A DNA stretch of 64,000 bases from Selaginella moellendorffii (lineage: Eukaryota; Plantae; Lycopodiophyta). The stretch's first letter is position 1. Every line of letters begins with the position of its first letter. Location of the stretch: assembly GCF_000143415.4 (NCBI RefSeq), contig NW_003314280.1:1612894-1676893 (forward strand), in the 5' to 3' direction. This document shows, in pieces, positions 1 to 64,000 of the stretch. The notes under the pieces were generated by a model, which saw only the letters and a program-made list of their open reading frames with translations, searched no databases and was not told the DNA's origin. The translations under genes were made by a program, and so were the position numbers.

Positions 1-844
1 GTGGCCCTTGTGCCTGTCTTCTATAGTGTTCTACTTGGTGGTAGGTTGCAGCTTGCATTTTGTTAAGACTTTATGAGAGTAGTGAGCTTTCACTAATCCT
101 GATATAGTCTTAGTGGCCCTACACCTTGGCTGAGGATGGTGATATCCAACTTAATTGTTTAAAGTTGAGATGTTGGTACCCGTACTATAGCTTTGTATAT
201 GAGGAGGTTGTGTACCAATATGAATCCATCTTGTGGTTTTCACTTTAGTTTCAGCCAAATGTTGATTATGCATAGTTAGCCTCGTCAAGGCATGCTCAGA
301 GCTATTGGCTAAATGCATTAGTGAGCTTATTTCGGTTAAGTTGGATTCAAGTGGTCATTTAGTTCGTGCTTGTCCATGAACCTAAATCTCATATATGAGG
401 TATTACATTATTGTTGGACAAATATATGACTTGATGGCATGAGTTTAGTGTTTGGGTCTTATGAAGGCAAGTTGAAGGAGTGATTGTCGGTTGCTTGGCA
501 ACTAATGATTGCTTGTAGACTTTGTCAAAGACTGTTTAACACTTGCTTCACTCAATGATGATTTAGCAGTGATGGGCTTGCTTTACTGGATGGTGTTACA
601 GAGGATCATGTTGTTAGAGTTACATGGTTTTTTCCATATTGGCATATCGATTCCACCTCTGTCGATATCATTTTTGGTTGTGTTTACTACATAGTAATGG
701 ATTTCATTGAATCTTGGATGTAGTGATTCACTCCTTGAGGAAGTATTATCTATAACTGAGTATTGTTGAAGAACTGGTCTCAGATACTGACTTAAGTAAC
801 TTCGACCTTGGTTAGTTTGGTTGCTAAAGAGTTTTGAGTGGTGA

Positions 845-2494
845 TGTGAGACACAAAATCCCTAAGCCTCAAAGTGGAGCTAGAAAGGGTGCCACATGGT
901 AGTGGCCAAAGCGAAAGCCAAACAAGCGTAATGCGTTTGGACTAAAAGCTTCGACTTGGAAGGTCGAGAGCGGGAGTGGAACTCCCAACAAAGGGCTCGA
1001 GGAACAAGCGCGAAGCGAGCAATAAACAAGGTTCCAAAAAGGGACCCAAAAAGGACCAACACATGACACGTGGAAGTGTCCGAGATGGAGTCCGAGACGG
1101 ACCCTAGTTGGAGTCCGAGATGGACCTGAAGTGGAGTCCGAAGTGGAGTCCGAAGTGGAGTCCGAGATGGAGTCTGATATGGAGTCCGAGATGGACCCGA
1201 AGTGGAGTCCGAGATGGAGTCCGAGGTGGACCGAGACTGAGTCCGAGATGGACCCGAGATGGAGTCTGAGATGGATCGAGATGGAGTTCGAGATGGAGTC
1301 CGAGATGGACCGAGACGGAGTCCGAGATGGAGTCTGAGATGGAGTCCGAGAAGGACCCGAGATGGAGTCCGAGGTCGAGACCGAGACCGAGACCGGGACC
1401 GAGACCGGGGCCGAGATCGAGACCGAGGCCAAGGCGAGACCGAGCCCGAGCCCGAGTCCGAGTCCGAGTCCGAGTCCGAGCCTGAGTCTGAGTCTGAGAG
1501 GGTGAAAGCCCAAAGCGTTCGTCTCCCAGACCCTGGGGGGTTTGGTGAGCTCCAAAAGTATAGTAAGGGGGAGGACTGCAGTAGAGCCAGTTTGGCCAGG
1601 AAATGTCAGTTTGGCCCAGGAAGGCCAGGCCCAGTGTTGGGTGATGAGCTGACCACTGGAAAGTCCAAGACTAGAGTGAACATGGACCGACAAGCGGGGT
1701 AGCTTGGTGAAGTGTTCAAGAGCCGGCTCTAGTTCCCCCGGGAGATCAACTGGCCGATGCTCCCAGTCTAAGTGTGGGTGGCACTACCTACTTGGATACC
1801 AAGTGTGGCTCAACGGAACCTCGCTCTAAGCCCATGGCTAGAGCACCTAAAGGCAAAAGGCGGGGAGAGTACCCAGGTGGCTCGCATAAGGCCACGGTGT
1901 TCCGAAATGTTGTCCCAAAAGCCCAGACTGTGGAAAGGAAGAGGAGCAGTCCTCTGGGGTAGTGACCAAGGACACAGTCGTGTGGTGAGGAAGTCCTAGA
2001 GGACCGTAGGACTTAGTGGTCGGGCCGGTGGGCCTCGATTCAGTGGTAGTGTTGGTGAACACGGCCGTGGGCAGAAAGGGACTTGGTGGGGACTAGAAAA
2101 GGGATATTAGAGAAGGCTATTCCCCACATCTGTGGGCATCCTATGGATGCTAAGGAGTGGATCTGGAATGATCACTCATGGACGGATGGTCCAGTCCTTG
2201 AGAGACGGGATTGTGATGCAGGTGGTGTTAGACCACCGGTATGACCAAGGTAAAGGGGCATGGCCTTAGCGTAACGGGCTAGTATATCGGTGGTACCTTG
2301 GGGTGTCGGTCTTGGGACCGGACACGTGGAGCACTTGGACTAAGTGCAAGGGATGAGTGGCATAGATGCCATTCTCGGGGCTAGCAAGTCCCAAGTCCTG
2401 AATTGGACTTATGGAGGTTGTGAATGTGACTCCTTCAAGTGGTCGGAGGTGTGGTTAAGTGACTAAAGTAGAATGGAAAATTTAGTCGCTTACA
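845..2494 (+). repeat. A1 5' LTR (1650 bp)
   Basis: TGTGAGACAC...GTCGCTTACA; direct repeat of 6591-8331. Confidence 0.92.
1080..1498 (+). repeat. Minisatellite in the A LTR: (GAGATGGAGTCC)n, then (CCGAGA)n and (CCGAGT)n
   Basis: Visible 12-bp and 6-bp tandem units; they generate the spurious MESE/SDSD/GLGL ORFs. Confidence 0.9.
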
Positions 2495-2497
2495 ACT

Positions 2498-2509
2498 TGG
2501 TATCGGAGC
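2498..2509 (+). promoter_or_regulatory. Primer-binding site of A1 (initiator tRNA-Met)
   Basis: TGGTATCGGAGC 3 nt after the LTR; canonical sequence is TGGTATCAGAGC. Confidence 0.85.
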
Positions 2510-5500
2510 TGTTCCTTAGTCCGACTTTTATTGGTGCTCAAGTATATCACCATTGATATTGGCATCGGAAGGTCCTAGGAGTGGGCCTATCCTTGAGGAG
2601 TAGCACGTCGAAAGGACATGGCTCTCCACTCGAGTTCATGCATGAACTTGGGCGCGATGTGGTGGATAGAAAAGGGGCCAGTAAGGGAATGACTTTGGGA
2701 TCTTGGGAACAGTATATGGTTTTCCTCAGAGAGTTGAGGATGTGATCCAGATGAGCGTTTGACTTAGCAAACTGGCTAATGTAGTTGTGGTAAACAACTA
2801 TAGCTGGGATCACGGGAAAGATAAAGACTCCAAAACAATAAAGGAGTCACAAGATTATCCTCATATAGTTGAGGTTAATGCTCATGAATGTGAGACTTGA
2901 AGTGATGACCATGGGAGGTCAAATACGGAAGAGGACTCAAGTTCTTGAAATGGTAGCCAAGGCTACCTTTAATAAATGCTGGAACAACCCAAGGAATTGG
3001 GGGGTGTACTTAGAGATGAGTTGGTATTCTCATCACATGGACAAGTAGTCCTAAGGGACAAAGGTTGCCCTAGAGAACAAAATCAAGTGTCAGAGCAACA
3101 CTTCTGAAAATAGTCCTTGTGAGTGAGGACATGAATGCAAGAAGTGTATTCCAGTGAGCTAGTGCCCGACAAATAAAACCTTATGGGTCTGTGGATTAAC
3201 CAAGTCCAAAACTGCTGGATGACTCAAGTAGAGTCAAGGAATGGTCCTAAAGGACTGATGGAAGCATTTGGACTGAAGTGTGTGGTACCCCACGAAGGAT
3301 GGGGGGGATCATAGGATCCAAGGATGAGAACAGAGGGTATCTCGTCGATGGCAAAATGTCCCATGCTAAAGTCATGGGAAGGGTGTTCCCAAAAAGAAAA
3401 CAACTTTGAAACAAAGTTGTGTGTGACCTCTATGGTGCAATGCTAACGGATAGTTGGCATGAGAAAGAGTGGTATTGGTCTTGGCAAAAACTTAGACACA
3501 AAGAAGATGTGTCATAGAGGTAGGCTCGTGGAGCCGATGGTGTGGAGACACCAAATGTGCCAAGGTGTGATACCTTGAGGCTATGTTGGTGGGTTCATGA
3601 GAACCCCTTGCCAAAGGAATCCCAATGGAAATGAGAATGGCATAGCCTAAGCTGCAGAGCATGCAGTTGGAGTGTGGTGACCCAGATAATGATGGAGGTG
3701 TGGAAGCACCAGCAATGAGTTGTAAGACTTGACAACTATGAGGCAACTAAGCAAGAGGTGCAAAATAATTGGTTAAACGGGTAGAAGGTAGCTACCCAAG
3801 CCTTCTTAATGGCATAAGGAAATTAGATATACCCTTACGGGGGATAAGTTGTTTATATTGCGATATAGTAAGTCAATGTCATGAAAGGAAATACTCATTG
3901 TCAAGGAAGCTGTCATTGGGACACCTGAACACTCTAGAACACCAGGAGGTGGTGTTTGATGTTGCGAGGGTAATAGATAAGGCCCAAGGGACTAAGTCCC
4001 TAGTGAATGATGGATAGAAGGTGCTATCCAAATGTCCAAGGTGGTGGAGACAGGAGAAGACTATATACTCGAATTGGACAAAGCAAAAAATGGAATTTTG
4101 GCAAGGCTAGCGATGGGCATGTAAAGGCCCATAAGCAACAACGTAATCTCGGTGTGTGGGATTATAGGGTGAGCATACCTGGATTGAGGAACCACTCCCT
4201 AGGCTATCGGGTAGGTTCATCCCTAAGAATACTTGCTAAGGCATGATAGAAAGTGCAAAGCTATCCTCCTGGTCTGGAGTAGAATGAACGAAGGAAAGGT
4301 ATGAAGCCAAAAGCAAGAAGTATGGGGGTAGAACCAGACTATAGAAATCGAAGGGCATAACCAAGGTTGGTTATGCCAGTTGGGAGTGGAGAATCAAGTG
4401 GGGGCTCGAGGGTGTTGCCACTAGCAACCGTGATGCCATGGAGAGTCTAAAATATGGAATTGTCCATGTTAGACTATATGGTAATTGGAAAGCTTGCAAA
4501 AAGGGAGGCCTTAGCAAGCTAAGGGATAGAGTTCCTTCAAGATTCCCAACGATGATTCTAGGTAGTTTAGTACCTAGAAAGGCCAAGCATAAATGGTTCA
4601 AAGAACGCGCGAAATCAGAGTGGCGCAGCAGAAGCGTGGTCTTGAAGCTTGCCATGAGGCAAGGCTATCAAGGTTAGGGAAGTAGTTCTTGAGTGTTCAA
4701 AGAGAGGGCTTTGAACGAAAGTCGATGATCAAGGGTTTTCACGCTTGTGCAGGAACCATGTTACAGTGGTCGGAGGACTTGCCAAAGCGAGATTGGCAAG
4801 TCAGGGGAACAAATACCCTAGTTGAAGGTGATAACTTCAAAAAGGGTGGGCTATGGGGCCAAGCCTGGAGGAGTCCATGCATGATCACAGACTTGTCAAG
4901 TAAGAGGACTTGGCAGTGTGGAGGAACTAGGTTCCTAAGCTGTGATCTATAGCGCACTTTGAGTATAAGTTGGTGCACCGGTGTGGGGAGTCACGCCAGG
5001 CATCTTGGATGATGCCTTCTGTAGATGCATATACGGAGGTTGGGTTCGAGTCCCGACCCTTTAGTGCTTGGGTTCAAGTCCCAAATCACTAGGACGTGGT
5101 GATGGTTTGGAATATGAGGACACTTATATTTCGGTGGTCATGGACTCTCAGTGAGAAGACTGGTTTGGGTACACCGCCAAATGAGGGATGCCTTGGAGTC
5201 GTGATGCACGGTTAGATTGCTTAGAGTGAAAGCTCAACATATCTAACTTGAACACTTTGGTGCAAAAGGCACCAAGGACGTGGTGAATGAGATGGGGACA
5301 CCCAGTCTCAGTTGCTATGGATCCTTGGCCGAAAGGGCTAGTTTGGGCGCACCGCCAAGTGTGGGGGATGCCCCCAGGGTCATAGTCAACAACTTAGTAA
5401 GGTCTGGAAAACCTAATTCCTATTGGTAGACCTATTAAGGGGTCAAGATGAAATCACTAGGTGATCTTATGGCTAAACAAGGACAAGGTCTTTGTTTGGG

Positions 5501-6590
5501 TTAAAGAATATAATTCCTAGTTCAAAGTGTTGATTTGAACTATTGATAAAGGTGTGGCTTGGTCAAGGTGACTAAGGACACCTAAGGGAAATGAACTACT
5601 ACAATACAATGGTATTATGAGTTCAAGAAAATAGTCTCCAGAGACAGGCCCATGGGTGGGTCACAAGGTTGGGTTAGGAAGAGAGCCTAGAACAGTTGGG
5701 GAGACTTACTAGGGGTGAACACCCTAGTCTGGGCAAAGCAGATCCTTTGCTATGGAACCAAAAGAATACCTCCAAGAGGGAGGTAATGATCCTATGTTGC
5801 TTGGTGCAACAATCCAAGGATAGGAGCAAAAGACGAGTGCCCAAGGTAGGGCCGTGGAATCCATTGGAAAGAATCCAAATGGCAAAGTTAGCCAAGGAAC
5901 ACTAATGTGTTTGATGCTAACGGATTGCGGAAAAAGAAGTGGACTTCCAAGGATGGATTCCCAAGTGCTCCAATTTGGCAAGGGAAAGGCTCCAAGTGAG
6001 GGAGCAACTAAGGAGCCAAAAGATAGGGCCGTGGACAGCTCTAGCACAAATAATGATAAATGGAACGTAATGCCAATGGTGGCACAAAAATAGAAAAGAG
6101 GATGAGGGTGCCCTCGAGTAGAGAACTTCCTAGGAGGGGAAGTGGAGTTGCACAAAATGTGCAAGGCAAGGTGTCGGAGACACCTAGGAAATTGACTTCA
6201 AGAAGTCAGAGGTAAACATTCCAAAGTGCAAAGGTAGATCAATGGAACATGTGACTACTCAAGAATGAGTAGTGGAATTGAGTTAGAGAGGGTGTCTCTA
6301 ACGGGTTTAGCAAGAACTGAACCAATAAAAAGGAGCAACCCACCCCAGGTGGTCAAGTGAGTCTCTAAGTTGGAGAGACTATCCTCCTTGGAGGATGGGC
6401 AAGGCATGGTGAGCCTTTGGTGTCAAACCATTGACGAATATGGAGAAGGCATGGTAAGCCTTCAATGTCAAACCATTGACAAATATTGGCTAGGTGCCAA
6501 GGATGGAAATGGTAACACATGTGGGTGTTACTTTATAAAATGGTTTACCGTTCGATGAGGACATCGAACTTCGTCTATGGGTGGTGGAGT

Positions 6591-8331
6591 TGTGAGACAC
6601 AAAATCCCTAAGCCTCAAAGTGGAGCTGGAAAGGGTGCCACGTGGTAGTGGCCGAAGCGAAAGCCAAACGAGCGTAACACATTTGGACTAAAAGCTCCGA
6701 CTTGGAAGGTCGAGAGCGGGAGTGGAACTCCCAACAAAGGGCTCGAGGAACAAGCACGAAGCGAGCAATAAGCAAGGTTCCAAAAAAGGACCCAAAAAGG
6801 ACCAACACATGACACGTGGAAGTGTCCGAGATGGAGTCCGAGACGAACCCTAGTTGGAGTCCAAGATGGACCCGAAGTGGAGTCCAAAGTGGAGTCCGAG
6901 ATGGAGTCCAATATGGAGTCCGAGATGGACCCGAAGTGGAGTCCGAGGTGGACCGAGACGGAGTCCGAGATGGACCTGAGGTGGAGTCCGAGATGGAGTC
7001 CGAGATGGACCCGAGATGGAGTCCGAGATGGAGTCCAAGGTCGACCGAGACGGAGTCCGAGATGGACCCGAGATGGAGTCCGAGATGGACTGAGATGGAG
7101 TTCGAGATGGAGTCCGAGATGGAGTCCGAGATGGACCGAGATGGAGTCCGAGATGGAGTCTGAGATGGAGTCCAAGAAGGACCCGAGATGGAGTCCGAAG
7201 TCGAGACTGAGACCGAGACCGAGACCGGGACCGAGACCGGGGCCAAGACCAAGACCGAGGCCAAGGCGAGACCAAGCCCAAGCCCGAGTCCGAGTCCGAG
7301 TCCGAGTCCGAGTCTGAGTCTGAGTCCGAGTCCGAGCCCGAGTCCGAGTCTGAGAGGGTGAAAGCCCAAAGCGTTTGTCTCCCAGACCCTGGGGGGTTTG
7401 GTGAGCTCCAAAAGTATAGTAAGGGGGAGGACTGCAGTGGAGCCAGTTTGGCCAGGAAAGGCCAGGCCCAGTGTTGGGTGATGAGCTGACCACTGGAAAG
7501 TCCAAGACTAGAGTGAACATGGACCGACAAGCGGGGTAGCTTGGTGAAGTGTTCAAGAGCCGGCTCTAGTTCCCCCGGGAGATCGACTGGCCGATGCTCC
7601 CAGTCCAAGTGTGGGTGGCACTACCTACTTGGATACCAGGCGTGGCTCAACGGAACCTCGCTCTAAGCCCATGGCTAGAGCACCTAAAGGCGAAAGGCGG
7701 GGAGAGTACCCAGGTGGCTCGCGTAAGGCCACGGTGTTCCGAAATGTTGTCCCAAAAGCCCAGACTGTGGAAAGGAAGAGGAGCAGTCCTCTGGGGTAGT
7801 GACCAAGGACACAGTCGTGTGGTGAGGAAGTCCTAGAGGACCGTAGGACTTAGTGGTCGGGCCAGTGGGCCTTGATTCAGTGGTAGTGTTGGTGAACATG
7901 GCCGTGGGCAGAAAGGGACTTGGTGGGGACCAGAAAAGGGATATTGGGGAAGGCTATTCCCCACGTCTGTGGGCATCCTATGGATGCTAAGGAGTGGATC
8001 TGGAATGATCACTCATGGACGGATGGTCCAGTCCTTGAGAGACGGGATTGTGATGCAGGTGGTGTTAGACCACCGGTATGACCAAGGTAAAGGGGCATGG
8101 CCTTAGCGTAACGGGCTAGTATGTCGGTGGTACCTTGGGGTGTCGGTCTTGGGACTGGACACATGAAGCACTTGGACTAAGTGCAAGGGATGAGTGGCAT
8201 GGATGCCATTCTCGGGGCTAGCAAGTCCCAAGTCCTGAATTGGACTTATGGAGGTTGTGAATAAGACTCCTCCAAGTGGTCAGAGGTGTGGTTAAGTGAC
8301 TAAAGTAGAATGGAAAATTTAGTCGCTTACA
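6591..8331 (+). repeat. A1 3' LTR (1741 bp), preceded by PPT-like GGGTGGTGGAG
   Basis: Direct repeat of 845-2494 with a longer 12-bp array (~6825-7355). Confidence 0.92.
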
Positions 8332-10457
8332 AGTGATTCACTCTTGCTTTCTTCTAGCTTGTTCTGTTGTTAATGGCATTGAAGTGATGTCTTGTCGTTG
8401 ACATTATTTTTGTTGAGATTCAAGTGAAATAAAGTGTCTCTCCATAGGATTAATATTGAGTGTCATTAGTCTCGATGTAAAAAATGTTGATGATTTGGTT
8501 ATAACTTTGTGTTATTGGTATTCGTGCATTTGCTAGCTAGCAACTGTATTAACATTCAAATGAACTAAGTGGCAAGTTTGAGTTAGTTATGTTCTAGAAA
8601 AGATTGTTTAGTAGGGGTTGAGGTTTAAGCTTTTCCTTGAAAAGTGATTTAGTCATGGACTATGCTAACTCTACAAGTGGAATAGTTAGTGATTGATATT
8701 GGAATGTTTGAATCCTTGTTAGATTTGAGTTGGAATATATTGATCATTGATGATTCCTCTTGTGCTTGTTACGATATAAGTTACGTCTTACTATAGATGG
8801 ATTCATGGAGGATCGTTTGATGATCACTTGTTTAGTATAACTTCATTGTGTTTAGCTTTTGGATTGATGCATATATGCTCTTCATTAACTTTGCATTATG
8901 AAGTTTAACTTATGGATGTGTTGAGGAGGATATTATGGATTGTGCCTTGATTTCTTCTTTAACATTGAAGTTAGTTCATGTGAGAGTTATGATCATTGTT
9001 AGGCAAGACTATGAAGGCAAGACTATGAACTTCTTCAAGCTTTTGGTTTCTTGAGTTTTCATGCTCATTATTCCATTTGTTAGAAGTTGTTGGGGCAAGC
9101 ATTTTGGCTCATTAGCTTCGATGTTGAAGTTGGTTTTTGCATTTAACAATCTTTAGTGATGATTGACTATCATCTAGGATAATTGATTACCCTTATTAAA
9201 AGGGTTTTACTTAATTGTTGTTGATATAGAATGTTTTCCTATTCTTTGGGATGGTGGATTTCTTCTTTGACGATGATTATGTATATATCTTTTGATGGGA
9301 TGATTGATGATCTTTATGATAGTTAATTATTCTCTTTGATAGCTTATGGTTTTTTGCAATACCATATATTCTTTGTGGTTTGCTTTGGATTGGTCTCTTG
9401 GGTTTGAGACATCAATAGGATGTTGCTAACACTTACTAAAGCAACTTGGGTTCCTTCATATTGTTAACTGGGATTTATTCTGATTGGCTGGTGCGATAGT
9501 TGGCATGACTAAGTGTTTGTTGGTCTTATTCTATTCTATTGATTATTGTTCAAGTGAGTTTTGATAGATTATTATGTTATTTCTTTCGGGTGATACATTC
9601 GTGAGCATTTTGTTTGTCAGTCAATGATACTTTGTGTTCTTTGAGCTGTCTTTTGTAAGTTGTTTGGCATGCTATCTAATCTTTGGTAGTTAAGTTTTCT
9701 CATTGAGTTTTCTTGATGATACACTTGCTATTGACTTTTGTTAGATAGTGAATCCTATGTTTTTCAACCATAATGATCTTGGTGGTTCCTATACTCTAAT
9801 ATTGGTTTATCAGATGATAACTTATTTGGAATACTTTCGTGTTCTAAAATAAACTTTATTCACTGATAATTAAGACTCTAAGATATCATTGTCTTTGACT
9901 TTGATATTGTTCATATATTGATCTTTGCATTTGGGCTAGTATATGCAAATTGGCTTCGGCACTTCATGTGCATGTTGAAATCTCTAGTCATGGGGTAGCT
10001 ACTGTCGATTAGTCACATCATCTACCTCTTTATCGATGATCCTTATTTCGTTAAAAGGGCGTGACTATGTAAACAACTATAACTGCTTGTTTAAAGTAGT
10101 CTATTTAAACCTTACCGATGGGTTTGGTTTCTTTGCTCAGGAGGGTTAGAGCCTCTGGCTTCTCTCTCTATATCCTTGTGGGCAAAGCATATCACACTTT
10201 TGTAAGTTGCGTGACACCCAGAGTAGCAAGGGTGGCTAACTCCATTAATCATTTCCTTGTCGGCGATGGCCGGAAAGTGTCTGAGCTGGTAGCGCATCCA
10301 CATTAGACAAAGAGGTTGCCTCCTAACTCATTTAAGTTGGTGCATTTCTTAGATAGTATGATCACTGTGAACTTTTTTTTTGGAGTTGTTTCCTTTGTGG
10401 TAGTCTAGACTCGAGTATGCATCGACGAGGACATTGATCTTCTCTAGGGGGTGAGAG

Positions 10458-11581
10458 TGTCACGAATGTGACTTCGGGTATTGAAAGTTACTTGTTGGCT
10501 AATCTTTACGGACACTCTTTCCTTACTACCACGATAGCAGGAGGTTGGTGTTGTTGGACCCTTTATTAGTCCCTCTTGTGCTAGTGGAGTTAATTGGGCA
10601 TTTTGAGTATACTTAGACCGGACGAGCATAAGGACGGAATTCCTACGTGTTATTAGCTAAGCATACTTAGCCCGGTAAGGAGTTCCTGTCTCGTTATGTC
10701 TTGCACTGGCTAGTGACAAAAACCCTTGTGTATTGAGATTAGTCCCTCAATATCGCTGGATGATAGTTTACTGTGTCTGCCAAACACCTTTGCTATCATG
10801 CCCTTTGTGTTAGTCTCATTCCGGTCCTAAATGCTATTTAGGGAAAGTGTCCAAATTTGCTCATTTGGCATATCTATGGAATGTAAAGATTGTTTTGAAC
10901 ACAACGTGTCCAAATTTACAATCTAGCACCGTTCTATATTTAGTAAGTTTTGAGCTTGTCCCAGAGACTAACTCCTGATACTAAGGGAAAAAGCTTGGGG
11001 TGAAAGCCCAAAGTGTGTTTTCCTCAGGGGGGGGGAGGGGCTATGGGGGTTCCAAATGTATAATAGGGATAGTGGGTAGGTTGGGCATGGCTGACTAACT
11101 TAAAGCATAGTCTAACTCCCGCTTGTATACCTGTCCTTGTTCTGCGTTCGACTTGGGTCTAAGCCCAAGTTCTATTCCATGCTAGCTGGTGGAGTACCCA
11201 TGTCCTTGCATTAGGCCACCGGTATGCTGAAATAGCGCCAAACTTTGTTTGGCTCTGTTTTGCGTGCTAGTCCCAACATTGGGATGTTGGTTGCTCTAGG
11301 ACTGTTTCAAGTTGCTCTAGGCTCTTGTCCCCTCGCTCCTTGGGATGTATGCTCAGGAGTTGGTCCATGGTTTGGTTCCATCACTCCTTGGCTCCAAGCT
11401 TGGCAGTTTGGCACCGTTCCTTCGTTCAGTGGCCCAAGGCTCTGAAACTCGGGTTCCACACCATTATCCTTTGGACACATGGCATGTGACATGTGGCACA
11501 TGGAGGGTTTACATTTTGCTTTGTGGTGTTATCGTATGGTAAATCACCATAGGATAAAGGGTAAAAACCACATGTGCTACA
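10458..11581 (+). repeat. B1 3' LTR
   Basis: TGTCACGAATGTG...TGTGCTACA; homologous to the B2 LTRs in reverse complement. Confidence 0.88.
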
Positions 11582-12199
11582 CTCGAACTCAGACTCGAAC
11601 TCGAATTTAGACTCAGACTCAGATTCAGACTCGGTCTCAGACTCAAACTCAAACTCGGTCTTGGTCTCAGTCTCGGTCTCGGCTTTGATCTCAATCTTGG
11701 TCTCGACCTTGATCTTAGTCTCGGCCTCAATCTCAGACTCAATCTCGGTTTCCATCTTGGACTTGACCTCGGGCTCCAGCTCAGACTCCATTTCAAACTC
11801 CATCTTGGGTCCATCTCGGACTTCTTCTCAGAATTTATCTCAAACTCTATCTTAGGTCCATCTTAGGTCCATCTTGAAATCCAACTTGGACTCCATCTTA
11901 GACTCCTTCTTGGACCCTATCTCGGATCCATCTTAGACTCCTTCTTGGACTTTATCTTTGATCCATCTTGAACTCAATCCTAACACTTCCATATATCATG
12001 TGTTAGTCATTTTATGTACCTTTTCTAGAGGCTCACTTATGGATTGCTTCGTGCTTATTCCTCAAACTCTTTGTTAGGAGTTTCACTCTTATTTACACTT
12101 GATTTTTTAAGTCAGAGCTTTTAGTCCAAATGTATTATGCTCGTTTGGCTTTTGCTTCAACTACTACTATGTGGCACCCTCTCAGCTCCACTTTGGGGC
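11582..12199 (-). repeat. Part of the 3' LTR of family A copy A2 (host of B1 and C)
   Basis: Reverse complement of the A LTR from about nt 25, with a decayed 12/6-bp array. It ends in GGGGC at the C insertion. Confidence 0.85.
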
Positions 12200-12321
12200 T
12201 GTCGCGAATGTGACTTAGGGTATCGAAAAATACTTATCGACCAGTCCTTACGGACACTCTTTCCTTACTGCCATGATGGCAGGAGGTCAGTACAGTTGGA
12301 TCCCTTTAGTAGCCCCTCTTG

Positions 12322-13402
12322 ATGGGTACAAGCAACAACAACCTTCAAAACCTGCTCCTAGTGGAACGGGTAGTGTGGGTCATTGCTTCCATTGTGAAGA
12401 GTTGGGACATAGGTCCTTGGAATGTCCCAACAAGCATAAGACAAGATCTCGTGTTAATGTCATGAGGGAAGACGGTGGTGGTGAAGCCGAAGGGGTTGAC
12501 GAGTTGATCAATGTAGACTATGAGGAAGAAGAGGTGAGCAACTTTCATTGCTTTCCTCAAGCTTTTCTTGCAGTCAATGCAAACATTGATGTATTTGGTA
12601 GGCTTTGTCCGTGGACACTGAATCCAAGTGATGATTGACACGGGAGCTACGCACAGCGTGATATCTGAAGACTTAGTTAAGTTGTTAGGATTGAATGCTG
12701 AGCAAATGTCGCCTATGCACTTCCGGTTTGCAGAAGGTGGGCAAGTAGCTAGAAAGTTTGTGAGTGATATTCCAATAAAGATATCCAAGTGGAAAGAAAG
12801 AGTGGACTTGGTAGTGTTGAAGATACCAGATTTTCAAATGGTATTTGGTATGGACTTCTTCAACAAATATATAAAAGGGATTTATGGTGCTAGACAAAGT
12901 CGTATCACATTGAAATCAGAAGGATGTCCCGATGTATCCTTCCAGTTGCAAAAGCGTTCCTCAAAGGATTGGGATGCAAGGTTCCTGACTGCGAGGGCCG
13001 CTCAAAAAGTAGCTAAGAGGGGATGTCGGACCTTTTGGGTTCAAGTGATGGAAGCTGAGGGTGTGGGTGACTCAGTTCGAATCGATGACGGAGTTGATGC
13101 TGTACCAATGAAGATATTGGAGTTGTTGGCGCAGAATCAGGATATCTTTCTGAAGGATTTACCACCAAGGCTACCTCCTAGCCTTGAGGTTGATCATTGG
13201 ATTGAGGTTATTCCAGGTTCTAAACGACCTATGAAAGCTCCGTATCGATTGAACATTAAGGAGATGGCTGAACTCAAGAAGCAACTCACAGAGCTTCTTG
13301 AAAAAGGTCATATCCGACCAAGCAAGTCACCTTATGGAGCGCCAATCCTTTTTGTTATGAAAAAGGATAGAACCATAAGGATGTGTATTGACTATCGGGC
13401 AC
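12322..13402 (+). pseudogene. C gag C-terminus, aspartic protease and RT N-terminus
   Basis: Zinc knuckle CFHCEELGHRSLEC, protease IDTGATHS, RT start SKSPYGAPILFV...RMCIDYRAL; frameshifted. Confidence 0.9.
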
Positions 13403-14545
13403 TGTAGCGCACGTGGTTTTGACCCTTTATCCTATGGTGATTTACCATAGGATAACACCACGAAGCGGAACCTAAACCCTCTTTGTGCCACGTGACAGAT
13501 GCCACGTGTCACATACCACGTGTCCGTGCCACGTGTCCATAGGAACCCGAGGTTCAGGGCCTTGGGCCACTGAACGAAGGAACGGTGCCAAACTCCCAAG
13601 CGTGACGCCAAGGAGTGATGAAACCGGACCACGGAGCAACTCCCGAGCATATAGCCCAAGGAGCGAAGGGACAGGAGCCCGGAGCGACTTGGAACAGTCC
13701 TGGAGCAACCAGCATACCAATGCCAGGACCAGCACGCAAAACGGAGCCAAACGGAGTCTGGCGCTATTTCGGCATACCGGTGGCCTAACGTGAGGATATG
13801 GGTACTCCACCAACTAGCATGGAATGGAACTTGGGCTTAGACCCAAGCCGGACGCAGAACAAGGACAGGCACGCAAGCGGGAGCTAGACTATGCCTCAGG
13901 TTGGTCGGCCATGCCCGACCTACCCACTATCCCTACTATACATTTGGAACCCCTTATAGCCCCCCCCCCTTGAGGAACACACGCTTTGGGCTTTCACCCC
14001 AAGCCTCCCTTAGTATCAGGAGTTAGTCTCTGGGACAAACTCGAAACTTACTAAATATGGAATGTCCCTAGATTGTGAATTTGGACACGGGACGAACACC
14101 ATTGTGTTCGGGCCGATCTCTACATTCTGTAGATGTGCCAAATGAGCAAATCTGGACACTTTCCATAAATAGCATTTGGGACCGAAATGAGACTAACACA
14201 AAGGGCATGATAGCGAGGGTGTTTGGCAAACACGGTAAGCTATCATCTAGCGATGTTGAGGGACCAAGCTCAATATCGCGGGGGTTCCCAACACTAGCAA
14301 GTGCAAGTCAACGAATGAGTTTCTCTAACCAGGTCAAGTATGCTTGACTAATAGCACTTAGGAATTCCGTCCTTATGCCCATCTGGTCAAGTGCACACGC
14401 GAGGACCAGTTTCTCAACTAGCTTAGGCGGAGACTAATAACGGGTCCAGCAATACCGACCTCCTGCCATCGTGGCAGTAAGGTAAGAGTGTCCGTAAGGA
14501 CTAGCCGACAGGTAACTTTCGATACCTGAAGTCACATGCGCGACA
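13403..14545 (-). repeat. B2 3' LTR
   Basis: Near-identical to 19534-20676; the ORF-track translations are identical. Confidence 0.93.
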
Positions 14546-17500
14546 CTCTCCCCCCCTTGGGAAGATCGACGTCCTCGTCGATGCATACTCGAGTCTAGAA
14601 TACCGCCAAGGAAACAACTCCATAAAAAGTTCACGGTACTCACACTATGTGAGAAATGCACCAACTTAAATGAGTTAGGGGGTAACCTCTTTGTCTAACG
14701 CGGATGCGCTACCAGCTCAGACACCTTCCGGCCGTCGCCGACAAGGAAATGACCAACGGAGTCAGCCACCCTTGCTGCTCTAGGAGTCACCCAGCTTACA
14801 AAAGTGTGATATGCCCTGCCCGCAGGAACATAGAGAGAGAAGCTAGAGGCCCCAACCCTCCTAAGCAAAGAAACCAAACCCGTCGGTAAGGTTTAGATAG
14901 ACTACTGTCAACAGGCAGTTAGAGTTGTTTACACGGTCACGCCCTTTCAACGGAATAAGGAACATCGACAAAGAGGCGGGTATGTGACCAGTCGACAGTA
15001 GCTACCCCATGACTAGAGATTTCACCATGCACACGAAGTGCCGAAGCCAGTCTGCCCATTACTGGCCCAAACTCAAAGATCAATAGATGGACAATATCAA
15101 AGTCATAGACAATGATAGTTTAGAGATTTAATTATCAGGGAATAAAGCTTAGATTAGAACACAAAAGTATTCCAAGTAAGTTATCATCCGATAAACTAGT
15201 ATTACAGTATAGGAACCACCAAGATCACTATCATTGGAAAACATAGGATGCACCATCCAACAAAATTCAATAGCAAGTATATCATCAAGTAAACGCAATG
15301 ATAAAACTTAACTACCGAGGATAGCAGACAGTAAGCCAACAACTTACTAGAGAGAACTCAAAGAACACAAAGTATCATTGACGAACAAGCACAATGCTCG
15401 CGAATGTATCACCCAAAGGAAATAACATCCAAATCTATCAAAACTAACTCGAGCAACAATCAACAGAAGAGAATGAATGTGGGAAGACCAACAAACACTC
15501 ATGCCTGCCAACTATCACAAAAGCCAATCTGAATAGATCCCAGCCAACAATACCAAGGAACTTAAGTTGCCTAAGCAAGAGTTAGCAACATCCTACTGAT
15601 GTCTTAAACCCAAGAGACCAATCCAGAGCAAACCACAAAGAACATGTGGTATTGCGAAAAGCCAAAAGCCATCAAAGAGAACAACTAACTATCATGAAAG
15701 ATCGTCAATCAGCCCATCAATATAGTGATGTATAATCATCGTTGAAGAAAGAATCTACCATCCCGAAGAATAGCAAATAATTCCAAACCAACAATAATCA
15801 AGCAAAACTTGTGATAAGGACAATCAACTACCCTAGATGATAGTCAATCATCACCAATGATTGCCAGATGCAAAAACCAACTTCAACATCGAAGCTAATG
15901 AGCCAAAATGCCTTCCCCAACAACTTCTAACAAATGGAACAATGAGCACAAAACTCAAGAACCAAAAGCTCGAAGAAGCCTATAACTAAGTCTTGCCTAA
16001 TAATGATCACGAGTCTCATAGAAGCTAACTTCAATGCTAAAGAAGAAATCATGGTGCAACCCACAATATCTTCCTCAACACATCCATAAGCCAAACTTCA
16101 TAATGCCAAAGCTAATGAAGAGCATTTCTGCATCAATCCAAAAGCTAAGCATAACGAAGCTATGCTTAACAAGTGATCATCAAACGATCCTCCATGAATC
16201 CATCTATAGCAAGACGTAACTCACTTCATAACAAGCTCAAAAAGAATCATTAATGATTGCTATATTCCAAACTCAAATCCAGCAAGGACTCAACATTCTA
16301 ATATCGATCACTAACTCTTCTTCTCGTAGAGTTAGCATAGTCCACAACTAAATCACTTTTCAAGGAAAAGCTAAAGCTCAACCCTCTACTAAATAATCTC
16401 GTCTAGAACACAACTAACTCAACTTGCCACTCAGTTCGTTTGAACGTCAACACAGTTGCTAACTAGCAAATGCACGAATGCCAACAACACAAAGCTATAG
16501 CCAAATCATCAACACTATATTCATCAAGACTAATGAAACTCAATATCAATCCTTGGAAGGATATCTCATTTCACTCAGATCTCAATGTCAACAACATCAA
16601 TGACAAGGCATCACTTCAATGCCATCAACACCAAAACAAAGCTAGAAGAAAGCAAGGGTGAATCACCACTTGGAGCTTTCCAGCAACCAAGCTAACCAAA
16701 GTCGAAGATACTATACTTAGTATCGGAGACCAATCCTCTAACAATACTCAGTTACAGAGAACACATCATCAAGGAGTGATTCACCACGTCCAAGACTCAA
16801 TGAAATCCAAAACTACGGACTAAATGTAACCAAATGATATCAACAGAGGTAAAGTCGACATGCCAACATGGAAAAACCATGCCAGCCTAATGACACGATC
16901 CTCCACAACACCATCCGGTAAAGCAAGCCCATCACTGCTAAATCATCATCGAGCAAAGCAAGTGTCAACGGTCCTTGACAAAGTCTACAAGTAATCACTA
17001 GTCACAAAGCAACTAACAATCACTCCTCAACTTGCCTTCACAAGACCCAAACACCAACTCTTGTCATCAAGTTACATACTCATCCAATATGAACGTAATA
17101 CCCCAAGTATGAGATAAAAGTTCATAGATAAGCATAAACTAAATGACCACTCAAATCCAACTCAACTGTGATAAGCTCACTAGCACACCTAGTCAATAGC
17201 TCTGAGCATGCCTTGAAGAGGTTAGCTATGCATGATCAATACCCAGTCGAAACTAAAGTGAAGACCATGAGATGGACTCATATCGGTACACAACCTCCTC
17301 ATAGACAAAGCTATAGTACGGGTACCAACATCTCAACCTCAAACAACTAAGTTGGACATCACCATCCTCAGCCAAGGTGCAGGGCCACCAAGACCAAGTC
17401 AAGATCAGTGAGAGCTCACTACTCTCATAGAGTCTAACGAAATGCAAGGTGCAAACTATCACCAAGCACAACGCTGCAAAAGAAAGGCACAAGGGTCACC

Positions 17501-19533
17501 TTTCTTAGAAAAGCGCAACAGCCACTTTTCTACACCAACTCCAGACTCTATCCAACTCAATTGCTTTAGCCCCAAAAGTTAGCATCCCTTTCGGGCTGTA
17601 TCATACAAACTACCTACTAAGATCTAAGCCAACCGAAGTCAACTCCAACCCCTTCACTAGTTTGTACTGGCTTACGAAAACGGAATGGTTTTCGAACAAA
17701 GTGATAACAGATCAGCCATTGGAAAAGTCTAAGAAAATTTGTGAAAAATTTTCCATCCTAGAGAAAGAATGACTCTCAGTCCAGGAATGCAAACTTTCAG
17801 GACTCAACCAACTTCCTCCTACCAACAACTTCACATAGATTCACCTCAACACAAATTCTCATGACCCAATAGCATGCTTAAGCATCGAACATCTTTGCCC
17901 ATTTTCCTGACATCCAACACCGACATCCGCAAAGTGCAAAATGAGCATCCAAGGCTTGATCACAAAGACCACATCATCGGATATCCACATTGCACTAACA
18001 CTCTTCTTCAACCACCTTCAAGATCCAATGTGAAGCCAAAACACTAACAAGAAAAATGACATGGAAAATCAAGCTCTAAGGAAAATTCCTCATCACTCGA
18101 ATCAACAATGCCACTTCCACTAACACAAGTGCTAGCGATATCAATGCATCAACCTCACACCTTCTCCATCCAATAATCTACTCCAAGTGCTAACGGATCA
18201 ACAGATGAGCTATAGCAAATGAATGCTACAACCCATTCCCAACACCTTATGGGCAAACCCTCAAGGAAACAAGGTACCAACATAAGCTTAGCATAATGGA
18301 CCACCATTGAGAATCCAGTCAAAGCTACTACAATGCTACTTCGTGCAAGTAGACTAGCTTCTCCACCAACCACTTTGGGGTTGATCATCATTTACCCAAG
18401 CAACTTCGTAAACACATTGCTCATTATCACACGGATATGATATAAATCACAATGACTTGATCATCAATTGAGTAACGCAATGAGCAATGCCTATGTCATT
18501 ACTTCAAACGTTTATGTGAGTATCAAATGCCAACTAGATTCGACAAAATGCAACATAAATGCCACACTCCACGAATAGAGGTTTACGACACCCAACACCA
18601 CTAACTTTTGTTCACAACACGGACAAGCTCATGCCACTCTCTTTCCGACCAAACTCAACACTAATCCAACACCAAGCTACTCAAGGAGCAATAGCAAGGT
18701 TCTCCGGAAAAGAATTGAGCATTGCAACCCAAGTCTTTCAATAGCGAGCCTAGACAAAATGGTTTAGTGTTTCACCACTATCCATCCCACAACTCACCAT
18801 TGTAAAACCACCATCTCCAACATGCATCAAGATAGGGACTCTTGATTGCATGATGTGAACACAAGCAATGAGTTAACACCTCGTTGCAAATCATCTCTCC
18901 AAGAAGAGAAGATGATTTACGTATTTGATCCTCCGTCCTCGATGACTCTCTTTTCGGTCTCATCTTTGACCAAACCTCAAACTTGCTTTCGCACTGCCTT
19001 CAGTTCAATCGAAGAAAAGTTTATAAGAGAGCACGGCCATGACTATTTGAACCAATAGACTAATCCCTTATAGTCTTGATTGATCCACTTATAATCATGC
19101 CTAGGAAGGATCCACTAGTGCCGTGCTAAACAGCTACGGACCAGCCTATTTGCCACTCATAGCAAACTCAGGGAAAGTTTATTTTCACCCACGGTACTTG
19201 GAACAACTCATGGAACCACTGGAACCATCGATAGGCTTACATTAATCCTGCCAACTCAAAGTATAACTTTGAGTTGCTAATGTGCCTCACTCACGAGCCC
19301 AAGCACAAACTCGTGCTACTGGAACAACTCAGTCCACCCTATGAGCCCAAGAGCAAGCTCACATAATATGGAACAAGAAGGTAACCGAATCCATACCCAA
19401 GGAACGATTGCGAAGTCTTTGCACCCAAACGTGTACCCACTCGGATCATCGTTTTCATCTCTGCGTATGCAACGAGACTAGTTGCCCAATCTCATTGAAT
19501 AGTACTCGCTGAGACTCATCCTCTGATACCAAA

Positions 19534-20676
19534 TGTAGCGCACGTGGTTTTGACCCTTTATCCTATGGTGATTTACCATAGGATAACACCACGAAGCGGA
19601 ACCTAAACCCTCTTTGTGCCACGTGACAGATGCCACGTGTCACATACCACGTGTCCGTGCCACGTGTCCATAGGAACCCGAGGTTCAGGGCCTTGGGCCA
19701 CTGAACGAAGGAACGGTGCCAAACTCCCAAGCGTGACGCCAAGGAGTGATGAAACCGGACCACGGAGCAACTCCCGAGCATATAGCCCAAGGAGCGAAGG
19801 GACAGGAGCCCGGAGCGACTTGGAACAGTCCTGGAGCAACCAGCATACCAATGCCAGGACCAGCACGCAAAACGGAGCCAAACGGAGTCTGGCGCTATTT
19901 CGGCATACCGGTGGCCTAACGTGAGGATATGGGTACTCCACCAACTAGCATGGAATGGAACTTGGGCTTAGACCCAAGCCGGACGCAGAACAAGGACAGG
20001 CACGCAAGCGGGAGCTAGACTATGCCTCAGGTTGGTCGGCCATGCCCGACCTACCCACTATCCCTACTATACATTTGGAACCCCCCACAGCCCCCCCCCC
20101 TTGAGGAACACACGCTTTGGGCTTTCACCCCAAGCCTCCCTTAGTATCAGGAGTTAGTCTCTAGGACAAACTCGAAACTTACTAAATATGGAATGTCCCT
20201 AGATTGTGAATTTGGACACGGGACGAACACCATTGTGTTCGGGCCGATCTCTACATTCTGTAGATGTGCCAAATGAGCGAATCTAAACACTTTCCATAAA
20301 TAGCATTTGGGACCGAAATGAGACTAACACAAAGGGCATGATAGCGAGGGTGTTTGGCAAACACGGTAAGCTATCATCTAGCGATGTTGAGGGACCAAGC
20401 TCAATATCGCGGGGGTTCCCAACACTAGCAAGTGCAAGTCAACGAATGAGTTTCTCTAACCAGGTCAAGTATGCTTGACTAATAGCACTTAGGAATTCCG
20501 TCCTTATGCCCATCTGGTCAAGTGCACACGCGAGGACCAGTTTCTCAACTAGCTTAGGCGGAGACTAATAACGGGTCCAGCAATACCGACCTCCTGCCAT
20601 CGTGGCAGTAAGGTAAGAGTGTCCGTAAGGACTAGCCGACAGGTAACTTTCGATACCCGAAGTCACATGCGCGACA
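19534..20676 (-). repeat. B2 5' LTR
   Basis: Adjacent to the Met PBS; TSD GGCAC at 20677-20681. Confidence 0.93.
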
Positions 20677-22746
20677 GGCACTCAACAAGATCACAGTTAA
20701 AAACAGTTTTCCTTTATTTCACATTGATGACTTGTTTGACCAACTCTTAAAGGCTATGTATTTTACGTGACTTGATTTGCAGTTTGGGTATCATCAGATA
20801 TGGGTGGCAGATCAGGATGTGGAGAAGACAGCCTTTAAGACTCGGTACGGATCTTATGAGTTCCTTGTCATGCCGTTCGGGTTATGCAATGCTCCGGCAA
20901 CATTCAACACTATGATGGATAGAATATTTAGAGATTATTTGGACGCATTTGTTGTCCTATATATCGACGATGTTCTAGTCTTTAGTGAAACGTTGGAGGA
21001 TCATTTGAAACACTTGGAGCTGGTGTTTCAGAAGTTGCACAAACACAAACTGTATGCTAAGGAAGGTAAATGTGCTTTTGGTCAATTGCGCGTAAACTTT
21101 CTCAGACATATAGTTGGTGGTGGTGTGATTGAGGTCGATCCAAAGAAGGTGGAAGCGGTGAAGTCCTGGGAAGTCCCGACCACTATATCAGATGTTTGTT
21201 CCTTTTTCAGTTTGGCGGGATACTATCACAAGTTTGTCCGCAATTTTGCAAGAATTGCTCTTCCGTTGACTGAGTTGACGAAGAGTAGTATTCCATTTCA
21301 TAGGACACCAGCTTGTCAACGTGCTTTTGTACGGTTGAAGGAGATCTTGACTACGGTACCTATTCTCAGGATCCCAGATCTTGATAAACCCTTCGAAGTG
21401 CATTGTGATGCATTTGGCTATGCTATTGGTGCCGTGTTGCAGCAAGATTGTGACAAAGCGGTTGGTGTTACACTAAGGCAACATAGTTGTCCCGTTGCGT
21501 TCTATTCCAAGAAATTGGATGAAACTCAACAAAGATGGCCAACGCATGAGAAATAGATGTTTGCTATAGTGTCGGCCCTGGAACACTGGAGACACTACTT
21601 GGGTGGACATACCAAGGTTTATACAAATAGTAACACACTAAGCTACTTTGCTACGCAACTTAAGCTTACACCGAAGCAAGCTCGTTGGCAAGAGAAGCTT
21701 GCTAGATATGATATTGAAATCATATATAAACCTGGTAAAGACAATATTGTTTCGGATGCGTTGAGTCGTCAGGCTCAATTCCGGGCAATATCGGCAATCA
21801 GTTCGGACTGGTTGGAGGACATTCGGGCTTCCTATGGAGGTGATCCATTGGCGAAGGCAATCTTATGCCATACAGGGTTGTTGAAGTAGAGTCCTGGTAG
21901 CAAAACAGCGAAAGTTGCTAGTCGCACTAATGTGAAGCTTCACTTCTCAGTTCGGGATGGGCTTATATTCTATAAGCAAGAAAGATTGTATCTTCCCTCT
22001 AAGGATCTGCAATAGTTATTTCTGCAAGAACATCATGATGTTTCAGCAGCGGGATATGGTGGATAGCAAAAGACTCTGACTTCATTGAAAAAGGGATTTT
22101 TCTGGTCTGGTATGGAAGGTGATGTAGTGGACTATGTCCGTTCCTGCCCTGTATGCCAACAATGTAAGCGTAGAACTGAGAAGCAAGCTGGAAAGTTATA
22201 GTGCATTCCAGCACTGGCATGGCCATTTTAGAGTGTGACACTTGATTTCGCCGTTGGCTTGCCAAAATCTAAGGGTTTTGATACTTTGATGATGGTTGTG
22301 GATCGATTGTCAAAGATTGCACACTTCATTCCAACTATGGGAACAGTAAATGTGAAACAAACAGCAAAGCTCTTTTTCCATGAAGTAGTGCGGGTTCGTG
22401 GTCTTCCTAAAGAGATTATCTCGGATAGAGATTCAAGGTTTACGGGGAAGTTTTGGGGCACACTGTTCCAGCTGTTTAGTACCAAGTTGAAGTTTAGTAC
22501 GGCTTATCATCCTCAAACTGATGGGTAGACCGAACGTGTGAATGCTTAAGTTGAGGATTATCTGCAGTACTATGTTGCAACGGACCAACGTGACTGGGTT
22601 GAGCATTTGGATACAACAAAAATATGTTATAACAACACATTTCACAGCGCTATAGGCTATTCTCCATGGGAGATGCTGCAAGGAAATGCTCATGGGGTTC
22701 CTCAACAGATCGTTGTACCGAAACCAATGACCGAAGTGTTGGTCCC
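20677..22746 (+). pseudogene. C pol: RT (YIDD), RNase H, integrase core
   Basis: [66 protein letters not shown]; several premature stops. Confidence 0.92.
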
Positions 22747-22806
22747 TGTCAAGAATCCCCCAATTCTTGCCACATTCCTGACTCTCGCCGGATTCCTGAC
22801 CTGCAG
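22747..22806 (+). repeat. 60-bp stub of a family D LTR at the rearrangement breakpoint
   Basis: TGTCAAGAATCCCCCAATTC...CCTGCAG, preceded by target GTCCC. Confidence 0.85.
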
Positions 22807-24645
22807 GAAAGTGGTTGTGGTGGAGAACTGGCCTACACCAAGTACAGTGGCCGAGTTATGCAGTTTCCTTGAAATGGCTAGTTACTATTGATGTTTCCAG
22901 CATAAGTTTGCAGAGGTGGCTATTCCTTTGACAAAGTTGTTGTGCAAGAACATGCCATTTGAGTGGAAGAAGCCACAAGAGGAGAGTTTTGTGGCACTAA
23001 AACAATTGTTGAACGAAGCTCTAATGTTTCGCATTGTTGATCCATCAAAACCTTACGAGGTGACATGTGATGCAAGTGGTTATGCATTGGGAGGAGTTCT
23101 CATACAAGATGGACAGCCTATTGCATATGAGAGTCAAACTTTAAATCCCACGAAGCAATGCTATTCCACATATGAGCAAGAATTACTCTCTATTATTCAT
23201 ACTTTGTGGACATGGCAACACTATTTTTATGGTGTAGTGTTTGTGGTGTTGACAGATCACAAACCACTTGTGTATCTTTTCACATAGAAGGCGTTGAACA
23301 TTAGGCAAGCTTGTTGGATGGTCAAATTCATGGAGTTTAGGGAATTTCTTATTGAGCATCGTCCAGGAAAATCAAATGTGGTGGCGAATGTCAGGAATCC
23401 CCCAATTCTTGCCACATTCCTGACTCTCACCGGATTCCTGACCTGCAGACCACATTCCTGACTCTCGAGATACTTCCCTATTCCTGACTCTCGAGACACT
23501 TCCCTATTCCTGACTCTCGACTTCCCATACGATTCCTAAGTCTCGAGCCACATTCCTGATGATGATGTGGCGCCTCCTCAACCTCAACTATATTTGGGCC
23601 GTCCTCGATCCAAGAGTGGTGGAGCTTCATCAACCTATAGTATATATAGGTTAGCCTTGTTCCATTTCTCCACAATCTGAATCAACACCAGTCTAAGGCC
23701 TCTTCTTTGTTATTCATTAGCTTTTCTCTTGTCTTTTGCATTTTCCAGTCTTGATCTTGTTAGGGGTCTTGACAGCAAATGCTTTATCTTATGTTCATCA
23801 TGTGACGGTGTTATAAACATGGTTTTGTTATCATTTGAGTAAGGTGGTCAACAAGTTTGGGAAATTGGCTGCACAGCTCAAGCTCAGGATGCTGAGGTAG
23901 GCTCTTTGTGTGACCAGATGGAAGCCCCTTTCTCATTGGTGGATGGGATTCTCTATTATAATAGCCATGTATTTTTGCCATGGGTGGATGCGTTAATTAC
24001 TTAGGTTTTATTCCACTATCATGATTGTTCGGAGGCTAGTCATTTTGGGGGGAAGAAGATGTATGAGTTGATTAAGCGCAATTTTTATTCAAGGAATATA
24101 AAGGTTGATATCCTCAAGTATTGTAAATCATGCAAGCTCTGTCAGCGGGTTAAGATGCCACATAAGAAGTCAGGGGGACTTTTGCAACCTTTACCTATTC
24201 CTTAGAGCTGTTGGTGTAGTATCTCTATAGACTTCATCATTAGTTTGCCATGCACATAAAGGCAAAAGGAGCAAATATGGGTTATAATGGATCGGTTGAA
24301 GAAGTATGTGTGGTTGTTGGCTCTTCGAAAGATTATCACTACCCTAGACTTGGTTGCGGTCTACTTGGAGAAAGTTTTTTCTGATTTTGGTTTGCCAGAG
24401 GACATCATTAGTGATTGAGATTCAAAGTTCACAAATGAATTTTGGAAGAGCTTTGTGAAGGCTATGCAAGTGACTTTGAAACTCTCGAGTGGCAATCATC
24501 CTCAGATGAATAGGCAAACCGAGCATGTGAATCAGGTGGTGGAGGATATACCATATTGTAGCATTGGTCAAAGGCAAGGACAGTGAAATCTATTTCTTTC
24601 GTTGGTGTAATTTGCTTACAACAATAGTCAACACAATGGAACCAA
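22807..24645 (+). pseudogene. Family E pol: duplicated RT-end/RNase H segment and integrase, split by a solo D LTR
   Basis: 22805-23388 is an inverted copy of 49497-50080 (CDASGYALGGVL, TDHKPL). Decayed integrase motifs lie at 23775-24645. Confidence 0.85.
23389..23774 (+). repeat. Solo LTR of family D (386 bp)
   Basis: TGTCAGGAAT...TCTTGACA, TSD GCGAA/GCAAA, TATATATA at ~23641, 25-bp internal tandem repeats. Confidence 0.9.
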
Positions 24646-24649
24646 ATTA

Positions 24650-26380
24650 AGTGTTTTGATATTTTTATTAGGAATATGTTTAATTTCTCAATTGCATAAT
24701 GATGTCTTATATTCCACCTTAAGTAGGAGAATTATGGTAAGTGTGGAGAAAATATGTAATGAAAATTGAAAGTACCACCAACTATAAATGATCATTTGAA
24801 TCAATCCTCATAAAATAAAGAGATAGTTGTCAAGATGATGCTGAAAATGTAAATACTAAAATGACAAGTTATCAAAAAGTAATATAGAATTCTCAAAGCT
24901 ATCATAAAGCCTTTGAATCCATAACTCATCATTTAGCCTCCTAAACATCATTTAGAGGAAGTAAATCCACTTTTATATTTTATGGATATTAAAAATCAAG
25001 CATAAAAATCACCAATAGCACATAATCTTCATCTAAAAAATTCACTAACATTGGAACAATAGACTCCTTGGGAATATGAAGAGAGAGAAAAGAAGGGAAA
25101 TAAGTTCAAGATAAAGCATTAGTATCAATCATTGAACTCCCATAGTGATAACCAACCTTGGAGTTGTAGATTTGAAGCTTTAATACCCACTAAGTAGTAT
25201 ACCTAACTAAATTTTTTTGCTTCAATAATAAAGTAATTGCAATATGATTAGTCTTTAATAATATTTGAGAACCATGCAAGTACACATGAAATTTCTCAAA
25301 ACCCCAAACCACTCTATCCTAAAGTAGTTTATCTCAACTAACTGCAAAGTATAGTTGATGTATGCAATGGGATAATGTTGGTTAGAGCCATTCATACTCT
25401 TTTATATTAGCATGCCCCTAAGATCAATATTACAAGCATCTATGCACAAGATGAAAGGTTTAATGTAGTTAACAGATGCCAAATCTAATGGAGTCAACAC
25501 TTCTTCAAAATTTATATCTGTAAATTAGATGTAAAATAATATAAATAACTTTAACAACACTTCTATATTGCAATGCTTTCATAAAGATGATTAATAAAAA
25601 TTTAAGATATTACATTTTACCAAAGAAGCATTACACATCATTCATACACTTTTGTATAGAGAATTTTAGAATAGCCATAGTTTTGTTAAGATCAATAAAT
25701 AAACTCTTATGAGAAATGTGGTATCTAAAATAAATAGTATTAAATCCAAATATATATTTAGACTATTTCAGCTTCAAACTAATGTCCTATAGCTGATTTA
25801 ACACTTTACAAACATTATGATTTACTCCTCTTATATCCCCTTTGAATATAGGGCTTTTGATTAAGTAATTGGATTTTTTTCAGTTGATTTAAGAGGAGAG
25901 CATTAAATATGGTCAGAGAAAATGATATGGATTTGATTCCCATTGATTAGTGGCTATTTAAAATATAATATGCGCTTGAGCACTACCTTTAAAATTAAAA
26001 TAATATATATTAGGCATCCATGAATACAAGGAACTTTGTTCATTATCCATTAGAAAGTTCAAGAGCATTATTTAAATTGAATAATATACAAGGAATTTTT
26101 ATAAACTAAATAATATACAAAAGGCAATCTTATGGAATACCCACATCATTTAATGGATGATAATCAATGCAGAATTAGATATTTTTATCACAAGATGAAG
26201 TATACACACCAAACACTTTGTGATTTTTGGATAACACTATAATTAATAAAAGAGAATGATTTATATTTTTTCAATTAGTTAAGGGTTTTAAAATATATAG
26301 CATTAAGTGTTGTTGGGTTTGAATAGTATTGAGTTTGATGATAAACATCATTCTTTAATATCTTCTTGACATTTACTCAT
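24650..26380 (-). mobile_element. Highly decayed gypsy pol relic with a fragment of TRIM G (~25840-26030)
   Basis: AT-rich. 24840-25450 aligns by eye with 34490-35100, and 25930-25985 matches TRIM internal sequence 31420-31475. Confidence 0.55.
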
Positions 26381-26382
26381 AT

Positions 26383-28778
26383 TGTGAGGGCCAAGTGTAC
26401 GGCTACGATGCCATATACTAATATTAGCGTAGTGGGATTTTGATAACCGTCGGATTGGTTTCAATTTGGACCACTCGCTCCTGTATATAAACTAGGGTTT
26501 TTGGGCTAATTAATATGCACATTTTCTATATTCCCTTTCCATATTCCAAGCATTCACATTGGTGGAGATGAAGGGCACCTTTGATTGTCCCTGGGGAGTG
26601 CTTGGAGTTGGGATTTCAGTTTAGATCTAGCTTTTGCATCGTTTAGATCTAGCTTTTTCCATTTCCTTTCTTTTGTTCTTTCCTTTTAGGATTTTGGTTT
26701 AGATCTAGCTTTTTGCATTGTCTAGATCTACCATTTCCTTCTAGCTTTTTGTCGTTTATCTTCTTTTGCTCTTTTTTTTTCATTCGTCTCCATGGCAGAT
26801 CAACAATCTCCTCCTTTAACTCTGGAGTAGCAGTTGGTACAATTGCTTGATGCTATGCGCTTGCAATTGAACAACCAAACTCAGTTGATGGCGGCGTTCA
26901 CGGCACATGGTACAACTCCTCCTACTCTTGATGCCAATCCTTGCATTCGGCCGGAGTTCTTTTGTGGGAATCCTGGGGATGATATGTACCATTGGTTCGA
27001 TCACTTTACGGTGATTGCCACATATCATTCTTGGGATGATGCTCGACGTTTGCGTGAGTTTCCCACGTATCTCCAAGGGACGGCGTTGTAGTGGTACAAC
27101 GGTTTGGGAGCAGCCACTCGCGGGGATTGGAGTGTTCTTCCAGATGTCTTCAAACTCGCCTTTGGACATGCCGATGACTGTGATGATGCTTTCCAGCAAT
27201 TGCATCGTCTTTACCAAGGGCCATCTGAGTCGATGATGCAATGTGGTGTTCGTTTCTGAAGTCTTTTGCTTCGTGCGGTCAAGCTAGGAATGTTGTGGCC
27301 AGCACTTCGTCAAGATCTTGTCAGACTTGTGCATGCACTTGCTCCCACCACCTTTGACGATGCTCTTCGCTTGGCACAACGTTATGAGACGTCGCCTCTT
27401 CCACTTCTTGCTACACGTCTTTCAGCTCCACTTCCTGTGGGTGATGGTCTTGTTCCAATGGAGGTTGATGTTGCTGCTGCTCGAGTCCAAGGTCAAGGGC
27501 GAGGACGTGGTCATAGCCGTGATGTTTGCTGCTGGGCATGTGATGAAGTTGGTCATACTTATCGGTGTTGTCGGCGTTTTCCGGATTGGCGACCTCCATT
27601 TCCTGGGTGGAGACCTTGGCGTCAGCAACGTCCCGTTAGTGCTGCTGCAATAGAAGGTTTGAACACCGAGATGCATCCAGGAAACGAGGAGTCACGGAAG
27701 TAACAGAGGGACCTTGCACGAATAAGTCAGTGACCCCTCCATCTTTCTTTCGGGAGTATCATCAAGGGGTTCACTCGGCACCAGTTCATCCAGTGTTTAT
27801 TTTTCAAGCTTGTCTTTATAACAAAAGGTCTTCTATTATTCTCTCCGTGTTGGTTGATACAGGTTTGAGTTTATCTTCTATTGCTCGACTTGTTGCCACA
27901 CGTTGTCGTCTACACTTGCATCGTGCAGCGGAACCAATTTTCATTCTTTATGGCAACCGCTGTACACATGCATATGCACGGGATGAGGCGGACCTTGTTG
28001 TGCGTGTGGGCGATCTCGAGCTTGAGTTGCAGTCGTTAGAGGTGGTGCTGAGTCAAGCTTTTGACCTCATTCTTGGTATGGATTGGTTGCAGCGTAATCA
28101 TGCCAAGTGTGACTCTGAGGCTTCTCCCCCTTGTCTCATATTTCCTTATGTTTCATCCATTCCTCTCACTTCCATACCTCTTTGTCCCTCTACTTCTACC
28201 TCTGCTTCCATTACTTTTGTTTCCCCACTATTTCCTCCTATGTTTCCATCTTATTTTGCTCTTCCCTTTTCTGATCCCTCCGACGATATTTGTGTTGCAG
28301 TAGTTGACCGGCTCATGAAGGAGTATTCTGATCTCTTTGCCTTTGACTTATTGTCTGGAGCCAAGATTGCCACATGTCATCTGATTCCAACTAGGGATGC
28401 TCGTCCAATCAAGATTCCTGTTCGTCGTTGGTCATCAAAGGAGATCAAGATTTTACGTGCAAATGTCAAGGAGATGTTGGAGAAGAGTGTTATTCGGAAG
28501 TCGTGAAGTCCTTGGGCATGTGAACCTCATCTTATGACGAAGTTTGATGGGAGTATTCGTTTATGCATCGACTATCGTTCGTTAAACGAAGTAATGATCT
28601 TGGATGTGTACCCTCTTCCTCACACTGCTGATCTCTTGGATCGTTTGGGGCGAAGTCGTTAGTTCACCAAGCTAAATCTTGCTTCTGGGTACTGGCAAGT
28701 ACCAATGGCCGAAAAAGATATTCTTAAGACTGCCTTTCGTACACCATTTAGTTTGTATGAGTTCTTGGTGATGCCATT
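26383..28778 (+). mobile_element. Family F Ty3/gypsy element, 5' part (176-bp LTR, tRNA-Ala PBS, gag, PR, RT start)
   Basis: LTR TGTGA...TCACA at 26383-26558 and PBS TGGTGGAGATG at 26560. Gag runs from ATG 26792 with knuckle CWACDEVGHTYRCC; protease VLVDTG; RT truncated at FLVMPF. Confidence 0.85.
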
Positions 28779-31700
28779 TTGTCCACGCTGATCTCTCACA
28801 ACCTTTCTTCATTGAGGCTGATGCCTCCGACTTTGCCATTGGTGCTGTGCTGTCTTAACTCGGAGCAGATCAAGAATTTCATCCGGTCGCCTTCCATTCT
28901 CGGAAATTCCAGCCTGCGGAGATCAATTACAAAATCCACGATAAGGAGCTCCTTGCCATTGTGGATTCCTTTGGAGAGTGGCGTCGTTTCTTGGAGGGGG
29001 CAGGCCATCAAACAACGGTCTAGACGGATCACAAAAATCTCAAGTACTTTGCTACTTCCTGAGTTTTGAGCCGTCGTCAAGCAAGATGGGCACAATTCCT
29101 GAGTCGGTTTGACTTTGTTATCAAGTACAGACCTGGAAAGCTTCAAGGCCTTTCTAATGCTCTTTCAAGGCGCTCCTATCTCAGTCTCAGGCCTGGTAAT
29201 CCTGCCTTCGATCAACAAGATTAGGTTATCCTCGGTCCTAATTGGCTTCAAGTTATGGCAATTTCCTTAGCCCCTCAGGACTCTTCCTTGATAGATGCAA
29301 TCAAAAATGATCTTCAATCCGATGACCTCACCAGCGACATTTTCCCCCATCTTCAGGCTGGACACCCAGTGACTCCCGACTGCCGGCGATTTGATGAGTT
29401 TGAGTTCTTAGATGGCTTGTTGTACTGTGGGGAGCAACTTTATGTTCTTGAAGGTGATGCTCGAAGGTTGGTCTTGATGGCATGCCATGATAGCCTGACT
29501 GTTGGTCACTTTGCGAAAACCTATGAGTTGGTTGCACGGGACTTTTGGTGGCCTCACATGGATGACTACATCAAAGCTTTTGTTACCTCCTGTGACACTT
29601 GCACCTGGAATAAGGTACCTTGCCAAAGGCTGCCTTGAGTGTGTCAAAGGCCTGTTGGGCAGCAGTAGACCAAGAGAAGGGAACATCCTTGCGAGTGAGA
29701 TGCGTGAGAGGAAAGACAATGTTAGAGTAGTGATCAATGAATTTGCAGTAGAAGTTGGCAAAGCCAAGGAAAACCTGAATGTCCGATATTAATTGTGGAG
29801 GCTCCCATTCGAGAATAGTTTTAACTTTGGTAGGATCCATCATGATACCCTTAGGAGTGACAATGTACCCAAGGAATTCCACAGACTCCTGATCGAAGGA
29901 ACATTTCTCAAGCTTCGTGTAGAGGCTGTGTTCCCGCAGCTTCGCCAGCACCTTGCGTACATGTTCATCGTACTCCTCCTGAGTTTTCGAGTAGATGAGG
30001 ATGTCATCGAGGTAGACGATCACCATCTGATCAAGAAACTCCCAAAAGATGTTGTTTGCCATGTGTTGGAAAACTGCTGGAGCATTTGTCAAGCCAAACG
30101 GCATGACAGTGTACTTGAAGTGGCCATAGCGGGTTCGGAACGCAGTCTTCCATTCATCACCAGGCCGGATCCGGATCAAGTTGTATGCTCCACGGAGGTC
30201 GATCTTAGTGAAGAAGCGGGCACCGCCGAGGCATTCCAACAGGTCCAAGATCAGGGGCAGCGGATAACGGTTCCGAACAATCACCTTGTTCAAACCTCGG
30301 TAGTCAATGACTAGCCGCAAACTCCCATCCTTCTTCTTGACAAAGAAGACAGGCGCTCCAGCTGGGGACTGCGAATGCTGAATGTACCCCAAGGCAAGGT
30401 TCTCATCCACGTACTCTTTGAGGGCCTTAAGCTTGGATAGGGACAACCCGTAGATAGGCCCCCACGGAGGTGACGCTCCTTCTTGTAAATCAATGGGACA
30501 GTCATAAGGCCGATGAATAGGCAGTACACTAGCCTTTTTCTTGTCAAACACATCCTCAAAATCATGATACTTCTCAGGAAGACTGACAAGAGAAACATGC
30601 AAAGAAAAAAGGAAAATAGATTCTTCATGAAGGAGTTTTTTTATAGTGATTGTGGAGATAGGAGGAGGCGTACGACTAAATGGAATGATGAGATGAGGAT
30701 ACTATCCAGTGTAAGATGGAAAAGAGGAAAAAGAAGAGGGTGAAAACTTCGTAGAGTTAGGAATAGAACCCTGATTTGAGTTTAGGGAACTTTTCCTGAT
30801 TCGGACTCGGTGAGTAGTAGGGGAAGCTATGGGAGATGGTGACGTGGGAGAGATGAGTTGTAATTCCTTCAAACAGATCTGAGGCTGGTGTAGTTGGAAC
30901 CAAGGAAGGCTGAGCACCACAGAGGAGGACTTATTGTTGATGATGTTGAAGGTGATATTGGTGACGATGGACCCGATGTGTACTCAAACGGGCAACATTT
31001 TCCTAAGTCCAGAAGATGGAGACACAAAATGCCCATTGATGCCTTCAACCCTTAGATCCCGTATGGTAGGAGAAAGAGGAACGTGATGTCGGGCAGCAAA
31101 GTCTGTGTCCATGAAGTAGGAAGTTGCACCCGAGTCCAGTAGCGCCAGAGTCTTGAGTCCTGATTGTCTGGTGAAAGAAAGGAGACATGGGATGCGGGAA
31201 TTGGTGCTGGTTTTGATAAAAGATGGTGAGTGTAGCGCATGTGATCATGGGATGAGATTTGGATATACTGTCACCATGGATCCTTGAAACCTTGGGGGAT
31301 AAATGGGGATAAAATAGCCACTAAAGGCTCTCTCATCAAGCAATTGCCCCTTTTCTAGTTGGCTTAAGGGGAGAGAGATAAGATGCGCTACAGTTGGTAT
31401 CAAAGTAAATAGCACGGGTTCGATTCCCATTGATTAGTAGCTACTTAAAAATATAATATACCCTTGAGCAAGGTATACTCCTACCCCTAAAATTTGAAAT
31501 CGTACATATTGGGGATCCATGCATACGTCCTTCCTCTTGTGTGGAGTATCCACAGACAAAGGTATCCACTATGGGACTGCGTTACGGGTGGATGACTAGT
31601 TGCCTCACATGGAATAGCTAGTCTACACAATGGAAGGATTGGTAAATTCAGTGCAGAAATGGAGGTGTTGGTTCCCCTTGGCTCAGTAGGGGTTGTTAAT

Positions 31701-33418
31701 CAATAGTCAATGAGGACATTGACATCTCTGAAAGGGGGGTGAGTGTAGCGCATGTGATCATGGGATGAGATTTGGATATACTGTCACCGTGGATCCTTGG
31801 AACCTTAGGGGATAAATGGGGATAAACTAGCCACTAAGGGCTTTCTCATCAAGCAATTGCCCCTTTTCCAATTGGCTTAATGGGAGAGAGATAAGGTGCA
31901 CTATAGTGAGGAGTTTGATAAAGAAGAAAAGTGATTTTTATTCGGGGAGTCTAAACAGATAGCTCCTACTCTATTTGGACAAGGTCATTTCCCGAATGCA
32001 GCAGAGGTGGATCTTGAGGCAGAGTGAACTCGAGCAGTCGGGGAGGCTTCTTGGGACACACAGCTGCTTTGTGATTAGGATCAGCACAGTAGAGGCAAAG
32101 ATTATGAGATATTCGAAGTTGCTTCTTAACAGGACTCAACTTCCCTCTGATGAGTCGGGGGGTACCAAAAATATCCATTAGGACCGGAGTAGTAGGTTCA
32201 AGAGTATGCCTTGAAGACTCAAGCTGGAATTCCTGAGTCTGAGATGGGAAAACGGCGGCGCGGCAACTTTCCTGACGATGCTCAAAGAGATGATTGTTGC
32301 ATCGAACAGCTTTGTTGATCATGTCCGATAGGTTTGTGGGATCCTCCATGGTGAGCAACAAATCCTTGACACTGTTGTTGAGGCCGAAACGAAATTGATC
32401 AATCAGGGCCCACTCATCCCACTGAGTGTCCAAGGCAAGGAGTTGAAACTCTGCAGCATAGATCGAGGCAGGACGAGACCCCTGAGAGAGACATCTCATC
32501 TTTGTGGTGGCAGCCCGAACCCGATCCGTCTCGCCAAAACATGCTCCGAGCTTCTCTTTGAATAATTGAAGATCCATCAGCTCCGGAACCACAACCCCTT
32601 TTATGCTCATCTCTAGGGGAGGAGAAAACCATGACAAAGCTGCACCTTTGAGAAACATCCCAATCGCGCCAATTTGAGACTCGGGAGTGGGGTACCGCTG
32701 ATGTTGAAGTGCGAAGATCAGCTCCATCTGGTTCAAGAATCCGCGAAGCTCCGAATGCTTGCCTAAAAATTTCACCGAGAAACTCACCTTCGGTTCAGAA
32801 ACTTTGCTTGATCCTTGAGCCGAAAGTGAAGCAAGCTCCTATTGCATGCAAAGAAAGGTCGCCTTCAACTCGATATTCTCAGACTAGATTTTTGCAAGGA
32901 CTTCGGCAAATAAATCAGGATGGCTTGGAGACTCCATCAGCAAAGAAGAAAGAAAAGGGGGAAAAAGGCAAGGCAGTCAAACAATCAAAACGGGCTAAAG
33001 CAAAATAAAAAAAACACAATCTGAATCAAATTGTCAAGACCCCCAACAAGATCAAGACTGGAAAATGCAGAAGATAAAGAGAAAAGCTAGTGGAAATGAA
33101 GAAGAAGCCTTAGATTGGTGTTGATTCAGATTGTGGAGAAATGGAATAAGGCTAACCTATATATACTATAGGTTGATGAAGCTCCACCACTCTTGGATCG
33201 AGGATGGCGTAAATATAGTTGAGGTCGAGGAGGCGCCATATCATCATCAGGAATGTGGCTCGAGACTCAGGAATCGTACAGGAAATCAGAGAGTCAAGAA
33301 TAAGGAAGTGTCTTGAGAGTCAGGAATAGGGAAGTGTCTCAAGAGTCAGGAATGTGGTTTGCAGGTTAGGAATCCGGCTTGAGTCAGGAATATGGCAAGA
33401 ATTGGGGGATTCCTGACA
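28779..33418 (-). mobile_element. Family D chromovirus copy D3, rearranged and 3'-truncated
   Basis: 5' LTR 33032-33418, gag 31966-~32940, RT 29630-30602 (YLDD). The RNase H/integrase N-terminal piece 28779-29625 lies on the opposite (+) strand. Confidence 0.88.
31231..31905 (+). mobile_element. TRIM (terminal-repeat retrotransposon in miniature), family G, 675 bp
   Basis: 162-bp LTRs at 31231-31392 and 31744-31905, with 10-bp terminal IR TGTAGCGCAT/ATGCGCTACA. PBS TGGTATCAAAG, PPT GAAAGGGGGGTGAG, perfect TSD GTGAG. Confidence 0.93.
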
Positions 33419-33750
33419 ATAAACATAATACATTTTGACAAAAAGCTTTAAGATAGAAAATCAAGAGTGGGAGAGGAATTCTCAAAGAACTGCTTGAAAA
33501 ACAATAAAGTAATCGATAAGCAACTCTCTAGAAAGGGAGAAAAAAACAACTAATATATGGAAGTGTAGAGAGTGAGTCTAAAATTGAATTCAAGATTGAG
33601 GTTGAGACTAAATCTGAGATCGAGTCTGAGACCGAGTTTAAATCGGAGTCCAAGTTCGAGTTTGAGACTGAGACTAAGACCAAGACCAAATCTAAGATTG
33701 AGTCCAAGTCTGAGACCAAAACCAAATTCAAGTCTAAGTAGGAGTTTATA
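33419..33750 (+). repeat. Decayed family A LTR fragment
   Basis: Degenerate 6/12-bp GAGTCC/GAGACC array preceded by A-LTR-like sequence. Confidence 0.6.
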
Positions 33751-33759
33751 TAGTGAGGC

Positions 33760-35163
33760 ATCAATAGAACTCTACACCCTTATGACATACACATACCAAA
33801 GAGATGGTAAATAACTATTTTAATCCAAATGCTAAAAGTTCACATATTTTGCGATCATCCTTTTGAAGGTCCAAACAAGCCATTCCACCAAACCGTTTGA
33901 CTATGAATGATAAGAACTCATGAAAGTGTGGTGTATCCCTAATTGAGACTTCAAAACGTGAAATGCCTCAACCATAAATGTGGGACCATTATCCAAAAGA
34001 ATCTACTCTAGACAGGAATGTTGGAACACCACTCGATTCAAGAGGCAGTATCCAATAGAAGTTGCAGACATGCAAGTAAGAACACCAACTTTCACTCAGC
34101 GAGTTAAGTAGTCAAAAGCAATAATAACATCCTCATTGCCAGTAGTCAATCATAGAAAAGGTCCCATAAAATCAAATACCACCAACTCAAATAGACGGGA
34201 AATTGCAATTGATTCCAACCATCCTTCCACAACACAAGAGGGAATATTACAAGTTTGGCACCAAATGCAACTACACACATACCAGATAACATTATGTTGC
34301 ATCTCTGGCCAATAAAAAGATTTGCGCAACTTCTCAGTCACATGACAATGTCCCATATGCCCACCTAAAATAGGAGAATCATGGTAGGCATAGAGAACGT
34401 ATGGAATAAAGATTGAAGGCACCATTAACCATAAATGATCATCAAGATTTGTCCCCACATAATAAAGAAAACTATCCTTAAGGTGATATTAAGAATATAA
34501 ATGCCAAAATGGTAAGTTATCAACAAGTGATGCAAGATTCTCAAACCTATCTGAAGCCTTCGAATCCACATCTCAATCTTTTAAGCCTTATGAACCTCAT
34601 GAAAAGAAGGTAAATCCTGCTCTGCACCTTGTGAACATTGAACGTTAAGTACAACAACCACCGACGGCACAAAATCCTCATCTAAAAAATCACAAATGCA
34701 GGAACAACAAGTTTGTCAAAAATATGAGAAGAGAGCAAAAAAAGAAGAGAAACTCAAGAAAGGGCATCAGCATCAACTATAGAATTCACTGGGCGATAAA
34801 CAATATCAAAATCATATATCTAAAGTTTCAAAGCCCACCAAGCAGTACAACCAATCAAGTTGTTCCATTTCAATAATGAAGTAATTGCAGCATGATCACC
34901 TTCTAATAACGTCTAAGAACCATATAAATATGTATGAAGTTTCTCAAAACACTCTTTTTCTGTCATAAAGTAGTTCACCTCTACTGTTGTAATATACAAG
35001 TGATATATATAATGAAATGGCATTGACCAAACACACTCAAGCTCTCTTGCATCAATATACATTTAATACCAATATCAAAAGCATCCATGCATAAAATGGA
35101 AAGTTGAGTGTAATTAGAATATGCCAAAACCGGAGGAGTTGTCAATAGCTCTTTGAGATCCAT
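33760..35163 (-). pseudogene. Decayed gypsy RNase H-integrase relic
   Basis: YHDSPILGGHMG...CIWCQ (HHCC), FDFMGPF, LTTPPVLAY...MDAFDIG. Confidence 0.75.
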
Positions 35164-37676
35164 TGTAGCGCACATGGTTTTTACCTTTTATCCTATAGTG
35201 ATTTATCATAGGATAACCATGAAGTAGAACCTAAACCTTCTTTATGCCACATGACAGATGCCACGTGTCCAAAGGATTGGTGTGGAACCCAAGTTTCAAG
35301 GCCTTGGGCCACTAAACTAAGAAATAGTGCCAAACTCCCAAGCATGGAGCCAAGGAGTGATGGAATCGAACCATGGAGCAACTCTTGAGCATGCAGCCCA
35401 AAGAGCAAAAGGATAGAAGCCCATAGTGACTTGGAATAGTTCTAGAGCAACTAGCATCCCAATGCCAGGACTAACACGCAAAACGGAGCCAAACAGAGTC
35501 TAGTGCTATTTCAGCATACTAGTGGCCTAACGTGAAGATATGAGTACTCCACCAGCTAGCATGGTGTGGAGCTTGGGCTTAGACCCAAGCCGGAGGCAGA
35601 ACAAGAACAAGCACACAAGTGGGAGCTAGACTATGCCTCAGGTTGGTCGACCATGCCCGACCTACCCACTATCCCTACTATACATTTAGAACCCCCCACA
35701 ACCACCCCCTTCGAGGAACACACGCTTTAGGCTTTCACCCCAAGCCTCCCTTAGTATTAGGAATTAGTCTCTGGGATAAGCTCGAAACTTACTAAATAAG
35801 GAATGGCGCTAAGATGTGAATTTGGACACGGTACAAACACTATTGTGTTCAAGCCAATCTTTACATTCCGTAGATATGCCAAATGAGCAAATTTAGACAC
35901 TTTTTATAAATAGCAATTAGGACCAAAATGAGACTAACACAAAGGGCATGATAGCAAGGGTATTTGGTAGACACGGTAAACTATCATTTAGCAAATATTG
36001 AGGGACCAATCTCAATATCGCAAGAGTTCTTGATATTAGCAAGTGCAAGCCAATGACAAGAGTTTCTCAAGCCGGGCCGAGTATGCTTAGCAAGAAACAC
36101 ATAGGAGTTCCTATCTTATGTTTATCCGATTTAACTGCACGGTCAATGACCAGTTTCTCAACTAGCTCAAGTGGAACTGATAACGAGTCTAGCAATACAG
36201 ACCTCCTACCATCGTGGTAGTAAGGAAAGAATATCCGAAAGGACTAGCTAACAGGTAACTTTCGATACCCAAAGTCACATTCGCAACACTCTCCCCACCT
36301 AAGGAAGATTGACGTCCTCATCGATGCATACTCGAGTCTAGACCACCGCCAAGGAAACAACTCCAAAACAAGTCACGGTGATCACACTATATGAGAAATG
36401 CACCAACTTAAATGAGTTAGGGGAACCTTTTTGTCTAATGTAGATGTGTTACTAACTCAGACACCTTCCAGCCATCGCCGACAAGGAAATGACCAACAGA
36501 GTTAGCCACCCTTGCTACTTTGGGTGTCACCCAGCTTACAAAAGTGTGATACGATATGTCCCTACCCACAGGGACATAGAGGGAGAAGCCAGGGGCCCCA
36601 ACCCTCCTGAGCAAAGAAACCAAACCCGTCGGTAAGGTTTAGATAGACTAAGCAGTTAGAGTTGTTTACATGGTCATGCCCTTTTAACAGAATAAGGAAT
36701 ATCGACAGAGAGGCGGGTTATGTGACCAATCGATAGTAGTTACCCCATGATTAGAGATTTCACAATGCACACAAAGTGCCGAAGCCAATCTGCCTATACT
36801 AGCCCAAACGTAAAGAATAATAGATGGACAATATCAAAGTCATAAACAATGATATCTTAGAGTCTTAATTATCAGTGAATATATCTTAGATTAGAACACA
36901 AAAGTATTCCAAGTAAGTTATCATCCGATAAACCAGTATTATAGGATAGGAACCACCAAGATCATCATAATTGAAAAACATAGGAATCACTATCTAATAA
37001 AATTCAAGAGCAAGTATATCATTAAGGAAACTCAAATGATAAAACTTTACTAACAAAGATTGCAGATAGTATGCCAAACAATTTACCCAAGATAACTCAA
37101 AGAACACAAAGTATCATTAACCGACAAGCATAATGCTCGTGAATATATCACCCAAAGGAAATAACATTCTAATCTATTAGAACTAGCTCGAGCAACAATC
37201 AACATAACAGAATGAATGTGGTAAAACAAACAAAAATTTAGTCATGCTAAACATTGCACTAGCCAATTTGAATAGATCCCAGTCAATAATACGAAGGAAC
37301 CAGAGTTGTTTAAGCAAGTGTTGGCAACATTCTACTAATGTCTCAAACCCAAAAGACTAATCCAAAGCAAACCACAAAAAACATGTGGTATTGCAAAAAG
37401 CTATAAACCATCAAAGAAAATAACTAACAATCATGAAAGATTATCAATCATCTCATCAATAGAGAGATGCATAATCATCATCGAAGAAAAAATTCACCAT
37501 CCCGAAGAATAACAAATCATTCCATACGAACAACAATCAAGCAAAACCCTTGATAAGGATAATCAACTATCCTAGATGATTGTCAATCATCACCAATGAT
37601 TGCCAAATGCAAATACTAACTTCAACATCAAAACTATGAGCCAAAAATGCCTTCCCCCAACAACTCCAAACAAATA
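35164..37676 (-). mobile_element. Family B copy B3: 3' LTR (35164-36288) and truncated interior
   Basis: Colinear with B2 13403-~15935 but more diverged. Confidence 0.88.
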
Positions 37677-37953
37677 GATATTCTTCCTGGTTTATAAGTT
37701 TCCAAACTTTAGATTGTTACCTTTCACTACTTTTCTTGTTTTGAGCTCTTTCACTCAAAATCCACTACTTCAGGGTGACATGACATATTGTTGGCTCTGC
37801 ATGGGTCTAAGAATGTATACGTGACCATGAGAAACAATTAAAAATGATCTCTTGATGCCATTTCTGTGAATAAATACCAGAGAGCAGAGCCCACCACAAT
37901 TCACACCAATTAGTTCCTTCTTGAGATTTCACGACATCAAGTGTTCTATAGCA

Positions 37954-38607
37954 ATGGCTTTCATCAAAATTGTCACGGTGGCATTCTTTGTGTGCATAGC
38001 TATTAGTGGAGTTTTGGGTGATGAGGATCCTCTCCAGGATTTCTGCGTGGAGGATCCAAACTCCAATATTTTCATCAACGAAGTCCCTTGCAAAGATCCC
38101 ACCACAGTCACTGCTGATGACTTCACCTCCACCATCCTGCGCCAGGGTCCAGTCACAAACAACACATTGCGAATCCAAGTCGACTTGATCGATATTACAA
38201 TGTTTCCAGGCCTCAACACACAGGGACTCTCCATTGCTTGCCTGGCATTTGGTCCATTTGGCGTGAATCCTCCACACAACCATCCTCGAGTGTTCGCGGT
38301 CATCTGGCTCCTCCAAGGACGCCTCTACGTTGGATTTGTGTCAACTTCCAACCAATTGTTTACAAAGGTTTTGCATCCAGGTGATCTGTTCATCTTTCCT
38401 AGGGGTCTCGTTCACTTCCAGCGAAACCTGGATAACTTGGACACAGTTGCGGTGGCTGTGCTTGGAAGCCAAAACCCGGGAAGGATAGACATGGCTAGAG
38501 TGTTGTTCCAGACCACACCAAACATCATGAACGAAGTTCTTGAGGCAGCTTTGCAGGTTGATGAAAATGAAATTGATAACTTACGCCATGGAGTGAGCCG
38601 CACTTGA
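37954..38607 (+). CDS. Germin-like protein (cupin), intronless, with signal peptide
   Basis: Hydrophobic N-terminus, DEDPLQDFCV...PCKDP, box 1 GVNPPHNHPR, box 2 GDLFIFPRGLVHFQ; 217 aa open frame. Confidence 0.88.
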   Translation: MAFIKIVTVAFFVCIAISGVLGDEDPLQDFCVEDPNSNIFINEVPCKDPTTVTADDFTSTILRQGPVTNNTLRIQVDLIDITMFPGLNTQGLSIACLAFGPFGVNPPHNHPRVFAVIWLLQGRLYVGFVSTSNQLFTKVLHPGDLFIFPRGLVHFQRNLDNLDTVAVAVLGSQNPGRIDMARVLFQTTPNIMNEVLEAALQVDENEIDNLRHGVSRT

Positions 38608-38661
38608 TCCAAAGAGTCAAACTAATAAATTTTTTACAAAAGTTTTAATTAATAAGGAAAT

Positions 38662-38722
38662 CCGATCTTAGCTCAATTGGTAGAGTGGAGGACTGTAGTG
38701 GTGCTCAGAAGTCCTTTCGATT
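38662..38722 (+). pseudogene. Truncated intron-containing tRNA-Tyr(GTA) pseudogene
   Basis: CCGATCTTAGCTCAATTGGTAGAGTGGAGGACTGTAG + short intron + TCCTT matches the 5' part of plant tRNA-Tyr. The T arm and 3' acceptor strand are largely deleted. Confidence 0.8.
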
Positions 38723-39307
38723 GTACTTCATTGTTTTAAGTTTAGCAGTGCAAGGTGGCCATAAATTCCCTCTCGTAGTTTTTCTTCCTCATGCTCATTC
38801 TTTCTCCAAGAATTTTGTGTCGTTCCTTGCAAGATGAATCCTGTTTATCCAATGTTATGGCAGATTTTATAATTTTACAGCCAAATAGAAAAGAGGTAAT
38901 TTATATATCTAATGAGAAATTGTTTTATATCTGAAAAAGAACATATATTTAACAACAAGCTTTCCTTTTGATTGACATTGCATTGTCCACCATGAAGCTA
39001 TCCACTATAAGACACTTTGTTAGAAAAAACTCACACTAGAATAAACTTCTATTTAAAAATTCTACATAGAACATGCATGTAGAATTTTATATCTTTGAGT
39101 TTTTTTTTTTTTTTTCTGACCAACATAATATCATAATGTTATATAACCTTTGTGTCTGGCTTAGAACTCCTCACGACTCTCCTAAGATAGTGACATGCCT
39201 GAGGTTGGCCAAGGAACAAAGGACTTTTGATTGTTCTGGTTGCTGCTTTGGAGAAGGATTGAAACCAAGCTTATAGTTGACCCAATAAAAATAATCAAAA
39301 TCTTGAC

Positions 39308-41813
39308 ATGAGATGGAGTTTGAGATGGAGTTCAAGATGGATATGAGATGGAGTTCGAGATGGAGTCCAAGGAGTTTGAGATGGACCCGAGATGGAGTCT
39401 GAAATAAAGTCTAAGATAAAGTGAATATAAACTGACAAGCAGGGTAGGTTGGTGAAGTGTTCAAGAGTCAACTCTAGCTCCTCTAGGAGATCAAAAGGTC
39501 GATACTCCCAATCTGGGTGGCATTACTTACTTGGATACCTAGCATAGCTCAACAAAACCTTGCTTTAGCCCCATGGCTAGAGCACCCAAAGGCAGATGGT
39601 GGGGAGAGTACCTATGAAACCCATGTAGGGCCACGGTGTTTTGAAATGTTGTCTCAAAGTCCTAGACTAAGGAAAGAAAGAGGAGCAGTCCTCCTGTGTG
39701 GTGACCAAGGATGCAGTCATGTGGCAAGAAAGTCCTAGAAGCTGGTGGGGTATAGTGGTTGGGCCTATAGGCCTTAATCCAATAGTAGTGTTAGCGAACA
39801 TAGCCGTGGACAAAAAGGGACGTGGTAGGGACCAAAAAAGGGATATTAGGGAAGGCTATTCCATATATTTGTAGGCATCTAGAGGATGCTAAGGAGTGGA
39901 TCTAAAATGATCACTTATGGATTGACGACTTAGTTTTTGATAGATAGAATAATGATGTAGGTGGTGTTGGATCACTAATGTGACAAACATGGCATTAGCA
40001 TGACGGGTTGATATGTTAGTGGTACCTTTAGGTGTCGGTCATAGGATTAGACATGTGGAGCACTTGGACCAAGTGCAATGGTTGAGTGGCATGGATGCCA
40101 TTCTCGAGGCTAGTAAGTCCCTAAGTTCAGAATAAGATTTATAGATGTTGTGAGTGAGACTCCTCCAAATGGTCAGATGTGTGGTTAAGTGATTAAAGTA
40201 GAATGGAAAATTTAGTCTCTTACACAAACTTGGTGCCATTTGCATCAAAGTGGCACTGAGGACATGGTGAATGACACTTAATCTCAATTGCTATGGACTT
40301 TTGGCTGGAAGGGCTAGCTTGGGCACATCACAAAGTGTGGGGGATATTTCTGGGGTTGTCAATAACTTAGAGGTTTAATAGTCCTAGTGTTTATTGGTAA
40401 ACCTATTAAATTATTTATGTGGGATCACTAGGTGATATCATGATTGATAATCAAGGAAAAACTCCTTGGTGGGTTAAGGAATGGTGTTACTAGTTCAAAG
40501 TAGTGATTTAAATATAACACATAAGGGAAATAAGCTATGGTAATGCATTATAAGTCCAAGAAAGTAGTCTTTAAGAAAGGACCCATAGAATGGTCACAAC
40601 ATTGGTTGTGGATAAGGCCTATAACAAAAAATGTTAGGGAGACTTATTAGGGGTGAATACCCTCTGAACTTGACAAACTAGAGCCTTTGTTATAGAACTA
40701 AAAGGATATATCAAATATGGAGGTAGTGATCTTATGTTGCTTGGTACAACAGTTAAAGGATAAAAGCAAAAGACTAGTGGCCAAGAATGTACTAGAAGGA
40801 ATCTAAACAATAAATTAGACGAAGAACATTCATATAATGGATGCTAACGGATTGTGAGAAAGAAAATATATTTCCAAAGATGGATTTTTCAAATGCTCCA
40901 ATGTAGCAAAGGCAAAAGCTCAAAGAGATGGAGCAACAAGGTAGCGAAATAATAGAGCTATGAACAGCCCTAACACAAATTATAGAGAAATGGAACTTAA
41001 TGCCTAGGATAGCACGAAGTAAAAGAAAGGATGATAATGCCCTCAATTGAAGGACTTCCTAGGATGGGGAATTGGAATTTGCATAACATGTGTAATGCAA
41101 GATGTCGGAAACACCAAAAAAATTGACTCGAGAAATCAATATTATAATTCCAAAGTATAATAGTTATGTTGATGAAGGCTGGGACTACTCCGGAATGAAT
41201 AGTAATGTTGAGGTATGGCACCTCAATCCTTGTCGTCTTTGTGGCTCTGCTCATGTCATAAGCTCTCTCTCTCTCTCCATGCTCTAGCTCAAAATACAAA
41301 ATGTAGAACTCTTGATATTTCACCCTTGTAGGACTTTTATACAACCATTTGGATTATCCTAAGAATCAAAATATTCCCCTCTCTCTCCCTCTCTTAAGAT
41401 GCTCATAGCTGCAATTAGGGAGTAGGAGTGGGAGCAGGAGTGAGTAAGAGTAGGAGTAGGAGTAGAAGCGAGAGTAAAAGTAGGAGTAGATGGGGTGAGT
41501 CGAAGCCTATAGTTGCAATAATAAGATTGAGATAAAAAAAAGTGTCTCTAACAAGTTTGAGAACTAAATGAACAAAGGAAGAGAACTATCATATGTGATC
41601 TAATGAGACTCTAAGTTTAAGAAATTATGCTCCTTAGAGGATGGGAAATGCATATTGAGCCTTTACTATCGAGTCAATGACAAATATTGGCTTAGTGCTA
41701 AAGAAAATGGTAATCTATGATGGGGTTACTTTATGAAATGGTTTATTGTTTGATGAGGATATTGAACTTTGTCTATGGGTGGTAGGGTTATGAGACACAA
41801 ATCCCTAAGCCCC
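39308..41813 (+). mobile_element. Family A copy A2: partial 5' LTR (to 40224), internally deleted body, first ~24 nt of the 3' LTR
   Basis: Colinear with A1 except a ~2.7-kb deletion after the PBS. It ends ATCCCTAAGCCCC at the C insertion and carries a ~315-bp insertion at 41206-41519. Confidence 0.85.
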
Positions 41814-43909
41814 TGTAGCCCACCTGAATTTGGAGCTGAACTCCAAGCCCATTGCGCTATGAAACGAGGGTCCGGTACAATCCCACGAGCACTAGCTCCC
41901 CGTATCCAGCACCTGCACGCAAAATGGTATCAGACAGAGTCTGGCACAATTTTGGCATACCGGTGGCCTAACGCAAGGAGGAGGGTACTCCACCGACTAG
42001 AGCAGCGTGGAGCTTGAGCTTAGACCCCAGTCGGACGTAGAACAAGGAGCGACACAGCTCAGCGGGAGCCAAACTAATGTCTCAAGTGGTCGAACATGCA
42101 TTCCAACCACTATCCTTACTATACATTTGGAACCCCCCATAGCCCCCCCCCTCCCCTCGTGAGGGACACACACTTTGGGCTTTCACCCCAAGCCTCCCTT
42201 AGCACCAGGAGTTAGTCTCTGGGACAAGTCCAAAACTTACTAAATATGGAATGGCCTTAGATTGCAAATTTGGACACGGGACGAACACCATTGTGTTCAA
42301 GCCGATCTTTACATTCTGTAGATATGCCAAATGAGCGAATCTAGACACTTTCCATAAATAGCATTTGGGACCGAAATGAGACTAACACAAAGGGCGTGAT
42401 AGCGAGGGTGTTTGGCAGACACGGTAAACTATCATCCGGCAATATTGAGGGACTAGTCTCAATATGCGAGGGTTCTTGTCACTAGTCAGTGCAAGACATA
42501 ACAAGATGGGAACTCCTTACCGGGCTAAGTATGCTTAGCTAATAGCACGTAGGAATTCCGTCCTTATGCTCGTCCAGTCTAAGTACACTCAAAATGCCCA
42601 GTTAACTCCACTAGCACAAGAGGGGCTACTAAAGGGATCCAACTGTATCGACCTCCTGCCGTCATGGCCGTAAGGAAAGAGTGTCCGTAAGGACTGGTTG
42701 ACAAGTATCTTTCGATACCCGAAGTCACATTTGTGACACTCTGCCCCCCTTGGGGAAGATCAACGTCCTCGTCGATGTATACCTGAGTCTAGCAAACCGT
42801 CAAGGAAACAACCCCGAAAGTTAACGGAAAGCACACTATGTGGGAAACACACCGACTTAAATGAGTTATGGAACAACCTCTCCTCTACGTCCAAAGACAT
42901 TAAAACTCAAACACCCTCCGACCGTCGCCGACAAGGAATCAACTAATAGAGTTAGCCACCCTTGTTGCTCCAAGTACCACTCAGCTTACAAAGGAATGAT
43001 ACATCCCTGCCCGCAGAGACATAGGGAGAAGGCCAGAGGCCCAACTTCCCCTAAGCAAGAAATCAACCCCGTTGGGAACATTTGGACAACTACTATAAAC
43101 TGGCAGATTAAGTTGTTTACACAACCACGCCCCTTTGTCAAAAATGAGTCATCGAGAGAGAGGCGAGGACTTGTGATCAGTCTATAATAGTTATCCCCAT
43201 GGTTATGGATTGAACCCATGCACCGAAGTGCCGAAGTCAACCTGCCAAAACTGACCCAAGTACAAATGAACAAATGAAACGACACTTTGTTTGAAAGAAA
43301 TATATTGCTTTATTGATTTGCAAGATTTATTACAAGGTTTTTTTACAAAAACTAGTCTTTATTACTATTCTCATACTCCGTGACAAGTTTACGAGCATGT
43401 GTAAGATTCCTAAGAGGCTCCCAAGTTGATTCACAAGTTGGGTAACCTTTCCACTTAACTAGATATTCCTTCACACGAGCTCGTCTCTGGAATCGGGAAT
43501 CCAAGATAGCTTCCACTTCGTATTCTGGTTCACCGTCTACAACATCTGGTGGCGGACGAATCTCCCCTTGACGTGCAACATCAATGGTGTAAGGAGCCAA
43601 TAGATTGGCATGAAATACATTATGAATATTGGACATCTCCGCAAGCAGATCCAACCAATAGGATACATCCCCAATGCATTTGAGCACCCGATAAGGTTCA
43701 ACATATCTCGGCAAGAGCTTCCGAGACAAAGAACCCTTAATGTTCAAGTTTCGGGAAGATAGCCACACCTGATCTCCCACTTGATAGGATACATCCCGAC
43801 GATGCTGATCCTTATCACGTCGATACCTATCCTGAGCTTTGCCCATCGCCTTAGTAGCTCTAGACCAACCTTAGCATAGCTGCTCCATATAAGTTTCAAC
43901 TGCTGGGAC
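41814..43909 (-). mobile_element. Family C chromovirus, 3' half (integrase C-terminus, chromodomain, 3' UTR, 3' LTR 41814-42738)
   Basis: GPY/F-like module and chromodomain; PPT adjacent to 42739; LTR homologous to the 12200-12321 stub and to B LTRs. Confidence 0.9.
43352..43909 (-). pseudogene. C integrase C-terminus with group I chromodomain
   Basis: YQVGDQVWL...IHNVFHANLL...EYEVEAILDSR...YLVKWKGYPTCESTWEP; aromatic cage residues intact. Confidence 0.9.
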
Positions 43910-44306
43910 TGTCAAGACCCCCAACAAGATCAAGACTGGAAAATGTAAAAGACAAGAGAAAAGCTAGTGAATAACAAAGAAGAGGCCTTAGACTGGTGTT
44001 GATTCAAATTGTGGAGAAATGGAACAAGGCTAACCTATATATATTATAAGTTGATGAAGCTCCACCACTCTTGGATCAAGGACGGCCCAAATATAGTTGA
44101 GGTTGAGGAGGCACCACATCATCATCAGGAATGTGGCTCGAGACTCAGGAATCGTATGGGAAGTTGAGAGTCAAGAATAGGGAAGTGTCTTGAGAGTCAG
44201 GAATAGGGAAGTGTCTCGAGAGTCAGGAATGTGGTCTGCAGGTCAGGAATCCAGCGAGAGTCAGGAATGTGGCAAGAATTGGGGGATTCCTGACAGCACC
44301 CGCTCC

Positions 44307-47300
44307 TCAAGAACGAGTGGAACAAGGACGTGAATGAGAACGAGGAGAAGGATGAGATGGGCGGCGAGGGACGGGAGATGGAGAAAAAGAATGAGGACTG
44401 GGATGAGAAGGATAGTGGCGGTGGAAGTCCTGAACAAGGTTAGAAGAATGAATCAAGTTGTCCGTAAGTTCCCAAGTGCATTCTTCAGGTCCATAACCCT
44501 TCCAGTCGACCAGATAGTAGAGTTTAGACCGTGAGATCTTGGAATCAAGGATGTCCTGAACCTCGTACTCAGACCCATCCTCGAGCTTCACTGGTGGAGG
44601 CAGAGGAATGACCCAATTTGGAATAGGACTGGGAATATAAGGCTCAAGGAGGGAGGAGTGAAAAACGGGGTGAATTTGATATGAGGAGGGAAATGCAAGG
44701 CGATAAGTGACAGGATTAATGATGGCAGTGATAGGGAAAGGACCGAGGTGTTTGAAATCGAGTTTGGGACATGGCCTGGTGGTGGAGATATTTCGCCTGA
44801 GGAGCCAGACTTTATCCCCAATATTGTAAGGGGGACAATCCTGACGATGGACATTGGCAAATGTTTTGTGAGAGTCCTGAGCACGATGGAGGTGGAAGGA
44901 GATGGAGTTGTGGATTTCCTGGAGGTTGGAGATAAATGTCTCAGAGCAGGGATTAGAATGAGAGGATTCAGATGGAGAAGGAAGTGAGAGATTGAATCGG
45001 GGATTTCGGCCAGAGTTCGCAAAGAAGGGGGAAACACGAAGAGAGGAGTGAACAGAGTTGTAATAGGAGAATTCAGCAACGGGAAGGATATCGAACCACT
45101 CATTCTGATGATAGTTGATGAAGCACCTCAGGAATTTTTCCAACGTCTGAATCGTTTGCTCGGACTGTCCATCAGTTTGAGGATGATATGCCGAAGAGAG
45201 GTTGGCCTTCACTTCAAGCAGCTGCAGAAACCGTTGCCAGAAATGAGAGATGAACTGAGGTCCCCGATCCGAAACCACATCTACAAGAATCCCATGAAGT
45301 CGGAAAATTTCCCCAAATACCAGTTTTGCCATGTCCTCGCCCGAAAACTCCTTGGTACACGGCAGGAAGTGCGCCATCTTTGTGAAGCGATCCACCACGA
45401 CTAAAATGCTATTGAAGCCTCCAGAACTTGGGAGATCACTCAAGAAATCCATGGAGATGGATTCCCAAGGACTTGAAGGGACCGGGAGGGAACGAAGCAA
45501 ACTTGAAGGAAGGTGGCGAGGTACCTTATTTCGGGCGCAAGTGTCACAAGAGGTAACAAAAGCTTTGATGTAGTCATCCATGTGAGGCCACCAAAAGTCT
45601 CGTGCAACCAGCTCATAGGTTTTTGCAATGCCGAAGTGACTAACAGTCGGGCTATCATGGCACGCCATCAGGACCAACCGTCTAGCATCACCTTTAGGAA
45701 CATAAAGCTCCTCCCCACGGTACAACAAGCCATCTAAGAACTCGAACTCGTCAAATCTCCGGCAATCGGGAGTCACTGGGTGTCCAGCCTGAAGATGGGG
45801 GAAAATGTCGCTGGCGAGGTCATCCGATTGAAGATTGTTTCTGATCGCATCCATCAAGGAGGAGTCCTGAGGGGCCAAAGAAATTGCCATAACTTGAAGC
45901 CGATCAGGACCGAGGATAACTTGATCCTGTTGATCGAAGGCAGGATTACCAGGCTTGAGATTGAGATAGGAGTGCCTTGAAAGAGCATCAGGAAGGCCTT
46001 GAAGCTTTCCAGGTCTGTACTTGATAACAAAGTCAAACCGACTCAGGAATTGTGCCCACCTTGCTTGACGACGGCTCAAAACTCGAGAAGTGGCAAAGTA
46101 CTCGAGATTTTTGTGATCCGTCCAGACTGTTGTTTGATGGCCTGCCCCCTCCAAGAAACGGCGCCACTCTCCAAAAGAATCCACGATGGCAAGAAGCTCC
46201 TTGTCGTGGATTTCGTAATTGATCTCTACAGGCTGGAATTTCCGAGAATGGAAAGCGACCGGATGAAGTTCTTGATCCGCTCCGAGTTGAGACAGCACAG
46301 CACCGATGGCAAAGTTGGAGGCGTCAACCTCGATCAAGAAAGGTTGTGAGGGATCAGTGTGGATCAAGATGGGAGCAGAACTGAAGGCCGCCTTGAGTGT
46401 GTCGAAGGCCTGCTAGGCAACAGCAGACCAAGAGAAGGGAATATCCTTGCAAGTGAGATGCGTGAGAGGAAGGACAATGTCAGAGTAGTGATCAATGAAT
46501 TTGCGGTAGAAGTTGGCGAAGCCAAGGAAAACTTGAACGTTTGACATTGATTGTGGAGGCTCCCATTCGAGAATAGCCTTGACTTTGGCAGGATCCATCG
46601 TGATACCCTCAAAAGTGACAATGTACCCAAGGAACTCCACAGACTGCTAATTGAAGGAACATTTCTCAAGCTTCACGTATAGGCCGTGTTCTCGCAGCTT
46701 TGCCAGCACCTTGCGTACATGTTCATCGTACTCCTCCTGAGTTTTCGAGTAGATGAAGATGTCATCGAGGTAGACGATCACCATCTGATCAAGAAACTCC
46801 CAAAAGATGTCGTTTGCTATGTGTTGGAAAACTTCTAGAGCATTTGTCAAGCCAAACGGCATGACAGTATACTCGAAGTGGCCATAGCGGGTTCGGAACC
46901 CAGTCTTCCATTCATCACCAGGCCGGATGTGGATCAAGTTGTATGCTCCACGGAGGTCGATCTTAGTGAAGAAGCGGGCACCGCCAAGGCGTTCCAACAG
47001 GTCCGAGATCAGGGGCAGCGGATAACGGTTCCGAACAATCACCTTGTTCAAACCTCGGTAGTCGATGACTAGCCACAAACTCCCATCCTTCTTCTTGACA
47101 AAGAAGACAGGCGCTCCAACCGGGGACTGCAAATGCTGAATATACCCCAAGGCAAGGTTCTCATCCACGTAATCTTTGAGGGCCTGAAGCTTGGACGGGG
47201 ATAACCCGTAGATAGGCCCCCACGGAGGTGATGCTCCTTCCTGTAAATCAATGGGACAGTCATAAGGCCAATGAACAGGCAGTACACTAGCTTTTTTCTT

Positions 47301-48077
47301 GTCAAACACATCCCCAAAATCATGATACTTCTCAGGAAGACTGACAGGAGAAACATGCAAAGCAAAAAGGAAAATAGGGTCTTCATGAAGTTCTTTCATA
47401 GTGATTGTGGAGATAGGAAGAGGTGTACAACTAAATGGAATGATGAGATGAGGATACTGTCCAGTGTAAGATGGAAGAGAGGAAAAAGAAGAGGGTGAAA
47501 AATTTGTAGAGTCAGGAATAGATCCCCGATTTGAGTTTAGGGAACTTTTCCTGATTCGGACTCAATGAACAGCAGGGGAAGCCATGGAAGATGGTGATGT
47601 GGGAGAGACGAGCTGTAATTCCTTCCAACAGATCTGAGGCTGATGTAATTGGAACCAAGGGAGGCCAAGCACCACAGAGGAGGACTTGCTGTTGATGATG
47701 TTGAAGGCGATATCAGTGACGGTGGACCCGATCTGTACTCGAACGGGCAACGTTTCCCTAAGTCTAGAAGAGGGAGACACAAAATGCCCGCCAATACCTT
47801 CAACCCGCAGATCCCGTATGGTAGGAGAAAGAGGAACGTGATGTCGGGCAACAAAGTCCGTATCCATGAAGCAAGAAGTTGCACCTGAGTCTAGTAGCGC
47901 CAGAGCCTTGAGTCCTGATTGTCCGGTGAAAGAAAGGAGACATGGGACGCGGAAGTTGCGGGAATTGGTGGTGGCTTTGATGAAAGGTGGTGAGGAGCTT
48001 GATAAAGAAGAGAAGTGATTTTTATTCGGGGAGTCCAAACAGACAACTCCTACTCTGTTTGGACAGGGTCGTTTCCC
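44307..48077 (-). pseudogene. D1 pol (protease LLDSGAT, RT YLDD, RNase H, integrase, chromodomain)
   Basis: 686-aa open RH-INT-CHD frame at 44307-46367 plus RT 46647-47399 and PR 47562-48143; a few stops and frameshifts. Confidence 0.92.
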
Positions 48078-49021
48078 GACTGCAACAGAGGTGGACTTTG
48101 AGACAGAGTGAACTTGAGCAGTCGGGGAGGCTTCTTGGGACACACAGCTGCTTTGTGATTAGGATCAGCACAGTAGAGGCAAAGATTATGAGATATTCGA
48201 CATTGCTTCTCAGTAGGACTCAACTTCCCTCTAATGAGTCGGGGAGTACCAAAAATATCCATCGGGACCGGAGCAGTAGGTTTAGGAGTATGCCCTGAAG
48301 ACTCAAGCTGGGATTCCTGAGTCTGGGACAGGAAAACGGCGGCACGACGACTTTCCTGACGACGTTCAAAAAGACGATTGTCGCATCGAATAGTTTTGTT
48401 GATGGCATCCAACAAGTCCGTGGGATCCTCCATGGTGAGCAACAAATCCTTGACACTGTTGTTGAGGCCGAAACGAAATTGATCAATCAAGGCCCGCTCA
48501 TCCCACTAAGTGTCCAAGGCAAGGAGTTGAAACTCTGCAGCATAGATCGAGGCAGGACGAGACCCTTGAGAGAGATGTCTCATCTTTGTGGTGGCAGCCC
48601 GAACCCGATCCGTCTCGCCAAAACATGCTTCGAGCTTCTCTTTGAACAATTGAAGATCCATCAGCTCCGGAACCACGACCCCTTTCATGCTCTTCTCCAG
48701 GAGAGGAGAAAACCATGACAAAGCTACACCTTCGAGCAACGTCCCAATCGCACTGATTTGAGACTCGCGAGTGGGGTACTGCTGATGTTGAAGTGCGAAG
48801 ATCAGCTCCATCTGGTTTAGGAATCCACGAAGCTCCGAACGCTTCCCTGAAAATTTCACCGGGAAACTCACCTTCGGTTTAGGAACTTTGCTAGATCCTT
48901 GAACCAAAAGTGAAGCAAGCTCCTGCTGCATGCGAAGAAGGGTCACCTTCAGCTCGGTATTCTCAGACTGGATTTTTGCAAGGACTTCAGCAAAGAAATC
49001 AGGATGGCTTGGAGAATCCAT
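48050..49021 (-). pseudogene. D1 gag (PEG10/sushi-like capsid, CCHC knuckle CLYCADPNHKAAVC)
   Basis: ATG at 49021 (MDSPSHPDFF), one premature TAG at 48506, ends SGNDPVQTE. Confidence 0.88.
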
Positions 49022-49496
49022 TGGAAAAGAAGAAAGAAAAAAGGGGGAAAAAATGCAAAGGCAATCAAACAATCAAAACGAGCTAAAGCAAAAAACGAAA
49101 AAGCACAATCTGAATCAAATTGTCAAGACCCCCAACAAGATCAAGACTGGAAAATGCAAAAGACAAGAGAAAAGCTAGTGAAGAGGCCTTAGACTGGTGT
49201 TGATTCAGATTGTGGAGAAATGGAACAAGCCTAACCTATATATACTATAGGTTGATGAAGCTCCACCACTTTTGGATCGAGGACGGCCCAAATATAGTTG
49301 AGGTTGAGGAGGCGCCATATCATCATCAGGAATGTGGCTCGAGACTCAAGAATCGTATGGGAAGTCGAGAGTCAGGAATAGGGAAGTGTCTCGAGAGTCA
49401 AGAATAGGGAAGTATCTCGAGAGTTAGGAATGTGGTCTGCAGGTCAGGAATCCGGTGAGAGTCAGGAATGTGGCAAGAATTGGGGGATTCCTGACA

Positions 49497-52400
49497 TTCG
49501 CCACCACATTTGATTTTCCTGGACGATGCTTAATAAGAAATTCCCCAAACTCCATGAATTTGACCATCCAACGAGCTTGCCTAATGTTCAATGCCTTCTA
49601 TGTGAAAAGATACACAAGTGGTTTGTGATCTGTCAACACCACAAACACTACACCATAAAAATAGTGGTGCCATGTCTGCAAAGCATGAATAATAGAGAGT
49701 AATTCTTGCTCATATATGGAATAGCATTGCTTCGCGGGATTTAAAGTTTGACTCTCATATGTAATAGGTTGTCCGTCTTGTGTGAGAACTCCTCCCAATG
49801 CATAACCACTTGCATCACATATCACCTCATAAGGTTTTGATGGATTAACAATGCGAAACATTAGAGCTTCGTTCAACAATTGTTTTAGTGCCACAAAACT
49901 CTCCTCTTGTGGCTTCTTCCACTCAAATGGCACGTTCTTGCACAACAACTATGTCAAAGGAATAGCCACCTCTGCAAACTTATGCTAGAAACATCAATAG
50001 TAACTAGCCATTTCAAGGAAACTGCATAACTCGGCCACTGTACTTGGTGTAGGCCAGTTCTCCACCACAACCACTTTCCTTAGATCCATCTTGACACCCT
50101 TAGATGTCACAATATGGCCTAGATATTCCACCTCCAACTTTGCAAATTCACATTTGCTCTTCTTCGCATAAAATTTGCTGTCAAGGAGTAACAAAAGAAC
50201 TTTGCACAAATGCATCTTATGCTCCTCCATATTCTTGCTGAAAACAAGAATATTGTCCAAGAAAATCTCCATAAACTTATGAAGATAATGCCTAAATACC
50301 TCCATCATCAACTGAGTAAATGTGCCTGGTGCATTCATCAAACCAAACAGCATAATTGTAAACTCAAAATGCCCAAAGTTTGTGTTGAATGCCGTCTTGG
50401 AGATAGATGCATAATCCATTACAATCTGATGATATCCACTCCTCAGATCAATCTTAGTAAACACTCATGCTTCACCAAGCTTGTCTAAGATATCATCCAT
50501 ATGTGGCATCGGTATCTTATCTTTCACTATCTTTTTGTTCAAGGCATGGTAGTCAATACACATCCGCATTGAACTGTCCTTCTTCTTCACAAGCAAGACT
50601 GGAGCACCAAATGAAGACTTACTTGGCTAAATAAATCCAAACTCCTTGACTTGTCGTTGAAGTTCTTGCTCCTCCGCATAACTTAATCGAAATGGATGCC
50701 AGTAAATTGGCCACGTCCCCAGCTCCAACATAATCCCATGCTCTACACCTCGTAATGGAGGCAACCCATGAGAAAGTTTAAATGGAAAAACATTGGAAAA
50801 CTCGTCGAGTACATCCCATATTGTTGCTTCTCCCCCACACGTGCCTTGGTCCCCCAAGTCACAAATAAATAGCAAGTAACACAAAAATGCTTTTTCATTA
50901 CGACAAGCCCGCTTCAAAGATGTAGCGGAGAGCATAACAACTGGAGGTTGAACTCCCTCTCCAAAGCACACATCTTTAATGCCATTGTACTCCAATGAGA
51001 CATGCTTAATATTCCACTTGATCTCCGGATCCACCTTTACTAACCATGGCATCCCAAGAATGAAATCCATGTGATAGATATCCGTGAGATAAAAAGTCTC
51101 CACAAGTGTGGTTTTACCAACCAACACTTCCAACCCCTTTACACAAGCATCGAAATGCTAAGCAGAGGTAACTGCACCTTCCACTGTATATGGAGGAACT
51201 CTGCATATGACTAGGCCATGCTCCGCAACAAACTTTGCTGAAACGAAGTTGTCATCACTCCCACTATCCAATAAAATCCGCACTAGATCGCCACGAAATA
51301 CACTCTCCATCATTAAAGCTGATTCACGAGTATCCTCGAGCTCCATCTTGTTCCACACACAGTTGAGCTAACAAGCAACGATCAAAAGCCTCTTCCTCCG
51401 ACCGGAATAGTTGTCCCCATCATCTTCACGTTGCAAAGTTTACAACTTTTTAGTATCTGATTTACCATCAATAGAAGATTGGCTATTCTTTTTGCTCTGT
51501 TGCTTGTTCTTCAACTGTGGACAATCAGCCTTATAGTGTCTAAGCTCGCCGCAATGATAACAACCCTATCTATAATTCTTCACAAAGAACTTCTACTTGT
51601 TTGACCCCTTTACATCTGAAGTAGTCACTACAGACTTCAACTTATGGTGCTTATTCCCATCTTTGTGTCCATGGCAATCATCACAATGATTCTTAACAGA
51701 AGGACTCCGTGAATGCTTGCAAGACTTGTGCTTGTCCTTGTTAAGTCGACGAGCTACATCAAAGAGCTCCTTCAAACTCTTTATAGGCTGAGAATGATGC
51801 AAATGTTGCCGCATGCTCTCACTATGAAGGCCATCAATGAAGTAGGACTTGTTTTGATCTGGATCCTTTGTTGGAACATGGCTAACCAAGCGAGTAAACT
51901 TCTTAATATAGTCTCTGAGCGTTATTTTCCCTTGCTAGAAATGCCAAAGTTCTATATGAGCATTTTCCATGTCGTAGTGAGGGGCAAAACATAAATGGAA
52001 AGCAATCTCAAACTCATCCATGGTAGACACTAGTGGTTTCTTATCTGCAATACAAAACTCTTCAAGTCAATTCCACCACTGCAAACCTGCATCACGCAAA
52101 ACCATTGAAATAGCCACTAAAGCCTTTGCATTTAGAGTTCAGCCAAGAACTTCTTCACATTGGCTAGCCAAGCGAGACACTTGGCCACACCACCATCACT
52201 AGAAAAGGTTAGAATCTTGAGTTGATTTATCAAGGAAGGTTTACTTAGAGCGCTACCACGTCCAACCTCGAGTGCCTCAACACGTTCATGCATGGTATCC
52301 ACCATGCCATGCATCTTGTTTTGCATCTCTTGCTGATTTTGATTAAGGGCTTGCAGCTCATGAACAACATCTTGAATGGTCCAAATTTCTACAACTTTGT

Positions 52401-52745
52401 CGGCACCATCTTCAGCACCACCATCAACAATAGGGTTCCAGCATTCAGCTTGGTCAGCCATCGCAACCAACATATCTCTGCCGGTGTAAAAAGACAGAAA
52501 TTTAATTCCCCTAGACTATGTTATGCCACCTCTTAAGGTTCTTCACCACCCAACCACCCCCAAACTACCTCAAAAGCTTCATTGTGCCCATTATGAGCCC
52601 TAGGGTAGGTTAAGTCAATTAGCCTAAAAACCTTAGTTTATATATAAAAGTGAATGGTCCACATTGAAATCAATCCAATGGTTACTAAAATCCCACTATG
52701 TTAATATTAGTATACAATATTGTAGCCATATACTTGCACCTCAGA
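49497..52745 (-). mobile_element. Family E Ty3/gypsy element, 5' half (LTR ~52519-52745, gag, PR, RT, RNase H)
   Basis: Knuckle CYHCGELRHYKADC, ILLDSGS, FTKIDLRSGYHQI, CDASGYALGGVL; continues at 23775 (+). Confidence 0.88.
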
Positions 52746-54221
52746 TCATCAAATTTTATCTTTCTTAATAATAATATTTTATAAAAAAATTTAATTGATG
52801 TAATGTATTCTTGAACCTTCAATAATTATTAATTGGCTGGAGATAGTAAAAAAAAACTATTTTTTTTAGAAAACTTTATAATTTTGTATAGTAATAAAGA
52901 AATATTGTTACTAAAATAACAAAACATTAAAAATTCTAATTAAAAGCATTTGTAAAGTTTCAAATTCAACTTTAACATAAAAGGAAATTAATTAGCTTCA
53001 AGTAGTTTGGATTTCCTTGTGCTCGCTTGCCAAGAATCACATGATGCTGCTCCTACCCATAGAGGCAAATCGTGACTGGTTTTGACCCTTAAAAAAGAAA
53101 TTTTTCTTTCTTACTAATTTGGGTAGCAATTTCTATCCAAAGGCCTAAGGTCATCTGAATCTGCTTTGAGTTTTCATTGAGTCCTTCCACTCAAAGCAGT
53201 GAGGCCTTTAGTTGCCCAGAAACTGATACACTGCTGTGATTGAAATTGGTGTCAGTGTAGCTGGAAAGAACAACAGGATCAAGGAGGTACTGCAAAACGA
53301 AAGAAGAGGCTATACTGTTGATATCCACATAAAGCTCCCAAGCTGGTATAATATTTCTGGTAGCATGGTTTTTCTCTGGTCTTTGGAGGTGGTACGTGTT
53401 CTCCTGGACCTTCAAGAAATATTTGTGCGCGTGACTTTGAATCTAGCAACAAAAGAACAAGGACAAACAACGAGAACTTACAGTTTGGAGCCAACAAAGA
53501 GCTCAATCTCTAACATGGACATAGTACTTTTATTTTACATTCTTTATAATCTCCAACAAATCCTCCAGGAGACCTGCCAATAGATGAACTATGCCAGCTT
53601 CACAAACTCCACGAAGAGCTCCAGTAGCGTCAGAAAGCATGTCAATCCTTGGTGACAATTGCCTGCTAGGAGCAATCCACAAGGACCAGGTTGCGAGTTT
53701 AGCAAAATTATGATTTTGGTGTGTTGGTATCCAACTTACAGCTATTCCTTAATTGAGTAAACGTGAAAGGTTTTTGTTTGCTCTGGTGGTAGAGGGTTAA
53801 TAATAAGTTGTGACTTCACAGAAAATATTCTGTTTTGGCAGTTTCAACAAGAAGCATGAGACTGTGCAAACAAGTTTGCAAGTTTGTAATGGGGTTTTCT
53901 CACTCCCTCCACTCCCACCCTCACGTTCTTCCATCTCCCCACCCAGGCCACTCTGAGGTCCTAAGATGCTAAAGGTAAATCCTCCAGCCCTTGGACTTTG
54001 AACATTAAAGCTGGACTGGAAGATGTATAACTTGAATTTCTAACATGCCATAGATGTGAAGTCTCCAGCGACTGTTACGTGTTAAACTGGATAGGTTTTT
54101 ATTTTGCTTTGCATACACGGCCACGATTGTCATCACATTGCAATGCAACAACTAATTCCACACATAAAAGTCCAAGCTAGAAGATACATCTACGTCTCCG
54201 GCACGTGCCTCAACGAAATCA

Positions 54222-55195
54222 ATGGAGTTCCTCTGGATTGGTTTTGCGTCTTTCATTGCTCTCGTATTCCTTAAGCTTGTCAGTGGCAACCGAGGCAGCG
54301 GTAGCAAATCGCCACCATCTCCTCCGGGACTTCCAATCCTCGGCCATCTCCATCTCCTCGGTAAGCTCCCCCACCAGTCCTTGCAGAAGCTCTCCCAGAG
54401 GCATGGCGGCCTCATGCTTCTCAAGCTTGGCGTCCACAACACGCTCGTTGCTTCCACCGCCGAGGCCGCCAGGGAGCTCCTCAAGACGCAAAATCATGTC
54501 TTTTCTTCCAGGCCCAGGACGATTGCCGGCGAGAACTTCGGGTATGGAGGAGCTGGGATGGTCTGGGCCGCCTATGGCGATCACTGGAGGAGCGTCCGTA
54601 AGCTATGCACTCTGGAGCTCCTCACTGCCAAGCGAGTCGAGATGTTCCAGCAAGTCCGGAAAGCCGAGATGTCGATGCTCTTGAAGGAGATCCAAAGTTC
54701 CCAGACGAGTTCCGTGGAGCTCACGTCCAAGCTCCTGGATCTCACTTTCAACTTCATGACGAGGATGGTGATGAACCGGAGCTACTCCTCTGGGAGCTCC
54801 GCTGAGAGGGAACTCGCAGTAAGGTTCAAAGACTTGATTACGGAGGCGTTCACGGTGGCTGGAAGTAACACCTGGCCGACTTCTTCCCATATCTGGGATG
54901 GATGGACGGCCAAGCCAGGAAGATCTGCGCGATCCACAAGCAGCTCGACGAGTATCTGGCCAAGCAGATCGTCGAGCACCGCCAGCAGCCAGGAACCAAC
55001 AGAGATTTCCTGGACATGATGTTGGCCACAAAAGATCTCAGCGATACTTCCATCAAATCTCTCTGCCTGGTATGGAAACTGTTCCGTGTTCTTCTCGTCA
55101 TTGACATGGCGGAGAAGTTTGGTCTTACTGTTCCCAGAGCTTCTCCACTCAGGCTGGTACCGTCCACACGCTTGAACCCACAGGCATACATTTGA
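54222..55195 (+). pseudogene. Cytochrome P450 (CYP71 clan) pseudogene
   Basis: Membrane anchor, PPSPPGLPILGHLHLL, YGDHWR. A 1-nt deletion lies at ~54872, and a ~540-bp deletion at ~55105 removes the I-helix, ExxR, PERF and heme Cys relative to the 62540-64000 paralog. Confidence 0.92.
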
Positions 55196-57170
55196 TTGTC
55201 AAAATAAAACACACTTTTATTGCAAGTTCTCACGATCTTCATTGAATTTGAGTTGAATCTGCAAAGATTTGGTGAGGACAATCATCGTAGCGCGAGAAAA
55301 GAAACCTGTGCAAGTAGAGAATCGTGATTCGCGATCCTTCGGCGACCTGGCATAACAAGCGGACAGACATTTTCCTTTTCCTTGTGTTTTTTTTCGTAAG
55401 ATGGCTGACCTGGCACTTCAGGAATTCTACAGCAAAAGTTCACATAGAAAGCGAACTCCATACCTGAAAGAATGGAAGCTTGTATGGCAAACTTAAGCTC
55501 AGTTCCTCCAGTGTTGGAAGCTGGATATTTGTCTGTGTGTGCTCTAAAAAGTTCAGGACGACAATGAAAGAAAGGAAGAGCTTGCCTCATCATCAGGGAA
55601 TTTTTGGCGTCCGGACAGAAACAAACTTAATAGAGTGAATGAAAAACACCACACACTGGAGATTCTTGCCGCTCCTGCTAGTCCATCCCCACATTTAGTT
55701 GCCGTAATGGGGCGAGAGTTAATCGAGTTCTGTTTTAGGGTTCTTGGAGTGAAATAGAATGGTGGAGGCCATTCGCAAAGGTAGTCGCATGTAAAGTAAG
55801 AAAAAGATTCCCCACCATCTATGTTTATTGATCTAAACTGTTCTTTCCGTGTATCACTCTCTCAACCTTTGAGCGAGCTTTTATCTGCATTGGATCTACG
55901 AGCTCAGAATTTTGTCAAGCAAAGCAGCGCAAGGTACATGGATCTCTTTGGAATTCTCATTTCTCTTTTCCCTGCGAGTATAGGCAGCGGCCGAATATGT
56001 AGTCGAAAAGGGGCTGGATACCAAAGGTGCCGAAGCAGCACGAACGCGAGAGCTAGTTTTAAATGGTTATTATTCCTTAATTTGTTTTAAGGGTGGTTGC
56101 TTTGACCAGATCTTCACATTTCCCATACATCGCGTCCGAGGCTGGATAGAGTTCCTGGAACTCGGAGGATTTACAGACAGTGGGAGCTCGGTCTCCAGTT
56201 CTCCAGATCTTTCTTCCTTGCGAGAAATCTCCCATGGCTGTGCAAGCATTGGTCGCAGCAGCAAAAGCTAGTCTCCTTCTTTGCACCGATTTTCGCCGAG
56301 CAATCGCTTGAAAAGGCTCAACGCGGCTCGTTGACGCCATGCGCGACGTACTCGACGATCATGGCTGTGGAGCACGACGAATCCGCGCAACACACTTTGA
56401 GAACATCTTGATCACTGCACAGCTGATTTTTATTCCTTTGAGACCGAGCTCCCACTGTCTGTAAATGTTCCTCCAAGCTCCAGGAACTCTATCCGGCCTC
56501 GGAACGAGCAAAAGGTCTCGGATGAACTCCTTCTAGAGCTTGCAAAGGATTTTCATAGAGTTGCCAGCTTGAGCACACGCAGCTATGGCGGCGTTCCAAA
56601 ACTTCTCTTCCATTCCCTCGACGTCTTCCACACTGCCGATTTCCCATATGCCGGAATCAATCCATCCCAGCAGCATTCCTTCACAGAAAACTCTCCCAGC
56701 TCCACGGATTCGTGGATCACTCGGATGATCGCAGTGGCGCCCACAAGCCTCCACGATTGCGCAGAGCGTGAAGCTGCTGGGCTTGATCCCTTCCACCACC
56801 GCTTGCAATGCCTAAACAAAATCCCCGCTCTGGGAAATGCACGCTCCACGAGAACGATTCCAGCATCGGTCGTGATTAATCCCGGAGATTCCTGTCGTCG
56901 ATCACGCCAGCCCTCTTGGCGGCAACATCGCTCGCGCGCTTGGATTGCGAAATCAGCTCCACCTGGTTGCGTGTGACTCGCGCTTGCCGCTCCCTGCGAA
57001 GCTGCGCTGGATCGCGTGCGGACCATGGCGGATTTTGCTTCCCGCGACCTGCGATTCCCGCGCTTGCGATTCTCTCGCGACTGGAGGAGGATGTGATCCA
57101 CGCGACGACGCACGCGGCTGGAGAAATGCGCGAAGCCTCTGTTTGTAGAGTTTTGGGTTCCACTCCACAG
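54279..57170 (+). repeat. Left arm of a large inverted duplication (partner 61440-64000, continuing beyond the window)
   Basis: P450 exon, 3' UTR and downstream PPR relic all match in reverse complement. The left arm has an extra ~870 bp (55529-56400). Confidence 0.9.
56070..56900 (-). pseudogene. Pentatricopeptide-repeat (PPR) gene relic
   Basis: Frameshifted PPR-like pieces: GIKPSSFTLCAIVEACG, LIPAYGK, FWNAAIAACAQAG, AVIKMFSKC, AMYGKCEDL. Confidence 0.65.
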
Positions 57171-58190
57171 AGAAGTGCTTTGTGATACGGATTGCTCCAG
57201 GCGACTTTGTGTTGCTGGCCCTAGGCAGGTGGGCTGTGTCTCTAGCACTAGCGGCCGCGTGTTACTTGGATTTCTCCTCTGATTTAGCCTTCTTCGGCGT
57301 CTACACCCTTGAGTGTTCATTAATTCGTTTTCACGGTATCCTTGTGCTAGTCGGTATGCTTCTGCGAGCTTGGTTGTAGGCAGAGTCCAACTCACTGGTC
57401 CGTGTAATATCTGTAGCACAAGTCTCAGGATTTCGCAAAAATCCTGAACTTCGCCAAGATCCTGAATTCTGTCGAGTTCAGTCGCAAATTGATAAATTTG
57501 TGTTCCGATTGTTGTTCTTAAAGCTGCTGCAACCACTCTAGTACTTGAGCTATTTAAAACTAGTGTAATTGGGGTGAAGTCTTCTTGCTTATGGGCCCCA
57601 AGAAAATTTACGTATGTTTGCTGGAAGATGTGTCCTCTAAGGGTTCTTTCGCCAGCAAAGTGATCAAGCATTTCTTCATTTTTCCCTCTCTTTCTCTCGG
57701 GATTTCGGGATTTACTCAGGATCTTTCCTGGTCTTCCGGTTTTTCTTCTTGCTTTGGGGTTGTGTTTTCTTGGTCTTTGATCTTCAAGGCTGCTTTCTTA
57801 TTGATGCAGTAGTTACATCTCTTATCTGGATAGCACACTATGTACGGCTTTGCACAGTTTTGAAATCCACACAGCAAGCAATCTTGGTATGGTGTGCAGC
57901 TCTTGTCTCTAAATGGGCAGTCGTGCCCCTCCATGCGTGTGGGCAGTTGCGTTGCTGCACATCTTCACTTTCGCAAATGCTGAGTTGCGAATTTATGAGT
58001 CCTTGGTCAAGGATCCTTAGAATATTCTTTGTCTTCAACCTTTGGCTGTGTAACGGTTTTGTAACCACCTTGGATTTCTTGGGAAAAATCCCAGTTTCTC
58101 TTTGCTTGAGTGCTTTCCAGCACTAACACTGTCTTCTAGTGCCTTTAATCTTCGTGTTTCTTCATTTCTCTTTTGTTTCTTCCACATCAC
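57170..58190 (-). other. Disrupted unknown Cys-rich/basic ORF
   Basis: Three overlapping minus-strand frames (57838-58068, 57716-57934 and the 5' part of 56583-57671) read as one broken protein; no family recognised. Confidence 0.4.
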
Positions 58191-58479
58191 ACCCTATTTC
58201 CTCCTTGTTCCTTTGTTCTGGGCTCGATCTTCTGGGTGTGATCAGTCTCCAGTGTCTCCCCTCATTGTGCTCTCAAACCCACCGTGGTCGCCAATGGAAA
58301 ACACATGGAAAACCCACCCTTGCACAAGTCTTGCAAAGGGAGAAAAATCTAAACTACTTACTTGCGTTTCCTATGCTATTGGGAATTCCTGCGCCTCTTC
58401 CAGATCCCCAAAGCGTGGCAAGAATATGCCACTGATTATTCTGTGCACACTTTGGGAATTTTTCTGAAAGTCTAATTCC

Positions 58480-59617
58480 TGAATGCATATTTCCTAAGCC
58501 ACGGATTCCTGAGTGGTGCTTCCAGATTTTTAGTGCCTTTTTTCTATAGTATTATGCTTAGCAAATTACACATTATATTTCATTAGACTTTATAAGAGTA
58601 GTGAATTCTCATTAATCTTGACTTAGTCTTGATTAGTATATCCAATGTAATTATTTGCAGTTGATATATTAGTATCCATACTATAGCCTAGTCCATTAAA
58701 AGGTTATATACCATATAAGTCCATCTCATAATCTTGAGTGTTAATTATGCATAGCTAGCGCTCAAAGGTATTAGCTAAACACATTAATAAACTTATTATA
58801 GTTGAGTTGGACTAAAGTAATCATTTTGTTTATACTTGTCCACATTCCTATACATTGTACCTAGAGTGTTACTTTTCTATTGGATAAATATATAATTCAA
58901 TGATATGAGTTTAGTGTTTGAGTCCTACAAAAGTGAGTTGAAGAATAATTATTAGTTTCTAATGATTTTGTCAAGGATTATTAACACTATTTTTGCTTGA
59001 TGATAATTTAGCAGTGATGAGTTTGTTTTACTAGATGGTATTGTTCAGGATTGTATCATTAACCTTGTATGATTTTCCATATTGGTATATTAATTCCCCC
59101 TCTATTGATGTTACCTAGTTGCATTTAATTTGTGGTGTTGGATTTTATTAAGTCTTAGATGTAATGATTCACTCCTTGACATGATGTTGATAGCATTAAA
59201 GTGACATCTTGACATTGATATTATTGGAGCTGAAAGTGAAGTGAGATGCTTTGTTGTCTCCATGGGCATATTGAGGAAGTTGGATTTTCCATTTTTAGTG
59301 GTTCAGATGGTTGGTAAATAGTTGGGCTTAATAGAGATTAATATTTCATTTCACTAGTCTCAATTAAAATAGTGTTGGTAGTTGGTTATACCTTTATTCA
59401 TTAACATTTATGCATTTGTTAATTAACACTTATGTTAACATTCAAATGAATTAAGTGGCAAGTTGAGTTAGTTTTGTTCTAGATGAGATTTCTTAATAAA
59501 GGTTGAGCTTTAGCTTTTCTTTAAAATATAATTTAGTCATAAATTATGCTAACTTTCCAAGAGAAAAAATTAAATTAGTGATCGACATTAAAGTTGTTAG
59601 TTCTTTGTTAGAATTAC
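58480..59617 (+). mobile_element. Strongly decayed family B internal fragment
   Basis: 59150-59610 aligns by eye with 8335-8730; AT-drifted. Confidence 0.6.
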
Positions 59618-59971
59618 TGTGAGACACAAATCTCTAAGCCCCAAAGTGGAGCAAAAAGGGTGCCACATGGTGGTCAAAGTTGAAGCCAAACTAGCATAAC
59701 ACATTTAGACTAAAAACTCTAACTCAAAAAGTAGAAAGCAAGAGTGGAACTCTCAATGAATTGCTTAAGGAACGAGCATGAAGCGATTAATAAGTGAGCC
59801 TCTAGAAAAGGGATATAAGAGGACTAACATATAACACATAGAAGTGTTGAGACTAAGTCCGAAATAGACCTGAGATAGAGTTTGAGAAGGAGTTTAAGAT
59901 AGACTCAAGATAAAGTCTGAGAAAGAGTCTGAGATAGACTCGAAATGGAGTTTGAGTTGGAGTCCAAGATG
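59618..59971 (+). repeat. Truncated family A LTR
   Basis: Starts TGTGAGACACAAATCTCTAAGCCCCAAAGTGG; decayed 12-bp array. Confidence 0.8.
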
Positions 59972-60367
59972 TGTAACACAATCTCACTGCTAAAAGATAG
60001 GCAATAATGAACACATTAGGCACTAAAAGCAAGCATGTCCAGATGCATTGGGCACATACTAAATGGAAGATAAGATGGATGTTCTTAACTCAGTCCTACA
60101 TTAAGTTGGCGATCTGTTATTTCCCATAACTAGTGTGCTAATCAGTATACGAAAGCTTAACAGAATTTTCTGTGTCTACAAACAGCACTGCTTCTTTGAA
60201 GCCATTGAATCCAAGTGTTCGATTGTAAAGTCTTTTGTGTAGGCAATGAAGTTCAACTTCAAATGCTCTACAGCTAGAATAAGAGTAATGTACGGATAAT
60301 TCCCCTGTATAAATACCAAAGCCTTCCCTCCCAAGCATCTCTACATCGATCAATCAATAACACCTCA

Positions 60368-60992
60368 ATGGCTAAGTTTTTCCAAGTTTTTGTTGTCGTA
60401 TTGCAGTTTTTGCAATTGCCAATGTTGTAGTCGTGCGGGGTGATGAAGATCCCCTCCAAGACGTCTGCGTTGAGGATCCCAACTCCAGAGTCTTCATCAA
60501 TGGAGTTCCTTGCAAGGATCCCAGCACTGTGACCGCCAACGATTTCACCTCCACTATCCTCCACACTCTCAACATCATGGTCCAGCTGATCGATATCACA
60601 ATGTTCCCAGGCCTCAACACGCAAGGACTCTCCATCGCCCGCCTCTCATTCGGTCCATTCGGAGTGAATCCTCCCCACATCCATCCCTGATCATCCGAGG
60701 TCATATATTGCCTCTAGGGACGCATCTACATTGGGTTTGTGACAACTTCCAACAGGCTGTTCAAGAAGGTTTTGTATCCTGGGGACTTGTTTGTCTTTCC
60801 TTGAGGGCTTGTCCACTTCCAATGGAACCTTGACCCGGTCAGCGCTCTCGCGATCGCCACTCTTGGGAGTCAAAACCCTGATCACACGGGGCTCTTTTCC
60901 AAACTCCAGAATCTGGTAATCTGAACGAAGTGATCGAAGCAGCTGACGAGAAAGTGATTGAAGCCCTTCGCACTGGAGTGAGCCAGACTTGA
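60368..60992 (+). pseudogene. Germin-like protein pseudogene
   Basis: Paralog of 37954-38607 (DEDPLQDVCV, GVNPPHIHP*SSEV). It has in-frame stops at 60688 and ~60715, frameshifts and small deletions, with TATAAATA at ~60307. Confidence 0.9.
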
Positions 60993-61139
60993 GCAAGAGT
61001 TCTATACTTAATTGTTAAAGGTAAGAAGAGGCAGTTCCCGAGTAGGGCGAGCACGTTCCCGCCCAGAATGGGCGAGCTGGGTGTTAGCCCGGTGAGCACG
61101 TTCTGGAGGGAACGAGCGAGCCTGTGCCTGGGAACGGCC

Positions 61140-61368
61140 TTAACGGGCTGTGGTGAGACTGTTAATGAACACATGGAAGAATGTTATTCGAGGATGAAAG
61201 AGTTTTCCAGAATTGGCAGTTGGTAGCCTGGTTCTCCAGAACTTAGCAGCTGGTAGCTGGGTTCTGGAAAACCTAGCAGTTGTCAGCCACGTTCTCGTAG
61301 AGAACCCGACTCGACCTGATGGCTGCCAACGGTTGGATCAAGTTAATGGGCAAGCCACAGCCCGTTAA
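61140..61368. mobile_element. Possible MITE with 14-bp inverted ends and internal ~29-bp tandem repeats
   Basis: TTAACGGGCTGTGG (61140-61153) and CCACAGCCCGTTAA (61355-61368). Confidence 0.4.
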
Positions 61369-61699
61369 AGGAAAGTTCTGTTTTTCTTAAGAAATATAAA
61401 TTTATTAAATTAAAAAAATCCTTAAAGGATATGCGGCTGTGGAGTGGAACTTAAAACTCTACGGCTTCGCCGTCGCGTGGATCACATCCTCCTCCAGTCG
61501 CGAGAGAATCGCAAGCGCGGGAATCGCAGGTCGCGGGAAGCAAAATCCGCCATGGTACGCACGCGATCCAGCTTAGCTTCGCAGGGAGCGGCAAGCGCGG
61601 AGCTGATTTCGCAATCCAAGCGCGCGAGCGATGTTGCACGGGCGCTGGATTCCGCCAAGAGGGCTGGCGTGATCGACGACAGGAATCTCCGGGATTAAT

Positions 61700-62195
61700 C
61701 ACGACCGATGCTGGAATCGTTCTCGTGGAGCGTGCATTTTCCCAGAGCGGGGATTTTGTTTAGGCATTGCAAGCGGTGGTGGAAGGGATCAAGCCCAGCA
61801 GCTTCACGCTCTGCGCAGTCGTGGAGGCTTGTGGGCGCCACTGCGATCATCCGAGTGATCCACGAATCCGTGGAGCTGGGAGAGTTTTCAGTGCTGGGAT
61901 GGATTGATTCCGGCGCATGGGAAATCGGCAGTGTGGAAGACGCGAGGAAAAATTTGGAGGGAATCGAAGAGAAGTTTTGGAACGCCGCCATAGCTGCGTG
62001 TGGTCAAGCTGGCGACTCTAAGAAAATCCTTTGCAAGCTCTGGAAGGAGTTCCTCCGAACAGGGAAACTTTCCTCCAGACCTTTTGCTCCTTCCGAGGCC
62101 GGATAGAGTTCCTGGAACTTGGAGGAACATTTACAGACAGTGGGAGCTCGGTCTCAACGGAATGAAAATCAGCTGCGCAGTGATCAAGATGTTCT
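61700..62195 (+). pseudogene. PPR relic, inverted copy of 56400-56870
   Basis: WEIGSVEDARKNLEGIEEKFWNAAIAACGQAG. Confidence 0.62.
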
Positions 62196-62539
62196 ATATC
62201 CAGCTTCCAACACGGGAGGAACTGAACTTAAGTTTGCCATACAAGCTTCCATTCTTTCAGGTATGGTGTTCGCTTTATGTCTTGTTTTTCTTAAACTTTT
62301 GCTGTAGAATTCCTGAGGTGCGAAGTCAGCCATCTTACGAAAAACAAACACAAGGAAAAGGAAAAAGTCTGTCCGCTTGTTATTCCAGGTCGCCGAAGGA
62401 TCGCGAATCACGATTCTCTACTTGCAGAGGTTTCTTTTCTCGCGCTGCGAAGATTGTCCTCACCAAATCTTTGCAGATTCAACTCAAATTCAATGAAGAT
62501 CGTGAGAACTTGCAATAAAAGTGTGTTTTATCTTGACAA

Positions 62540-64000
62540 TCAAATGTATGCCTGTGGGTTCAAGCGTGTGGACGGCACCAGCCTGAGTGGAGAAGCTCTG
62601 GGAACAGTAAGACCAAACTTCTCCGCCATGTCCAACTCTTTGCCATCCGGCGCAGCCCAGTCAAACGCATGAAGCAAGCTTCCGAGCACGAACTGGACGG
62701 TGGTAGTCCCCAGGAGGATCCCCGGGCAGCTCCTCCTTCCCGATCCAAACGGCAGCAATTCGAAGCTCTGGCCTCTTACATCGATGTCCGGCTGCCGAAG
62801 AAACCGCTCGGGATCAAACTTGAGAGGCTCGTCCCACCACCTGGGGTCCCTCGCTATGGCATAGACATTGACGAGCGCGTGAGTTCCTGCTGGAATCACG
62901 TAACCCTCCAGCTCGCAAGCTTGGATGGATTGGTGGGGAATGCTCAGGGGCCCTGGAGGGTGGAGGCGCAGTGTTTCCTTGACGATGGCTTGGAGGAAAG
63001 TCAACTTTGGAAGATCAATCTCGTCTAGAGCCCGGTTCTCTCCGACAACCTCTTTGAGCTCCTCCTGAACTTGAAACACCATTGCTGGATTGTTTACGAG
63101 CTCGGCTAGAGCCCACTCCACCGTGACAGCAGCAGTGTCGGTCCCAGCAGCGATCATATCCTACGAAGTTACGTCAATGACGGGAAGAACAAGGAACCGT
63201 TTACATACCAGGCAGAGAGCTTTGATGGAAGTATCGCTGAGATCTTTTGCGGCCAACATCATGTCCAGGAAATCTCTGTTGGTTCCCGGCTGCTGGCGGT
63301 GCTCGACGATCTGCTTGGCCAGATACTCGTCCAGCTGCTTGTGGATCGAGGAGATCTTCTTGGCTTGGCCGTCCATCCATCCCAAATACGGGAAGAAGTC
63401 GGCCAGAGTGTTACTTCCAGCCACCGTGAACGCCTCCACGATCAAGTTTTTGAACCTCACAGCGAGTTCCCTCTCGGCAGAGCTTCCGGTGGAGTAGCTT
63501 CTGTTCATCACCATCCTCGTCATGAAGTTGAAAGTGAGATCCAGGAGCTTAGATGTCAGCTCCACGGGATTTGTATGGGAACTTTGGAGCTCCTTCAAGA
63601 GCATGGACATCTCCGTCTTCCGGACTTGCTGGAACATCACAACGCGCTTGGCAGTGAGGAGCTCCAGAGTGCACAGCTTCCGGACGCTCCTCCAGTGATC
63701 GCCATAGGCAGCCCAGACCATCCCAGCTCCCCCATACCCGAAGTTCTCGCCGGTAATCGTCCTGGGCCTGGAAGAGAAGACGTGATCTTGCGTCTTGAGG
63801 AGCTCCCTGGCGGTCTCGGCAGTGGAGACGACGAGCGTGTTGTGGATGCCGAGCTTGAGGAGCATGAGGCCGCCATATCTCTGGGAGAGCTTCTGCAAGG
63901 ACTGGTGGGGGAGCTTACCAAGGAGATGGAGATGGCCAAGGATTGGAAGTCCTGGAGGAGATGGAGGCGATTTGCTACCGCTGCCTCGGTTATCACTGAC
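62540..64000 (-). CDS. Cytochrome P450, CYP71 clan (A-type), 2 exons; start codon just beyond the window end
   Basis: Exon 1 63209->64000, GT-AG intron 63161-63208, exon 2 62540-63160. Motifs AAGTDT, KETLR, PERF, FGSGRRSCPG; no lesions seen. Confidence 0.93.

Follow-up and report, generated by a model that had tools for sequence, protein, structure and literature searches.

An old inversion of about 25 kb in a Ty3/gypsy retrotransposon nest of Selaginella moellendorffii, with an inverted duplication at its junctions

Introduction

Inversions that arose by ectopic recombination between long terminal repeats (LTRs) are recognised by elements that carry non-matching target-site duplications (TSDs) on their two flanks, and templated filler DNA that is copied by synthesis-dependent strand annealing (SDSA) is known in plant and vertebrate genomes. 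Templated filler or patch insertions have been described in double-strand-break repair, for example as repair-mediated duplication (PMC2671141). Other inversions carry inverted duplications of 46 bp to ~1.9 kb at their breakpoints and were explained by a staggered-break model (Ranz et al. 2007, PLoS Biol, PMC1885836), which was made for repeat-free breakpoints joined by non-homologous end joining (PMC1885836).

We analysed a stretch of 64,000 nt of the S. moellendorffii genome (NCBI RefSeq assembly GCF_000143415.4, contig NW_003314280.1, positions 1,612,894 to 1,676,893), called the window below. It contains an old inversion of ~25.3 kb of unique sequence (27.3 kb with repeats) in a nest of Ty3/gypsy retrotransposons, at a locus of which a literature search found no description. 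The type of event is already known and this locus is a clearly resolved but ordinary case of it.

Results

Elements A2 and C are each split between the two strands

Four nested elements (A2, C, D1 and E) each lie in two pieces on opposite strands. Those of A2 and C, with the relevant TSDs, are:

11582-12194, minus strand: A2 3'-LTR fragment that forms the left piece of A2, in antisense to A1 (self-BLAST)
12195-12199, plus strand: left copy of the TSD of C, GGGGC (the homologous site of A1 reads GAGGC)
12200-22746, plus strand: 5' part of C, a Ty3/gypsy chromovirus, with LTR nt 1-122, PR, RT, RNaseH and integrase core (Pfam RVP_2, RVT_1, RT_RNaseH, rve)
22742-22746, plus strand: left copy of the TSD GTCCC, at the boundary between C and a D LTR; reverse complement at 43905-43909
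39310-41808, plus strand: right piece of A2, internal region and first ~30 nt of the 3' LTR, collinear with A1 (self-BLAST)
41809-41813, minus strand: right copy of the TSD of C, GCCCC on the plus strand and GGGGC on the minus strand
41814-43909, minus strand: 3' part of C, with integrase SH3-like domain, chromodomain and 3' LTR (41814-42738) (Pfam SH3_Tf2-1, Chromo)

The integrase frame of C stops as ..MTEVLV(P) at 22746 and is picked up as VPAVETYM.. at 43909 on the minus strand. Using the intact D1 ORF as a ruler, amino acids 5-448 of C were placed at 21377-22669 on the plus strand, which extrapolates to about amino acid 473 at 22746, and amino acids 473-649 were placed at 43906-43370 on the minus strand, so that the two pieces abut at about amino acid 473 and the split at 22746 / 43909 that the original prediction had claimed is borne out by frame and ruler alike. 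The rve domain is found on the left piece, the SH3 domain and the chromodomain on the right piece, and the start of the C 3' LTR matches 12200-12321 at 91.8%. C and D1 have the same domain order, which is RT, RNaseH, H2C2 integrase, SH3-like domain and chromodomain (Pfam, at 44310-46367 on the minus strand and over both pieces of C). A young element, B (13403-20676), is nested in C and its LTRs differ at 8 of 1143 sites.

The two pieces of A2 were compared with A1 by self-BLAST: window positions 865-1493 and 6611-7172 match 12200-11581 on the minus strand, and plus-strand matches to 39406-41811 come from window positions 1660-2501, 5268-6273 and 6440-6614. The left flank of A2 reads ..cagctccacttt followed by GGGGC, as does A1 at 6611-6640, and the two flanks of A2 meet exactly on this ruler. 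Direct reading of the sequence also confirmed that the TSDs are swapped: GTCCC at 22742-22746 has its partner in GGGAC at 43905-43909, and GGGGC has its partner in GCCCC.

D1 and E are split by the same two junctions

The pieces of D1 and E, with the D LTRs that border them, are:

22747-22806, plus strand: L60, nt 1-60 of a D LTR in sense orientation, interpreted as a stub of the D1 5' LTR, its last two bases (AG) common with E
22807-23388, plus strand: E-mid copy, left member of the inverted duplication (RT end and RNaseH; Pfam RT_RNaseH_2)
23389-23774, plus strand: La, a complete D LTR at the solo-LTR site within E, flanked by GCGAA and GCAAA
23775-24690, plus strand: 3' part of E, integrase H2C2 and core, ending near 24690 (Pfam Integrase_H2C2 at 24005-24202)
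43910-44295, minus strand: Lb, the D1 3' LTR, preceded by GGGAC (43905-43909)
44296-49120, minus strand: D1 internal region, with gag, PR and RT, then a 686-aa RNaseH-integrase-chromodomain ORF
49121-49496, minus strand: Lc, the LTR that now occupies the D1 5' position, interpreted as a mosaic; it carries a 10-bp deletion
49497-50080, minus strand: E-mid, the right-hand copy in the inverted duplication, running on into the remaining E (stop-free frame 49997-50464)
50081-52745, minus strand: 5' part of E, with a short LTR, gag with zinc knuckle, PR and RT

The RT-RNaseH region of E reads along the minus strand down to 49497 and resumes (..GKSNVVA, then NALS..) into the plus-strand integrase from 23775, a continuous frame that bears out the predicted switch of strand at 23775 and that runs on across La. 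At the other side, the stop-free RT frame at 49997-50464 crosses 50080/50081 unbroken and matches RVT_1 positions 69-205. The LTR of E starts near 52743, where a U3-like match of 127-135 bp pairs 52617-52743 (minus strand) with 26385-26511 (plus strand); the latter was rejected as a second LTR of E, as it belongs to element G. No 3' LTR of E was found, its 3' part being truncated near 24690, and because there is no LTR partner beyond the match in element G, E lacks its 3' end and therefore also a chromodomain. An H-like integrase fragment lies on the minus strand at 24713-24796.

One inversion brings the split elements back into order

The break coordinates of the split elements adjoin on independent rulers. 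When coordinates are flipped (x to 72895-x), the D1 internal region, Lb, the 3' part of C and the A2 internal region line up after 23774 in order and with a common orientation, and the 3' part of E comes to lie beside 49121. This colinearity was checked piecewise, each element against its rulers and by coordinate arithmetic. The flip had been claimed to restore A2, C, D1 and E simultaneously: order and orientation are indeed restored, but C is still broken up, by D1 and also by the LTR stub (60 nt) and the copy of E (582 bp). A single inversion with its ends within 22747-23774 and 49121-50080 is thus supported and agrees with every test that we ran. A stop-free frame of 114 aa at 22550-22891, which covers both left junctions, had no match in a protein database.

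Divergence (K2P) was highest between the C LTRs (0.088), followed by the D1 LTR pair (0.045), the duplicated tract (0.032-0.036, equal to or below the D1 pair) and the B LTRs (0.007), an order that is compatible with the proposed history. The original prediction had also called the inversion proven. This is too strong: the structure, with its split elements, swapped TSDs and intact donor, is shown, while we infer the position of the break, the repair pathway, the order and number of steps, and whether D1 first resided in C or in E.

The junctions contain an inverted duplication and a mosaic-like LTR

The predicted inverted copy was borne out by self-BLAST, in which 22805-23774 aligns with 49121-50080 in minus orientation at 95.98% over 970 bp. 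The two copies had been said to differ at about a dozen sites; we counted 29 substitutions (26 transitions) and one 10-bp indel. Within them, the left E-mid differs from 49497-50080 by 20 substitutions in 584 bp (3.4% divergence between 22807-23388 and 49497-50078), and the two copies have stop codons in common. We considered whether these could be two independent truncated copies of E and rejected it: the copies are complementary, their overlap is exactly the duplicated tract, and both the common stop codons and the duplication-flanked solo LTR contradict it as well. No further E-mid copy was found in the window by self-BLAST. The E copy at the right junction is the intact donor of the duplicated tract.

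At the left junction, the AG at 22805-22806 is common to the LTR (..CTGCAG) and to E (..CTAAG followed by GAAAGTGG, the reverse complement of 50072-50084), as had been claimed for the join of LTR nt 60 to E. Chance alone would produce a 2-nt microhomology in ~1 in 16 joins, and such a match is weak evidence for any given end-joining pathway.

Self-BLAST detected four D LTR copies, La (23389-23774), Ld (33032-33418), Lb (43910-44295) and Lc (49121-49496). La and Lc, compared in inverted orientation (23389-23774 against 49496-49121), are the closest pair overall, with 9 substitutions and a 10-bp indel between them compared to 15 and 18 substitutions to Lb. The derived states that they share, as polarised by Lb and Ld, are confined to nt 41, 83, 105 and 122, and the changes private to Lb lie mostly at nt 123-387. 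This clustering gives a Fisher p of 0.010 (12 variable sites, split chosen post hoc), and one conflicting site, nt 179, pairs La with Lb. L60 differs from either neighbouring LTR at 2 of 60 sites and holds the ancestral G at nt 41, as do Lb and Ld. Judging from these variants, Lc may be read as a mosaic of solo-LTR sequence from nt 1 to ~122 and of the D1 5' LTR beyond; it is flanked by GCGAA (reverse complement of 49497-49501), and the point of homologous exchange resolves only to 3' of nt 122, with nt 179 in conflict. The match does extend over the predicted 970 bp, but the variant patterns suggest that only E-mid and LTR nt 1 to ~122 (~706 bp) were truly duplicated, and the remainder may correspond to two independent D LTRs.

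The inverted interval carries a germin-like gene

37954-38607, plus strand: gene for a germin-like protein of 217 aa, single ORF (Cupin_1/Cupin_2)

The inverted interval consists mostly of dead retrotransposons. The only cargo of the inversion is this germin-like gene, which sits within the inverted interval, as had been noted before, and whose product is 92% identical to an S. moellendorffii germin-like protein. In our alignment its box B is HPRVFA, in contrast to HPRASE in five Selaginella paralogues (HPRSSE and HPRGTE in two), so that the protein appears to have lost one metal ligand, the Glu of the His-His-Glu...His metal site. The inversion reoriented this gene and its transposon neighbourhood, cut no gene and has no evident function.

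Repair of one break on an inverted solo LTR is the favoured history

The best explanation, which we consider reasonably probable, is that a break in the D1 5' LTR was repaired on the inverted solo D LTR and that the interval was flipped. Such a break, with homology at one end and the AG join at the other, was already put forward in the original prediction and is still the most economical history. In the ancestral order, C would have held D1 in its integrase, in the same orientation, followed by the remainder of A2, the germin-like gene, other elements and then E, which would have stood in the opposite orientation, its RNaseH and integrase separated by a solo D LTR. A double-strand break would have occurred in the D1 5' LTR, ~60 nt from its outer edge. 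The end on the D1 side, shortened by 62 nt or more, would have used homology to invade the inverted solo LTR and been extended through LTR nt ~122-1 into E, and the other end (C and LTR nt 1-60), unpaired in register, would have been primed or joined at the 2-nt AG, 584 bp inside E, making this second join 644 bp out of register. Because the two entry points would be offset, the tract between them would have been copied onto both products. The interval would have been flipped by crossover resolution, or by a later crossover between the new inverted repeats.

Both junctions, the duplicated tract and the E frame that runs unbroken over 50080/50081 are all accounted for by a single break with out-of-register second-end capture and crossover. 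The derived states of Lc at nt 41, 83, 105 and 122 and the ancestral nt 41 of L60 are supporting evidence that would favour this mechanism. That the whole structure came from one repair event (homology invasion, microhomology second-end capture and a double junction resolved by crossover) is a tentative proposal in which we have rather less confidence: mitotic crossovers are rare in plants, so that a one-step origin is not assured.

A mirror history appears unlikely. There, D1 would first have been in E (with Lc and most of La as its LTR pair, between GCGAA and GCAAA), C would have had only a solo D LTR (GTCCC), an exchange between the D1 3' LTR and this solo LTR would have inverted the interval, and the left filler (E-mid and the start of the LTR) would have been copied from the flank of the D1 5' LTR. 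Both sets of TSDs fit it equally well, no two LTRs are more alike than La and Lc, and at nt 123-386 their branch lengths are nearly equal (3 and 4) with Lb as the outlier (7). However, to put E-mid beside La without the D1 internal region, copying would have had to switch template once more, leaving the 5' LTR flank for the 3' LTR, or at least two separate events would be needed. The clustering of the four La/Lc derived sites at nt 41-122 would also be a coincidence (p ~0.01), and if these sites had mutated in Lc after insertion, too little time would be left, because La and Lc have diverged no further at nt 123-386 (0.028) than the two copies of the duplicated tract have (0.032).

Still less probable are staggered breaks with end joining, as in the Drosophila inversion model, with one break in a D1 LTR, a staggered pair in E and the solo LTR with a spacing of 644 nt or more, and fill-in of the overhangs. 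The mere 2 nt of microhomology at the left junction would suit such joining, but it would take three or four coordinated nicks or breaks instead of one, and the right junction is in register within the LTR, with a solo-type tract in Lc that reaches at least nt 122, well beyond the break at nt 60, which points to homology-driven repair and not to blunt joining.

It is very improbable that only a templated insertion of 644-706 bp in the D1 5' LTR is real and that the assembler flipped the 25 kb between the 970-bp inverted repeats, for even though such a flip preserves all internal read overlaps and nt 179 joins La to the D1 3' LTR as expected if La were the own 5' LTR of D1, the window has no Ns and the repeats differ every ~25-30 bp (the 29 substitutions and the indel), which should allow each copy to be phased to its flanks by overlapping reads and clone-end pairs and makes a collapsed or mirrored repeat unlikely.

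Discussion

This locus is a natural lycophyte example in which nested retrotransposons logged a chromosomal rearrangement base by base, with four independent elements that date and orient the inversion. The repair signature at its junctions is a hybrid one: one end shows homology, the other microhomology and copying. It is relevant to the debate on whether staggered breaks are required for inversions whose ends are duplicated. If true and general, the single-event route would be a one-break alternative to staggered breaks for one-sided inverted duplications and, if true, it would tie repeat-mediated to 'repeat-free' inversions. The biological consequence is probably small: if the inversion is polymorphic, recombination would be suppressed locally.

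Compared to known systems, C and D1 match the Ty3/gypsy chromoviruses in domain order, including the C-terminal chromodomain, whereas the copies here are all defective or truncated and E lacks a chromodomain. As in inversions by LTR-LTR ectopic recombination, inverted D LTRs stand at both ends of the flipped interval, flanks are exchanged (D1 is bordered by GGGAC and by the GCGAA of E) and one junction is in register within the LTR; here, however, E is joined, 584 bp from the LTR, to an LTR stub of 60 nt and ~0.65-0.7 kb is duplicated, so that the junctions are not both in register. The locus shares with the staggered-break inversions (PMC1885836) an inverted duplication of once single-copy sequence, one-sided and within the reported size range, but differs from them in that one junction uses 265-387 bp of LTR homology with a conversion-like tract. 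Finally, like SDSA filler insertions, it has a break that was filled by a copy from elsewhere on the chromosome, an intact donor and a short microhomology at the far junction; ordinary cases of SDSA are non-crossover and keep gene order, whereas here the interval between donor and break is inverted and A2, C and E are split.

Composition of the retrotransposon nest

The window contains no Ns and has a G+C content of about 44%. Clear host genes are limited to a germin-like open reading frame (ORF) and, towards the right end, cytochrome P450 copies. Using self-BLAST, protein rulers (intact references on which split pieces were placed) and Pfam, we resolved a nest of Ty3/gypsy elements. The features needed here are:

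1-845 and 8333-11581: B-like element, interrupted by A1
846-8332: A1, inside the B-like element
11582-12194: fragment of the A2 3' LTR, antisense relative to A1
12200 (start), plus strand: C, with the young element B nested within it
13403-20676: B, nested in C, with LTRs differing at 8 of 1143 sites
37954-38604, plus strand: germin-like ORF, intact, 217 aa
43910-49496, minus strand: D1, of the D family (5.6-kb chromovirus, 387-bp LTR, TG..CA)

Since the coding frames place D1 on the minus strand, the D LTR copy Lc (49121-49496) is in the 5' LTR position and Lb (43910-44295) is the 3' LTR. The pol frame of C runs through the integrase core and ends at 22746; nt 1-122 are all that remain of its 5' LTR, protease coding starts about 300 bp further (12200-12640), and the rest of this LTR and gag were lost through an internal deletion. 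The internal region of B lacks any ORF of at least 110 aa despite its near-identical LTRs, and B is young, yet apparently non-autonomous or heavily interrupted.

E is an older gypsy element riddled with stops that is truncated near 24690, no 3' LTR being found in the window. Where the E integrase ends, part of an H-like integrase N-terminus starts on the minus strand (24713-24796), and the 1.7 kb after the E end (24682-26384) have a G+C content of only about 32% and are 68% similar to 34328-35128. The short LTRs of G (26385-26560, plus strand) and E (52600-52745, minus strand) have about 135 bp of U3 in common, a TATA-like box among them, before they diverge; G and E seem to belong to related families whose LTRs are very short.

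Split elements and swapped target-site duplications support a large inversion

The inversion of about 25 kb that had been proposed was borne out by each of the split elements. The reading frame of C (..MTEVLV(P)) ends at 22746 and picks up as VPAVETYM.. at 43909 on the minus strand. On the intact 686-aa D1 ORF, the left piece covers aa 5-448 (to 22669; by extrapolation, about aa 473 is reached at 22746) and carries the Pfam domain rve, and the right piece, starting at 43906, covers aa 473-649 and carries SH3_Tf2-1 and Chromo. GTCCC precedes an LTR stub at 22747 and its reverse complement precedes Lb at 43905-43909, and the outer duplication of C, GGGGC at 12195-12199, is found again as GCCCC at 41809-41813. 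The A2 flanks, taken from opposite strands, meet on A1 without a gap (..ccactttGAGGCttagggatt..). The minus-strand part of E (gag-PR-RT-RNaseH) starts at about 52745 and reaches to 49497, and the plus-strand remainder was also confirmed: the conserved motif ..GKSNVVA|NALS.. runs on past La, the D LTR copy at 23389-23774, into the H2C2 integrase at 24005-24202. GCGAA and GCAAA lie on either side of La, and GCGAA also adjoins Lc on the E side.

A virtual flip of 23775-49120 (x -> 72895-x), made only through coordinate arithmetic and piecewise comparison, placed the D1 internal region, Lb, the C 3' part and the A2 internal region after 23774, ordered and in one orientation, and the same mapping brought the E 3' part beside 49121.

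The left junction carries an LTR stub and an inverted copy of E

Self-BLAST matched 22805-23774 to 50080-49121 in inverted orientation, with 95.98% identity over 970 bp. The two copies were first reported to differ at about a dozen sites; our count is 29 substitutions, 26 of which are transitions, and a 10-bp indel. Of the substitutions, 20 fall within the 584-bp E portion and 9, like the indel, within the LTR; this higher count strengthens the case against a collapsed repeat. The stub (22747-22806), preceded by GTCCC and ending in ..CTGCAG, corresponds to sense nt 1-60 of the D LTR. It is followed by the E bases GAAAGTGG.., which are preceded by ..CTAAG in the right copy, so that exactly AG is common, as predicted. 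A single stop-free frame of 114 aa (22550-22891, plus strand) leads from the C integrase through the 60-nt stub to the RT of the E copy, across both left junctions; this in-frame chimera arose by chance, and a protein database search with it gave no match.

The four D LTRs and the stub were then aligned in sense orientation. With Lb and the D2 LTR (33032-33418) as reference, La and Lc have common derived states at nt 41, 83, 105 and 122 and at none downstream, while 7 of 8 private changes of Lb lie at nt 123-387, a contrast ([4,1] versus [0,7]) giving a Fisher p of 0.010 in a post hoc comparison of few sites. The stub retains the ancestral G at nt 41. In the simplest reading, the duplicated tract would consist of E-mid (the duplicated RT/RNaseH piece of E) and the LTR from nt 1 to about nt 122, some 706 bp in all (K2P 0.032), the other 265 bp in La and in Lc would be independent D LTRs (K2P 0.028), and the D1-side end would already have been short of at least 62 nt before extension. 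With a tract ending near nt 122, Lc would be a mosaic, its outer part coming from the solo LTR and its inner part from the 5' LTR that D1 had itself. One site (nt 179) conflicts with this reading.

Out-of-register repair of a single break may explain both junctions

A clean exchange between inverted LTRs is enough to explain the inversion with its swapped duplications, but it leaves the stub and the E copy unexplained. We propose that a single double-strand break occurred at about nt 60 of the D1 5' LTR. The D1-side 3' end would have invaded the solo LTR that lies inverted in E, with extension outward through the LTR start into E, while the other end would have captured the displaced strand 644 nt out of register, at the AG within E rather than at LTR nt 1-60, and then been extended back via E-mid into the LTR. 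Such two-way extension would copy the same tract in both nascent strands. Crossover resolution would give a left product C-L60-E-mid-LTR-E 3' part (L60 being the stub) and a right product C 3' part-Lb-D1 internal-Lc-E-mid-E 5' part, and both match the observed arrangement exactly; the donor E would be left without a seam at 50080/50081, as is observed. Non-crossover resolution would leave the templated insertion alone; if the inverted repeats so formed crossed over at a later time, the end state would be identical, and the sequence fits one step as well as two.

A mirror history, with D1 first in E and the solo LTR in C, accommodates the target-site duplications and suits the overall LTR distances, La and Lc being the closest pair, but it calls for one more template switch or for additional events, and under it the clustering at nt 41-122 is a coincidence. 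Staggered breaks followed by end joining, put forward for Drosophila (PMC1885836; 17 of 29 inversions, with duplications that span 46 bp to 1.9 kb and are often one-sided), resemble the outcome here but do not match the right junction, which is in register and conversion-like. An assembly flip between the 970-bp repeats, with the filler insertion alone being real, is unlikely given the 39 columns that differ between them.

Relative ages are compatible with the proposed history: divergence is 0.088 for the C LTRs, 0.045 for the D1 LTR pair (nt 123-386), 0.032-0.036 for the duplicated tract and 0.007 for the B LTRs. The published S. moellendorffii assembly holds both haplotypes, with allelic cDNAs a few bases apart (PMC3095285). 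Since allelic genes in this species differ by far less than 3%, the inversion is probably older than the two haplotypes, bearing in mind that methylated transposon DNA outpaces genes in mutation.

Other rearrangements and host genes in the window

An 852-bp RNaseH/integrase piece of D2 (28774-29625, plus strand) lies inverted beside the rest of that element (29626-33418, minus strand). The two parts abut at D1-ruler coordinates 46372 and 46384, with 11 nt lost, and diverge alike from D1 (K2P 0.0905 and 0.0877); the other end of the piece is joined to the RT (MPF motif) of G, where 7 of 8 positions match CCATYTTG. The arrangement is a second inversion of repair type, a small one within the large one.

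Besides the window's own entry, the best matches of the germin-like protein are four S. moellendorffii paralogues (92, 88, 83 and 70% identity), from which we assign the window to this species or a very close relative. The distances of the gene to the ends of the inversion are 5 kb and 14 kb. In the protein, box B is HPRVFA, against HPRASE in the five aligned Selaginella paralogues (HPRSSE and HPRGTE in two), and lacks the metal-binding Glu kept in all five; a Cys also replaces a conserved Arg near box B. This gene may, from its sequence, be an inactive or changed-function copy. Two convergent P450 copies (54222-57110, plus strand; 61468-64000, minus strand, extending beyond the window) have 87-93% nucleotide identity and are an inverted gene duplication adjoining the nest.

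Comparison with known events

The inversion cuts no gene and would not surprise a specialist, its base-level resolution making it a useful example. It combines two known kinds of event, repeat-mediated inversion and repair-templated duplication, and its junction signature is a hybrid.

What the first reader, a model, noticed from the sequence alone, without database searches (positions are those of the whole stretch)
49104..49214. Family D chromovirus appears to prime reverse transcription on its own RNA (Tf1-style), not on a tRNA
Seen: right after the 5' LTR the element strand reads AT-TTGATTCAGATTGTG, with no TGG tRNA-type PBS. This 15-mer is the perfect complement of CACAATCTGAATCAA inside the LTR, about 30 nt downstream of the TATATATA box (23671-23685 in the solo LTR). 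The same perfect pairing is kept in copy D3 (33015-33029 vs 33121-33135) although surrounding sequence has diverged. Known: S. pombe Tf1 self-primes by annealing its first nucleotides to the PBS, and Tcn1-like chromoviruses occur in fungi and non-seed plants. Inference: the TSS is at the CACAAT motif and the transcript 5' end acts as primer.
Basis: partly seen in the sequence, partly recalled or inferred. Interest (0 to 1): 0.85.

Follow-up and report, generated by a model that had tools for sequence, protein, structure and literature searches.

The report
Self-priming site of spikemoss SM-Tcn1
A decayed copy of a known spikemoss jumping gene (SM-Tcn1) has, where a tRNA primer normally binds, a 15-base site that matches the predicted start of its own RNA, so it likely primes its own copying, a trick proven in fission yeast and already predicted in print for this group of elements.

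Summary
Observation confirmed: a perfect 15-bp complement links the LTR (49214-49200) and the site 2 nt after the 5' LTR (49118-49104), in priming geometry, with no tRNA-type TGG site; 0 of 20,000 resampled LTRs reach 15 bp. The host is Selaginella and family D is the published element SM-Tcn1 (same LTR, 323-aa Gag, about 90% identical). Its 2010 description found no evidence of self-priming, yet its deposited sequence carries the same 15-mer pair; a 2019 survey predicts self-priming for 83% of 1,500 Tcn1 elements. Added here: six related elements keep the pairing with different letters (53 of 56 variable positions paired, 1 of 5,040 permutations), 42-45 nt after a TATA box, inside a conserved CAA|C-RC-CA-GTN junction that marks the likely cleavage site. 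The RNA start probably lies 1 or 3 nt inside the 15-mer (14- or 12-nt primer). No start site or cleavage was measured, and Tf1's third duplex was not found. This scan noted the same layout before in three moss windows. Real, but known: interest 0.2.

The parts
43910..49496 (-). Copy D1 of SM-Tcn1 (Ty3/gypsy chromovirus, Tcn1 clade), 5,587 bp, internal part 4,825 bp; decayed; no target-site duplication (GCGAA / GTCCC)
   Evidence: published SM-Tcn1
49121..49496 (-). 5' LTR, 376 bp, TG...CA, with a 10-nt deletion in R/U5
49237..49244 (-). TATA box (TATATATA), the only TATAWAWR match in U3
49200..49214 (-). Predicted self-primer arm CACAATCTGAATCAA; predicted RNA start at 49213 (14 nt) or 49211 (12 nt), possibly 49214
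   Evidence: start inferred from TATA spacing and YR rule
49192..49199 (-). Conserved junction after the primer (C-AC-CA-GTC): predicted unpaired C at the cleavage point, AC facing the spacer, GTC pairing with the LTR end
49121..49124 (-). LTR end GAC-A; GAC predicted to pair with GTC at 49194-49192
49119..49120 (-). 2-nt spacer, AT here, GT in most of the family
49104..49118 (-). Primer-binding site TTGATTCAGATTGTG, perfect complement of the LTR arm, not tRNA-type
49022..49103 (-). T-rich leader between PBS and gag
   Evidence: described for SM-Tcn1
48050..49021 (-). gag, 323 codons, in-frame stop at codon 172
48071..48077 (-). GGGAAAC in the gag/pol overlap, candidate -1 frameshift site (inferred)
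44307..48158 (-). pol frame PR-RT-RH-INT-SH3-chromodomain (aromatic cage Y, W, Y present), three in-frame stops
44296..44308 (-). Polypurine tract before the 3' LTR
43910..44295 (-). 3' LTR, 386 bp, 95.2% identical to the 5' LTR over aligned bases; primer motif has one C-to-T change
33032..33418 (-). 5' LTR of rearranged copy D3, primer arm at 33135-33121
33015..33029 (-). PBS of copy D3, same 15-mer
23389..23774 (+). Solo LTR (flanks GCGAA / GCAAA), motif at 23671-23685; same insertion site as the D1 5' LTR

Best explanation
Family D is the Selaginella Tcn1-clade chromovirus SM-Tcn1, and the 15-bp match between its LTR and the site after its 5' LTR is likely a Tf1-type self-primer: transcription is predicted to start about 31-33 nt after the TATA box, the first 12-15 bases would fold back onto the primer-binding site, and the element's RNase H would cut after ...UCAA to free a 3' end for minus-strand synthesis. 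Shown: the complement, its polarity (primer 3' end faces the spacer and U5), the family identity, compensatory change across related families. Inferred: the start site, the folding in vivo, the cut and its position, a 2-bp extension at the cDNA end from the spacer. The window's copies are dead relics (stops in gag and pol, AT spacer).
For: Perfect 15 bp, 0 of 20,000 by chance; helix probability 0.97-0.98 and fold z of -3.9 and -4.5. Same LTR, motif pair and Gag as published SM-Tcn1 (33 differences in 323 residues, counted by eye), which its authors place in the Tcn1 clade. Tcn1: self-priming predicted for 83% of 1,500 elements, tRNA-Met 5%. Six related loci (L001, L002, L004, L005, L034, L056; 37-57% protein identity in the best segment) have different primer letters that pair with their own PBS: 53 of 56 positions 4-11 are Watson-Crick over 7 families, permutation mean 26.7, 1 of 5,040. 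TATAWAWR sits 42-45 nt before the primer end in 9 of 10 loci; the helix starts at a YR dinucleotide in 6 of 6 relatives. An inner helix next to the PBS shows three pair types (C-G, U-A, A-U) while the LTR 5' ends stay TGTCA. Within-family variants in the two arms at about 1% or more are three C-to-U changes that leave G-U pairs. Two other families in the window show ordinary TGGTATC sites, so the method sees tRNA sites where present.
Against: No start site, primer RNA or cleavage was observed. No compensatory change within the family, and contigs are not phased. Tf1's third duplex (leader with LTR) was not above shuffles in 7 of 7 tests (39-293 of 300). The inner helix is only 3-5 bp, is broken in D3 and L056, and is predicted weakly or not at all in L005 and L034. 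The first C of the 15-mer does not fit the YR rule. L074 has the LTR motif but no PBS was found. The related junctions were first picked by a search for inverted repeats and the motif was derived from them, so the permutation figure overstates independence. Host tRNAs could not be searched.
Confidence: 0.87

Rival explanations
1. A host tRNA or tRNA fragment primes at this site, and the LTR match is secondary.
For: Half-tRNA priming exists in plant copia lineages and 5% of Tcn1 elements are listed with tRNA-Met sites. Host tRNAs were not searchable (no tRNA in the window).
Against: No TGG, so no mature CCA end can pair. The PBS letters differ from family to family yet follow each family's own LTR. 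No Rfam match in 48900-49600.
Confidence: 0.04
2. The helix is real but serves packaging, dimerisation or translation control, or is a copying footprint; priming happens another way.
For: Third pretzel duplex not found; several relatives also have hairpins across the predicted start, which shows that inverted repeats arise here.
Against: The helix sits exactly at the PBS position with a fixed 2-nt spacer and priming polarity in 7 families, begins at promoter distance from TATA, and the clade is related to Tf1, where the mechanism was shown.
Confidence: 0.06
3. Self-priming in trans: the 5' end of one packaged RNA primes on the PBS of its partner. A variant of the best explanation that sequence cannot separate.
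For: Complementarity alone does not say whether pairing is within or between molecules; the third duplex is missing.
Against: The inner helix closing R onto the U5 end and folding in cis at probability above 0.9 in 6 of 7 folds favour one molecule; Tf1 is described as an intramolecular structure.
Confidence: 0.03

Closest known systems
SM-Tcn1 of Selaginella moellendorffii (Novikova et al. 2010, PMC2864245)
   Same: Same family: LTR start, TATA region, 15-mer pair, T-rich leader, 323-aa Gag (about 90% identical), overlapping pol, internal length 4,825 versus about 4,825 bp.
   Different: LTR 376-387 versus 440 bp (fewer U3 tandem units); window copies are broken and have an AT spacer. The paper reports no evidence for tRNA priming or self-priming; its own deposited sequence holds the pair at 392-406 and 499-513 (read by eye).
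Plant Tcn1 clade in REXdb (Neumann et al. 2019, PMC6317226)
   Same: Moss and club-moss chromoviruses; self-priming predicted for 83% of 1,500 by a 10-bp or longer LTR complement starting 0-5 bp after the 5' LTR, a test that D passes with 15 bp at offset 2; overlapping gag/pol; aromatic-cage chromodomain; 5.5-9.4 kb.
   Different: The passages and the summary table seen give no primer sequence, start site, covariation or junction motif; the per-element table (Additional file 1) was too large to read.
Tf1/Tf2 of S. pombe, Tj1, Tosmo1-3 (Tf1/sushi group)
   Same: RNA 5' end complementary to the PBS, cut by RNase H to give the primer; flanking duplex between PBS-adjacent sequence and the LTR.
   Different: Tf1 primer is 11 nt; here 12-15 nt predicted. 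Tf1's PBS appears to abut the LTR, here a 2-nt spacer. Tf1 needs three duplexes; only two are supported here. Tf1 is shown by experiment, this is not.

Membership tests
SM-Tcn1 family | More than 80% identity to the exemplar and shared LTR | tested here: met
   By-eye comparison: LTR, leader and proteins co-linear; Gag 290 of 323 identical. Not computed by script.
SM-Tcn1 family | Selaginella host | tested here: met
   Germin-like gene in the window: four best named hits are S. moellendorffii at 70-92%, others 50% or less. Species not fixed beyond this.
Tcn1 chromoviruses | Ty3/gypsy order PR-RT-RH-INT with C-terminal chromodomain, aromatic cage kept | tested here: met
   Pfam; Y, W, Y residues in the chromodomain (criteria).
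Tcn1 chromoviruses | Phylogenetic placement with Tcn1 / Tf1-sushi references | tested here: inconclusive
   My quick tree (45 rows, careful search unfinished) has no named references; D groups with L001, L002 (99) inside a clade of 20 rows (98). Placement in Tcn1 rests on the published SM-Tcn1 analysis.
Tcn1 chromoviruses | Overlapping gag and pol frames | tested here: met
   gag 49021-48050 and pol frame 48158-44307 overlap; GGGAAAC at 48077-48071.
Tcn1 chromoviruses | 5-bp target-site duplication | tested here: inconclusive
   D1 has none (GCGAA / GTCCC), the solo LTR has 4 of 5; copies are rearranged.
Tf1-type self-priming elements | No tRNA-complementary PBS; LTR complement of 10 bp or more starting 0-5 nt after the 5' LTR | tested here: met
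   15 bp at offset 2, no TGG. Internal tRNA fragments not testable.
Tf1-type self-priming elements | The LTR arm is the 5' end of the transcript | tested here: inconclusive
   Promoter spacing and YR rule agree; no direct mapping.
Tf1-type self-priming elements | Duplex between U5 end and R just downstream of the primer | tested here: met
   3-5 bp with three pair types in 6 of 7 families, up to 12 bp in D1; weak in folding for some.
Tf1-type self-priming elements | Third duplex of the pretzel (leader 3' of the PBS with the LTR) | tested here: not met
   Best duplex within 30 nt of leader not better than shuffles in 7 of 7; a crude test that can miss a short helix.
Tf1-type self-priming elements | RNase H cleavage releases the primer, which is linked to minus-strand DNA | not testable with these tools
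   Needs particles or an in vitro assay.

The most novel reading that the evidence does not exclude
Tcn1-like elements share an invariant RNA junction, CAA-C-RC-CA-GUN paired with N'AC-A-GU-UUG, in which a single unpaired C marks the RNase H cut; the primer letters and length (10-15 nt) float with the promoter while this junction is fixed, and a two-duplex fold replaces Tf1's three-duplex pretzel. That would give an exact, testable recognition rule for self-priming in plants, and it resolves the 2010 statement that SM-Tcn1's priming was unclear.
Probability: 0.4. Interest if true: 0.4.

Novelty: already known. Interest (0 to 1): 0.2.

Why it matters
It confirms, for a named lycophyte element, a clade-level prediction and corrects an older statement that SM-Tcn1 shows no sign of self-priming. 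The cross-family covariation and the conserved junction give a precise cut-site hypothesis for a mechanism that, in the papers seen here, has been demonstrated only for yeast Tf1. It does not reveal a new kind of system.

Tried and rejected
Whole genome not held: no genome-wide copy survey, no tRNA search. RNA: no RNA holder listed; three raw RNA-seq runs of the same species label, about 12% of each read, gave 2, 0 and 0 reads on 48800-49520; I did not show that the organism's genes are covered in them, so this is no test of expression or start site. Within-family covariation: contigs of four runs show no compensatory pair; one T>A at 49210 in a single depth-2 contig was set aside. Third pretzel duplex not found. 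No tRNA gene in the window, no Rfam hit. Cluster look-up gave no useful names for the closest pol relatives. Of 78 loci, 62 were screened for LTR pairs and all 78 for inverted repeats and the motif; six gave a usable junction of the D type, L003 and L043 hold only a downstream LTR, L074 gave no PBS, L019, L053 and L070 had unresolved LTR ends, L040 has a tRNA-type site. The careful tree did not finish. The original Tf1 papers and a Tf1 review were not held; Tf1 facts come from passages of secondary papers. Chance origin of the 15-mer rejected. D3 and the solo LTR rejected as independent evidence of selection.

Full report
Observation. The element lies on the minus strand. Its 5' LTR spans 49496-49121 and ends TTGACA; two bases (AT) follow, then TTGATTCAGATTGTG at 49118-49104. 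The exact complement CACAATCTGAATCAA lies in the LTR at 49214-49200, 30 nt after the first T of TATATATA. The same pair is in copy D3, the LTR arm is in the solo LTR, and the 3' LTR has it with one C-to-T change. In 20,000 resampled LTRs the best complement to a stretch starting 0-5 nt after the LTR never reached 15 bp. The polarity is that needed for priming: the 3' end of the LTR arm faces the spacer and U5. RNA begun at the motif folds with this helix (z -3.9 for D1, -4.5 for D3; mean pair probability 0.97-0.98).

What the element is. D1 (43910-49496) encodes Gag, protease, RT, RNase H, integrase, SH3 and a chromodomain, with one stop in gag and three in pol. A germin-like gene in the window has S. 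moellendorffii proteins as its four best named hits. The supplement of Novikova et al. 2010 (PMC2864245; I saw passages, section 6 and the one readable supplement, five .DOC files could not be read) gives SM-Tcn1: its LTR, leader, 323-aa Gag and Pol are co-linear with D, Gag differing at 33 of 323 positions by eye. So family D is SM-Tcn1. DNA contigs of a run of the same organism label pile up on the region (5,151 laid), in line with the 200-plus copies the paper reports.

What is known. [quoted passage not shown] Neumann et al. 2019 (PMC6317226; passages and Additional file 5 seen, Additional files 1 and 3 too large) predict self-priming for most Tcn1 elements of moss and club-moss, 83% of 1,500, using a criterion that D meets. 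Tf1's mechanism (first 11 bases pair with the PBS, RNase H cuts between 11 and 12) is taken from passages of PMC7175516 and PMC4600332; the three-duplex pretzel from PMC10085805; retention of a PBS copy at the cDNA end from PMC11042837; chromodomain criteria from PMC3350952; the YR rule and TATA position from PMC1832190, all as passages. Searches for Selaginella + Tcn1 + self-priming returned only the 2010 and 2019 papers, pretzel + self-priming + retrotransposon one paper, RLG1 + Physcomitr + self-prim none; I saw no description of the junction motif or an experiment in plants in these, but the library lacks most subscription papers and the key supplement was unreadable. This scan recorded the same layout in three moss windows; nothing near this place or by sequence.

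Covariation across families. A pol alignment fetched 78 metagenome loci, hosts not determined. Six hold an LTR-leader junction of the D type. Their LTR arm / PBS helices are 12 bp (L001, L002), 11 bp (L004, L056), 10 bp (L034) and 10 of 11 (L005, using its 3' LTR; its 5' LTR is more decayed). The last three primer bases are always CAA, the rest differ: at positions 4-11, 53 of 56 cells are Watson-Crick in the true pairings against a mean of 26.7 over all 5,040 permutations, only the true one reaching 53. Caveats: four of the six were first found by looking for inverted repeats and the motif was drawn from them; L001 and L002 are close kin of D while the others lie on separate branches of a quick tree without named references. 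If the primer is copied back into the PBS during plus-strand synthesis, as for Tf1, matching letters follow from the mechanism itself; that supports priming but is not proof of selection on a helix.

Start site and primer length. A TATAWAWR box lies 42-45 nt before the primer's 3' end in 9 of 10 loci, in eight as the only match in the stretch examined; L034 has none. The helix starts 31-33 nt after TATA in the relatives, at a pyrimidine-purine step in 6 of 6, the pattern of 77% of Arabidopsis starts. In D the 15-mer begins C|C at 30 nt; the next YR steps give a 14-nt primer (49213, 31 nt) or a 12-nt primer (49211, 33 nt) much like L001's. This is inference.

The junction. After CAA come C, RC, CA, GTN in D and the five motif-anchored relatives; before the PBS come N'AC, A, GT. 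This allows an unpaired C, two pairs with the spacer, a small loop and a 3-5 bp helix onto the LTR end, whose third pair is C-G in D, L001, L002, U-A in L004, L005 and A-U in L034, although all these LTRs begin TGTCA. Folding supports it strongly in D1, moderately in L001, L002, L004, weakly in L005, not in L034 or D3; L056 is decayed here. In family contigs the spacer is GT at 95% of depth and the R position is G at 43% (a G-U pair), so the window's AT copies have lost one pair. Variants inside the two arms are three C-to-U changes (4.6%, 1.3%, 0.9%) that leave G-U pairs; C-to-T is also the commonest decay, depth is not copy number, and arms are not phased, so this is only a hint. A leader-LTR duplex was not found.

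Independence of the window's copies. D1 lacks a target-site duplication; the solo LTR has GCGAA / GCAAA and shares 584 bp of flank with D1's 5' LTR at 96.6%, so the two descend from one insertion that was duplicated with its host element. D3 is about 8% diverged and rearranged; its unchanged 15-mers add little. Two other LTR families in the window carry TGGTATC sites and no long self-complement (9 and 7 nt).

Verdict. The feature is real and most likely a Tf1-type self-primer (0.87). The element and the clade-level prediction are in print, so novelty is low; what this work adds is the family-level match, cross-family compensation and a cut-site hypothesis. Interest 0.2.

Noticed in passing
L006, L008, L010, L014, L015, L027, L028, L036, L052, L072 (5' LTR junctions): A distant chromovirus clade (support 100 with L058) has an 8-bp LTR/PBS complement AAGATTAT / ATAATCTT after a CT spacer, extended past a one-base bulge, with a compensatory change in L027 and an inner TGTGA / TCACA helix: self-priming that a 10-bp perfect-match rule would miss.
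   Followed up: partly
L002:4293-4319, L004:1968-1995, L003:4400-4440: Perfect short inverted repeats straddle the predicted transcription start, so U3 holds a second copy of PBS-like sequence.
   Followed up: no
L001, L002, L004, L034: Tandem arrangement of two element parts around a single LTR; could be collapsed assembly or true tandem insertion as described for Tf1/Tf2.
   Followed up: no
window 22805-23774 and 49121-50080: Inverted duplication of a host gypsy segment together with the D LTR inserted in its RNase H region; D1's right flank jumps to the host's SH3-chromodomain part.
   Followed up: partly
window 28774-33418: Copy D3 is truncated, with an inverted RH-INT piece (28774-29625) and a 170-bp duplication around an insert at 31225-31907.
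   Followed up: no
window 838-8332 and 13403-20676: Two other LTR elements with tRNA-Met-type sites; the second has 99.3% identical 1,143-bp LTRs and a GGCAC duplication, so it is young.
   Followed up: partly
window 37870-38607, 60438-60833, 54168-55528, 62196-64000: A germin-like gene with a diverged second copy, and an inverted pair of cytochrome P450 sequences among the retrotransposons.
   Followed up: no
P0167: A 92-aa protein labelled as from a Streptomyces assembly clusters with a Tcn1-like Pol; likely plant or fungal contamination of that assembly.
   Followed up: no
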